Shown: positions 1 to 64,000, counted from the first letter of the stretch. The stretch is DNA of 64,000 nucleotides from Chiloscyllium plagiosum (GCF_004010195.1 NC_057719.1:33582767-33646766), one strand, 5' to 3'. Numbers and translations are program-made. The notes: generated from the sequence alone by a model not told the origin.

Positions 1-1350
1 CAGTCTTGTAAGACGACTGCTGTGATAAAAATGTATAATCCTTTCCTACTGATGCTTTGATCCATCTGGAATGATTTGCTTAACAAAAGAAAAGCCATTT
101 GTGACCTTGGGAATGGATCTCACCATGGACCTTGTTATAACACAAGCATTCAAATTAACGCTGAAAATAATTGCCAGTGTATACTTGGTTAAATTCCATC
201 CAAGTGGGGAAGAACTAATAATAATGTGAATCATGTGGCCACCCACAGCCTCTCATTCTTTAAATTAATCAGTCTTTAAATTAAAGCAAAGTAAGTGGGT
301 TGACTAAATTTTTAAACATGATTTTGTTTGAGAACAATTGAATTTTTGTGGCCAACACCAATGCATTTTTTCCCTTTTTTCTTCGAGTGAGTGTTAGAAA
401 ATTAGTGAGAATCTTTGTCCAAAATGATACATATCTACAGTGCACATTGCTTCTCATGTGTGACTAATACATTTCTTATCATCAAGTTACTACCACGACA
501 TTGGCAAACAAATTGGAGTACATTGGAGACCTCTGCCGATCAATTCTCATTTGACACCTGGGCTTTGTTCACAATAATTAAAAGAATAGATTATTATACA
601 GAATACCTTCTATTTCTAATTTTTGCTCATTTACTTAATATTTACTTAATGGCAAAGCTAACCAGTGATTGTAAAACAACAGTGCAGACATAACTACAAC
701 CATATGCAGCAGGAACTGGTTTACTGACAGGGAGTTTCTTGGTCACCTAGTGTTGCAAAATGAAAGGTGATCCACCAAATCTATATCTCAAGGACCTCAA
801 TTACAAAGAATGTAATCAAACTGTTTCAGTGCCTTGAAACCATTCTCACAGTCAGGGTCATAATGTGCAGTTACAGTTACAGGAATTCACCACTTGTAAT
901 TTCAGTTCAATCCACAAGTCAACTGACAAAAACACCTCCTAAATAATTTCTCAGAAGTATATTGTCACTTACTGTTGTTCTCGGACTCCTCAGCCTGAAA
1001 GTACCTATTCACATTGTGTTCAAGCATCTGTAATCCTGATCTTCACCTTCACTGAAATAAGAGGTTTCTTATCTCAGATTAAACCATAACTAAAATACTT
1101 TCCAGTATGTTGAAACTTTGATTATATAACACTCTCACAAACTTTTAAAACATTGCAGAAAAGAGTGATCGTTGTAAACAAAAAGGTCCAATTTTAATTC
1201 CTCTTTACTGATTTTCTCTCTAGAACTCTATTGCGTTTTTAAAGTTGTTCACCCATGTGACAAACCAGTAATCAATGTGAAGGTTGCTTATAACTTGTCA
1301 TTTTGATGACACTTCACATCCACAGCTACACAACATTTTAAAAAATTCAG

Positions 1351-1439
1351 CTTGAAGAAGGGTTACATCCAAAACATCAACAGATGTTGCCTGGCTTATG
1401 TTTTCCCAGCCTCCTGCTTGTCTATTTCAAATAGACAGG
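1351..1439 (+). mobile_element. Degenerate PLE-derived short repeat with decayed hammerhead core
   Basis: cttgaagaagggttacatccaaaacatc followed by cagatgttgcctgg...ccagc resembles the other copies in this window; ends in a 9-bp hairpin TGTCTATTT-c-AAATAGACA. Confidence 0.45.
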
Positions 1440-3544
1440 CTGAATAGGGCAAAATGTAATTGAGGGAAAACATTAATTATTTATCTTCTGATAACCGTGG
1501 CCACTTGGCCAATCATACAGCGAGCTCTGATAATGTGACTATCTGACTGGCTCACATACATGCAAACCATGTAGCGAAAATAACCCACCAGCCGACATGC
1601 AACCCTTGCAAAATTGAAAACTGAGAATGCACTGAAGACTATTGTGACCCAGTCCCTCTTTGGTACCATAATGTAAGGTGGTCAAACACTAAAGCAAATT
1701 GTCTTCCCTTTAACTTGGCTCAAACATATTCTGTCCTCCCAAGCTAAGATCAGTGTCACTTGTCTTCAGGAAGGTGCAAGGTAAAGCCTCAACATGAACA
1801 GTAGTAAGTGTTTAATCATCCAATTTTAATGGTCAAATGGACCCGGTCCAAAACAGACTTCATTCAGTGATTATATGCGACACAAATATCCAAAATACAG
1901 CATAACGTTCTACATATGACAGACCAGAAAGACAGCTCTAGGCTTCAGGAATTCACTAATTATAATTTATAATCTAACTGACCGTGTGGTATATTCTTTT
2001 GAGAACTTGGTTTTCCTAGGTGTCACAGTTAATTGATAGGCTTGAAACATAAGACCAAATATCTTCCCATTGGTCATTTAAATTTGTACACTTGTGGTTG
2101 CCACATGTAAACAAAGCATATTCACCATGTTACAGGAATCACTTAAAACAAAGCTGACAAATAGCCTCATATTCCTTGAATACACACAGATTCCAATGTT
2201 TAGACCTTCTTGGAAATCTAAATGTATTCTTTTCTTCACACAGAGAGAAAACCACAGAGCGCAACATATCTGGATGAGCCTAAAACCAGAGGACATCTAT
2301 AAATTATTAATAAATACAATAAGAGATTTAGGAGCAACTTACTCAGAGTTTGGAATGTGGAATATGGCGGCACATTAATTAGTTGAGGAAAGAAGCATAG
2401 ATGTATTCAAGGAAAAGCTAGATAAGCAAATGTGACAGATAGGAATAGACAGATTTGCTAGTAGGAATTGATGCAGAGGTAAGAGAAAGCTTATATAGAG
2501 TACAACACCAATTGAATGACTTGACCTGTTTCTGCACAGCTACTATTCTTTCTTGGAAGAAAAGGCACAAACCCAAATAAAGTAACAACCATTTATGAAA
2601 ATGAACAATTGGAGTGAAAATAACACTAATGAGTAATAGAGTTCTAAAGATCAAATAATATCATCCACTGATCTAAGCTCTGTAGTCCTGTCAATCCAGT
2701 CATAAATGGTGACAGACAATTAAATAACTCAGTGGAAGAGAAGGCTCCACAAATATCATGATTCTCAATGATGGAAGAGCCTAGCACATCAGAGCAAAAG
2801 GTAAGACTAAATCATTTGCTTCAATCTACAACCAAAAGTGCTGAGTGGATGATCCATCCTAGCCTCCTTCAGTGCTCTCCAGCACCACGATTAACAATCT
2901 TCAGCAAATTCAATTGACTCCACATGATATCAAGACAACAGGTGAAGGTACTGGATACTGCAAAAGCTATGGGCCCTGAAAATATTCTGGCTTAAATATT
3001 ATTCAAAACAGTACTGAAGACTTATGTTCTAGATCTTGCTGTACCCCTAGCCAAGCTATTCCAATATATTGACAACACTGGCATCTGCCTGGCAATGTGG
3101 AAAATTGCCCAGGTGTATCCTTTGGACCAAAAAGCATAACAAACCCAACCTCACCATTTACCATTCCAACAATCTACTCTCAATCATCAGTAAAATAATG
3201 AAAAGTGTGATCAACAGTGCAATGGAGCAGCAGTTGCTCAGGAATAACCTGCTCACTAACGAATAGTTTGGGTTTCACCAGTGCCACTCAGCACCTGACC
3301 TTATTAAAACCTTGGTTCAGATGTGGACCAAAGGTCTGAATTCCAGAGGTGAGGTGAGGTGAGAGTGATAGTCAAATGTGGCCTTGATGTCATGGACTGA
3401 GTGTGGTATCAAGGAACTTTAGCAAAAGTAGAATCAATGGAAATCAGGGGCTGAATTCTCCAATGGTTAGTCATGCCTAGCGCAAAGGAAAATGGTTTTG
3501 GTTGCTAAAGGTATCTTTGCTCTAGGACATCAGGGCTTCCTCAA

Positions 3545-3665
3545 AGAAGCTTTTTTTTTCCCCTAAAATTAACCAATTTAGATATGTTAGAGGCAGGTGA
3601 GACTTGAACATGGACCCTCTGACCCAGAGTCAGGAACTTCTGACACATTGTGCCACATGCGCCTT
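3545..3665 (-). mobile_element. Short tRNA-derived SINE fragment nested in LINE
   Basis: Reverse strand has A-box-like tggcacaatg and B-box-like gttcaagtc; similar pieces near 30890-30990, 35305-35412 and 37190-37410. Confidence 0.45.
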
Positions 3666-3719
3666 GAGTTCCTCAAGATGCTGTCTTAGGCCCAACCATT
3701 ATCAGCTACTTCGATAATC

Positions 3720-3820
3720 TCTATTCCTGATGAAGGGCTTTTGCCTGAAATGTTGATTTTCATGCTCCTCTGATGCTGCCTGACCTGCTGTGCTTTTCCA
3801 GCACCACTCTAATCTGGACC
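3720..3820 (+). mobile_element. PLE-derived short insert with hammerhead-like core and 14-bp TSD
   Basis: CTGATGA-AGGGC-TTTT-GCCT-GAAA-TGTT at 3727-3754; flanked by ctacttcgataatc (3706-3719) and ctacttcaatagtc (3821-3834). Confidence 0.8.
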
Positions 3821-3907
3821 CTACTTCAATAGTCATCTTTCCTTCATCACAAGGTCAGAAATGGGAATGATTGCAGAATGTTAGTAGCATTCACGACTCT
3901 TCAGGCA

Positions 3908-4126
3908 TGTGTGGAATGAGCTGGCAGAGGATATGTTGGAGGCTGGTACAATTACAGCATTTAAAAGGCATCTGGATGGGTATATGAATAGGAAGAGTTA
4001 AGAGAGATATGGGCCAATTGCTGGCAAATGGGACTAGATTAATTTAGGATATCTGGTTGGCATGGACAAATTGGACCAAAGTGTCTATTTCAATGCTGCA
4101 CATCTCTTATAACTCTATAACTGTAT
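3908..4126 (+). mobile_element. CR1 (HER1-like) LINE 3' end, 5'-truncated, nested in older LINE
   Basis: gtgtggaatgagctg...tttaaaaggcatctggatgggtatatgaatagg...ttggaccaaagtgtctatttc, ending in (actctata)-type tail repeats. Confidence 0.85.
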
Positions 4127-4793
4127 GTCCAAGTGCAGCAAGACCTGGACAACATCCAGGCAAGTGGCATGCATTGATTGCCAGAAAATATCTATCTCCA
4201 ATGTCAATCTCCCCTTGACATTCAATGGCATTACGATCACAGAATCCCCAACTATCAATTTCCAGGTGATCAACATTAAGCGGAAACTGGACTAACTATA
4301 TAAATACAATGGCTATAATAGCAGTGAATAACTCAATTCCTGACTCCCCAAAGCCTGACCATCACATACAAGACACAAGTCAGGAGTGTGATGGAATATT
4401 TCCAACTTGTCTGGATGAGTACAACTCGAACACCCAAAAGATTTGATACCATCCAGGAGAAAGCAGTCGATTGATTGTCACTGCCTCCACAAACTTTCAC
4501 TCTCTTCACCACCACATTTGTAGTAGCAGTGTGCATTGTTTCTTCTCGATTCTTGTGTGCTTAAGAGCTGTAAATTAGAATGAGAAAGGACTATTTTTAA
4601 AAGCAGGGATTTACCAGAATTACTTTACGACAAGGAATTTGGTACCTATTGTAAACTCTGTTTTGGGGCTATCGATTCCTGGAATGTACAGATGATCAGA
4701 AAGCAAGAAGTTGTTTACAAATGAAGCTGATTGACTCTCAGCTAACTGAGCAGATTGGAACTAGAAGCAAGTTATCGAGACGCAGAGAGAGAC

Positions 4794-5188
4794 AAACCTA
4801 TACCTTTAATTCTGGACTCCCCCACCCCAGGGAAATGACCTTGACTATTTATCCTATTCATACCCCTCATGATTTTATGAACCTCTATAAGGTCACCCCT
4901 CAGCCTCTGATGCAACAGGAGAAAATGCCCCACCCAATTCCGTCTCTCCCTATAGCTCAAATCCTCCAAAATCTTTGCAAATCTTAATGAACCCTTTCAT
5001 GTTTCACAACAAACGTCCGATAGGAAGGAGACCAGAATTGCACACAATATTCTAAAAGTGGCCTAACCAATGTTCTGCACAGCCACATGACCTCTGAACT
5101 CCTATACTCAGTGCTCTGACCAATAAAGGAAAGCATACCAAACGCCTTCTTCACTACCCTCTCTACCTGCAACTCTACTTTCACGGAA
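4794..5188 (-). mobile_element. CR1 (HER1-like) ORF2 C-terminal fragment
   Basis: Translations RTLVRPLLEYCVQFWSPSYR and RLRGDLIEVHKIMRGM are typical of the CR1 ORF2 C-terminus. Confidence 0.9.
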
Positions 5189-6551
5189 TTTTGGAAAAAG
5201 ATCAAAACAACTTTTAGTTCTATGAGAAAAGTTGTTAGAATTTCATAAGCTAACCTATAAATGTGCCTTAGTTTAGATTTTCAAATAAATAAAAGAATAA
5301 TGAATTGAAAACTTACTTCTCCCCATCAGATTTTCTGTTGCACTGACCTTTCATTTTATAACCTTCAGTTTTCTTCCATATCTTCCTACAAGTGTGGATT
5401 CATGGATAACAGGAGTTTTCTAATGCCTGAGCTGCTCTCTGAGTGATTCTTTGGATATGACCTCAAACACTTGGAAACTGCAAACTAAGTTTGATTTCCT
5501 CTGTATTCTGGAAGTCACACATAGGACTCGAGTTGATCTTCCTCCGCAGCCAATGGACACAGGAGGTTAACTGCACTGGTATCTTTCCATGGTTTGTGAT
5601 TGATTTTGTTGGCACAGACAAGGGATTGATTGTCCTGTTTAGCATGATTCAGTTCCATAATTAGAAAGTACCTCCCAACTGAGCTTATTGGTGAACAGAG
5701 AATTGCTAATATATTATCACAATTATTCCATTTACAAGAAACTTGAAGAATGTTTATTGAAAAATGGCAAAGTTAAATGATTCATTGCCAACTGCATGGA
5801 ACCTATCTTCTTACAGTTGTTATGACTTTGTTACATAACGTGAGTGAAACCTTTCATGTCAGTCATCTTAGTGAAGTAATAGGAATTTCAGCTTGTGTAT
5901 TTGAAGCTGTCCTTTCAGTTGCCCTGACTGCCAGTATTCCAGAGAGATTCAGTTCCTCTTAAAATACAATACCCAGGTCAGATTTCACATTTCATTTAAC
6001 TGAACAATGTTGGCTGTTTTTATACCTATTATCTGCTCTTCGAATGCAAGCTTTTATCATCCTTAAACATTTCCAAATTCTTAAGAAGTAGATATACTAA
6101 AATCAATGGCAGCTGTGCACTGAGGTTCCTGCAACAAATGGATTATGCTTGCATGAGAATGTTATCTTTCTTATCAAAACACCTCATGTTCATTTGGACC
6201 AAAGTGGGCCAATTAAGTTTCAATTTCAACCAGTGCAACAGCATATCTAAAATATTGACGATAATAACGTCAGCAATGTTACTGACGAAAATCATCAATA
6301 ATAACTTGCAGAACTTACCAAGAAATCACTATCCAAAATGCAGCTTCCTTGTAATTAGTTGGATATAGAGCACATTACAATGTCCAGAAGTCATGAAAGC
6401 TGCTACCTAAATTCAAAATGTTTCCTTCACCTAGTGACATATACAACATGCATTGAAACATTCTCTGATTTTGTGACATTAGTCATTCCTGTCATAGTCT
6501 GAGAATCCTACTAGCGGTGGGGAGACTTGGGTTGACAAATATTGGGTTGAC

Positions 6552-6672
6552 AAAGTGAGAACTGCAGATGCTGGAGATCAAAGTCGGGAGTGTGGTGCTG
6601 GAAAAGCACAGCAGGTCAGACAGCATCCGAGGAGCAGGAGAATTGACGTTTTGGGCAATAGCCCTTCATCAG
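6552..6672 (-). mobile_element. PLE-derived short insert with hammerhead-like core
   Basis: Reverse strand CTGATGA-A-GGGC-TATT-GCCC-AAAA-CGTC (G12 lost, consistent with CpG decay); aaatattg at 6537-6544 and 6673-6680. Confidence 0.8.
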
Positions 6673-7155
6673 AAATATTGCTGGATAGCAACTTGAACTA
6701 GAGAGAGTAAAACAATAATGTTCATGACCTGAATCAATAACTTTGTGCCTTTCAAACAGGAACTTTTCAGTCTTGTCAAAAGTGAACTAAACAAATATTT
6801 AGTGGAATGAGGTATGATACAAGTTATTAATTAGGTTGCTTTACCACATACCAAGTCAAAACACAAAGCAACCTTAAAAATGTGACTCAATCACTAGTAG
6901 GTAGAATCCATTCCGAAGCAGATGGCATTGTTGGGTGACACCCACACATACGCACTTCCAGCTGATGATGGAACCTTAATCCATTTTTCCTACCTTGTCC
7001 CAGTCAGAACTAGTGAAACGCATTCCAGGGTTTAAGCCCTTCCTTGTATATGTGGCTCAGTTAGTGACTAAATAACCACAAAAGTAAGTGATCAAGAAAA
7101 CTCATGAAAGTAACACAACTTCACTTCACTTGATTTCCATTGATAGCTCCTGTTA

Positions 7156-7514
7156 CTATGTTGAATCTATTAAGGTAGGAGAGAAGTTTGATTTCAATGC
7201 TCTCACAGCTACATAACGTTGCTTCAATATCCCTAGGTAGTCCCACTTCCTGGAGGAGAAACTTCTATCTTTGAGCTGTTGAAGTTTTGGCAGTTCCTGC
7301 ATTAAAGCTTCCATTACAGTATGATATGAATCAGACAAAGTTGAGGGTAGAACAGAAGTATAGAGGTCACAGCCAGATCGTTGAGTGGGAGGGTTACAGT
7401 TTGAGGATTGTTTCACATTTGAGAGTTCTGAAAATATCTCCTTAGGTTGTTTGAAGTCACTTATGCCCAAATGTCGTCTGAATAATTTACTGTTTTTGGA
7501 GCTGACTATGTCTA
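7156..7514 (-). CDS. Candidate terminal coding exon (118 codons plus stop), product uncertain
   Basis: Open frame in non-repeat sequence; pyrimidine-rich tandem acceptor cctcattttacaatctcttcAAG/TAG; phase 1, matching the 52148 donor; DIVSSKNSKLFRRHLGISDFKQPK...VMEALMQELPKLQQL...IDST*. Confidence 0.45.
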
Positions 7515-9189
7515 CTTGAAGAGATTGTAAAATGAGGATTCAAACACAGCAAATCCTTATTCTGACTTGAATATTTGTTTTTTGTACATGTTTTTGTTCA
7601 ATTTCTCTAAAGGCACATTGAGTGCACTTGGGAGTTAAGGCATGACATGAATCAGTAAGTTACATTATTTCCCATCTGCTGAATATGCATAACAATAGCT
7701 ATGACCAGATTTAGATGTTTCCATCAGCAAAACTGGTCTTTTATAATAAAATAGAATAATGACCTCACACTCCCACTTTAGTTGGTTGGCAATAAACTAA
7801 TTTTCTACCTCCTGACTCTCGTATTCCATTTTCCTCTTTGCCCTTTTTCTGTTAGATTTCACTAGCTTCATAGTTCTGTCTTTTTTTTTCAGAAAGCTGG
7901 CTCCAGTGTCATCTTTTAGTCAAACATAAGCCCCTACAGAGCAAAATGAATCAGCTTAACTTTGCAATCCTCACTATAAGGATTTAATGAATAAAGTTGA
8001 TGTAACAGCAATGGTGAATGGTAAACAGAATGTCAAACTATCTTTTATCATCTCTAGTAATGAACACCAACTGAAATAAGCTTAATGCCCTATCATCTGT
8101 GAGGTTAACCCCTTAACTTTATCTCGATCATAGCATTCTTAATACATATCAAGTCAAGGTTCCAAAACACAATCGAAGACTTATAACTATGGCAGAAACA
8201 AGTGATTGAAAGAAAGAGATAGCTCCTAAAGGTCGATATTGAAGCAAACCCTACAAATCATGACTGAAGAGGATCTACGTGAATTATTAATAGCAAAACC
8301 AAAGTGACAATCAAGATTGTAGCCATTTTTATTGTCACATTTTACTTATGTAGGCTATATTGAAAAGCTCAAAATATCGAGCTTGATTGAAAAACTGTTT
8401 TAATCTTGACAAGGGACTTTTATGGACTTCAAGCAGCATAAAATCATGATGACAATGCAACATTTTTGCACTGAGGGCGAAGATGAAAATTAAAATTGAT
8501 GCTTAGAAGTTTTTAGCTAAAAAAGTGTTGGATGATTTTGGTTTTGAAGAAAAGTTCAAGAATCATGCAAGGGTTAATTCATTTCTTCAATCGCATCAAT
8601 TGTGGAAACAACTTTTTCAATTTAACCAAAAATCCATTTGCATTATTCAATTTTAAATGAATTTGCTACCTTTGAGCTGGAAGGCAACAAAACATACAGA
8701 TTTGATTTAAAATGCCCGTATATATTAACAATAAGAGCCCCTTACATTGATTTTGCTCATTGTAATTGCTGTTATTTTTGTTTGTAAAATCTACATGCAA
8801 GTGAAATTCACCATAGTCCCAGAGGACCATAGGCTGTTCTTACATCAGACAGAGCCAGCTAGTGATGAGCTTGACCCAGCTGGTATGGGAATTGAACCTG
8901 TGTTGGTGACATCATTTTTGCAAACTAGCCTTCCAGCTACTTGAACTAAATTATATATTTCAGTATTATGACAATCATGCTGGACATTTGATCGTATCAC
9001 AAAGAGACCATTGTGTGTACCAACACAATAGATTGAGAGCTGTTTTTGAAACCCATTATTTCAGGAATTAGCTCTCACCTTCTGAATATAACACAACCAC
9101 AGCACAAAGACAGTCAGAAATAGACTGGGGTCTTAAAAGAATTAGGTGCAGAGATAATGCTCTAAAATTCTCTATATTATGGAAAGCTC

Positions 9190-9430
9190 CCAGCCACTGG
9201 GAAACTGGAACACCACACTTTACAAATTCCCTTCCAAGCCGCCCACTATCCTGACTTGGAACTGTGTCACTGTTCCATCACTGTCGCTGGGTCAAACTTG
9301 TAACTCCCTCTTGAACAGCATTGTGTGTACCCACACCAGTCAAAGACCCCAGGACTTCAAGAAAGCAGTTCACCAATCAAGGATAGAAAATAAATGCAGC
9401 CTCAGCTCATGAGGATCACACCTCGAAACA
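9190..9430 (+). mobile_element. Family B LINE 3' tail
   Basis: aaattcccttccaagcc...atcctgacttggaac...gctgggtcaaa...ttcaagaaagcagttcacc; same tail at 34870-35130, 43050-43350 and 54750-55030. Confidence 0.75.
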
Positions 9431-10373
9431 TATAGACACAGGAAAAATGCATCCTTTTCAGGTTGACAAACTATAATTAGTGGAGTGCCACACACATTAG
9501 CATTGGCGTCACAACTATATCCAATCCATGTTAATGACTTGGACGAAGTGCATTATGGCCAAATTTGCTAATGCTACAAAAAATATCAGAAGGCAAGTTG
9601 TGAAATGGGCAGAAAATTTTCACAAAAGGATATAGATAGGTTAAGTGATAAAGGTTTATAGAATCATGAGGCACATAGATAGGGTAAATAGACAAGGTTT
9701 TTTTCCTGGGGTGGAGAACTCCAGAACTAGAGGGCATAGGTGATAACCTCACAGATGATAGGGCATTAAGCTTATTTCAGTTCGTGTTCGTTGCAAGAGA
9801 TGATCAAAGATAGTTTAACATTCTGTTTGCCATTCATCATTGCTGTTACATTGCTGTTGACAAGGGACATTTATTCATTAGATCTTTGCAATGTGGATTG
9901 CCAAGTTAAGCTGATTCATTTTGCTCTGTAGGGGCTTATGTTTGACTAAAATAATGACACTGCAGCCAGCTTTCTTAAAAAAAAGACAGAACTATGAAGC
10001 TAGTGAAAATCTAATAGCAAATGGGCAAAGAGGAAAATTTGGGAAATGAAGAACATTGTGAGAAAATTTGAGGTTGTACACTTTGGCAAGCACAAAATAA
10101 CTAAATGGAGAGAGACTGCAGCATTCTGCAGTACAGAAGGAATGGCTTTTCTCATACACAAATAGCAAAAATAAAGCACACAGGTAGTCAGTCAGAGGCA
10201 AATGCAATGTTTAATTTTATTGTAAAACGTTGTAATCTAGCAGGAAGGAAATATTTGCATTTGAGGCAGTTCAGAGAAGATTGATTAGGTAGATTCCAGT
10301 AATTAAGGAAAGATTATGAGAAAAGGTTGACCAGGTGAAGCCTATACTCTTTGGTGTTTAGCAAAATGACAGA

Positions 10374-11517
10374 TAGAGTCATAAAGATGTCCAGCATGGA
10401 AACAAACCCTTCAGTCCAAGTTGTTTATGCTGACTAGATATCCTAATCTAATCTAGTCCCATTTGCCAGCACTTGGCCCTCTAAATCCTTCCTATTCATG
10501 TACCCATCCAGATGTATTTTAAATGTTGTAATTGTGCCAGCCTCCACCACATCCTCTGGCAGCTCATTCCATACACGTTCCACCCTCTGCGTGAAAATAT
10601 TTCCCCTTAGGTCCCTTTTAAATTTTTCCCTCTTACCCTAATCCTATGCCCTCTAGATTAGATTACTTACAGTGTGGATACAGGCCCTTTGGCCCAACAA
10701 GTCCACACCGACCTTCCAAAGAGCAACCCACCAAGACCCATTCCCCTACATTTACCCCTTCACCTAACACTACGGGCAATTTAGCATGGCCAATTCACCT
10801 AACCTGCACATCTTTGGACCGTCGGAGGAAACTGGAGCACCTGGAAGAAACCCACGCAGTCACGGGGAGAATGTGCAAACTCCACACAGACAGTTGCCCA
10901 AGGTGGGAATTGAACCCAGGTCTCTGGTGCAGTGAGGCAGCAGTGCTAGCCACCGTGCCACTCTGGAGCTGGAGTTCCCCACCCCAGGAAAAAGACCTTG
11001 TCTATTTACCCTATCCATGTCCCTCATAATTTTATAAACCTCTATAAGGTCACCCCTCATCCTCCAACGGTCCAGGGAAAACAGCCCCAGCCTGTTCAGT
11101 CTCTCCCTGTTGCTCAAATCCTCCAATCCTGGCAACATTCTTGTAAATCTTTTCTGAACCCTTTCAAGTTTCACAACATCTTTCCTACAGGAGGGAGACC
11201 AGGACTCCACACAATATTCCAATAGTGGCTTAACAAATGTCCTGTACAGCCGCAACATGATCTCCCAACCTTTCTACTCAATGTTCTGACCAATAAAGGA
11301 AAGCATACCGAATGCCTTCTTCATTGTCCTATCTACCCGTGACTCCATTTTCAAAGAATTATGAACCTGCACTCCAAGGTCTCTTTGTTCAGCAATACTC
11401 CCCAGGACCTTACTATTAAGTGTATAAGTCCTGCTTTGATTGGCCTTTCCAAAATGCAGAACCTCACATTTATCTAAATTAAACTTCATCTGCCACTCCT
11501 CAGCCCACTGGCTCATT
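10374..11517 (-). mobile_element. CR1 (HER1-like) LINE 3' portion, interrupted by an HE1 SINE
   Basis: ORF2 C-terminus QWAEEWQMKFNLDKCEVLHFG...LYRTFVKPLLEYC...RGDLIEVYKIMR, plus 3' UTR and tail at 10374. Confidence 0.92.
10655..10961 (-). mobile_element. HE1-type tRNA-derived V-SINE, full length, nested in CR1
   Basis: Head gtggcacggtggctagcactgctgcctcac...gggttcaattccc, V-domain tgtgtggagtttgcacattctcccc, (ATCTA)n tail; possible TSD ctctag/ctctgg. Confidence 0.92.
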
Positions 11518-11616
11518 GAAGTATAGAAGATGGGTAGATGCTTAGTGAACATTTCTGTGTGGCAGTCTAGAACTTGTGGACACATTTTCATAATAATATT
11601 GTTTCCTTTGTAAGAG

Positions 11617-12264
11617 TGTGATGATACTCTGGCTTTAAGAGGTGTATTTTGTCCATTTTTTGAGAGGTTTTCTGGCAGAGGCACAGAGCTGTCTATTAAA
11701 AACCCATAAAATAACAGCTTGTGAGGCCTTGGGTTTTTTTTGATAATCAGACAATAGAAGCAGCCTGAATGATTGTGGCCAGCTCCCACAGAACCAGGAT
11801 TTATAATTTTTCTTTTTATTTTTGTCAGTCGCAGCTGTTGTTGCTGGGGTCTCAACTTGGTTTGGAAGCTGCAGTATATTGCTCCCTGCTACACTCTCTC
11901 AGAGTATTTTCTTGATAGTTTTCCTCCTGAGCTGCAAGAATTCTATGTGAAACAATCTATTTTACTGACTTTGCATTTGCCAAGGGTGTGTTAATGGGAT
12001 GTTACTATTGGAACAGTTACTGTTTAGTTGTTAAATAATCTATTATTCTGTTAAGTTTTCCAGTAGTGTTAAGTTATTCCAATTTCCTCTTTCTTTTGTT
12101 ATATTTTTAAGTATGGTGTATGAATAAAGTGTGTTTTGCTTCAGTTTGCCTAATCTAATTGCATCTGGAACAAAACTCCTGGCATCTGTCTTTAAAATAA
12201 GAAAATGTTTGGGTCAACCTATCTTGTTGATATATTTTGAGGGGGTCTGGTCTGGTCCATAACA
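11617..12264 (+). mobile_element. Solo LTR (LTR retrotransposon or ERV)
   Basis: TGTGATG...CATAACA inverted termini, exact 4-bp TSD AGAG (11613-11616 and 12265-12268), AATAAA at 12123; 648 bp; interrupts an old CR1. Confidence 0.8.
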
Positions 12265-12526
12265 AGAGTAAGATGAAGAAGAATCTCTTCTCTCAAGAGG
12301 ATAACTAATCTTTGGAATTTTGTACCCTACAGTGTAGTGAAAGTTAACATTTGCCTTGAGACATATAGCGTACAGGCAAGAAAGTGAAAATAAAGTTAGC
12401 CATGATCTTATTGAATTGCAGACCAGGTTCGAGGCTAAATGACCTATAGTCTACACTGAATTTTTATGTTCTTAAATTATCTGCCAATTTAATTTTCAGA
12501 GATGACAATTGGCGTATTCCAAGTTA

Positions 12527-13026
12527 NNNNNNNNNNNNNNNNNNNNNNNNNNNNNNNNNNNNNNNNNNNNNNNNNNNNNNNNNNNNNNNNNNNNNNNNNN
12601 NNNNNNNNNNNNNNNNNNNNNNNNNNNNNNNNNNNNNNNNNNNNNNNNNNNNNNNNNNNNNNNNNNNNNNNNNNNNNNNNNNNNNNNNNNNNNNNNNNNN
12701 NNNNNNNNNNNNNNNNNNNNNNNNNNNNNNNNNNNNNNNNNNNNNNNNNNNNNNNNNNNNNNNNNNNNNNNNNNNNNNNNNNNNNNNNNNNNNNNNNNNN
12801 NNNNNNNNNNNNNNNNNNNNNNNNNNNNNNNNNNNNNNNNNNNNNNNNNNNNNNNNNNNNNNNNNNNNNNNNNNNNNNNNNNNNNNNNNNNNNNNNNNNN
12901 NNNNNNNNNNNNNNNNNNNNNNNNNNNNNNNNNNNNNNNNNNNNNNNNNNNNNNNNNNNNNNNNNNNNNNNNNNNNNNNNNNNNNNNNNNNNNNNNNNNN
13001 NNNNNNNNNNNNNNNNNNNNNNNNNN
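12527..13026. other. Assembly gap (500 N)
   Basis: Run of exactly 500 N. Confidence 1.
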
Positions 13027-13429
13027 TCCTTCCACTTTGAGCCCTTGGATTTCCAATTCCACCACCAAGATCCCGACCACTTTATTGGTAACTCACTGTG
13101 AAACATCTTCCTCCAATCCCTCAGTCAGGGCTCAGCAACCTATCTCCTGTACCTCCTTTTGAGCAAACTGTCACCCGAGATCACCTTCGCCCTCCGCCTG
13201 CCTCAGGTGTTGCCTTACTTGTCTATGTGACTTCAGTAACATGTTTTTGTCTTTCTCTATGCAGTTTTTCTCCATTTTGTTCAGTTAACTTAATGGGAAA
13301 ATGCTGCACAACAAATTGGCACCCACCAGAAATTCTCAGTGAGGAGGGCAAAGTATATGGGAATTAGATTCTGCGCAGTGTATACATAAAAATTCTAGTT
13401 GCTAAGCAAGTTTTCTGAAGTAGATTGCT

Positions 13430-14030
13430 TTAAAAAAAACATTCTACTGGATTTCAACTATGAGTAAGTACAAAAGTAGAGAAACTATGATAAATCTGCA
13501 TAAAACATAGACTGGCCTGAATAGGCATGTTGCATCCATTTCTTTGCAAAGCATGTCAAATCATCACAGATAGTGCTGGAACAATTCATGAGAAAAATTC
13601 CAGGACTGAGGAGCTTCCATCATATAGATAGATTGGAGGAGTTGTCTTTTCTCCCCAAAGAAGGGAAGGTTCACATTTATTAAAAAAATCATGAGATGTC
13701 TTGGATGGAATACATTTGGAGAAACAGTTCTCAAAAGAACAATCAAAAATCAAATGACATTGATGTAAGATGATGGATGAAAGAAGCAACAATGGCAGGA
13801 GACAAAGCTTTTTTTAATGTAGCAAGTATTCTAAAATGTACTGCCGAAGATTGTGGTGCAGCAGATTCAGTTATAGCCTTCAACTGATAACTGGAAAATT
13901 ATCTGAAAATGTAAAATGTTCAGGGCAAAAGAGAAAAGATAGAACTTGGCGAATTGTGGTAGCAGAGGTGCAATAGGTGCAATGAGCCAAATAGCCTCTT
14001 CAGCAGTGCTGTAACCATTTTGTGACTCTA
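13430..14030 (+). mobile_element. Old, heavily decayed CR1 3' region
   Basis: Degenerate match to the CR1 ORF2 end and 3' UTR ending gtaaccattttgtgactcta. Confidence 0.55.
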
Positions 14031-15027
14031 ATTCTCAGGAATCCTAAGCCTTGAACCTAATGCCACGATTGAGATAAAGGGCTTTAACAAACATTGTGCC
14101 ATGAACATCTGTTTTCAATAACCACCGATGGGTCTTTTGCAACTGCAAGCAGATCCACAAGTTATAATTATCCCAAAATGTTTTACTATTTCAAACTTTC
14201 CACTTGAATAACCATCATTAGATTTCCCATTATCTTCTTCTTCTGTTCTAGAGAGTAAGCTCTAATTTTTTTGAATTATTTTTCTTAAATATACATCTTG
14301 ATTCCTTGGTGTCATTTTAGTACATCTTTGCTGTCAACTTTTCACTAATGTGGGTCCAAAATTGCACACAATTATCCACCAATGGCCTAATGAGGTCTTT
14401 CACAAAGTCAACAGTACCTTCTTTCTTTTGCAGTAAAGTATAAAATACCTTGGGTCCAATTTTCTTTCCTGACTTTTTCTACGTGCACTGACAACTTAAG
14501 AAGTATATAACGGCATCTTTTGATCATGTTTTATTAGCATACATTTAACCTGTTGATATTCATTATTGCCACAAGCAGTTCTTCAATTCTCCATTTTGAA
14601 TTCCATCTACCACTGAACTAACTTAGCTCTATCTTCCTACTATTCTTCATGAGTCAGCCATGCTTTTCAGTTAGCAACAAGTATTAATATTATTTCTTTA
14701 TAATAATGTTTACTTAGTTTACTGAAAGAAAAGATGACACATAATTGTTCATAAGTTCAATCTCTTTTGTTTCTAAATCATCTCTCTACTCTTGGCTAGA
14801 TTCCCTGCAAAACCACATGCCTGATTTTCTTCTTCCAATGTTGGTAATGCAAACAGTAATAATAAGAGCAACGTAATAATCATGTAAATTGTGATGCTCT
14901 ATCCTGCTAGTCTGAGTCCCATTTACTTCATTATTCCACAGATTCCAAGTCTGGGGTTTGCATACACAGTAATTGCAGTGTGAATTGATCACTATTGGAT
15001 GTTTCTGCTAATTGTATTCATTTGCAG

Positions 15028-15085
15028 GCCTTTGAGGAATCTGTTGAAATTCAACTCACTCTTCTCAATGCAAGGACAATAAAAG
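15028..15085 (+). CDS. Possible 58-bp internal exon (AFEESVEIQLTLLNARTIK), unassigned
   Basis: Branch-like ctaat, acceptor tttgcag|G, donor AAG|gtaatt, one open frame; no partner exon found. Confidence 0.2.
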
Positions 15086-15714
15086 GTAATTATTAAGCCT
15101 AGTTCTTTTATTTTTGTCTTTGCATATCAAGGAATTGACTACTGTGGGTGCATTGCTTGTACATAGCGGTCATAAAAGGGGTACAGTACAATGGAAATGA
15201 AGAGACAAGAATGTGAATTTATTGTTCATGGAAATTTTCTGGTCAGTCTTGGTGAGAATACCTAAACCTGAAATTTAGTTGAACATTTTAAATTTCAAGT
15301 AGAAATTTTAAACATGAATAACCTGCAAGTTACGTAGCAAAACATGCCTGTCCACATCAGTTAACTACAAATCAGCCAAATTGAAACAATAATATTGTCA
15401 ATGAAAGTAAGAAAATGCCACTAAGTAATGACTATATAGCAGTTTTTTGCTATTGATGAAGGGGTCAGCATTTCAGGCAGCCCATTGAAATTCAACAGAA
15501 GTGATGTAAGCAAAGTAAATGAAGAAGAGAATAATGCTGTTAAAAAGCAGCAAAAATAACAGACTCAGATGGTTTCAATCTTAGGACTTCTAACAGACTA
15601 AGTGAGACTCACTGTGAATGCCCTTTTTATAATCTTTTAAGGTTCTTTCTGTTCAGAACCATTCCTTGAGTTTGGAACATTGCACTTCAGCCCATTTTGT
15701 AACAGAGGCAAGAG

Positions 15715-16030
15715 GAGAAGACTATGGCATTACAGCACAGTTAGCCTAACCATCATCATCAGGAAATTGATAGACTCTGTCATTATATTAGGATGACTGA
15801 AAACCTTAAGTTTTTAGCTGATCAAAGAGAAACAGCATGGATTTGTACAGGATAGATTATGCCTGACATACACAATTGAATTTTTCAAAGAGGAGACACT
15901 AATGTCATTTATATCATTGAATATTCCATGGAAGTCCGGAAGGCATTTGATAAAGTCTCCGATAAGATATTGCTAAATAAAGCTGAGCTGAAGAGATTGA
16001 ATGCAGGTGGTTGACGTTTTGGAATAAATT
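15715..16030 (+). mobile_element. Old CR1 RT fragment
   Basis: cagcatggatttgtacag (QHGFV) and gcatttgataaagt (AFDKV) motifs. Confidence 0.65.
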
Positions 16031-18080
16031 GGAGTGTAGCTACAACATTGGCATCTAGCCAAAAACATAGAACGTCGCTCAGGTATGTCTTGTTTATAAA
16101 AAGCAGGAAAAGTCCAATGCAGCAAATTCCTGAATTCATCATCCTAGCCTCAATGATCAGCAAAGTGAATGAAGGTGTTATCAACATTGTTATCAAGTGG
16201 CATGTACTCAACAATGACCTGCTCACTGACACTCAGTTTGGGTTCTGCCAGAGAGACTCAGCTCTTCATCTCATTATAACTTTGATCCAAAACTGGACAA
16301 AGAGCTGAACTCCAGAGGTGAGGAGGAAGTGACTAATCTGACATCAAGGCAGCGTTTGACCAATTGTAGCATCAAGAAGCCATGGCAAGCTTGAAGTCAA
16401 TGGGAATCAGGGGAAACGCTCCACTGGTTAGAGTCATACCTAACACAAATGGAGATGATTGTGTTTGTTGGAGCTCAATCATCTCAGCACAGGAACACAA
16501 TGGAAACATGAAGTCCTCCTGGTAGTGCTCTCAATCTAAATCATTTTCACCCACTTCATCAATGATAATCTTTGCATCATTAGGTCAGACGTGTGAATAC
16601 TTGCTAATGATTTCATAATTTTTGTGGTACTGCAGCAATTGGCTGACATACAGTAAGACTGGACAACGTTCAGTCTTGGGCTAAAAGGTGACAAGTAACA
16701 TTTGCACAGATCGGGTGCAAGGCAATGACCATTTTCAATAGGAGAGTACTTAACCATTATCCTCCGATGTTCAACAGCATAGTTATTGCAGAGTCACCCC
16801 CATCATCAACGTCCTGGAGATTACCAATAAAAGGTTAACTGGACCATAAAAATTTTGCTGCTTACTAGAGAAGGTCAAATACTGGAGATGTGGTGCCAAT
16901 TAACTTGCCTTCTAAATTGCCAAATCATCTCCATTATCTAGAGGGTGCAAATCAGGCTTGTGATGGAATGCTCTCACATAGTTGAATGAGTACTGCTCCA
17001 TGAATAGTCAAGAAGCTCAGATCACATAGGACAAAGGATCCCCATTGATTGACCATCCACCACTTTAAATAATCAACATTCACCTCTAGCAGACAGCAAC
17101 AAAAAATGCGTGTCCCATCTATAAGGTTCACTGCTGAAACTTTGTAACTCTAGCACCTAGAAGAACAAGGCCAACAGGTATTTGCACTGTGATCTGCAAG
17201 TGCCCTGCCAGGCAAAATATTTTCTGGACTTGACTTGGAACAATACTGCTGTTCCTTCACTGTCACTGTGTCAAAAACCTGGAACACCCGCAGCTCATTC
17301 CATACATACCACCTTCAGTGTGAAAACGTTGCCCCTTAGGTCTCTTTTGTATCTTTCCCCTCTCACCCTAAACTTATGCCCTCTCGTTCTGGACTCCCCC
17401 ACCCCAGATAAAAGACTTTGTCTATTTATCCTATCCATGCCCCTCATGATTTTATAAATCTCTATAAGGTCACCCCTCAGCCTCCAACGCTGCAGGGAAA
17501 CCAGCCCCAGCCTATTCAACCTCTCCCTAAAGCTCAAATCCTCCAACCCTGGCAACATCCTTGGAAATCTTTTATGAACCCTCTCAAGTTTCACAACATC
17601 TTTCCGATAGGAAGGAGACCAGAATTGCATGCAATATTCCAACAGTGGCCTAACTAATGTCCTGTACAGCCGCAACATGACCTCCCAACTCCTGTACTCA
17701 ATACTCTGACCAACAAAGGAAGGCATACCAAACATCTTCTTCACTATCCTATCTATCTCTGACTCCACTTTCAAGGAGCTATGAACCTGCACTCCAAGGT
17801 CTCTTTGTTCAGTAACACTCCCTAGGACCTTACCATTAAGTGCATAAGTCCTGCTAAGATTTGCTTTCCCAAAATGCAGCACCTCTCATTTATCTAAATT
17901 AAACTCCACCTGTCACTTCTCAGCCCATTGGCCCAACTGATCACAATCCTGTTGTAATCTGAAGTAACCTTCTTCACTGTCCACTACACCTCTAATTTTG
18001 GTGTCAGTAGCAAACTTACTAACTATACCTGTTATGCTACAGCATTTCAAGAGGACAGCCCATTACCACATTCTCAAGTG
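16030..18080 (+). mobile_element. Family B LINE RT and 3' region, interrupted by CR1 at 17291-18038
   Basis: MISKVNEGVINIVIKWHVLNNDLLTDTQFGFCQ...LIITLIQNWTK; the tail resumes after 18040. Confidence 0.8.
17291..18038 (-). mobile_element. CR1 (HER1-like) ORF2 fragment, well preserved
   Basis: 195-aa ORF LHFGKAN...RDLGVQVHSSLK...LYRTLVRPLLEYC...LRGDLIEIYKIMRG...RTRGH. Confidence 0.93.
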
Positions 18081-18784
18081 AAATTTTCGATGTTGAATAA
18101 ATACTGTTTACAACAAAATTTAGATTTAATAATTGACAGAGAGTCAGGATAATGGACAGGTACTCTGATTAGTAAATGGTGACTTGTGTCCCACAATGAG
18201 ATGGTTTCATGCTTCAATGCTCCCCATTTTATTAATGATGCAATAGAAAGCCATCCATGCAAATTTGCTGAAAATAGAACTATGTTGCCCAATTGTATTG
18301 GCTCAAGAAGAATTTTGCTTCCAAGTGCTTTACAAATACATATGAAGAGAAATTTGGTTGTGGGAGGTGGTGCAAGTGAGGGATTTGAAGGAACATTTTC
18401 AAAACTGGCACTATTTTTGCCAAATGCAATCAACAAAAAGGAAACTCTGTAAACTGTAGTTCACACTTAATGGAATTAAATTATCTTGTTATAGCTCTTG
18501 AATTATACATTTCTTTAGCAAGGTTGTATTAAAAGATTTTTGGAAAAAGTTTATTAGTTTCATTTTCTCTCATCCAGTGTTCCTCTTTTTTTGGATATTG
18601 CTGACACTCCCATATCAAATGGCTTTTGTCCTGTTATTTCATATGTAATGCTTTCCTTATAAATGCTTGCCTATTATTCTCTTTAACATCCTCTGCAGAC
18701 ATTTCTATTGACCCATTTTCACTGTTGCAAAAATATCACAAATATTTGTCAGCCATGTCTTCATTCTGTCATACAAGTTCTCCT

Positions 18785-19640
18785 TCATAGAAACAGAAGT
18801 AAGCCATTCAGCCCATCCTGCTGCACCACTTAGAATGATCACAGTTAATCAAACATTTCAATGTTATTTATCCACCCCATTCCCATAAGCCACTTGTCAG
18901 CAAAAGTCTACCAATCAATCTCGACTTCAAACATTTTCAAAATGTGAGCTTCCACTCTGCAGAAGAAAATTTCAAAAATTTACAACCCTCCAGATTAAAA
19001 ACTTTTTCCTCATCTTGAACCTGAATGGAATCCCTTCTCCTTAGTTTTTAAATTGTGCCCTCTTATTCTAGCCTCCAAAGCTAAGGAAATGATCTACCCT
19101 GTCTGTCAGTTTAAATATTACGTAAGATTCAACAATCTCATTCTTCAAAACTCTATAGAATGCAGGACCAGTTTATCCAATCTTTCTTCATAAGACAGTC
19201 CAACCACCCAGGAGCAAGTCTAGTCAATCTTTGGTGCACTCACTTTGAGATAATCATATATTTTCTGCAATAAGGACACCAAAACTGTACATTATATGCT
19301 GTCTAATATCTATAGTATTTAAACAAGACTTAATAACTCGTATACTTTTTTTGCAATAAAGACTAATATTCCATCATTCTTCTTAATAGCTTGTTTCACC
19401 TGTATGTTAGCCTTCAGTGATTTATTGACAAGGACACCTAGGACCCTTTAAACATCTACATTTTCCAACCTCTCAACACTTAAGAAATACTCTGCATGCC
19501 TGTTTCTCTAACCAAAGTGGATAGCCTCACTTTTTTTTTCACACTGCCATAGTCTTCCTTAGTCTTCCCAACTCTTCCTGAAGCTGCATTGCATCCTCCT
19601 CACAACTTAGATTCCCACTTAGCTTTGTACCATCCATAAC
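18785..19640 (-). mobile_element. Old CR1 3' region
   Basis: catagaaacagaagtaagccattcagccc tail and a degenerate ORF2 end. Confidence 0.65.
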
Positions 19641-21610
19641 CATTTCCCCTGTTTTGAAATTGACTTTGAGTCTATTTTTTAGTACTCCTTGTAACACTGC
19701 TAGTCTCCTTTTATAGAATCTCTTCTAAATCATAACTCTTCAAGATTCCTTCAGTGCCTCTATTGTACTCTTTCCCTATATTGATTGGGAGCTTGGATAT
19801 TCACTACCTCTGCACCTTAAACTATACCAGTAGGGACTAAATCAAAAGGAAAACTTGGATCTGATGTGTACAAATCAGAATTATTGGTCGGAATGATAGT
19901 CAATCAACATTATGTTGAAAGGGAATGTAGACAATATGGAAATATCCACCAGGCAGGATTCTGCTCTTGTAGTTATGATAAACTCAGCAATGTCCCTTAT
20001 GAAAGGAAATCTATCATCTTCATCCAATTTAACCTACTGGATTTTTAACTACCTTCAGAAATGGTCTGTCAAAGAAGATCACTCACAACCACCTTCTCAA
20101 CATAATGAGGAATGGGGAATAAATCCTGGATATTCAAACACTGCATGCATCCTATAAAATATTTAAAGATCGGGTAAACAAAATGAGTGTACTGGTGGGT
20201 GATTTTAAAATCAATAATCTTTTCAAAGTAAGAATGAGTTTCAAGTTATAAATCAGTTTCATTATTCTTGGCAAATAAACAACTTACTTGCTCTTTAATA
20301 TTCCGACATATGATTATTCTAAATCAATCAGCTGTAAAGACCAACACTCAGCTGGTCTTTGAAAAAATCCTTGTTGTGATTATTATGAACTTGTTTTGCA
20401 ATGTTGTTGAAATATTTATGAATTCCTGTAGTCTGTTCTCAAAAAAAATCTATCAAAGTCCATTTCAGTACTGTATGCTAATTCCTGTGCACAATCTCAA
20501 AATTCTGCGACTGCCACGCAATCAAATAAAGAAAAAAAAAAGAAACTTTTCATTAATATCCATTCAAATGACTCAGCTGTTATTGTAAGTTTCTTGTGCT
20601 ATTCCAACCAGAAACTGAGTCAACCTAGAATCCTATCACATTTTCCAACCAAAGACCTACACAGTGAAGGGTACACGGGCAGAAATCATTGAAGAACATC
20701 AGATGCTGAGTGAAGAAACAAATAACTATATCTAAATTCAGACAGCCATCATCCATGAAACTCTACAATAAAACCTGTGTACCAGAATGACTCAGTGCTT
20801 CTAATCAGGGAGATAATATTTCATGGACAAACAAAAACTACACAAGGCTGTCCCTAAATAAAAGAAGGAAAATTGATCTCTTGCATTTAGATATATTGTT
20901 AAAGCATTGGAAATATGAAGGAAATATAAACTATGTAAGGATACACAATTACATAAGAAAATCCAAAATATCAATCTGGCTGTTGCATCATTTCAAAATA
21001 GACAGTCTTTAAGAATGGTAGAGTCATAGAAGGAGGTCATTAGTCTATTTTACCTATGCTACACCTTCAAAAGAGTTATTTGGTTAGTTCCACTTTCTTG
21101 ATTTTACCCATTGTCTTGCAATTTCTTTTTGCAGTTGAAGTGTAAATCCAATTCCTATTCAGCCAAGTTATTCATCTCAGACGCCATTAATCACAAAAAT
21201 ACTGTTGTTTGTTCATTTTACAGCAAGCAAAATCTACAAGTAAAATTATAATTTTGCTCAAAATATTTCAGGACCTGCAGTGACAATGAAAACAAACCAT
21301 ACAACTTGTAAGACTTACGTGTGGACTATAATACTACATTATGCACATAAACTTACCAGCAGGTATCACAATGTTATGTTAGAACATTCTCGGATTTTGA
21401 TGTTTATCATTACCATTTGAAACTAGTCAAGTAAATTTGAAAAAGAAAATACACATTTGGAACTTCAACTTTCCAGGCAATCACAGGTAGGAAATAGCTT
21501 GACCTCATTTATAAACTAAGTGATGATGCTCCTCCCACATATATTTACATCTACCTCTTTTATGGGAAAGATTAGATTCTTTTGCTTTAACTTAAAGATA
21601 TTGGCTAGGA

Positions 21611-21900
21611 CAGAGGTGGGGAACCTTTTCATATTGGAAGGCCACATTGTGTTAGTTGTAATCTAATAAGGCCACATCCAAGAAACGTCAATTATATATT
21701 CTTCAAAATTCACATTATTTTGTAAAAATCTAACTACTATGTACTAACTAACTAAAAAAAAGAAAAATAATGTTAATTCTAAAGTTAACTAACCTTTTAA
21801 TGACTTTGTTGTGACTGCTTTTTGTAGGAAAGCATTTGAATATTTGGTTGCAGCATAGAGGTCTGCAGTTTTAGTTGATCCTCTAGATGACTGACCTATT
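21611..21900 (-). mobile_element. hAT (Charlie/SPIN-group) DNA transposon end with transposase C-terminus
   Basis: TIR-like CAGAGGTGGGGAACCTTTT at 21611, preceded by the CTAG-centred 8-mer ggctagga; minus-strand 21797-21892 reads SHLEDQLKLQTSMLQPNIQMLSYKKQSQQSH*; other end not located. Confidence 0.75.
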
Positions 21901-24476
21901 TGTAACCTTAAAATCTTTGCATGGATTTCCCATAATTAATAATGGGATCCTTTTGTTTTGTTTTTCCATTTCAATAACAACTAAATAGATGCCAAATTTA
22001 TGGATTAAACTTTGAATCGATGTGCTTCTGATTTATTGCCGATTGTGAGACAGTCATGGGGCTGGGTCAACATAAGACTATTTTGACTGACGCATTCCCT
22101 TGAATACTTTCAAGCATTTGGCTACTGGTGAATTTTCAGTTTGGTTATTTTCATTTCTGATTGTCTCTCAGAGCTACTGCTTCCTGTGATTATATGGTTG
22201 TGACATGAGAGGTTTTCAAAATTAAATTTCGCTTGCAAATTACATCAGTTTCACTTTTATTTCTGAACACATCATCATTCTTTGTAGAGACTAGCCTAGC
22301 CAAGACCTAAATGTAGTGGCATACCTCACTGTTGGCCATATTTATGAATAAAGGTGAGATCAAGCTATTTTCTTTACTGTGGAAGAAACATTGTTGTGTT
22401 TTTGTTCATTGAATGTCCATGTTAGAAACCAGTGTTGTACTTACCACTCTGTGTGATATGGCTGAACTTGCCATCTTAACTAATTCTCCTGACGGTGTGA
22501 TAAAAGACATTGACTGAGAGCAATCTCAGTGGAGATAATCAAAATTTTGTAGGTGAACTCAAAACTCTGCAAGGATTCTGCCAGCCTAAATGGTAAATTG
22601 ACACACATTTGATCATACTGCCAATGCCCTTCATGCCCCTCATTTTCTTACATTGATAAACAGTCCTCATAAAACTCATCATGCCCAGGAAAGCAGATCC
22701 TTCAAACTTCACTCCACCATACCCCTGACTCCGTCCTCTATCCTCCCTGGATCCTCAATCCTTTATACCTCCAATCGAACCCAATAACCCACTTCACCAC
22801 TCATTCACCCTTGTCAGACCTGAACTGCCATGCAAGAATCCATTCTTCTGCTCCTCCCTTATGCCTTTTGCTTAACCCAAGGAAAATCACTGACCTTGCA
22901 CATACATAATGGCACAAAGTTAACAGTACATGTCACTTTTAAATGACCACAAAGCAGGTGCTATGCGATTCTCATGTATTATTTTGTTATGGAGTCAGGA
23001 CACTACTGCAATTTGTTTCACAGTAATACATTTTCTTAGCCTGTAAATATACATTATCTCACATGCTCATTAATTTTCTGCAAATACATCATTGCATCCC
23101 AAACAGTCTTTAGGAAACTGAAAATTCACATCCTGCCTAATTAAGTCACTGAGCACACCACATTTCTCTTCACTGTGTGCTCCACAAAATCCAACCCCAA
23201 TATTTATATTATAAGAAATTATATGTAATATTCAATATTTCAGTTGTTGTTTGATTTTATTTTCCTGCTGTCACCTGGGTTTCATTGCAGAAAGTTCAAC
23301 TTTCTCTTCAAGAATCAATCTCAGTTCAGATAATACACCTCATGAATATTTTATTTCTGTACAATTCATGGATTCATTTCCCAAAACATTTCCTTTATTT
23401 CCCAAGCCAGACATACATTCGTATTCCATGCATCTTTGAACATTTTGATCAGCATTGTTAGTGAACATGCAATTGGGACCTGATAAAATGCTCATGAATG
23501 TTTATAGCCAAGAAGTCCAACCTCATCAAACGAAAATCAGCAATCCTAAATTGGCATAAATAGCATTCCAAACTCAATCTACTGAAGTGAGAGGAATAAA
23601 AGTAAAAGCACAGAAGGAATGTCTGTTGCCATTGTGGTAAGAACTGTAAAACCAGATTAGCTGAACTTATTACTATAACCTATTTTCTTCGAACAAGGAC
23701 CATGCAGACATGTTGGTTAGAAAGACTTTCATTTCCTACTTTTTCATTCACTCAACAGTATTCAGTGAATTCATTGCATTATAAAGTTCATCTTGATTCA
23801 ATGTTATTGACGTTATTATACAAAAGATGTACCATTCTGAGTCACCATTCCTTTCAATTGTAATAGTCTGATATCAAAACTTCCATTACAATTTAAAGAC
23901 AAGCTTAATAAGTATAAATCTTTTAAATTCTTGAAACATTGAACTAACTCCTATATTAACATTGTTTATAGGAGTTTGGTGCTTGAAAATTGAAGTCACT
24001 ATTCCCAAGGACGTTGGTGTGAAGGAAATCTGAGTTTTAATCCCAAAGACATGGCGTAATCCAGTAACAGATGACTGGAGCTCTTAATTAAAGAAATAAA
24101 AATGACAAAGAACCTTCGATGCAGATCAGCAACATCCATCAATAAAGCATTATATTAATTCCTCCGAACAAGCTTCAATGGAATCACACCACTGAGAGTG
24201 AAGATTGTCACCAAGGCCTCAATGTACAAGAAACAATACATGAAAAGCAAGAAAGTACCAGTAATGATTCAACAATGATGCCAATAACATTTCAAATGGA
24301 TCAGAACGTGCAATGAAAATGTAATAAGCTATTAATATCTGCTCTTATGTTTCCATAAAGAAACTCAGTGCCACTGTTTTGCGATAAACTAAACAGTACA
24401 GTTCAGTTCTTACATATAAATTGACTGATCTCATCAGGAGCAATAGTGGGGTGCTACAATTTACCTAATAACACTA

Positions 24477-24683
24477 CAGGGTGACTCCCGTATCTGTGGA
24501 ATTATTTTCCGCGCTTCACCACGGCCAGAACATATTATAGGAAACGTTCCAGCATCAGGGACCAGGAGCCAGCCAGGAAGGTATGTTACCAATTTAAATG
24601 AATGGGTTCACTCCTATCTGTGGTTTCAGGCTTCTGTGGTAGGTCCTGGAACATATCCCACACCGTTATGGGGAGGACTACTG
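24477..24683 (+). mobile_element. Tigger/pogo-type MITE (MER44/Tigger7-like)
   Basis: TA|CAG...ggtcctggaacatatccc...ggggaggactactg|TA; TA TSD on both sides. Confidence 0.7.
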
Positions 24684-24731
24684 TATCAGAAAGTCATCTT
24701 GCTCTGGTAGCTAATTAGAGATTTGTGGGGT

Positions 24732-25086
24732 GAATCATAGAATCCCTACTGTACAGATAGAGGCCATTTGGCTCATCAAGTCTGTACCAATCCTCCGAAC
24801 AGCATATCACCCACACCCACCAGCTCCCTGCCCTATCCCTGTAACCCCACATTTCCCATGGCTCATCCATCTAGCCTGCACATTGCTGGAACTACAGAGC
24901 AATGTAACATGGCCAATCCACCTAATCTGCACATCTGTGGGAGGAAACTGGAGCACCCAACAGAAATTCACACAGACATGGGGAGAATATGCAAACTCCA
25001 CACAGGTAGTCACGCAAGGCTAGAATCAAACCTGAGTACCTGGCACTGTGAGGCAGCAGTGCTAACCACTGTGCCATCATGCCACC
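24732..25086 (-). mobile_element. HE1-type SINE, older subfamily
   Basis: tRNA-like head, V-domain, attctatgattc tail. Confidence 0.88.
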
Positions 25087-28000
25087 TTCGGGTATTATGT
25101 GTATGGATATCAGGTGAAGACAAGATTAAGATCAGATCAGAAGATGGCACCATGGGTAACATCCCTGCTTCTAATCCAAAAGTTACAGGATCAGGATCCA
25201 CTTCACGACTTGATGGTCAAGGCAGGGGTACTCATAACATAGCCAAACAGCCTGAAAGTGAACTTGCATGTCCTCGATACTTAGAAAATAGAAACAAGAG
25301 AAAGCCATTCAGCCTATCAAGTTCATTCTGCCATTTAACATAATCATGGTCAAGGAAACATCGCTGCACCCAATCTGTCCATCTATGCCAGAATTTAAAT
25401 TTCAATGAGACTCCCTCTTATTCTTCTGAACTCCAGTGAACACAGCCCAGTCAGCCTGATCCTTCCTTAAATTATTAATCTGCCTTTCCAGGAATCAGTC
25501 CAGTCAAGCAGACTTCCTCTACCACTGCATCTATGACAAGTATATAGTTTCTTAGGTAAGGAGTCCAAAACTACAAGCAATATTCCGGGTGTGTTCTCAT
25601 CAAGGCCCAGTAGGAAAGCTGTAACATCTGCTTGCCCTATTACTCAAAGGAGACTGGAAGTTGAAGCTTTTTCATTTTGCAGTCATCTGACTGAAGATGT
25701 GAGAAGCATGCATTAAAAAAGTGATACCATTTTATAAAGTATGAGAAGAGAGTACTGATTGGTTGGGACATCATTGGTAATATAATAAGAACAATTCACT
25801 GTGAATCTTAATTATCATACTAGAAAGGTAGATTCTGATTGGTGAGGGCAATTTCATGGGGATGCAGTAGAGATCGGCTGTCTCCATTCTATGAAAAGGT
25901 GCAATGTTTGTACAAATTCATTTTGCCATCATAAAACAGTGAATTGTATTTATGTATAGCTTTTAGCATGTGCAAATGCATCATACTGCCAGCCCGACTG
26001 ATGATCTTAAACTGGTTTCCTGTGTAATTCTTTGCGCAGTCTTGATTACTATCTTTCCCTGTTATGAAAACAGCTAATCTCTGTTGTGTTTGGTAGTAAC
26101 AACCTAACCAATCAGACCCCAACTGCCTGTTTGTCAGAAATAAGATCGACAGTTAATGGTTTTTGATGGATCACCGTGCCAATGATGGTCCAACTAATCA
26201 CCAACCTTTTCTCACACTGTATAAAATGGTGTCTTTTATTTCACATCTGCTTCTTGCATCCTCATTCATATTAGCACAAGATGTTTATTTTCAGTGACTG
26301 ATGTAGAAGGATATGTAAGTCGCTATGTCCATTGACATTTCCAAATCTATTATTATTGAACTACTACTCTGCCATTTTTTTCTATCAAATTCAACAACTT
26401 TATATTTATCAATGTTATATTGCATCTGCCGTACATTTGCTCACTCACACAGCTTGTCTAAATCATCTCAAAGCCTCTTTACAGGATCCTCAGCACTCAC
26501 ACTCCGACCTGGTTTTGTGTTAATAGTAAATCCTTAGAACATGTATTAATGGCACATGACAAGAACAGGAGAGATTCCTGGTCAGCTATGTGGTGGAAAG
26601 AAATTGTGGCACCTAAAGCCACAGCAACTCAGACTCCTTTTGTGTTTGTACTGAGGGTGGGGGGAATGTCGATGGTAGCATGGCTGGTATGCATCAGATT
26701 GGCACCAACAGCATAGAGTTCAATCTCTATTTTGACTGCACCATATTTGGAATCCACTATCCTCATTGTGGGAAAGCCATAGCACTGTTCCTGTCTTCAG
26801 GGAGAAAAGTCAAGTAAAGGAAGAAATGAATCAGTCTTTCAGAGTTGCATGATACTCCCCAGCTAGGTTCAGATCTGAATAACAGGGCTTTGCATCTGAG
26901 AGTAAACAGTGCTCTGAAATTTATACTTGATACACATTTACCATTAGAGTGTGAGAGAAGGAAATTGTAAAAATCATGACTGATGATACTTGATTTATAC
27001 TATAACCTGAGACTTCACTAAGTAACCCTATGACCATCTTCTAACCCACAGATATGGATTATGGAATGAACTAAACAAGGTCATTGAAAGCATTTGTTTT
27101 ACTGTGATCAAATACAGTAATAAATATCTTTTTCTGAAATTAGGTTTTAATAGAGGTCAGGCAGCTTGAGGGACAAGACTACGAATCATGACCTTCTGGC
27201 TTCCTGTTTGACTACATGTTAATTGTTCTGTGCAAAATTTACTTGAGCTGAGATATGCTGCTGTTTGCTCCCTACGATCATACTGGAGTAGCAACAGCAT
27301 AGCCAGGAAAAGTTGGACAGTGAGTTGAAAATTTGTTCTGCAATGCAATAATGGATGGGGTTTTTTTGGAGGTTAATTGAAGTCATTAATATTGTTGATT
27401 AATAAATATCTAAATGGCTTCCTATTTAACTTGCACTACTTACTCATTAAGATTATTTTCTGAGAGTCACTTATTAGCTCTTTATCCCTGCCCTGACTGA
27501 GCACAGATACTGGTTGACACAGATCGCTAGTATCTTTCCAAGCAGGTTAGACCCATCACAATGCAAGTACTAAATTCTAATTTGAAAATACAGACCTATA
27601 AACTGCCACAGTCCATTGTGAATTTTTAGTAACCAAATTATTACCCTAATTCCAGTATCGGTTTGGCTCAGTGGGAGAACTCGAATCTCCCAAACAGGCA
27701 AAATATTTAATGTTTCTTATGTTTTTAATCTATCTTAAAATAAACAGTCAAAATTGCAAAACACATTCAGTGTGTAGAAACTCTTTTCTATCCAGTATGG
27801 AACAAGAAGAAAATTTGAAGCACTGCTGAATCTAATAATAGGATATGAAACAAAAAAAAAGGAAGCCCAGGGAAGCATTGGGATAATAGCAATCATAACA
27901 ATAACAAGGGTTAAGATAAAGATTAAGAAGATCATAAAGATCAAAGTGATAATTTTTAACCAAAATAAATTTTAAGAGGCTGAGAACGGAACTAGGGAAA

Positions 28001-28254
28001 ATAGAATAATGACAGGGAGCAATTAATTTGGAGTATAATCATTGGCATGGAACATTTGGGCTAAAAAATCTTGCTTCTATATTATAAATGCTGTGTCATA
28101 TAATGTAAGTACTATATCTACCTACAGAGTGATGAAACCCACCTGTCCACATACTGTTGATACTACGAGCCAAAGGAATATTAAGCAAAACATATATACC
28201 ATGTACTATTTAAGCACACAGTGTCTCATTCATTAACACCAACATAAATCACTA

Positions 28255-28558
28255 ACAAGTTTTGAGAAGATTTATTGCTCACGTTGAAGTTCTGGATGTA
28301 GTTTTACTCGCTGATCTGGAAAGTTCATTTTCAGATGTTTCATCACCATACTTGGTAACATCTTCAGTGAGCCTCCGGATGAAGCACTGTTGGTGTTTCC
28401 TGCTTTCTATTTATATGTTTGGGTTTCCTTGGGTTGGTGATGTCATTTCTTGTGGTGATGCCATTTCCTATGGTGATGTCATTTCCTGTTCTTTTTCTCA
28501 GGGAGTGGTAAATGGGGTCCAAGTCAATGTGTTTGTTGATAAAGTTCCGGTTGGAACG
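28255..28558 (-). mobile_element. Penelope-like element 3' end / pLTR (second PLE family)
   Basis: Minus-strand SNRNFINKHIDLDPIYHSLRKRTG (PLE ORF end), then three 18-bp tandem repeats (28436-28489) and a hammerhead motif. Confidence 0.75.
28331..28370 (-). ncRNA. Type I hammerhead ribozyme motif (minimal stem III)
   Basis: uca-CUGAAGA-U-GUUACC-aaguau-GGUGAU-GAAA-C-AUC-uga; stems I and II pair; the ACGU stem III palindrome has changed to ACAU. Confidence 0.6.
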
Positions 28559-28811
28559 TCACTAGTCACTAATTTGATGACAAAGTGGTTAACCTCTACT
28601 CTAAAGCTTTGTTTACGCAGATCATTTGCAACGGTAAAAGCTATGATGGAAAGATAAACAATGTGTCCTTTGGCATTGAGAAACCAAAAGTCAATAACTT
28701 TTAAAAGAAGATTGATTATGATATGATCCAGGCACATGTCATCTAAATGTCCCAGCATCCCAGTAATGATTCTGATTCTTGGTTCAGAAATGGCATCCTA
28801 ACTGTACTTGG

Positions 28812-29037
28812 TGAAACCAAAAGAGAAAATGCTGGAAAATCTCAGCAGGTCTGGCAGCATCTGTAAGGAGAGAAAAGAGCTGACGTTCGAGTCTAACTGA
28901 CCCTTTGTCAAAGCTGTTTGAAGTTAGACTCATAACGTCAGCTCTTTTCTCTCCTTACAGATGCTGCCAGACCTGCTGAGATATTCCAGCATTTTCTCTT
29001 TTGGTTTCAGATTCCAACATCCGCAGTAATTTGCTTT
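28812..29037. mobile_element. PLE-derived fold-back insert with perfect 14-bp TSD
   Basis: Inverted arms ~28812-28898 and ~28922-29009; tgtacttggtgaaa at 28803-28816 and 29038-29051; decayed hammerhead core. Confidence 0.88.
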
Positions 29038-29929
29038 TGTACTTGGTGAAAAGTGTGAAAAACGTGTAAAATCTTCAGAATGGCATAGTTCTATTTATCA
29101 CAGTCAAAAACTTTGGAGTTCTCCAAAGTATTTGTCCAGACTGTGATTGATCATTTGACCTTGTTTGACATAATAACAGTACTGTATAGATTAAAACTGG
29201 AGCAATACCCTAACAGTAGCTATCCCTAAACCAGGAAAGCAAGATTTGTGTGAATTCTAAAGTGTTCATGTAGAATATCAATACCAATTGTCAAACTTGA
29301 CAACATAAGATCGATATAAAAGAGAAAGCACCATCATTAAGAAAATAAAACTCTCGTTACAACTTCCAATTCTTAAATAGTTTGCCGCATTCCACTATTC
29401 AAAATCTTATGCCAAGTGTTGTTCATAATCTGTATATGAAGAACTTCCTGGAACCACACTTTTCTTTTGCCTGTGAACTCACTTTTCTGAAGTGTCACAA
29501 TCAGAAATCCATTCATCATTTATTGAAATCCAAATACAGAATGAACGTGAACTTACTAAACTAGGTTTGTCATTGTATGCATTGACCTACAGTAAATCTA
29601 TGAATTTCTCAACACCTTCAGTACTATGCCACATTTATTGCTGCCCCTAGCAGCTATCAGAATTTGACACCTTGAAGTAGCTGGTTAAATTGTTATATCA
29701 ACCATTCATTTTGGGAAGAAGGCAAGGTGATAAACAGGTTGTTCTCCATTGTTCCCCAAAACTATTGTAGTGCTTTTCCAAAATGTTATAATATACTTTT
29801 ACACAATGATGTATAAGGCTCTGTCACATAACAATCAGTAATGCATAGCTCTGTTAATAGAATAAAGTGTTCCATAGTGCATCACAACAGTTAATCAGAT
29901 AGAAATAGACTCCAATTCAGAGGATGAAA

Positions 29930-30780
29930 TGTGGGCCTGTTAAATAGCAAGTAACCTTCATGCCACACAAGAGCCAGGAAATTACCATTCCAACAAGAGG
30001 GAACCTAACCATAATCCATTGATGTTCATTAGCGTTACCATCACTGAAGTCCCCATTATAAACATTTTGGGGATTAATGTGGATCAGAAACTGAAATGGA
30101 CCAGGCTCAGAATTCCATGATGGATAACTCACCTTCTATCTGTTCAAAGACTGTCCACCATCTATAAAACACAAGTTAAGAGCATGATTGAGTAGTGTCT
30201 AATTAACTGAGTATGTTCAGTTCCAACAACAATAAGAAGCTTGACATCATCCCTGGATGAAGCAGCGTGCTTGGCTGACACCCTATCCACCACCTTCTAC
30301 ATTCATTCTACACCACCATTGCACAGTGGCAGCAGTGTTTACCATCCATAAAATCAATTGCAGTAACTCACTAACAGTCCTTTGGCAGGACCTTCCAAAA
30401 TTGTGACCTCTGCCACCTAGGAGAAGGGCAGCAGATGCATGGGAACAGCACCAAGTGAAAGTTTCTCTCCAAAACACATACCACCCTAATTTGGAACTAT
30501 ACCATTGTTGCTCCCCTGTTACTGGGTCAAAACTCTGGAACATCCATCCTACCAACATGTGGATGTCCCAACATCCCAAAGACTGCAGCTGTTAAAAAAG
30601 GCAGGTAAAAACAATGACTGCAGATGCTGGAAACCAGATTCTGGATTAGTGGTGCTGGAAGAGCACAGCAGTTCAGGCAGCATCCAAGGAGCAGTTAAAA
30701 AAGGCAGCTCACTACTATTTCCTGCAGTGTACTTAGGGATGGACAATAAATACTGGTCAAATAGCGGTAACTGCATCACT
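29930..30780 (+). mobile_element. Family B LINE 3' region with nested PLE insert
   Basis: Same 3' region as 16700-17290. Confidence 0.75.
30605..30693 (-). mobile_element. Truncated PLE-derived insert with perfect 14-bp TSD
   Basis: gactgcagatgctggaaacc...gtggtgctggaagagcacagcagttcaggcagcatcc; gttaaaaaaggcag at 30591-30604 and 30694-30707; ribozyme part absent. Confidence 0.85.
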
Positions 30781-33030
30781 TTTTAAAAACAGAGCACATT
30801 ATCACATTAAAAATGTTCAGACTTTGAGACTGAGTCCAGCTCCCAATATTGCTCATTTCTGTAGCGTGCTTTTCTATATAGGAATGGCCAAGCTCTTGTG
30901 GAGCAGTGATAGTGTCCCTACTTATAGGCCAGAAGGTCCTGATCCACACTTGTGTCCTATTATGTCTGAGCAGGTTGATTAAATATATCTACAGGAGACA
31001 AAAAATTAACAGCTGCCTCCACTTTCACCATCCAGTTAAGAGTAGGAGGGCACAGATTTGGCCAGACGGCGTATGCCAGTAGAGTCTGTGTAAAGCTGGT
31101 GAGAGAGATTGATGGCACCTCGAATTTGGCAGCCTGCTTAAATTTTATATATTGAGTAACGTCTTAGTTCAATTTGTGTGGAGGAGACAGACCTCCATGG
31201 GAATGGTTTTGGCTCGGGCTTCAGCATTTTCATTGCCGCAGCATTTTGTTGGGCTCGTGAGAGGAGGCACCAATAACTCAATGGCCACAGAACTAACAAA
31301 AGGTACAAAATGTATTCCTAGTCTTAGATTAGAACAGAGGGATCTGAATTTTGGTTTGATTTATACAATGACTGCTGTTGATGTATGATTCATACATTTG
31401 AGTGTGGAACTGTGTAGATGTACTCAAGAAGGTGAGCAGGCATCCAACTATGACCTGCTTCACCAGATTGTCTGTGGGACTCTAACTGTTCAGTCAAATA
31501 AAAAGCTCTTATGTCACATTCTTTGAAGCAGCAGGAAACACATTAAATGTTTGCTCATGTCAGATAGCCATTTAAAATGAACTGAGACAGTTTAATCCCA
31601 CAGTGCAGGACAAAAGTGATGGTGGAGGAGGGTCCTTTCAATTATGCAGCTAATGCCTCGTGACAAAATGTATCAAATTATCTGCACCTCCATGTATGTG
31701 CAAGCAGGTAATCGCAGTTAAGCATTTTGAAAAAAGAGATGAAGCAGGCGGAGCAAACTCATTAGCACATTCTTTAACCAACAATTTGTTAGATTTTGTG
31801 ACATATGGAAGTTGAAACTATTCTCCAGCAGCCACGCAAAATGAACAACAGTGAGTTGGCAGTCTGTTTTACATCCCACCTGAGTTTCCTTTCCAAAAGA
31901 TTTAAAATACTTTCATAACTAATCCAAGAGGAAAACGTAAATGTGGGTGGGATATTTAAACAGACCACAGAGATCCCTAAAATCCAAGTCAAGTATATTC
32001 ATTTCCCCAGTGAGGCACGGATTCATATGTTGGCAATCTTTACTGCTTCCCTCAATTAAAGCTATGCACCCCACAAGTCCTCCACTCTGATTCAAGCTGG
32101 TAGACTCCTTATGCCATTTGGAGCTGGCATTCGTCTTCCCGCCCACAGTCCAAAGTGGCAGACAGTTATTAATCCTCATGCAAACAGACACACTGCTCAC
32201 CTCAGCTGGAAGGTTCACTTGTCTCTGCCTCCTGGCATATACATGACTGAATCCCATTCTCTTACCTGGCCAGCAGACTCAATATTCCTTGGAAAGTTGC
32301 CTATCGGGGGCGGGGGGGGAGCTGAATTTAAATAGATAAATGCCGGGTGCCTCTCACAGTAACTAATCTTCTGAAATTGGAATTAAAACACAGCCAATAC
32401 GAAGCAGCTTGCATTGGAAGAACAAGAACAGAGGTATAGAAAAGGTGACTAGTTGTCTTCAAACAACACCTTTCCTCCCTATCTTCAGTTATTTGGAATG
32501 TATCATTTAATGTGAAGAGGGTATACACAGACCTGCTGATGTGTAGTTAGAGTTTTGGTTTCATTGCCTCTACAGAGCAGAAAGGAAGAAACTTGAAGTT
32601 ATATTGCACCTTTTGCTTCTTTGTGTGATTCACAACCAATGACTTTTGAAGACCAGTCACTTTTAAAGTCAATGTTGCATTTACTTTCTGTTGTAGGTCC
32701 CATTAAAATGGTGATCAGGTGCATTGCCCTGAGTGTTTATGTTTCCATACTTTGCTTTTATTTGTTTTTGTTTCAAACTTTACTGAGGTGCGAGCATGAC
32801 TACAAGGCCAACATTTACTGTCTATCTCAAATTGCCCTTCAAGCCATTTGTTTGAACCACTGAAATCAAGGGAGTGAAGGTATTCAAAACAGTGAGATTT
32901 CCATCATAAAAACAGAAAGCAGAAACTTAGCAGATCAGGCAACATCTGTGAAGAGATCAATGAAGTTAAGGTTTCAAATCTTTTTGCAAATTTCTGAAGG
33001 GGTTGGAAAAGTGATTTTTCTTTCTATATA

Positions 33031-33247
33031 CAGGGTGTTTTGGCATGAAGCAACAGTCTTGTTCCTCTGCAGCCTCCTGCAATAGAAAATCGTGCTCTGG
33101 GAAACTGCTAGAAGATCACACTCTGAAAGATAGCTATAGAATATCGTAATACCTGTCCAACAGAAAGTTCACATTATCCAAACAGCACCTACAATCGTGT
33201 TCTAGCCAATTCACATTGACAAAACTCACTTATACCTGAACAACCTG
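33031..33247. mobile_element. Probable Tigger-type MITE nested in the PLE
   Basis: TA|CAGGGTGTT...AACAACCTG|TA imperfect terminal inverted repeats. Confidence 0.5.
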
Positions 33248-33451
33248 TATTGGGAACAAGAATAAGTGGAACAGATGGGAAAGGTTCCCCAGAGAAAAAG
33301 GCAGAGAGAATGCAAATGGTAGAAGAAAGGAAGCATAGAGAAACCATGCATATTAATGGCAAGTGTTAATAGCAAAAAAAATTAGTCAGCTCTGCTGAGA
33401 GCAAGCCCATGCAAAAAACACACTGGAGGGATGAGGAAGGAAATAATTTGT

Positions 33452-33770
33452 GGGTGGCACGGTGATTAGCACTGCTGCCTCATAGCGTCAGAGACCAGGG
33501 TTCAATTCCCACCTCAGGTGACTGACTGTGTGGAGTTTGCACGTTCTCCCCGTGTCTGCGTGGGTTTCCTCTGGGTGCTCCAGTTTCCTCCCACAGTTCA
33601 AAAAGGTGCAGGTTAGGTGAGTTGGCCATGCTAAATTGTCCGTAGTGTTAGGTGAAGGGGTAAATGTAGGTGAATGGGTCTGGGTGGGTTGCACTTCGGC
33701 AGATCGGTGTGGACTTGTTGGGCCGAAGGGCCTGTTTCCACATTGTAAGTAATCTAATCTAAAAAAAAAA
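33452..33770 (+). mobile_element. HE1-type SINE, full length, young, nested in the PLE
   Basis: gggtggcacggtgattagcactgctgcc, B-box gggttcaattccc, V-domain, aatctaatcta plus A-run tail. Confidence 0.93.
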
Positions 33771-36700
33771 TTCAAAATAAAGATCAGAAGTCATGGTCTG
33801 AACTTGTTAAATTCAAAGTTGAGTCATGATGGCTCCAAAATGCCTAAGAGGAAAATAAAATTCAGTTCCTTCAGTTTTATTAGTTTTCATGGAACACTGC
33901 AGCAGACTAGGATGGAAATGTTCACTTGAGAGCAAGATAGTTTATTGAAATAGCAAACAACCAGAAGGTTGAGGTCATTTATATGCACAGAGCAAAGGTG
34001 TTCTGTAAAGCGATCGCAAAGTCTGCACTTGATCTTGTCGATAAAGAGAAGACCACATTGTAAGCAGGATATACAACAGGCTAGATTGAAAGAAGCACAA
34101 GTAAAATGCTGCTTCACTTTGAAGATATCTCTGGGTGTTGGATAATGAGGAGGGAGGAGGTGAATGGACAATTATTAATCATCTGAGTTTGCGTGGGAAA
34201 GTGCCAAGTGAAGAGATGTTGGGAGTGATAGTGATTTGGATCAGTACGTCACAGAGGGAAAGATGGTTGTCAGAATTCTGAGAAGGTAAGGGAGGTGATG
34301 ATATGTTAAGTTATAGCATCCTGCTAGAGGTGGCAGAGGATGCCAATTTGAATGCCAAGACTGATGAAGTGGGTAAATGAAGACAAGTGGAACCCTATCA
34401 TTGTTCTGGCAGGGAAGAGAAAACATGAGTGGTAGAATTTTGGGAAGTGGCTTTGACATAGTTGAGGGCACTGTCAAAAATGGTGGAAAAGAATACTCAT
34501 TTAAGGAAAAAGAAATTACATTGTAAGTGCTTCTGTGGAAGCTGGCATTACCTGAAAAGATATGATGGAACATTCTCAATCATTGAGATTCCACAGCCCT
34601 GTGGGGTGGAGAATTCGAAAGAGGCACCACCGTCTAAATTAAAGAATTTAATTCCAACTTTTATAGCCTATTACTTATTCTGAGACTGTATCTCTCATTC
34701 TCTTTTCTAATTTTCTAAACACCTAAACCGCAAAACATTGGCTAAATTTCACTCACTTTTTAATGTTTGAAAATGAAATCTTGTCCAACAGTTTTCTTTC
34801 CATTGGTACCATGGGGATTCCTTTCTTTATGAAATTTAATCAGACTCTATTGAGATTGTAACATTGAAAGCATTGCATGACCATCTGCAAATTCCCCTCC
34901 AAGTCTTTCACTATCCCGACTTGGAAATATATTGCCATCCTTTCACTGTCACTGGGTCAAAACCCTGGAATTCCCCTCCTTAATGGCATTATGCTTCAAT
35001 CTACCGCATATGGACTGCGGTGATTCAAGAAGGTAGCTCATCAATACCCTCTCATTAATAACCAGGGATAGGCAATCAATGTTGGCATGGCTATCGATGC
35101 CCACATCCCATGAGAGAATAAGAAAAATGATGTGACAAAAATGGCAACCAAAAAATGTGAACAATGGTCTTTATATGATTGACTTAATTAATCTGAAGTA
35201 ATATTGCTGATTGCACCCCTGGTAGATTCAGCATCCCTTGATTAGGAAGGAGAAAAACAAGATAGTGTACTTTGTCCAATGATCACTGTTAGAAACCTTC
35301 GGTATTTTTAAAATAGCCTGATCAGAGATTGCATCTCTGGAACAAGTAGGACTTGAACCCATACCTCCAGGCTCAATGATAGGTACACTATCACTGTGCC
35401 ACAAGGGGCCTTCCAAAGCCCTGTGGATTTTTACAGAGTATTGCTCAATCTCAGCTAAGACGTGCACATGCTTGAAATGGCTGCCAACATCCCCATGAAA
35501 AACAGAAATTTCGGCAAATTATCCAAGGGTTATTCATGTTGATAAAGCTTTAAACCAGGAGGCATCATCAGAACAGGAAAAAAAGATGAGAATATGCGAA
35601 AACTGATGGTCTCTCCAGACATGTGATTAGGTGGGACAGTATAGGATGGATGTCCTGTTCTGACCTGCTTCCGTCTGATTAGGTCTGAAAATGTCCTCCA
35701 GTCTGAATACCAACTGAGGCTCTTTACTGTCAAATTAATCTCCATATAAGGACCATAGTCTACTGCTGCAGCTAGTATTCAAATAATGGCAGTCAGGCAT
35801 CTTGCCATGGTGGGACACCATCCAGCAAACTCTACTGGATTTACCCTTGGTATACATGGTGGGGGTGGGGGGAGAGATGAGGGACTCAGCTGTGGGAAGG
35901 GAGAAGCCATCCAACTTCCTTGGTTTCCAAGTCAACTCCTAGCCCGTACCCTGCTTTCTGCTACCCCATCTGGCCCACACTCAGTTCAATCTGGGGATCA
36001 TCAGTCAATCTCAAGGTAGGCCCTAGCATACTCCCATAGTGGGGACCACTCCCACCATCACTGGAGAGCTGCTGGCCTCAACTGTTCGGGAAGCGGATGC
36101 CATGCAGGCAAGTTCTTGCTGATCTCTGAATAGCCCACAATGCCTCTAGGGGAAAAGCTACATAGGACTCACTCCAGTTCTCTAACCATTGAGCAAGAGC
36201 TCATGGCCCACACTGGCCCAGGTATGAAAATATGCAGCCACTGCTGTGACTGCACTTTCTTGCTGCTAATATGAATTGGAACATAATAAAATTAGCTTAG
36301 CTTTGTATCTAACCATGTCCTTCCAGATTTGAGGAAACTAATTGTGTATAACAAACAGGAACCCTTATAGTCATTGCCCATGTCAGTTTACAGCATCTCC
36401 ATTGCCTTAACAGTCAATTCAACATAAACACCTGAATTCCCACTGTATGCATAACTATAGCTTCATGTTTAGTCCCTTAACAGATTGTAAGCATTTAATA
36501 ACAGTAAATTAGCTTTAAGTAAATGGCTGCCAATGCATGCCCTGGGTTTCAATGCTGGAGGGCATGCTTCAAAACTACTGTTTATTTCATTTTGCAGTTC
36601 AGAAATTAGCATTACACTTGCCATTATCTGTTCATTGCAAAGCCAATTTCCTATTTAACTTCCATTCCCTATTTAACTTTTATTCCCTATTTCGTGTCTT

Positions 36701-38026
36701 GATGTTTATTACCGGGCTTGATTCTCATCCAGGATCAAGATAATCTCATGCAAGAAGGCACAAAGCAGCCACAGAAGGTCGCACTACTGTGCTGCACTGC
36801 ACACAGAGCAACACACCGTGGTCCGCTCACAGTGTAAAATTAAAAACAGCTGGTCACCCAAGACAAAGTGAAAGAATAATCACAGGAGTGAAACCAATCC
36901 AATTTGTGCAGCTTTATGCATCCTATTGCAGCGCCACAGTACCTTAAAAGCAGACAGTGGGTTTAATTCAACAAACATTTATCAAGCGCTACCTACAGAT
37001 GTCACTTTGAATTACTTCAGGTAATTTAAGATTCTTGATACAATTCTTGCTTAAGTTGTTAAGGCAGCTGCTTAGCCACTGAAGGTTGCATATGTTTAAA
37101 AATCTTTTTTAACACCTTCAGCAAGCAAGACTAATAGTCCAGCTGCAATTGTTACCAATCTACAGCAGAGACAATCAATCATTTTTCGAAATCAACCTGT
37201 TTGGCCATGTTATTAGGCACCACTGGGACAGATGGGAAATGAACGCAGATCTTCAGGCCCAGAGATAGGGGAACTAACTTTAAGTGACATAGGTGCAATA
37301 GGTAGGGCTCCTTATGGTGCAGTCGTAGTGTCCTCTCCTTTAAAGCCATGAGCCCTAGGTCTTATCTGTTTCTAAATGTGTGCCTGATTAGGTCCATTCA
37401 AAATATCTGGACACAACTGATTGTAATCTTGAAATGACTGTAAGCACATAGGTTTGTTGCTAAAGGTTAGTATCATTATTAGTTTGGTCTTTAAAAGTCA
37501 GATTCCAGAGCATAACATTGAAAAGTTACTTCCTTTTGGTTATACCATCAATTCTGATTTCATCGCGACTGACTTGCACACCTTAGTTTGCACCTACAAA
37601 GGTTAGATTTAGCAATAAATAGATAGGAGATGTTATACAGACACTATATCATTTGGATCCAATAAAAAAAGCCTATGGTGAAACAATTGATTCCAGGATA
37701 ATGCAACAGCTTTCTAGCTTAAATCATCAGAGATTAAAAATGGGATGTTTCCTTCATTTGCCAAGGTGTAAGATAGGATATCAGTTTGAATTTGATGTGG
37801 AGTGGTGGTTCAGATAGGATGTTATGATTTTGCAGAATTTGTTTCAGTCTGAACTTTCAACCATGATGGAGCGGACTGAGTTAATAGTGAAAAGCATGAA
37901 TCAGCTGTGATTCATCAAAGACTTATATTGGCCCGGCAATTAGATAACACTTGAGTGGTAGAGAGGTGGGCTATATATTATTAGCAAACATGGAAGCTGG
38001 TCCCATAAGGATGAGGAGGACATTGG

Positions 38027-38526
38027 NNNNNNNNNNNNNNNNNNNNNNNNNNNNNNNNNNNNNNNNNNNNNNNNNNNNNNNNNNNNNNNNNNNNNNNNNN
38101 NNNNNNNNNNNNNNNNNNNNNNNNNNNNNNNNNNNNNNNNNNNNNNNNNNNNNNNNNNNNNNNNNNNNNNNNNNNNNNNNNNNNNNNNNNNNNNNNNNNN
38201 NNNNNNNNNNNNNNNNNNNNNNNNNNNNNNNNNNNNNNNNNNNNNNNNNNNNNNNNNNNNNNNNNNNNNNNNNNNNNNNNNNNNNNNNNNNNNNNNNNNN
38301 NNNNNNNNNNNNNNNNNNNNNNNNNNNNNNNNNNNNNNNNNNNNNNNNNNNNNNNNNNNNNNNNNNNNNNNNNNNNNNNNNNNNNNNNNNNNNNNNNNNN
38401 NNNNNNNNNNNNNNNNNNNNNNNNNNNNNNNNNNNNNNNNNNNNNNNNNNNNNNNNNNNNNNNNNNNNNNNNNNNNNNNNNNNNNNNNNNNNNNNNNNNN
38501 NNNNNNNNNNNNNNNNNNNNNNNNNN
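38027..38526. other. Assembly gap (500 N)
   Basis: Run of exactly 500 N. Confidence 1.
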
Positions 38527-38614
38527 AACCTGCACTCCAAGGTCTCTGTTCAGCAACACTCCCTGGTATACTTCTGATTCCTTTATGTGACATCAGTGTG
38601 CACATATATGGGCC

Positions 38615-38841
38615 GGGCAGAAGTGGGGACTGCAGATGCTGGAGATTACAGTCAAGACTCGAGTGGTGTTGGAGAAGCACAGCAGGTCAGGCAGCATTTG
38701 AGGAGCAGGAAAATCGACTTTTCTGGCAAAAGCCCTTCATCAGGAAGAGCTGATGAAGGGCTTTTGCCTGAAACGTCGATTTTCCTGCTCCTCAGATGCT
38801 GCCTGACCTGCTGTGCTTTTCCAGCATCACTCTCGTCTTGA
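38615..38841. mobile_element. PLE-derived palindromic insert with two divergent hammerhead cores
   Basis: Arms 38652-38743 and 38750-38841, 6-nt spacer; TSD acatatatgggcc (38602-38614) and atatctatgggcc (38841-38853). Confidence 0.88.
38750..38787 (+). ncRNA. Minimal hammerhead ribozyme core
   Basis: CUGAUGA-A-GGGC-UUUU-GCCU-GAAA-C-GUC intact, with the ACGU palindrome; stem I is imperfect. Confidence 0.6.
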
Positions 38842-38937
38842 TATCTATGGGCCAAATTAGCACTTACTTTTTAGTTTGCTATCGTACAAAAAATGTGCTG
38901 GCTGTTAATGAATTATTTTCACCAACCATTTTGAGTA

Positions 38938-39202
38938 AGTGATGGCCTAATAATATTATTGCCAGACTATTGATGGAGAGATCTCAGGAACTGAATTTTA
39001 ATTCTGTCATGGCAGATGGTGGAATTTGAATTCAATAATAATCTGGGAATAAGAATCCAATGATGTCAATTGTCAGGAAAAACCTAATTGGTTCACTGAT
39101 GTCCATCATAGAAGAAATCTGCCATCTTTACCTGGCCAGACCTAGATGTGACCCCGGATCCTGGTCAAGCTAGTGACACCCACATGCCATGAATGAATAA
39201 AA
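38938..39202 (+). mobile_element. Second tRNA-derived SINE family (shares 3' tail with family B LINE)
   Basis: gatggcctaa...gatggtggaatttgaattcaat...atctgccatctttacctggcc...cacatgccatgaatgaat; also at 44980-45200, 48771-49240 and 54430-54700. Confidence 0.65.
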
Positions 39203-42169
39203 TGCAATAACTCTTATAAATTGAATTACATTCAGCTGGACATAGCACCCTGAATACAACATATTTATTTTGTACAGAAACAGAACACAATTACTATGAA
39301 ATTGTCCACCAATTCTGCCTGACCTACTAAGGGTCACCTGACATTTTCTGTCTTTGGTTAAGATCTCCAGCATCCATACTGATTGGATGAAGATTTCTGG
39401 TCTCTCTTGTGGTTGAAGATGCAGATGGTAATTAATTAGATAGGATGGCAGTGTGCCTGAACTCTGCTGCATTCCTGCCTCCACCTGAATTAAGTCATGG
39501 TAACAAGCCTGTGAACAGCCTTCCCACCCCTACCAACTGAGGCTGTTAAATGGCCATTAATAAGCACTTACGTCCTCACCCCACAGTGGCTGGAATTAAC
39601 CTGGTTGAGCCTGTTGGCTATGGTGTGCACAACTGGAAAGGCAGTGTGGTCTGCTTGTAATCGGAGAAATGAGACATCATAAAGGGGTGTGGGAAAGGCC
39701 ACAAAGAGTCACTTCCCTGCCTTTGCTGCTGACCTTCCTAAATTCTTCTAACTGCCTACCTCACAAAATCACTTCCACCATTACTGACCCGTAGCATGAA
39801 CTGCTCCTCAATCCTGGGCCTGCAATGGATGCTGTTCTGGCATCAGCCATGGCCACTGCAGTAGCACTGCCATTCAACACAGCTGCCATTTTCTAAGTGA
39901 TACTTAATACAGAGAGGCCTTCCTGGAGGAACCACAACAGTCATTCACCATCTGTCTAGTTAGCAACTGAGTTCCCAAAGCCTCCACAAACAAGCCCAGA
40001 ATTTCTACCTTGAAGGTTTTTGTTCACAGGCCTCTCCTAATGACATTGACACTTGATATTCCATGCTCTTGTGAACATCAAAAATACTCTGATATTTAAA
40101 CTATGTAGCTATTCCACATGGAATGGCAGGCATCAGCTTTGAGCCAAGTCCTGTTCTGAATTCATACATGTCCATTTTTGTTACTAGTAAACATTGTATA
40201 AAGTGACCAAGAGTATCAAAACTGACTGAACCCTCTCCCTTCCCTGGAACAGGGAGGTTAAAATCTCATCACCTGATCCCACATCAGTCTAAAGCCGAAT
40301 TTAACCCAGCATCTTCTGGACTGAATAGCTAACATTCCTCTGTCCTTAAGCAGTAAGTCACTGGATAACTTGCAAAATTTCTATGTAATCACCTTTTTCA
40401 GATTCAAACACCAAGATTTTGATACAAATTCCTGGTCAACACAAATTCAGCCAATGGGTTTAAACTACCTTCATCATTTGTTAGATCTAAAGGTCCAGAG
40501 TAAAACAGATAATAGTACACTGTAATTACACAGCAGACCCGGTCAGAATCTATAAACAAGAAAAAGAAATTGTGATACTTTGGGTGTCTAACCCTTGATT
40601 AAACTAAATTCGTCAGAATCTTTCATTTTAATTTTCAATCTTCTGAGAAATGGACAGATACATATCCAACGCATCATATAAAGTTTGATTTTGTTTTCCT
40701 TATTGACTTGCTGTGCAGCTTCAGCCTAATTTGTTTACATTTCAGGATCACAGACTTTACCTTTTTGTTGTTTACATCAATGAGTTTAGGTAGTTTCAGT
40801 CTTATGGTTTATTCAAATATAATAGAAATATGCAAAGAGTGCTACAGAAACTATTATTCTAGTGTAGCAACAGAGTTAATTAATTGTTACTTTGCCTCAA
40901 ACTGCACTGAAGCTGACCTGGACTAGATATTGATGGGCTGTGTCCTGTTTTCCAATATTTACAAACTTAATCTTGCCAAGTAAACAAAAACAAACTCTCA
41001 TGCATATGCTCAAATTCATTCAATGTTTTCCACTTCAAGTAAATTTGGCTGAATGTGGATAACAAATGGGTGTACTAACTAGATGTATGAGCAATTTAAT
41101 ACAAAAAATCAACCTTGGGGCCCAATTACATGTGGATCTGTGGGAAATAAAAGGTTGATTGGTCCATTCTCACATTAAACAGAGACTAAAACAGAAACAT
41201 TACACAAGATTCTGCATTGGGGTGGGAGAATGGTGTTTAGGGTAGTTGAGGTGGAACAGAAAGTAAATTGGGTGGATTTGTAAAAAAACGTGCTTGTGAT
41301 AGGGTTAGGGTTAGGGATAGGGTTGCCTATCTGTAACAAACTCTTTTCTACTGGCATCAAAGACAACTTTTGCTCCCTCAACTCTTGAGAGAGACTTTGA
41401 GATAGTCCTGAGGCAAACAAATTGATTTGAGATATTTAATGATTAATCTTGTCTATCTATTACTTTTGGATTTTCTTTTATCTGACTTTTCATTTCAAAG
41501 TTCAACAAAGTTCCAAAATATAATTTGAATTTTTTTTACCAACATCTAGCACATTTACATAGTGCAAATCAATCATAGGACAATTTCAGTTGTTTGTCTT
41601 CTTTATTTGCATTTAATATGCTTATAGAAAATACAGCCACTGCTTTTACAACCATTTGCTTTGCTCTTGAACATATTACTTCAAAGGGAATGTTTACTTC
41701 ATACTCGTGTGGTTAAAACATATTTCACTACAATAGCTTTGGCTATGAGGTGCAGGAGTCAAAATAACTATTTGATTCTGAACGATTGATATGACATAAC
41801 GTTTGATTGGTATGAGATCATTTGTGATGGACTAATTTTCAATAAGACAGAAGAAAGTGAATATTATGAGGGATATGAAGTTGAGGGGACAGAAGAATTC
41901 CCACACTAACATCATAATCCACAAAATAAAACCATTTGTTTATATCCATGTTCTTCAGTATCTAACAAGAGAATTATGTCACATAAATGTAACTTTTAAC
42001 ATTACAAAAGGCTCTGATTGTGGCCCAAAGCGTAACAAGATTAAACAATATCTTAGATAGACAAGAAAACAAGCAGTTAAAGCTCATGTGCCAAAAGTAG
42101 ACATAAATGACAAGGTAGCATTAACATTTTTTGAGATGGATGCATACTGAATCTATCAGCTTCTAACTC

Positions 42170-42960
42170 ACATTTATACAGTTATCACCTCAAGAAATAT
42201 CATAAAATGCTTCACAGAAACATAATCAGCTGAGCCAATGCAGAGATTATACAGAAGCTGGCCCTAAATTTAAGAATAAGAAACGGTTATTAAGGAAACA
42301 TGTGTGAAGAGGGGCAGGTCTTGGATCTTTGGTCACCCAGGCATCAAGTGACAATCATAAGATGAAGAAACAATAAGAGATCAGAGCTGGAGGAATAGAG
42401 AATGCTGATGTCAGAGGTGGCCAGTTTAAGGGCTGGTAAAGGTTACTTAGTTCAGTCAGTACAGGCCATGAAGGAATTTAAACATGAAGTTGAGGATATT
42501 AATATAGAGGTTTTGGGAAAACAGATGCCAATTTAGATCTGCAAGTATATCAACTATAGATGAATAGGACAGCGTGTGAGCAGGAAAGCTTTGGATAACC
42601 AGATATTTACCAAGAATGGTGAATGTGAAATTGTCCAGAATCTCATTGGCCTCATCAAGTTTGCAAGTTACTAACTTACAGATTAAAATGTCAGCACCTG
42701 ATGAGCATATCATGTTAGAGAGACAGGTCTGGGTTATTTTTATGCCTGGAGGAAGATATGGATTTGTTAGCTCCCTAGGAATGAGGAAGCCAAAGTTTCA
42801 AGCAGACGAGTTCAAATTAAAAAAGTACCTAGAGATGGGAAAAGGTAGGCACAGCACATTCAAGGACTTGAGAGGCAAAGAAGTAATACTTGAGGAGAAA
42901 GAAACATTGATAATGTGAATTAACCATCATAGCTAAGAGTAGGTCAAGAGAGCAGGAAGT
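42170..42960 (-). mobile_element. Ancient L2-like LINE remnant
   Basis: aggccatgaaggaatttaaacatgaagttgaggatatt and purine-rich context resemble antisense L2 3' regions. Confidence 0.4.
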
Positions 42961-43354
42961 GCGTGGACAAATGATCTTAGAGCAGTAATTTCCTTCCTCC
43001 ACCTGGGGTACATAGTGACACTAGTGTGCTTCATCAACAAAAATGCTTTAATAATTCACCAAGGCTGCTCCAAAAGCACTTTCTAAACTCACATCTGCCT
43101 AAGCAAAGAGGACAGCAGGCACATGGGAACACTACCACCTGCAAGTTTCCCTCCAAGTGATGTATCATCCTGACTAGGAATTATATTATAATTCCTTCAC
43201 AGTGGCTCGATCCATTGTGGCAGTGCTTCCCTAAGAGCATTGCAAAAGCACCTTCACCCCATTGACTGCATTAACTCACATCAATTTCTCCCAAGCAAAT
43301 TGAATGGACAATGAATGCTGACTCAGCACTGCCCATATCCCATGAATGCAGAAG

Positions 43355-43857
43355 CATAGAATCATAGTCAGAGAGATGTACATCATGGAAACAAACCCTT
43401 TGGTCCAATTCGTCCAAGCTGACCAGACATCCTAAATTAATCTAGTCTCATTTGCCAGCAGTTGGCCTGTATCGCTTTAAACCCTTCCTATTCATGTACC
43501 CATCCAGATGCCTTTTGCATGTTGTTATTGTACCAGCCTCCACCACTTCCTCTGGCAGTTCATTCCATACACTTAGCACCCTCTGTGTGAAAAAGTTGTC
43601 CCTTATGTCCCTTTTAAATCATTCCCCTCTCACCTTAAACCTACAACCTCTAGTTTTGGACTCCCCTACACTGTGTAAAGGACCTTGCCTATTCACCCGA
43701 CCCATGCCCCTCATGATCTTATAAACCTTTATAAGGTCAGCCCTCAACTATCGACACTCCAGGGAAAATAGTCCTAGCCTATTCAGCCTCCCACTATGGC
43801 TTAAACCCTCCAACCATGGCAACATTCTTGTAATTCTTTTCTGAACACTTTCAAGTT
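43355..43857 (-). mobile_element. CR1 (HER1-like) 3' end
   Basis: catagaatcatagtc tail; 3' UTR and ORF2 end collinear with 10374-11170. Confidence 0.9.
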
Positions 43858-45689
43858 CTGTGCTAAGACAGAGAAAGCAGAGGGAGAGACCTGACTAGGA
43901 TTGTTAAGTACAAGAGAGAATTCGCAGCTGAATACATCTTTTCTGCCTCAGTGAAAAGCTAATTCTAAAAGAAATTGGAAAATTAGTTCAATTCCATCAT
44001 GCCTTCTTGTTTTTGGTGTGCTAATAGGTAAAGAAATTCATATTTATGCTAAGAATAAACAGCATAAGACAATAAGAATGAGTTGGAGTAAGACATTTGA
44101 CTGTTTGAACTTGCTACACTATTCAGCAGGTTCATGGTTGATTCTTTATTTCAATTCCAAATTCTCACATTATGATAAAATTATATCAAGCTCTGTCTTG
44201 AATATATTTAATAATTGACTATCCATAGATCTATGCAGTAGAATAAGAACACAATAAAATATTCAAGGACTACAAAGATGTAAGATTTTCAAAATTGTGT
44301 TTTGTCTCTAGATAAGACAGAGTGTAGCAAATTCATATTTACATAAATATTTTAAACATTCCTCTGGAATAAGTTTTGTCACTGAGCTGACCCTGTACCC
44401 TATTTATCATAAATAATGTCTGCTTAGACTTCTAATTCCTGTCTTTGTTTGTTACTTAGTCTATTTGCCAATAACAATTCACATATTTTCATACAAACAA
44501 ATGTACATGGGATTATATCTCTTCACTACATTAATCATACAAATACACATGGTGATGTCAGATCTGACCTTTCACAAGCTGAAATTAACAGAAATAACAT
44601 TTACATGCCAATATGGAAATGTATTAATGAAATTGATTTGAACTGGGCTTTATAAACAGCATTGGGGTCAGGATCTGGTGTGGGCAGACGTTGGTAATCA
44701 TGGCTCAAAGAATGCAGCATGATCTGCTGTCTCCTGAACAGTTGGAATTTTCAAAAGGCAGGACAGGTACAGGGTGTGGGAAATATACTTGGAGACAATT
44801 CATGGCCTATTCAGCATACTGACAAACTTATTTCGGGATCTGTTTGTTCACAAATGCAACTTTAATTATTTTTTTTTCAATGAACAGTCACGCACATGTC
44901 AGTGTCCAGTTGTCAGGCTTGATGCAAAATAAATTTGTTATTTTTGAAACTTTTGCGTAGAGCAAGCTCACATCACCTGGTGGGGTAGTGGTAATATCAG
45001 TGGGTGAATTATCCAGAGGCCCAGGCTAATTCTCTAGTAATGTGAGTTCAAATCGCACCTGATGTCTGGTATAATTTAAATTCAAGTAATAGACCTGGAA
45101 CAGAAAGGCTGACCATTAGTAATGGTGGCCATGACAACAACAATTGATTGTTGGTTATAAAAACCCTCTGGATCACTAACTACCTTTACAAAAGCAACTT
45201 TCCCATCTTAATAACTTATTAGACTTGAAGTATAAGAGCAAAATGTCTCAAAGATTGACACCAGCCTCCTGAGAGCCTTAAATTCTGCCCTATTACATAC
45301 TGAGTACAGCTTAGTTCCAGTCTTATCTTGTGTATGACAAACTGTTAGCATGGGCCTGACTAGGATTGAGAGAATGCAGCTGTTGGGTAAGAAAATCTAA
45401 ATTTAGATTTAGATCTAATTTTATATTTTAAAATTTTGTTTATAGCTTAGCATTGGCATTAGATTGAAACTAACAGTCTAAATTCAGTAGTTGCCAGCCT
45501 TTAGCAGGGTTTAATTCAGTGAAAGTGCAGCTTAATGAGAAAGTTGATCTCCCATCAAGTAAGCTAGGCAGCCCTTTTGTGTTAGGAACATATAAAGCTA
45601 GCCAACCTAGTATAACTTAGTATTTGAGTAAAAACTACAATAGAATGCTGGAGGTAAGTAGAGGAAAGGGAAGTGGCCGAATAAAATGA

Positions 45690-46600
45690 TAGCATTCTAC
45701 AGCTTTGAAAAAGACCTTCTGCCCATCATGTCAGCACTAGTCATCAAGCACCTATTTATTCTAGTCCTATATTCCACTTGGCCTGTAGCCTTATATGCCA
45801 TAGCATTTCAAGTGTACATCTGAATACTTCTTAAATGGTCTGATGGTTCCTGCCTCTGCCAACCTTTCAGAAAATGAGTTCCAGATTCCCACCACCCTGT
45901 GAGAGGGGGAAAAGTTCTTCCATAAATCACCTCTTAAGCTGCTTCGCCTTACTTTAACTTGAATCATAGGGTTATAGAGTCAAAGGTTCAGAAACAGACC
46001 CTTTGGTCCAACCAGTCCATGCCAACCATAATCCCAAACGAACCTAGTCCTACCTGCTTGCATTTGGCCCATATCCCTCCAAACATTTCCGATTTATGTA
46101 CTAAGCTAAATGTCTTTTAAATGTTGTAACGGTACCCGCATCCATTACTTCCTCAGGAGGTTTATTCCAAACACGAACCACTCTCCGTGTAAAAAAATTG
46201 CCACTCACGTCTTTTTAAAATCTTTCTCCTCTCATCTTAAATGTATGACCCCTAGTCTTGAAATCCCCCTTCCTAGGGAAAAGACACCTGCCATTCCCCT
46301 CATCTGTACCCATCATTATTTTATAAACCACTATAAGGTCACTTCTCAACCTCCTAAATTTCAGTGAAAAAGGTTCCAGCATATCCAGCATCTCCTTGCA
46401 ACTCAAACATAAAATCTATGCCCTCTGGTTATTGATCCCTCAACTAAGGAAAAAACGTTCCTTCTTGTCCAAACTATCAATGTACTTCATAATTTTCTGC
46501 ACTTTCTCAGGTCCCTGAGCCTTCAACCTAAGAAAATCCTGGTGAATCAACTCTACACCCTCTCAAGTATAATGAAATCATTCTTACAGTGAAAGAATAA
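45690..46600 (-). mobile_element. Old CR1 3' end with a second CR1 subfamily nested at ~45961-46408
   Basis: Host sequence breaks at ccttactttaa and resumes aaatctatgccctctgg; insert encodes RRLRSDLIVVYKIMMG...KTRGH. Confidence 0.75.
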
Positions 46601-48114
46601 ATTTTAAAATGAATGAGCTCTGGTCTTTAGTTTGCAGTGCAAAGCCATTGAACATCTTATTCCATCTCTTTGGCCTTACAAGGAGTTGCTGTTCCAATCA
46701 GCATGGCAGCAGCAGCTATCCCCAACATAGTTGCTGCTTGTAGGTGGCATTGCTACCAGGTAAGCAAGCTTTCTTGGATGTGCTCAGCAACCATTCCTGA
46801 GTGCCAATCCACCTCCAGACCAAGTAGACCGTTTACATTTAAAGTTTGCAGTGCTTGAGCAGTGTTGGGAACAATTTTGGGACCGGAAATTCATCTGGAT
46901 GTCAAGTTGCTGACACTGTTCTGAAAATCCAGAGTCAATTTCAAATTGACCCCAGAAATTACAGATCATTTAGATAGCAATTTTTGATCTGATAATTAAA
47001 AATGTTCTAATGAATTTATTTGGTTGCTGAAAACAAAATTGAAACAAGATGGAACTCTTCTACAGTTCATGGTCTGAACTTAATGTTGTAGAACATCTTG
47101 ATCACTCTACAAGTTATCTCATCCTCTTTTTAAAAACACAGTGGAGTTTAGTGAATGACCTAACTCCATTCAACACATAAATCAGATGGCATCAGTGAAC
47201 ATTCAAAGTTTCTCTGATCATTTACACATCAAGCTTTTTGATTTTGAGTGCTTCCTCACAAACCAAAGCTGCAGTATCCATTTTAATGCCAACTGAAATT
47301 ATCATTTTTTTAGCCTTAGAGTCAAACATTAATTTGTGAACTGATCTGAGATGTTCAACTTATTTCTGGAGCCAAGTTCTACTCAATATGCTATAGGGCA
47401 GAGTTCAAGGTTCTCAGGAGGTTGGTATCAATCACAGAAAGATATCTTGCCTGTATTTGAAATCTAACAAGCTGTTAAGAGAGTTTGAGATTGATCTTGA
47501 AAATATCAAATCATTTTTGTTGGTGACGTGGGAGGGAATGTCTCTGCCATTGTCTCAGCTTGCCTTCCATTTCTATAATCTTTGCTTAGTTTTCATAGTC
47601 TCCACTATGGTATTCACATTCACCAGGCTATATAAATACACCCAATGGATTTTTCAATAGTTCTCAATCATGAGCATAATCAAATATTCATGAAATCCAA
47701 ATTCATTTTGCTTAAGATCTACACAAGACTCATGAGTTCTATAGCTTTATCACCAGAAGCAGTCTTTTCTCCTTGTTTAGATTTTAATCTATAAATATGA
47801 GTTGAAACATTTGGTTTCTACATCCCATGCTGTGCAATTGAGCTTTCTTTTTCTAATAGAGCCATTATCCTGGTTCTGAGATTTTGCATACTGAGAGCTC
47901 AAGAGTTTGATATTGCTCAAAGAACATTTTGTTTGAACTCACCATGATGCACTGTGGGCTATTATCATATTACCTCAGAACATTCAATTCCAACACATGC
48001 CGCTCTTAACATGCCATGTTTTCCATCTGCTGCGCATCAACTTTTTGTCTGCATGAGTTTCTTTCTGGTCTATTAGGCAATTCCAGAAAATTGATTATCT
48101 TTGCAGAGTGTTTT

Positions 48115-48412
48115 GGTTGGTATGTTGGCTCAGTGCTTAGCACTGCTGCCTCACAGCACCAGGTTTGATTTGAATTCTGGGCGACCATTTGTGCATTCTC
48201 CCTGTTTCTGCCAGGTTCTCTGATTTCCTCCCATAGTCCAAAGATGTTCAGGTTAGGTGGATTGGCCATGCTAAATTGCCCTGTACTGTCCAAGGACATG
48301 CAGGCTAGTTGGATTAGCCATGGTGATTGAGGTAGGTCTGGGTGGGATGGTCTTCAGAGTGTTGGTGCAACTTGATGGGCCAAATGTCCAATATCTACAC
48401 TATAGGAATTCT
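48115..48412 (+). mobile_element. HE1-type SINE, decayed
   Basis: ggctcagtgcttagcactgctgcctcacagc head; ggttaggtggattggccatgctaaattgccc body. Confidence 0.85.
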
Positions 48413-48818
48413 GGTCCATTCTGACTGTAACGATTTCATAGCTGACTAATCAATTTGTTCATAGCTATACAGTATATGATGTATCCTCACTAAGTCAGTT
48501 CTCTGTTTTCTGGCACAGTTTATGCTTCAATGTAGTTTCCAGTCAAGCAACATAGACTCCAGCCTGGAGTGTGTGGTATTTCCAGAGGGCAGAGTACTAC
48601 AGGTGCCAAGTGAGCAACTACCAACTGAGTGGTCATTTAAAAGCTAAAAAGTAATTCTGATTCTTTTCTTACAATTTGTTTTGTGAAAACTACATTTAAA
48701 CTTAAATCTATCAGTTCTTAATTCACATCAGCACTTTTATTTGTGACTAGTTGTTTTCAAGATCTATTATGGGGAGGCAATGGCCGAGGGTGTTATCACT
48801 AGGCTATTGATCCAGAAA

Positions 48819-49008
48819 GGAAAAAGTGAGGACTGCAGACGCTGGAGATCAGAGCTGAAAAATGTGTTGCTGGAAAAGTGCAGCAGGTCAGGCAGCATCC
48901 AAGGAGCAGGAGAATCGACGTTTCCGGCATAAGCCCTTCTTCAGGAATTTCTCGTGCTCCTTGGATGTTGCCTGACCTGCTGCGCTTTTCCAGCAACACA
49001 TTTTTCAG
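48819..49008. mobile_element. PLE-derived fold-back insert with hammerhead core and 14-bp TSD, nested in a SINE
   Basis: Minus-strand CTGAAGA-A-GGGC-TTAT-GCCG-GAAA-C-GTC (48917-48944); tattgatccagaaa (48805-48818) and tattaatccagaaa (49009-49022). Confidence 0.88.
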
Positions 49009-49974
49009 TATTAATCCAGAAACTCAGCTAATGGCTGAAGGTGGAATTTGAATTCATTAAAGACTCTGGAATTAAGAGTCTCATTAATGATGACCATGAA
49101 ACCATTGTTTTTGATTAACAACCTTCCAGGAAGGAACTCTGTCATCTTTACCTGGTCTGGCCTACATGTGAATCCAGCCTCACAGTAAGGTAGTGGATGC
49201 TTAATTGTCCTCTGGGCAATTAGCGACAGGAAATAAATCTTACCTTAAACTTGAAATGCTGTGTTAGATTTGAAATTCAGGAGTAAAATGCCTTAGCAAT
49301 TGACACCAGTGTGATGAGAGCGCTGTATCCTATCAGAATGACAGAGTAGACATGATGGGTTGAATGGCCTTACTCTGCTCCTAACTCTTATGAACTTATC
49401 CGTTCATAACACTGCCCAATTATTTTCCCCAAAAATGTGTGGACCTAGTTTAATTCATTCCATTCTAAATAAAAGAGCATGGTGTCAGGGTAACTGTCAT
49501 TTTGGACATTCAAAATGTTTCACCTGAACTTATCAGTGTGTAGTTTATGGATTTACAAAAATACAAACTTTTTTTTCAAAAAAAGTAATAGATCTTTTAC
49601 AAATATAGGCATATATATGTGTAATATAATATATATATTTACACACACAAGCACACACACACTCACCTATGTATCACCACATGTAGATTGTTATAGTTAA
49701 AAAGGGATGAGCTGTGTTATCGTAGTGGGCCGGATTTTCCGAGAGATGGAAATCTTATGCAGATTGTTACTCCAGCTCCTCCATGTTATGAAGGAAGAGA
49801 GCTCTGCATTTCTGAATGGAGATTCTATTCAGGGCTCCCTCGCAGTGTAGAATTGCCATCATCTTTTCTCAACAGTCAACTCTGTAAGCTGAAATTTAAA
49901 TATCCATACAGCTATTCTGACAGCTGCTGTCAAACTGTAAGTAACTAAATTTTGTGTGATGTAAAGATGCTGGG

Positions 49975-50440
49975 AAGCTAGGTGCCAGACAACTAAGTGG
50001 ATAGTCTGCCAGAGGGGTAGAGTGCCAGTTGGGAAGTATGTTAGCCGTGGAGGAGCAGAGTGCCAGATGGATGGGGGTGGGGTGCCAGATTAGTGGAGTG
50101 CTAGCTGGGTAGGGTGCCAATCAAGTACAATGTCAGCTGGCTAGAGTACCAGTTGAAGAGGGGATACAGAGCCAGGTAAGCAGGGTATCTGATGGTGACA
50201 GTGCCAGGCTCCAACTAAATAGGGTGCCAACTGAGTAAGGTGTAAGCTAGAAACAGGGTAAGGTAGCAGAGATAAGTAGCCAGATGAGTAGTGGGGTGAA
50301 GGATGTCAGATAAGTAGTGGGATAGATTAATATGGGATATAATACTAGGTAAGTTGAGTGACACCAGCTTGTTAGGGTGTCAGGTATCTGGAGCATGATA
50401 CCAAGTGGGAAAGGGTTAAGATGCCAAGTGGGTTGGGAGT
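49975..50440 (+). repeat. Degenerate G-rich minisatellite-like tract
   Basis: Core (g/a)gtgccag and variants recur every ~15-25 bp. Confidence 0.55.
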
Positions 50441-50967
50441 CAGCATACAAAATGGCAAGGTAAATAATGCAGTGTTTAGGGTAAGTCTATGTGGGTGGGA
50501 AAATCAAGTCCAGCAGGAAGAGAGGATGGTATACTTCTTTCAGTTCCGACATGGAGAGCAGGGGGATGGTCAGGCCATGTCAAGTCCATGGAAGGGGACA
50601 GGGATCAGCGGCAGTTCAGGTCCAGTTGTGGGAGAGAGGAGTGACATGTCCTGGGAGGGTCAGGGGGTGTAAGTGATCTAGGGGAGATGTAGTTGTGAAC
50701 ATGTGAGCTAAGTTTGGCATTAGTTGAATAGTTATTCATGAGTTGTCTATGTATTTAATAGTTTAACATTTTCTGAGTAATTATGTACTTAAATTATTTG
50801 GAATCCTCCAAAGTCTTTGATTTAAATGTAATCTTTCAAAGACTTCCTGGCAAAGAAGAAATGCCCAGCAGAAAATTCAATTTCTGAGACAATTCCTTCA
50901 GTGTGTGCTATGACGGGGATTCCTACACTTCCAGAGCCAAAAACCAAAAAAAAAACCTAATGCGTCA

Positions 50968-51099
50968 CAAACTGAAGAACTGTGGAAGCTGGAAGTCAGA
51001 TTCAAAAACAGAAATTGCTGGAAAAACTCAGCAGGTCTGGCAGCATCTGTGGAGAGAAAGCAGAATTAAGGTTTTGGATCCAGTCACCCTTCTTCAGAA
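50968..51099 (-). mobile_element. PLE-derived short repeat with decayed hammerhead core
   Basis: Minus-strand CTGAAGA-A-GGGT-gactgg-ATCC-AAAA-CCTT followed by acagatgctgccagacctgctgag. Confidence 0.75.
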
Positions 51100-52147
51100 T
51101 GAAGGAATGAAGATTTGTATCCAAATTTCTTATTCAAATTTCCAAAAACCCTGTACACGTGAAAAAGAAAGCAAGAGAACAAGACAGTTGCCTCAAAGGT
51201 CTAAAGCCTTGCTTTGAGGAAATGAAGTTTTCTACCCTACGCCTTCTAACCTCTATTTACATTTTTACATTGCAATATGAAGCATTGGACCATAATAAAA
51301 GTATGATGAATTAACAAGGTATCTGTTCAATTCTCTTTCCTTCTCTCTTAAAAGGAGTGTGTTCTGGAACATGTTGTTATAGCCATCTACCTTGACCAGT
51401 CCACCAATAGCAGACTATGTGACCATGTCAGGCGTTAAAGTCAAGCTTTAACACGAGAAGCTTTCAGCCTGAAGATACCGAGCAACAGTCATGAGTGGAA
51501 TACAAATTGATTTTTTTCATCCCTCTTTCCTTTGGGATGCCGAAGCTAACAGGAGTACAGTATGAAGACTATTTGCTGCTATGTAGCTGCGGGGCAGCTG
51601 AATCCATTAATGCCATCATCTTATCTTCCTGGCAGTGAATGCCAATGGAAGGCCCTGTAACTGCAGCTGGACCTATAAATATCACGTGCCTTAGGTCCAC
51701 AAGGCAATACTGCCACCCCTGTGTGAAAGAATTATTTTCAAGCATCACAATTTACATTCAGCAGCATGAGAATAATTACAGGGCTGGGCATAGATAATAG
51801 AGCAATGTACAGAGTGAATCATAGGTTTCTAACCGCCATTGCAACAGAGTTGTCACGTCATTCCCTGCCATCTGACATTTCTTGTCACTTGGACTACCTT
51901 CATTATAAAACATGCAGGTTTTTTTTAATGCAATCAGTAGATATTAACTATCCACTCTCTACAAAAGATATATCAAGAAATTCAAATGAAACAACTGCTA
52001 AATTTAAAATTTCCAGAGCAATCAGCAATTTTTCAGGGACTAAAAGGTTTATGTAGGACATAAAAGATAAAAGCATCTTGGTCATGTGCAACACTGTGAT
52101 CAGCGTCAGAGCTATCAACCCTCATTCATTTGAGTTTGACAATGTAC

Positions 52148-52323
52148 CTTCTTTTGATGTATCTCCATACTGAGCCAATTTTTGCTTCCTCTTCGGCCAA
52201 CTCATTCCTACTGATAGCTGAATCAATGCAAACCGCAAAATGCCAAAGATCACACAAAATATATATTTGTGGAAGGTACCCCAGGCTCCTAGATTCTTGG
52301 GAGCCACACTCAGCATGAGTGTG
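52148..52323 (-). CDS. Candidate 176-bp internal coding exon encoding a hydrophobic (TM-like) segment and a basic stretch
   Basis: Long polypyrimidine tract ctttttttctctctctgcaattttctttgtacttttccaag|, donor AAG|gtacat; frame TLMLSVAPKNLGAWGTFHKYIFCVIFGILRFALIQLSVGMSWPKRKQKLAQYGDTSKE. Confidence 0.6.
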
Positions 52324-55034
52324 CTTGGAAAAGTACAAAGAAAATTGCAGAGAGAGAAAAAAAGCTATCAATGGAAGACAGCAATACTTCAGTCTGCGGG
52401 CACTCTAATGACAAATGTTAATCAACCTTTGTTCATACAGCACAAAATGCCATTTACCTCCCTCAGCTACACTACAGTCATTTAAATACATCTCTGTTCA
52501 CTGATCTTTATTTATTCATTTGATTATTAGATTTAAATTATCAAAAGAATGTAACATGTTACTGATCACTCTATTGATTGTCTAGTATGGACACAGTATG
52601 GTCATTAAGTTCCTTTAGCAGATACATTGGAGACAACAAAGCCAATTTTTTGCATTATTTTTCCCTAAAGGTGGTGATTCTTATTTAAAAAAACAAGAAG
52701 CCAATTGTTATCTTACCAGTATGACCACTCTTCATGAACAATGGCACAAAAAAGTTTAATTTGTGACCAGGAGAGAAAGGACATCTGAAACACCACCATA
52801 CCTGCATTCATACAATTTCTGGACATTCTCAACCCCTCCCAATGACCTTTGAAGTTAATGCATTGCTCAACAATAGCTCAAGAGCAGTTTTTGTTAAATG
52901 ATCAACATATAGGCTAAGAAATGGATCAGGAAGTCTGACTGAAATAACTGCTAAAACAAGCTATTGAGTAAATCACAGAACAGGTAAGGAAACAGCAAGC
53001 TGTATCTTCTTACATACTGTTTTAATGTTCTAATCAATCATTTTGGCTAACACCAGAGCATTATCTAACTGGCATTTGCTTGAATCTTTTTTAACTATGT
53101 AGCTAAATTACAGGGTCAGAATATACGTTTGGGATTGTGTTTCAGTATAATTACTCATTCACATTATAAATGTAATCCTTTTGGATTCAACTTATGCCAG
53201 GCACTATATTTGGTACCAGCAGAGCAACATACCCTTTTCAAATGAGTATGATCACTGGCTCAGAATAATAAACTTTAAGAAATAACTGATTTTTTTTTTC
53301 ATTACAGTTAGAATCAAAGCAATTTGAAAGCAAATAAAAAGAAGTTTGGTGAATAAAATGGGTATGACTACTTTTGGGAAGTTTCTATTTGAAATGAGTA
53401 TTTTTCTCGAGAGCAAAGTTGAGAGCTCTATTTCGCTAGAGGAAATCTAGGACCTATACTGTATCTTCAACAGTCATTTTGTGTGATGTTCAGAAAACAT
53501 GCAGTAAAAGGGGTTAGTAGCTTTTCTGCGAATTGTTCGTGTGCATCATCAATGGTTCAGATAACATGGAGCTGGAAACTGAAGAAGATTCTGACCATGT
53601 CCTGCGATATATAATGTAAATAGGCAACAAAGTTTATTGGTTTATAACACCATAGTTTCTAGCTCTATTCTATCAGACACATGAAGATGTCAGCTGCTGT
53701 ATAGCATATTTCTGCGGTAAATCTCCAGCTGTGATTACAATTCCAGTAAACACGTTTCTACAAAGGTTAACTTTGAACATAGAAGCATCAGTTCTGCATT
53801 ATCTTTTTTTCCCATTGGCGGTAATTGGTTTCTTTTACTTTAGAACCCAACACCACACAGCCAATCACTTTGAGAAAGGAAGCTCAGGCTGTGTACCTAT
53901 CAAGCTGGTATCCTAACACAACAGTCATTGTATTTACTGGAAATAAAATTAATTAAAGTCAAAGCAGGAATGTAACAGCTGGTTAGGTCACAAAGTAAAG
54001 AGCTTTGCAGTGTTCCTTATGGGTCACCTCATGAACACATGACTCCAAGTCAACTTCACACTGCAAACACCTTTGTGATTCAAACCGACCATCTGTTCAA
54101 TTTTGTGTCATCTCTATGCATTAAATTAGAACATTTTAAGATGATCAAATTCACTGCTTTACAAAAACCAAAAACTCCACTATTATCTTAGAGTCAATGC
54201 TAACTATTTCAAAATTTACCGTTGTATACAATATAAATCAAGCAATGCAAGTTGTGACCATAATTTAAGTAATACCAGCACTGTTTAGGATTCTTCACAT
54301 TAATATTAAGAACATTTCATTTACCTTAGTATTAATTCAATTCTGATGAAATAACATGCAAAAATATTCTCTTTTTTTAAACAAGTTTATGTAAATGCAA
54401 AATGGAAAATAAATTATGCAGACAGTTTGTGGGAATATCAGCATAATGGTTATGTTACTGGACTAGTAATCCAAAAACATAATTTCAATACCCACCATAA
54501 CAAATAAGGAATTTAAATTCAGGTAGTTAAATAATTCAACATAATAAGTAATGGTACTGACGTATTCATTGTAAACTTGGTTCATGACTTACCAATTTCC
54601 TTTTGAGAAAAAAAAACCTTCCTGTCCAGCCTGGCCTATGTATGAATTCAGCTCCTCAGCATATGATGCACAATATCTTTCTGAAATACCTAGCAAACTA
54701 TTCAGTTGTTAAGAAGTTGGCTCACCTCATTATCTCAAAGGCAATTCACCAAAGCTCCTCTGACCGGACCTTCCAAACCCATGAACTATCACCTCAAAGG
54801 ACAAGTAAAGCACGTACATGAGACAATACCCACTGCAAGTTCTCCCTCAAGCCATGTACCATCCTGACTTGAAACATGACCACCATTCCTTCACTAACAA
54901 TGGAGAAACTCCTTTCTTAATTGTACACCCCATCCATAACAGTTTGAGATGGCAACTTACCATCACCTTCTCATGGTAATTAGGAATGGGAATGTCCCAG
55001 CCAGTGACATCCACATTCCATGAACCAATAAAAT

Positions 55035-55197
55035 GATTAGATTAGATTAGATTACAGTGTGGAAACAGGCCCTTCGGCCCAACAAGTCCACACCGACCCG
55101 CCGAAGCGAAACCCACCCATACCCCTACATTTACCCCTTACCTAACACTACAGGCAATTTAGTATGGCCAATTCACCTGACCCTGCACATCTTTGGA
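55035..55197 (-). mobile_element. HE1-type SINE, 5'-truncated, young
   Basis: (ATCTA)n tail, CpGs retained, very similar to 62016-62164. Confidence 0.9.
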
Positions 55198-55483
55198 TGA
55201 CATTGAGGTTAGTATTAAACATTGGGTTTACAAGCAGCAATCACACCTCATGGAAAACTAAAAGGTAGCAACATTGTATTATGTTGATTTATTGTTCGAT
55301 AGCAATTATCTGGAAGCATACAAAAACTGATTATAGCAGCTAACAGTTACTGGTAGTAGTCCAGTTGGTGCACAACTAAGATTGGATGTGAAACCTCCCC
55401 TAGCCTGTGACTGTTAATAAATATTAGGTTAAGAACAGAAAATGGTGGAAATACTCAGCAGGTTTGGTAATTCCTGCAGTTCA

Positions 55484-55663
55484 GAGAAGGTGGTGAGGCT
55501 GGTGGAATTGTAACATTTAAAAGACATCTGGATGGGTATAGGAATGGGAAGAGTTGAGAGGGATATGAGCCATATGCTGGCAAGTGCAACAAGATCAGTT
55601 TAGGATACCTGGTCAGTGCAGATGATTTGGACCAAGGATCTGTTTCCATACTCTATGACTCTA
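55484..55663 (+). mobile_element. CR1 (HER1-like) 3' end
   Basis: Collinear with 3920-4120; tail ctctatgactcta. Confidence 0.85.
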
Positions 55664-55676
55664 CGCGATGGATTTT

Positions 55677-55973
55677 TAGATTGGATTAGATTGGATTATC
55701 TGCAGTGCGGAAATTTGCCCTTCGGCCCAACAAGTCCACATCGACCCTCTGAAGAGTAACCCACCCAGACCCATTTCCCTCTGACTAACGCACCTAACCT
55801 GTGGACAATTTAGCATGGCCAATTCGTGCTCCTCTGGAGCACCCAGAGGAAACCCACGCAGACACGGGGAGAATGTGCAAACTCCACACAGACAGTCGCC
55901 CGAGGTTGGAATCGAGCCTGGGGCCCTGGCGCTGTGAGGCAGCAGTGCTAATCACTGAGCCACCATGCTGCCC
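55677..55973 (-). mobile_element. HE1-type SINE
   Basis: Head gggcagcatggtggctcagtgattagcactgctgcc, V-domain, (ATCYA)n tail. Confidence 0.92.
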
Positions 55974-57086
55974 TAAATAGCAATCTGAGGCTACATGGCC
56001 ACCATTACTGATACTACCTTTTTATTTTGCATTTATTTAATTAACTGAATTTAAGTTCTCTTACTGCTATAGTGACACTTGAACTCACATCTCTGAATCT
56101 TAAGTCCAGATTTCTGGACTACAGATTCTATAACATAATTGTTGTTACTATTCAGATCATTTACATAAATTATTCATTATGTATTTACATAAATTGTTTA
56201 TTTAGTTTTGCAATCCACTGCTTATCACCATCCAAATCTACAAGTTAACAATGCAGCAGGCTTTGAAATTAGTTTGTTTAGCTGGGAAACAAAAAAGGGT
56301 TTCATTTTAAGTAAATTATTTTGCATATTTTACCCTGGTTACCCCATGATTAAAAGAATGGATTTTAATACTGAAATGTCATTGATTATCAAGCTTATTA
56401 TTTCAGTGAGACTGCTATATCTCAGCCCAAACACACTGTAAAGCTAATTTCATTTGAATTTTTTTTTGTAGCTCAATGTGTAGCAACAAGCTATGCATAA
56501 TAAGCGATGCATGTATTTATGTAACATTTCACTATCACTATGGCTCATTGACTTGTGCAAAAGTTGGTTATCCCCTTTTATTAAAAGCACTGCGATAAGG
56601 GCTTACTTTTGGAAGAAAAAGGATGAGATTATTACCATACTCTCAGCAAACACAAAAGGTACAATGCATCGTTCTCAATCTGGTCAGTGTGATAATGTGT
56701 ATGAGTAATCTCTGATGACTTTCCCCGTAAAGTAATGGCAAATGTTCATTCCAGAAGAATTGGTAAGGTCAGGTTTGAAATCAATATATCCATCAATCAA
56801 CATCTTCCAAATGAGGCATTTGGGAGATCTTACTGGCCATCCTCTGCTATGGTCTGTTCATTGAACTGAGGTAGGGCAAATTATAAAATGGAACTGAAGC
56901 TTTAATGGTCTATTATAAAAATATCTAGCTTGAATTCTCACTTGAGCAACTGCAATACGCTTCAGTTGTAAAAATGAAATGTTCCATTATTTCAGACTGT
57001 AAAAGATAAGTGACCAAGAAAAGCCCGACCAACTCATCATGCTGAATTCTCCCATATGCAGTTAGTGTGGTGAGCCACTTTGATAT

Positions 57087-57411
57087 TAGAATCCCTACAA
57101 TGTAGGGACAGGCCATTTGGCCCCACAAGTCCACACCAACCCTCCAAAGAATAACCCACCCAGACCCATTCCCCTGCCCTATTACTCTGCATTTACCCCT
57201 GACAATGCACCTAAATTACATGTCCCTGAATACTATGGGCAATTTAACATGGCCAATTGACCTGACTTGCACATCTTTGGATTGTGGGAGGAAACTGGAG
57301 CACCTGGAGGAAACCCACACAGACACTGGGAGAATGTGCAAACTCCACACAGATGTCACCCAAGCCTGGAATCAAACCCAGGTCCCTGGCACAGTGAGGT
57401 AGCAATGCTAA
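57087..57411 (-). mobile_element. HE1-type SINE
   Basis: V-domain and tail as in the other copies. Confidence 0.9.
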
Positions 57412-57542
57412 TGCGTAAGTCACCGTTTTCAGTCTACTGTGTGAATTTACTCACATAATCGCAACATAATTTTCACCTCGTTCATTATCATATCAAGCTC
57501 TTTGGCGCAATTCTCATGAAATCACATGGTGAGAGAGGCGGA

Positions 57543-57584
57543 ACCCAACTCTGGCATACCCAACTCTGGCATACCTAACTCTGG
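57543..57584 (+). repeat. 15-bp tandem repeat, 2.8 copies
   Basis: acccaactctggcat acccaactctggcat acctaactctgg. Confidence 0.9.
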
Positions 57585-57619
57585 TGCCATATTTAAACAG
57601 CAGCATTCAACCATGAAAT

Positions 57620-57830
57620 GTCACGGAAGAAAGGTATGCTTCCAGGACAGGGATCTTGAGTTGCTGGAATGGGTGATGGAGGGGATTGATATCCCTGCTC
57701 CTGCAAAGGAGGCCAAGCCACCAAACAGCAAGGGCAGAGATTGCAGTACAAGTCAGTGTTGTGTTCAATATCAAAACTGTCATACAGCAAAGCCACAAGA
57801 AGGTCAAAGATCTTCTGCACTCTGCAAGAG
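57620..57830 (+). pseudogene. Frameshifted Myb/SANT-like domain of a PIF/Harbinger transposon
   Basis: RKVCFQDRDLELLEWV in one frame, RRPSHQTARAEIAVQVS...QQSHKKVKDLLHSAR in another; fits the NAIF1/MSANTD-type trihelix pattern. Confidence 0.6.
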
Positions 57831-58812
57831 GAAGTGCCATCATTTTCTTTCTGATAACTCACACTCACACTCTCACTCTGTCACTGCACAGAAATCTCAC
57901 CAAGGCTTATGGACGGAGACCCACAATATCCCATGCACCTCATCCATTCTCGCGCTCACATCTACATCATTCTCCAAAGCTACTAGCCTTTCCTGCCCTC
58001 TACAATTCCTACTCACTTACTGAGCACACCTGACTACCACTTCTGCTCTGACATGACCAATAACTGCTCTTGCATCCACTTCCATGATATTCTATCTCTT
58101 GCCTTGCTTAAAGTAGGAAAAACTGGCTCCCTGTCTTGATGTCTCCACAGCACACAGACTGGGTGGACCTGGAAGATGAGGTTTCCTCTTACGAAAGAAC
58201 CGAGAACTAGGTGTCATTTTAAATGAAGAGATTGCCCATTTATATCAGAGATAAGAGAAATTGAGTGTCTTTGGAACATTCTTTCTCAAGTAGCACTGAA
58301 AGCAGAATCTTTTTAAGTATTTTTAAGACAGAAGTGTTTATATTTATGGTAAGGAGGACAAGGTGAGGTGTATATTGATTATCAGGATTAGGCAAGAAGA
58401 TAGAGTAATTAAATCAACGACGATCATATTGAACAGGATTGACGGACTGAGTGGCCTATTCTTCCTACTAATTTGTGTTTTCATGTCATGATTTGGACAA
58501 TATTTGAATATTGTTGTTAACTGTACACTTGATGACCACAAATGGAAATAATAATGGTGTTTACCAATATCTTGTGGGTTGTCATTAACTAGAAGCACAA
58601 GTGGGCTCTCCACACAAATGTCATGCATATTACTGCTGCATGACCTTGTGAGCAGCTCAACTAAACATCTCTATACAAGGTTATTTGTTAAGTGGCCAAC
58701 TGTAAATATCTATTCTCTCCATAATTGCTGCATGTACCTACAGTGCACTCTAGCTGCAAGATACACTTAGTCAATTTGTCACAGCTTCTTTAATATCAAC
58801 TTCCAAACCTGT

Positions 58813-58909
58813 TCTGAGGAAGGGTCCCTCTACCTGAAACATTAACTCTGATTTCTCTCCACAGATGCTGCCAGACCTGCTGAACTTTTCCAGCAATTTC
58901 TGATTTTGA
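58813..58909 (+). mobile_element. PLE-derived short insert with hammerhead core and perfect 12-bp TSD
   Basis: gtt-CTGAGGA-A-GGGT-ccctct-ACCT-GAAA-C-ATT-aac; ttccaaacctgt at 58801-58812 and 58910-58921; sits in a family B LINE tail. Confidence 0.85.
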
Positions 58910-59459
58910 TTCCAAACCTGTGACCTCAGTAACTAGAAGGACAGGGGTGGGAGAGGTGTGGGAACATCATCACCTTCAGAATGACCATCATCATTCTGAC
59001 AAAGGCACCAGATCCTGCCATTCTGCTCCAAGGCTTCTACCCAGCTCAGCATGCTGGAGGAATGGCCAGCAGTGCAGGATGAAGATCAATAACCTTTTTC
59101 ACTCCAAATAAATAATTTACCCCACCCAGTCTAGGTACGGGCACAATAATTTCATGTCCTTTCCATATTTCCAGCGTGATGGAAGCCAACAATGATTACA
59201 CCTTGAACACTGAGTCTAAAGCTCAGCCGCTCCATTTTGGTGAACCCCCAAACATAAGCATTCCCTTCCTGGTTGACCAAATAATAACCATAGCAAAGAC
59301 AAAGAACTATTAGTCAATTCAGATTTTGGAATTCTAGCTCATTCAATTCAAAGGCAATCATAAGCCACAATTATCCACACCATTCCATCCTTCATTTTCT
59401 TCAGTTGAAAACCATTGACTTCAGAATCTGCAAATCAAATGACTGAGAAATCCACAGAA

Positions 59460-59870
59460 GTAGAATAAGACCATAAGACAAATGCAAAAGTAGGCCATTT
59501 GACCCCCTAACCCTACTTCAACATTCAATACAATCTTGGCAGATCTGATCATGTTTAAATTCATTTTCTTGCCTTTTCCTCATAATGCTTGATTCTCTTA
59601 CAGATGAAAAATCTGTCTATCTCAGCCTTGAATATACATAATAGCTCAACTTCAATGGCCCTCTGCAGTTGTGAATTCCACAGTCTAGCCAACCTGAGAG
59701 AAAAATTCCTTCTCATTCCTGTCTAAATCATGTGGCCCCTTATTATGCGAATAAGCCCTCTGTTCCTTGACTGCTCTCTGTTTCTAGACTCTCTCAATAC
59801 GGAAAACAACATCTTTGCATCTACCCTGTCAACCTCTCCCCCCTCAATATAATCTTGTACGCATTTAAGT
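59460..59870 (-). mobile_element. Old CR1 3' end
   Basis: ccataagac...gtaggccatt tail and degenerate ORF2 end. Confidence 0.65.
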
Positions 59871-59879
59871 AGGGAAAGG

Positions 59880-60125
59880 AATTGGGAATGTAGTTGTGGT
59901 AGGGGACAGCAAAATCAGAGGGATAGATACTGTACTCTACAGTTGTAAGTGGGAATCCCAAAGCTGTGTTGACTACCTGTGCCAGTGTTAAGGGCATTTC
60001 TTCAGGGCTAAAGAGCAACTTGGAGAAAGAGGAGGAATCCATTAGCCATCATCTATGTTGGTACCATTCACATTGGTAGGATTAGAAAAGAGGTTTGTTA
60101 AAAGACTTTATACAGTTGCAGGGAC
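59880..60125 (+). mobile_element. CR1 ORF1 SGNH/GDSL esterase-domain remnant
   Basis: NVVVVGDSKIRGIDTVL and, after frameshifts, IYVGTIHIGR (HVGTNDIG-like). Confidence 0.7.
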
Positions 60126-60126
60126 T

Positions 60127-60470
60127 AGGAGAAAGTGAGGGCTGCAGATTCTGGAAGGTCAGAGTCGAAAAGTGTGATGTTGGAAAAGGGGGGCTGAGAT
60201 ATAAATAGTAGGGTGGGGGTGGAGCTGGGTGAAGGTAGCTGGGAAGGCAATAGAAGGTGCACATAGGGGATGATTCTGATAGGTTGGTGGGGAGGATGGA
60301 GCGAATAGATAGAAAGGAAGATGGACAGGTAGGACAGGTCAAGAGGGTGATGCCACATCGGAGGGTTGGATCTGGGATGAGGTGGGGCAAAGGGAGATTT
60401 GGAAACTAGTGAAGTTAACGTTGATGCTGTGTGGTGGAAGGGTCCCAAGGCAGAAGATGAGGTGAAAGAA
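60127..60470 (-). mobile_element. Penelope-like element ORF end, 3' region and pLTR piece
   Basis: HLIFCLGTLPPHSINVNFTSF (end of the GIY-YIG domain); 60127-60188 matches the short PLE inserts. Confidence 0.8.
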
Positions 60471-60774
60471 GAGGAAGAATGACCTATAAATCCTGACTGT
60501 CTTCTGTGTTAAGCAATTGTCAATTGTCAAAAATTACCTCTAAAATCTAAAACATTCTCTAAAATTGTCAGATCAGTTTTGTCATCACCCGAAACACAAA
60601 GTGTATATAGAATCTTACTTGGAACAAATAAAACCTGAGTCTATTAAAGATTTCAGAGCAACAGCAAAAGTAGATTTGAAGCCCACGATCACTCAAACTG
60701 TTAAAAGACCTTGATTCTAAAGGAACCAGTTACCAGCGATTTCTCATCAGCAAAAATCACAAGTAGCCATAATG

Positions 60775-60983
60775 CAATAAAAACAGAAAGCACTGTAAAA
60801 CCCAGCAGGTCTGACAACATCAGTGCCAAAAAAAGTAGACTTTACATTTCAAGTCCAATATTTTTGCAACTTTGTATTCAAAATGTAAACTCTGTCTGTG
60901 CCCACAGATGCTGCTAGACATGTTGAGTTTCTCCAGAACTTTCTCTTTTTATTTCAGATCTCCAGAATCCTCAGACTTTATTT
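60775..60983. mobile_element. Old PLE-derived fold-back insert
   Basis: Degenerate inverted arms cagcaggtctgacaacatc / gatgctgctagacatgttg; possible TSD tagccataatg / tagccctgatg. Confidence 0.6.
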
Positions 60984-61619
60984 TAGCCCTGATGTCACAT
61001 TGACAACATGAATGAAATGTCCATAATTTCTATTATGTCTGGCAACTGAATTGTGTTTTGGAAAGTTTCAAATCCTTCTAGTAAGAGCAACAAGGACATG
61101 AGCAGATAGGATAGATGGCTGTATGATTGACAGAACAAAATTAATAGCTATGGTTATTACCAGATTTAAAATCATGCAATAACAAGTTCGCTGCAGTTCC
61201 CTTAAGTCTGTTAACCATAGAATCATAGAATTTTATAGAAGAAAACCATTCAACCCATTGTTTCTGTACTGACTCCTAATGGACCTACCCAACTAGTCGC
61301 ATTCTCCATCCTTATTTCCATAGCCCTCTAAATTCATCACTTTCAAATATATATTGAGCTCTCTTTTGAAACCTTCTATGGAATCCTAAGTATACTCTGT
61401 CTCCATCTTCACTGTAGAGGAAATGGACACACTACCAAATAGTAAAATAGTAATGAATTAAGGAGAGGTACAGTGCGTTTCACATATGTTAAAAATGAAA
61501 ATATAAATGGGATTTAAGATAAATGTATCTCAAGTGATTGATGATTTTCATCCCAGAGTATTAAAGGAAATAAATGCAATAATTAATAATGCAGTAATTA
61601 TACGCTCCTTGTTGACACT

Positions 61620-61820
61620 CATGCCGGCCTCTGGTCTGGGACTCGCCTCCCTGCGACAGCCTCTGGTCTGGCAGTTGCCTCCTTCAGTCCCCTTGAAGTA
61701 AGTTTAAGTTAAAAGTTTTTAAAAAAACACTTTCGAAAAGAGGAAAGAAAAAAACAAGACAAAAGAACAGGTGAAGCAGAGCAGCTCTGGCTGAAGTGTC
61801 CTTATTTGCAACCATCTTGA
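61620..61820 (-). mobile_element. Possible L1-like 5' UTR fragment
   Basis: Minus strand begins caagatggttgc (decayed YY1-like CAAGATGGCG), then gacacttcagccagagc and a T-rich tract. Confidence 0.35.
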
Positions 61821-62015
61821 CCATTAAACAAACCTTATCTGTCCTTCAAGAACATTTTTGTTTCCTCCACCACTTTGTGATGACCATATCACAGGCTAAT
61901 GCCCATGGATCAGCCAAAAAGGATCTATTTGAATGCTGAATTCATTTGAAATGACCCTGTTCAATTTGGGTTTTGAGTATCCAGGTCCCATACGCCATGT
62001 CGCTATGGAATCTTC

Positions 62016-62164
62016 ATTAGATTAGATTAGATTACTTACAGTGTGGAAACAGGCCCTTCGGCCCAACAAGTCCACACCGCCCCGCCGAAGCGCAACCCAC
62101 CCATACCCCTACATTTTTCCCTTGCCTAACACTACGGGCAATTTAGCATGGCCAATTCACCTGA
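62016..62164 (-). mobile_element. HE1-type SINE, 5'-truncated, young
   Basis: (ATCTA)n tail, intact CpGs. Confidence 0.9.
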
Positions 62165-63664
62165 ATTCATGATGTAGAGAAAATCCAACACATAAGAATC
62201 TAAATCTAAACTCCACAGATGGGTGGTTAGGATTATATTAAAAGTTAAAGTACAAAAATCCAAAACCAGGCATGTAACTATCATGAACCCATTCTCTTCC
62301 AATTTTATCAGAGCCGATGACCTTGCATCTGCAGTGTTTCATTTTTGTGTAAGTGTTTGCTGATATTATCTAAATGGATGTCCAGAAGATATTTGATAAG
62401 ACTGGATGCAAAAGGCTATTAGTAAAAATGATTAAAATCACAAAATTAGATGTGACATCATGATACACATTGGCAAACCAAAAATAAGGACAAGTGAGGC
62501 AAAGAATAGAGATCAAGGATTCATTTTTAGATCAACACAACGTGGCAAGTGATGTTTCCTAGGTACATGCAGTTTGACTTCATATTTTCATCCTATATAT
62601 CATTGTTATGGATGAAGGAATAGAGAGTGGTAGATCCCTGTTTTCGGTTGACTTTTCATTAGTTTGATTGAAGAAGCTATGTTGATATGACCTAGAATTT
62701 AAAATGAATATAGAGAGAGTATAAAACAATGACAGATGGAATTCAATGGAGGATGTGAGGTCAGTGACTTGCATGCTACGAAAGACAAAAATCAGCATAT
62801 TCACCGAATGGCAGTGTAGTCACTTTGGAGGAGCAATGGGATTTAAGTGTCCATGCACCCAAAATTGTATACAAGTGAAAAAATTTATTGAAGATGGAAT
62901 GTTGGCTTTTGGGAATTAGAATATAACACAGAGGAACAAATGCTTCAGTTGGATAAAGCTTTATCAGATTATATCTTGTTACAACTGAGACAAGAGAAAT
63001 GTGATGGTAATCATGCCCCAATGCATCATGAATCACAACAATCATGTAAGTATTTTCAATCCATTAATTACTAAAAAGGTGATTTTGGTCCTGCTATGGA
63101 AACAAAACAAAACCTTTCACTAGGATTCTTTAAGCCACTCAAAAATAATCTGTTTTTTTTAATAAACCAATTCTCATTGGCAAAAAGCAAGTGGCAAAAT
63201 TGGTTAACAACTAAATTATAATCTAGAATTAGCACTATATTCCTTTTTCATCCCAGCACAAATTCACTCACACAATACAAAATACAAACTCTACAGGGAT
63301 GATATTTGCAAATGGGGAAAGAAAACACAATTGCCTTTATTGGCTAATGGTCAAAAAAAAAGATAGAATTTGATGAATTCTCATAGTTCATCAGGTTTCA
63401 TGTTACGGGCATTGAATTCTTCACAACCACAGAGTGTGTAATGGAAGATCATATAGGTAAACATTGGGCTTGTATGAAAATTAGGCTAATTCTGGTTAGT
63501 GGTCATAGTTTAGCTTCTCAGGATTTAAAAACTAATCAAAATACCAAGGTGTTGAAACTTTACCAGGTTTCCAAATATTCCAACCAAGACAGAGACTTGC
63601 ATCTTTGAAAGTTTTCTTCATTCTGACTACCCATGTTTTTAAAACAGAACCCAGCACCCAATCT

Positions 63665-64000
63665 ACAGAAATACTCCCAGAAGACAGGAGGATAGCAAAT
63701 GTTGTCCCCTCGTTCAAGGAGTTGAGAAAATCCTGGTAATTATAGACCAGTAAGCCTTAGTTCGGTTGTGGGTAAAGTGTTGGAAAGGATTATAAGAAGT
63801 AGGATTTATAATCATCTTGAAAGAAATGATTTGATTAGGGATAGTCAACACGGTTTTGTGAAGGATAGGTTGTGCCTCACAAACCTTATTGATTTCATTG
63901 AGAAGGGGAGCAAACAGGTGGATGAGGGTAAAGTGGTTGATGTGGTGTATATGATTTGATAACGTTCCCCATGGTAGGCTCTTGCAGAAAATACAGAGGC
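63665..64000 (+). mobile_element. CR1 RT fragment running off the window end
   Basis: ENPGNYRPVSL...GKVLERIIR...DSQHGFVKDRLCLTNLIDF...VDVVYM...VPHGRLL. Confidence 0.92.

Follow-up and report, generated by a model that had tools for sequence, protein, structure and literature searches.

PLE insertions of the canonical EN+ type are composed of a pseudo-LTR (pLTR), an inverted 5' copy, and an optional tail, and solo pLTRs also occur (PMC3846280; PMC8557442; PMC8969392). A rotifer pLTR carries a TATA plus an initiator (PMC3846280). Head-to-head inversion, a tail at one end, a target-site duplication (TSD), and solo pLTRs are likewise found in the short inserts of the shark Chiloscyllium plagiosum described here. 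The shark inserts differ in that they are very abundant and consist of one or two pLTR-sized arms without a reading frame, and their TSDs are 12-14 bp rather than 8-10 bp.

Cervera and de la Pena (2014, PMC4209133) describe minimal type I hammerheads in PLE pLTRs, most of them dispersed as single motifs. The motifs illustrated there share with the shark copies an additional base between positions 9 and 10.1, a G10.1-C11.1 closure, a palindromic GAAAC-GUH in place of helix III, and a U3/A8 variant (locus B below). Dispersed single copies, ascribed to truncated PLEs, and opposite-strand pairs 100-700 bp apart are also common to both. The helix II layout of a coral Neptune motif (Fig. S3 of that paper) is nearly that of loci A, D, and E, and the shark families look Neptune-like. 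No shark appears in the text or Fig. S3 of the paper, and these sections do not discuss TSDs, a 5' edge at helix I, or a rule of one tail per pair.

A PLE reaction has been described in vitro for the anole Poseidon element PAc (Frangieh et al. 2024, PMC11167929). There the tail lies between two internal start sites, both cut strands are cleaved and extended in vitro, and a dimer is predicted. Copying runs off at the RNA 5' end, and the products shorten as that end is shortened. The hammerhead is unnecessary for insertion. RNA is needed as far as +172, a point past the end of a 30-40-nt tail counted from the first start site (+111-118). PAc probably belongs to a clade other than that of the shark families, and the parts consulted do not describe its stagger or short products in vivo.

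Animal non-LTR retrozymes resemble the shark inserts in being non-coding, in their type I hammerhead and kinship with PLE pLTRs, and in occurring as dispersed monomers (PMC7761336; bioRxiv 10.64898/2026.07.22.740005). Retrozymes, however, are arrays in which 150-300-bp units follow one another head-to-tail, and they produce circular RNA. The shark inserts are single or head-to-head, with ends that appear to be set by PLE start sites.

The window is a 64,000-nt stretch of C. plagiosum (NC_057719.1:33582767-33646766), and positions are counted from its first letter. It contains 14 related short loci with 18 arms in several subfamilies, or about one locus per 4.5 kb; a reversed control gave no matches. 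The copies given in the preliminary description as related (1351, 6552, 50968, and 60775) are all real, and four further loci were found. The subfamilies are 53-91% identical, and one shared design is repeated across them. Four loci (B, D, E, and G) are head-to-head palindromes. The loci are as follows:

1345..1427, plus strand: decayed arm, core at 1352, from a shorter subfamily
3706..3834, plus strand: locus A, single tail-less arm (3720-3820) in a 14-bp TSD (3706-3719 / 3821-3834); hammerhead core from 3727; host, a LINE reverse-transcriptase region
6552..6677, minus strand: single tailed arm, core at 6672, without a clean 12-14-bp TSD
28803..29051: locus B, perfect 14-bp TSD enclosing a head-to-head palindrome; arms identical at 80/82 aligned bases
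28817-28916, minus strand: left arm of locus B, tail-less, U3/A8-type core at 28911
28917-29037, plus strand: right arm of locus B, 33-nt tail, core with a 9-nt gap
30591..30707, minus strand: locus C, perfect 14-bp TSD with a single tailed arm (30605-30693) that begins about 8 nt past the cleavage site; no hammerhead; host, a LINE 3' region
32921..32979, minus strand: decayed partial arm, E 7.7e-07
38602..38853: locus D, 13-bp TSD enclosing a palindrome; arms 83/91 identical
38615-38749, minus strand: left arm of locus D, 38-nt tail, core at 38743
38750-38840, plus strand: right arm of locus D, tail-less, intact core at 38750
39303..39376, plus strand: decayed partial tailed arm, E 2.4e-05
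48805..49022: locus E, 14-bp TSD enclosing a palindrome; arms 57/60 identical; host, a SINE-like repeat
48819-48948, minus strand: left arm of locus E, 36-nt tail, core at 48944
48949-49008, plus strand: right arm of locus E, tail-less, begins 2 nt past the cleavage site
50976..51100, minus strand: single tailed arm of the locus F subfamily, core at 51097, without a clear TSD
55429..55467, minus strand: short decayed partial arm, E 0.0087
58801..58921, plus strand: locus F, single tail-less arm (58813-58909) in a perfect 12-bp TSD, with the core at 58814 and cleavage predicted at 58843/58844; host, a LINE
60127..60464, minus strand: longer 5'-truncated copy with the final 41 codons of a frame (60464-60342), a pyrimidine-rich UTR (75% C+T), a TATA-like word at 60207, an internal deletion in which the hammerhead is lost, and then the tail as in loci C, D, and E
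60779..60978: locus G, old palindrome, arms 56/78 identical, left tail-less and right tailed; possible decayed 14-bp TSD (10/14 matching, not significant)

These inserts are the hammerhead-to-tail ends, or solo pLTRs, of several PLE families, and are probably dead by-products of protein-coding parents. The PLE origin proposed in the preliminary description is supported by the tail shared with the longer copy at 60127..60464. The end of its reading frame, a putative GIY-YIG segment, matches an 81-aa predicted protein of the whale shark at 24 of 33 residues; a weak further lead to this assignment has a score of 0.82, with the family on 15% of members. A reverse transcriptase was not seen at this locus, and the window holds no full frame. 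A Pfam search with the frame end returned nothing, as did word-indexed protein searches with the frame end, the alternative frame, and the host LINE. Two of the three matches from an exhaustive protein search (P0001 and P0002) were rejected as artefacts of repetitive proteins, and the best score of an atlas search with the 41-aa piece (0.80) was uninformative. A metagenome locus search gave 590 pattern matches, none of which was confirmed. DNA pattern scans found nothing in viral contigs or metagenomes, and seven prokaryote loci from such a scan were discarded as chance matches.

The inserts lie in pre-existing repeats and are flanked by TSDs. Six direct-repeat pairs had been claimed, around inserts of 101, 221, 89, 226, 190, and 97 bp, and their coordinates, lengths, and mismatch counts are right in all six. 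Among 3000 random boundary pairs, repeats of at least 12 bp with at most two mismatches occurred 9 times at 3-nt slack and 80 times at 10-nt slack; exact repeats occurred 3 times at 10-nt slack. For the excision test, the insert and one repeat were removed and the junction was aligned to uninterrupted copies of the host LINE or SINE in the window. The host is restored at four of the six sites (3706, 30591, 48805, and 58801), as had been stated, and the window holds no uninterrupted host copy for 28803 and 38602. At 30591, similarity between the element end and the flank allows a repeat length anywhere from 14 to 20 bp. No target motif is evident across the six sites. Comparison with related species, which spanned only 2.4 kb, yielded no empty orthologous site, and locus F is occupied in two of them.

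The claim of a nearly fixed repeat length holds at the six selected loci, at 12-14 bp, and did not extend to others. Seven further loci were examined, 39303 being left out, and the one that passed the strict test (6549) has an 8-bp exact core overlapping the element. Relaxed matches at 1351, 50979, 60127, and 60775 were rejected at a chance rate of 23%. Target-primed reverse transcription with a stagger of about 12-14 nt, the mechanism that had been proposed, is supported. The suggestion of microhomology-assisted priming stands in part: the tail-less priming ends of four sites show some, namely 5, 1, 0, and 3 nt (chance 0.0004-0.003). PAc primes without homology, a difference that counts against the by-product reading (PMC11167929).

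The 5' ends of the arms cluster immediately before the catalytic core. Ten of the 18 arms begin within about 8 nt of it. Among the 11 that reach the core, ten stop within 9 nt, as against seven of the 18 that stop in the preceding 60 nt. A constant-hazard test gives P 3e-11, or 7e-8 with the eight firmly bounded arms. Random 5' ends, named beforehand as the contrary outcome, are not what the window arms show, and the claim of non-random ends is upheld. In three shark DNA runs, 1212, 1210, and 1065 contigs among the loose ends listed depart from the reference at 58811. Contig agreement upstream of this position is only 0.36-0.38, for which a mixture of parents that differ in their UTRs may be partly responsible. 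The tail is readable for about 20 nt behind 58912 in contigs of all three runs.

A very improbable alternative is that these are PLE copies with ordinary random 5' truncation, the edge and the narrow TSD range being a choice of six good cases. PLE insertions are indeed heavily 5'-truncated, with variable TSD lengths (PMC8557442), and rotifer TSDs are 8-10 bp (PMC3846280). Seven of the 18 arms begin inside the unit, and the strict TSD test was passed at one of seven further loci. The hazard test and the loose-end pattern in the three DNA runs argue against it.

Two classes of 3' end, separated by 33-38 nt, occur among the arms. Tails of 33 (B), 38 (D), and 36 nt (E) agree with the 30-40 bp reported for PLE tails (PMC8557442; PMC3846280). 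Each of the four palindromes has one tailed and one tail-less arm of a single subfamily, with both 3' ends facing outward; the chance of one tail in four of four is 1 in 16, which counts against the by-product reading. The palindrome centres differ from locus to locus. Opposite-strand joints are also seen in other contigs, among the joints listed. A DNA transposon (MITE) was rejected as a source of the palindromes, given the unequal arms, single arms that are as common, and the long TSDs. The palindromic form of three of the six claimed inserts and of the copy at 60775 had been missed earlier.

If the inserts are by-products, the element enzyme would cleave both DNA strands about 12-14 bases apart. 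The two 3' end classes would correspond to the pair of mapped sites at which reverse transcription starts in the anole PLE. Either one cut end or both would prime the copying, which would likely run off the RNA end at helix I. In palindromes, a protein dimer may carry out twin priming, with one cDNA from each 3' overhang and the cDNA ends joined mid-insert. A transcript starting at helix I would, on initiation at the 5'-proximal copy of the start-site stem-loop, yield a run-off product of 95-135 nt. Such products would carry neither the upstream promoter nor the downstream protein-binding sequence, so most would be unable to move again. The hammerhead would be a passenger in abortive insertions.

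The transcript may start just upstream of the core, with a start on the one hand and a stall or processing site on the other about equally plausible. An initiator-like word at the 5' boundary of the loose-end consensus and the TATA-like word at 60207 would fit such a start. The only long copy in the window is deleted between the TATA-like word and the core position. An extra G copied from a cap is not evident at the firm 5' junctions, which counts against run-off. No RNA start was seen among 1169 reads of one poly(A) single-cell run, a poorly suited library; both strands are represented without a pile-up of ends. In D. virilis Penelope, helix I is an intron end rather than a start site, which counts against a transcript start there.

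By a second route to the same by-products, the cDNA would fold back and self-prime the second arm through a helix I complement or short match, the edge being a stall or processing site. PLE head-to-head junctions have been interpreted in print as products of self-priming (PMC3846280). Among the joints listed, a junction in DNA run X11 and the joint 58812/58847 in runs X1 and X18 each pair an arm starting at the cleavage site with one starting at helix I, connected via a 4-nt helix I complement. In some subfamilies an AG dinucleotide follows pyrimidines at or near the edge, like the D. virilis intron end, as for a processing site. Fold-back is unlikely overall: it leaves unexplained both the second arm's end, shared with single tail-less inserts, and the identical 5' edge of single arms. 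As stall sites, helices I and II, of only 3-5 bp, would be a weak block, and the arms share no upstream exon.

A fuller version of the by-product reading combines a dimer whose two active sites start at the two tail ends, a nearly fixed 12-14-nt stagger, run-off by both at a transcript start in helix I, and minority junctions that record ribozyme cleavage in vivo. This combination is possible, though doubtful. Cleavage in vivo is suggested by these junctions because one arm starts at the cleavage site and meets the other through the helix I complement.

The preliminary description had favored a retrozyme-like, non-autonomous family; a self-propagating family of this kind is not supported. On this reading, short hammerhead units would be transcribed, and a PLE protein acting in trans would move them again, in the manner of retrozymes or SINEs. 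The look of discrete units, with one constant 5' edge and two 3' ends that are also fixed, is consistent with this. No insert (89-226 bp) contains a frame of at least 110 aa, as for non-coding retrozymes. Tailed arms retain the hammerhead and the entire downstream stem-loop. Short copies exceed long ones about 10:1 in summed depth (tail versus frame end of 60127..60464: 11.0, 7.6, and 10.5 times in three shark DNA runs), and these sums are not copy numbers and are biased by an 80% likeness filter. One palindrome junction, among the joints listed, has a depth of 94.7 versus about 5 for single-copy contigs. In the rotifer, pLTRs are enough to move other DNA in trans (PMC3846280), and a 2026 preprint derives animal retrozymes from pLTRs (bioRxiv 10.64898/2026.07.22.740005).

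Other evidence speaks against such a family, which is given little credence. Retrozymes are by definition tandem units. Head-to-tail tandems are found at 0 of 14 loci, and none of the five tandem arrays in the window overlaps an arm. The inserts span the cleavage site rather than ending there and have no terminal redundancy. Half of the arms are without the tail that completes the conserved stem, and miss half of the outer stem. One design recurs in subfamilies with as little as 53-70% identity, the centres of B, D, E, and G are unlike, and the longer copy carries a frame end. By analogy, the anole enzyme's need for RNA to +172, past the end of a 30-40-nt tail, would be hard for such units to satisfy (PMC11167929). 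On the separate point of abundant unit-length circular RNA, 99% of the reads from the one poly(A) single-cell run continue into other sequence, in a library unsuited to circles. As elements, the stubs are old, fixed, and probably inert, and tailed copies may have independent mobility. Dispersed PLE ends should not be named 'retrozymes'.

Publications already cover solo PLE hammerheads, tails, and inverted ends. Neither the fixed 5' edge nor the narrow duplication length was found in the literature searched; subscription papers and Repbase/Dfam were outside its scope, and preprint supplements may list shark families. Should the fuller version of the by-product reading be correct, the stubs would preserve the PLE reaction as a fossil record across the genome. 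A single rule would then account for the tail, the inverted pLTR, and the solo minimal hammerheads that number in the thousands in animal genomes. The questions addressed are the origin of PLE inverted ends and tails and whether PLE hammerheads cut in vivo. The shark genome holds tens of thousands of contigs' worth of stubs. Since the TSD, start site, and 5' edge can be read in each, such questions become answerable by counting.

The hammerhead motif is present in five of the six claimed inserts, as described, and is missing from 30591. With Rfam covariance models, proposed as a check, the 14 matches at E <= 5 included no hammerhead family, as expected because the motifs lack helix III. Sub-threshold microRNA-type hairpin matches on the palindromes were rejected. 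Energy folding of the motif did not predict the active fold. A strict descriptor fits 3727, 38750, and 58814, plus one unrelated copy at 28367, and none of 100 shuffles; six more arms have decayed or variant cores. In the stem retained by tailed arms, 94% of cells are paired without compensatory change, which indicates conservation, not covariation.

The stubs at 3706, 28803, 30591, 38602, 48805 and 58801 (loci A to F) are short inserts, each flanked by direct repeats whose coordinates and lengths were confirmed by re-checking the sequence. In 3000 trials with random boundary pairs at each setting, a repeat of at least 12 bp with at most two mismatches turned up 9 times when 3 nt of slack was allowed and 80 times with 10 nt, so chance does not account for six of six. 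The preliminary description held that excision restores the host at four of the six sites. This was borne out: with the insert and one repeat removed, the junction aligns to intact host-repeat copies in the window.

3706: host repeat uninterrupted in copies elsewhere in the window
30591: host repeat uninterrupted in copies elsewhere in the window
48805: host repeat uninterrupted in copies elsewhere in the window
58801: host repeat uninterrupted in copies elsewhere in the window

A repeat host is absent at 28803 and 38602. The narrow target-site duplication (TSD) of 12-14 bp holds for the six chosen loci; only one of seven further loci passed strictly, with an exact core of 8 bp. PMC8557442 calls the TSD length of Penelope-like elements (PLEs) variable. 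Two related species also carry the locus F insert at its site, so no empty allele was seen. A local duplication at 6520-6552, with a period of ~15 bp, sits entirely to one side of the 6552 copy and does not flank it.

The hammerhead motif is present in five of the six inserts, as originally noted, and 30591 begins beyond it. A profile made from 13 hammerhead-to-tail units, or arms, found 18 arms at 14 loci in the window, with no hit when the window was reversed. All arms are parts of a single plan of 95-135 nt. In the hammerhead sense it runs from helix I through the core and helix II to the cleavage site, followed by a conserved nested stem-loop and a tail that may be absent. Identity between subfamilies is 53-91%. 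The nested stem-loop lies downstream of the hammerhead in all subfamilies and has an outer stem of 7 bp and an inner stem of 5 bp. The 3' strand of the outer stem sits in the tail, and the tail-less end falls between the two stems. Pairing is seen in 94% of 104 cells, with no compensatory change or covariation in this stem-loop, a candidate protein-binding and start-site element. The 28911 copy (minus strand) has a U3/A8 core in place of C3/G8, the covariant form of PMC4209133, which suggests that catalysis was under selection in the parent family rather than decaying. Just after the 1351 copy, at 1415-1445, its end recurs in short inverted form, making a tail-to-tail hairpin.

The two 3' end classes are offset by 33, 38 and 36 nt in loci B, D and E, matching the 30-40 bp known for the PLE tail (PMC8557442; PMC3846280). 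The tail of loci C, D and E also ends a longer copy.

60127-60464, minus strand: long PLE copy with the last 41 codons of the frame, a pyrimidine-rich stretch, then the tail

An internal deletion removed its hammerhead. The frame-end peptide shares 24 of 33 residues with an 81-aa predicted whale-shark protein (E 2.7e-5, 1.84 billion proteins); two other protein matches were rejected as repetitive artefacts. By its motif, the frame end may be that of a GIY-YIG nuclease. An atlas lead to GIY-YIG is weak (0.82, 15% of members), and a Pfam search with the peptide returned nothing. Paralogous contigs also cover the frame end, and the summed depth of the tail, which is not copy number, is 7.6-11 times greater. 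There are many long copies, with short ones in the majority.

The stubs are real and PLE-derived, and they are not retrozymes. PMC4209133 ascribes dispersed single minimal hammerheads to truncated PLEs. What defines a retrozyme is an array of hammerheads arranged head to tail (PMC7761336; bioRxiv 10.64898/2026.07.22.740005), and none was found at the window loci, contrary to the retrozyme-like family first proposed. The same absence weighs against a self-propagating family; tailed copies might, with low probability, still form one, and one junction is shared at ~17 times single-copy depth.

Ordinary random truncation of PLE copies, whose random 5' ends would have spoken against discrete units, fails the edge tests. 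Ten of 11 core-reaching arms end within 9 nt upstream of the catalytic core, and 7 of the 18 arms stop within 60 nt before reaching it. A constant truncation rate has P 3e-11, or P 7e-8 with just the eight arms bounded by a TSD, partner arm or visible continuation; the test is rough, since the shortest arms escape detection, decay may imitate truncation and three arms are bounded solely by similarity loss. Three DNA runs placed 90,419, 78,502 and 62,148 contigs on 58650-61050 at 80% likeness. Among the best-supported matches listed, at least 1212, 1210 and 1065 contigs depart from the reference at 58811, with agreement of 0.36-0.38, as expected for unrelated flanks. Unlike that side, the tail stays legible ~20 nt behind 58912 among these matches.

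Head-to-head palindromes occur at 28803, 38602, 48805 and 60775 (locus G), with both 3' ends pointing outward. All four join a tailed and a tail-less arm of the same subfamily, a pattern with a chance of 1 in 16 taken alone, and their centres differ. Arm-to-arm identities of 98, 95, 91 and 72% point to several old waves. The staggered cut giving the TSD would leave two 3' overhangs facing into the gap. If both primed, head-to-head arms with outward 3' ends would result, as observed. An anole PLE protein is reported to cut and extend both strands, is a predicted dimer, and has two internal start sites bracketing the tail (PMC11167929). Fold-back self-priming is the published explanation of PLE inversions (PMC3846280) and accounts for junctions through the helix I complement, but leaves the tail-less end common to arms unexplained. 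Elsewhere in these genomes, head-to-head junctions link a cleavage-site-starting arm to a helix-I-starting arm through the 4-nt helix I complement (joint 58812/58847; record in run X11), and locus E differs from this form by no more than 2 nt. Such junctions are expected under cleavage, under fold-back and under microhomology deletion alike.

The suggested microhomology-assisted priming gains modest support from the tail-less ends of loci B, D, E and F (5, 1, 0 and 3 nt; chance 0.0004-0.003), with A and G omitted for uncertain continuation. This microhomology sets the shark inserts apart from the anole enzyme.

The stubs are likely by-products of protein-coding PLEs: the enzyme would start at the 5'-proximal start-site stem-loop copy and run off where the RNA ends, at helix I. 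Shortened RNA 5' ends gave shorter anole products, and ribozyme cleavage was not needed (PMC11167929). Within this run-off model, the odds that the RNA end is the transcription start are roughly balanced. The edge bears an initiator-like word and a TATA-like word lies at 60207; both favour such a start. A rotifer pseudo-LTR (pLTR) carries a TATA and initiator pair (PMC3846280). Against it, 1169 reads from one poly(A) run showed no RNA start, and no cap-derived G was evident. The D. virilis case also argues against it: there, helix I coincides with the end of an intron, 121 nt past the start (PMC2377424; PMC4209133). The full combination of run-off, twin priming and cleavage is doubtful.

PMC4209133 describes the U3/A8 variant, opposite-strand hammerhead pairs and an additional base following A9; pLTRs in inverted or solo form and tails are also described (PMC3846280; PMC8557442; PMC8969392). 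Searches of the open literature, repeat databases excluded, turned up no description of these shark families, of a 5' edge fixed at helix I or of twin priming by PLEs. With the edge, the stagger and the one-tail pattern, the PLE mechanism can be tested by counting.

No host gene is evident among window frames of at least 110 aa. Other features are as follows.

12527-13026: assembly gap, 500 N
38027-38526: assembly gap, 500 N, stopping 75 bp before locus D
3179-5193, 10373-11515, 17232-17935, 43366-43857, 45975-46407, 55035-55968, 57079-57412: many decayed LINE and SINE copies

A fragment of another PLE-like family, not related to the stubs and presumably Poseidon-like from its appearance, lies at 28256-28500 (minus strand). 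It matches the minimal hammerhead descriptor intact (core 28367), and an 18-bp tandem repeat lies upstream of this hammerhead at 28435-28489.
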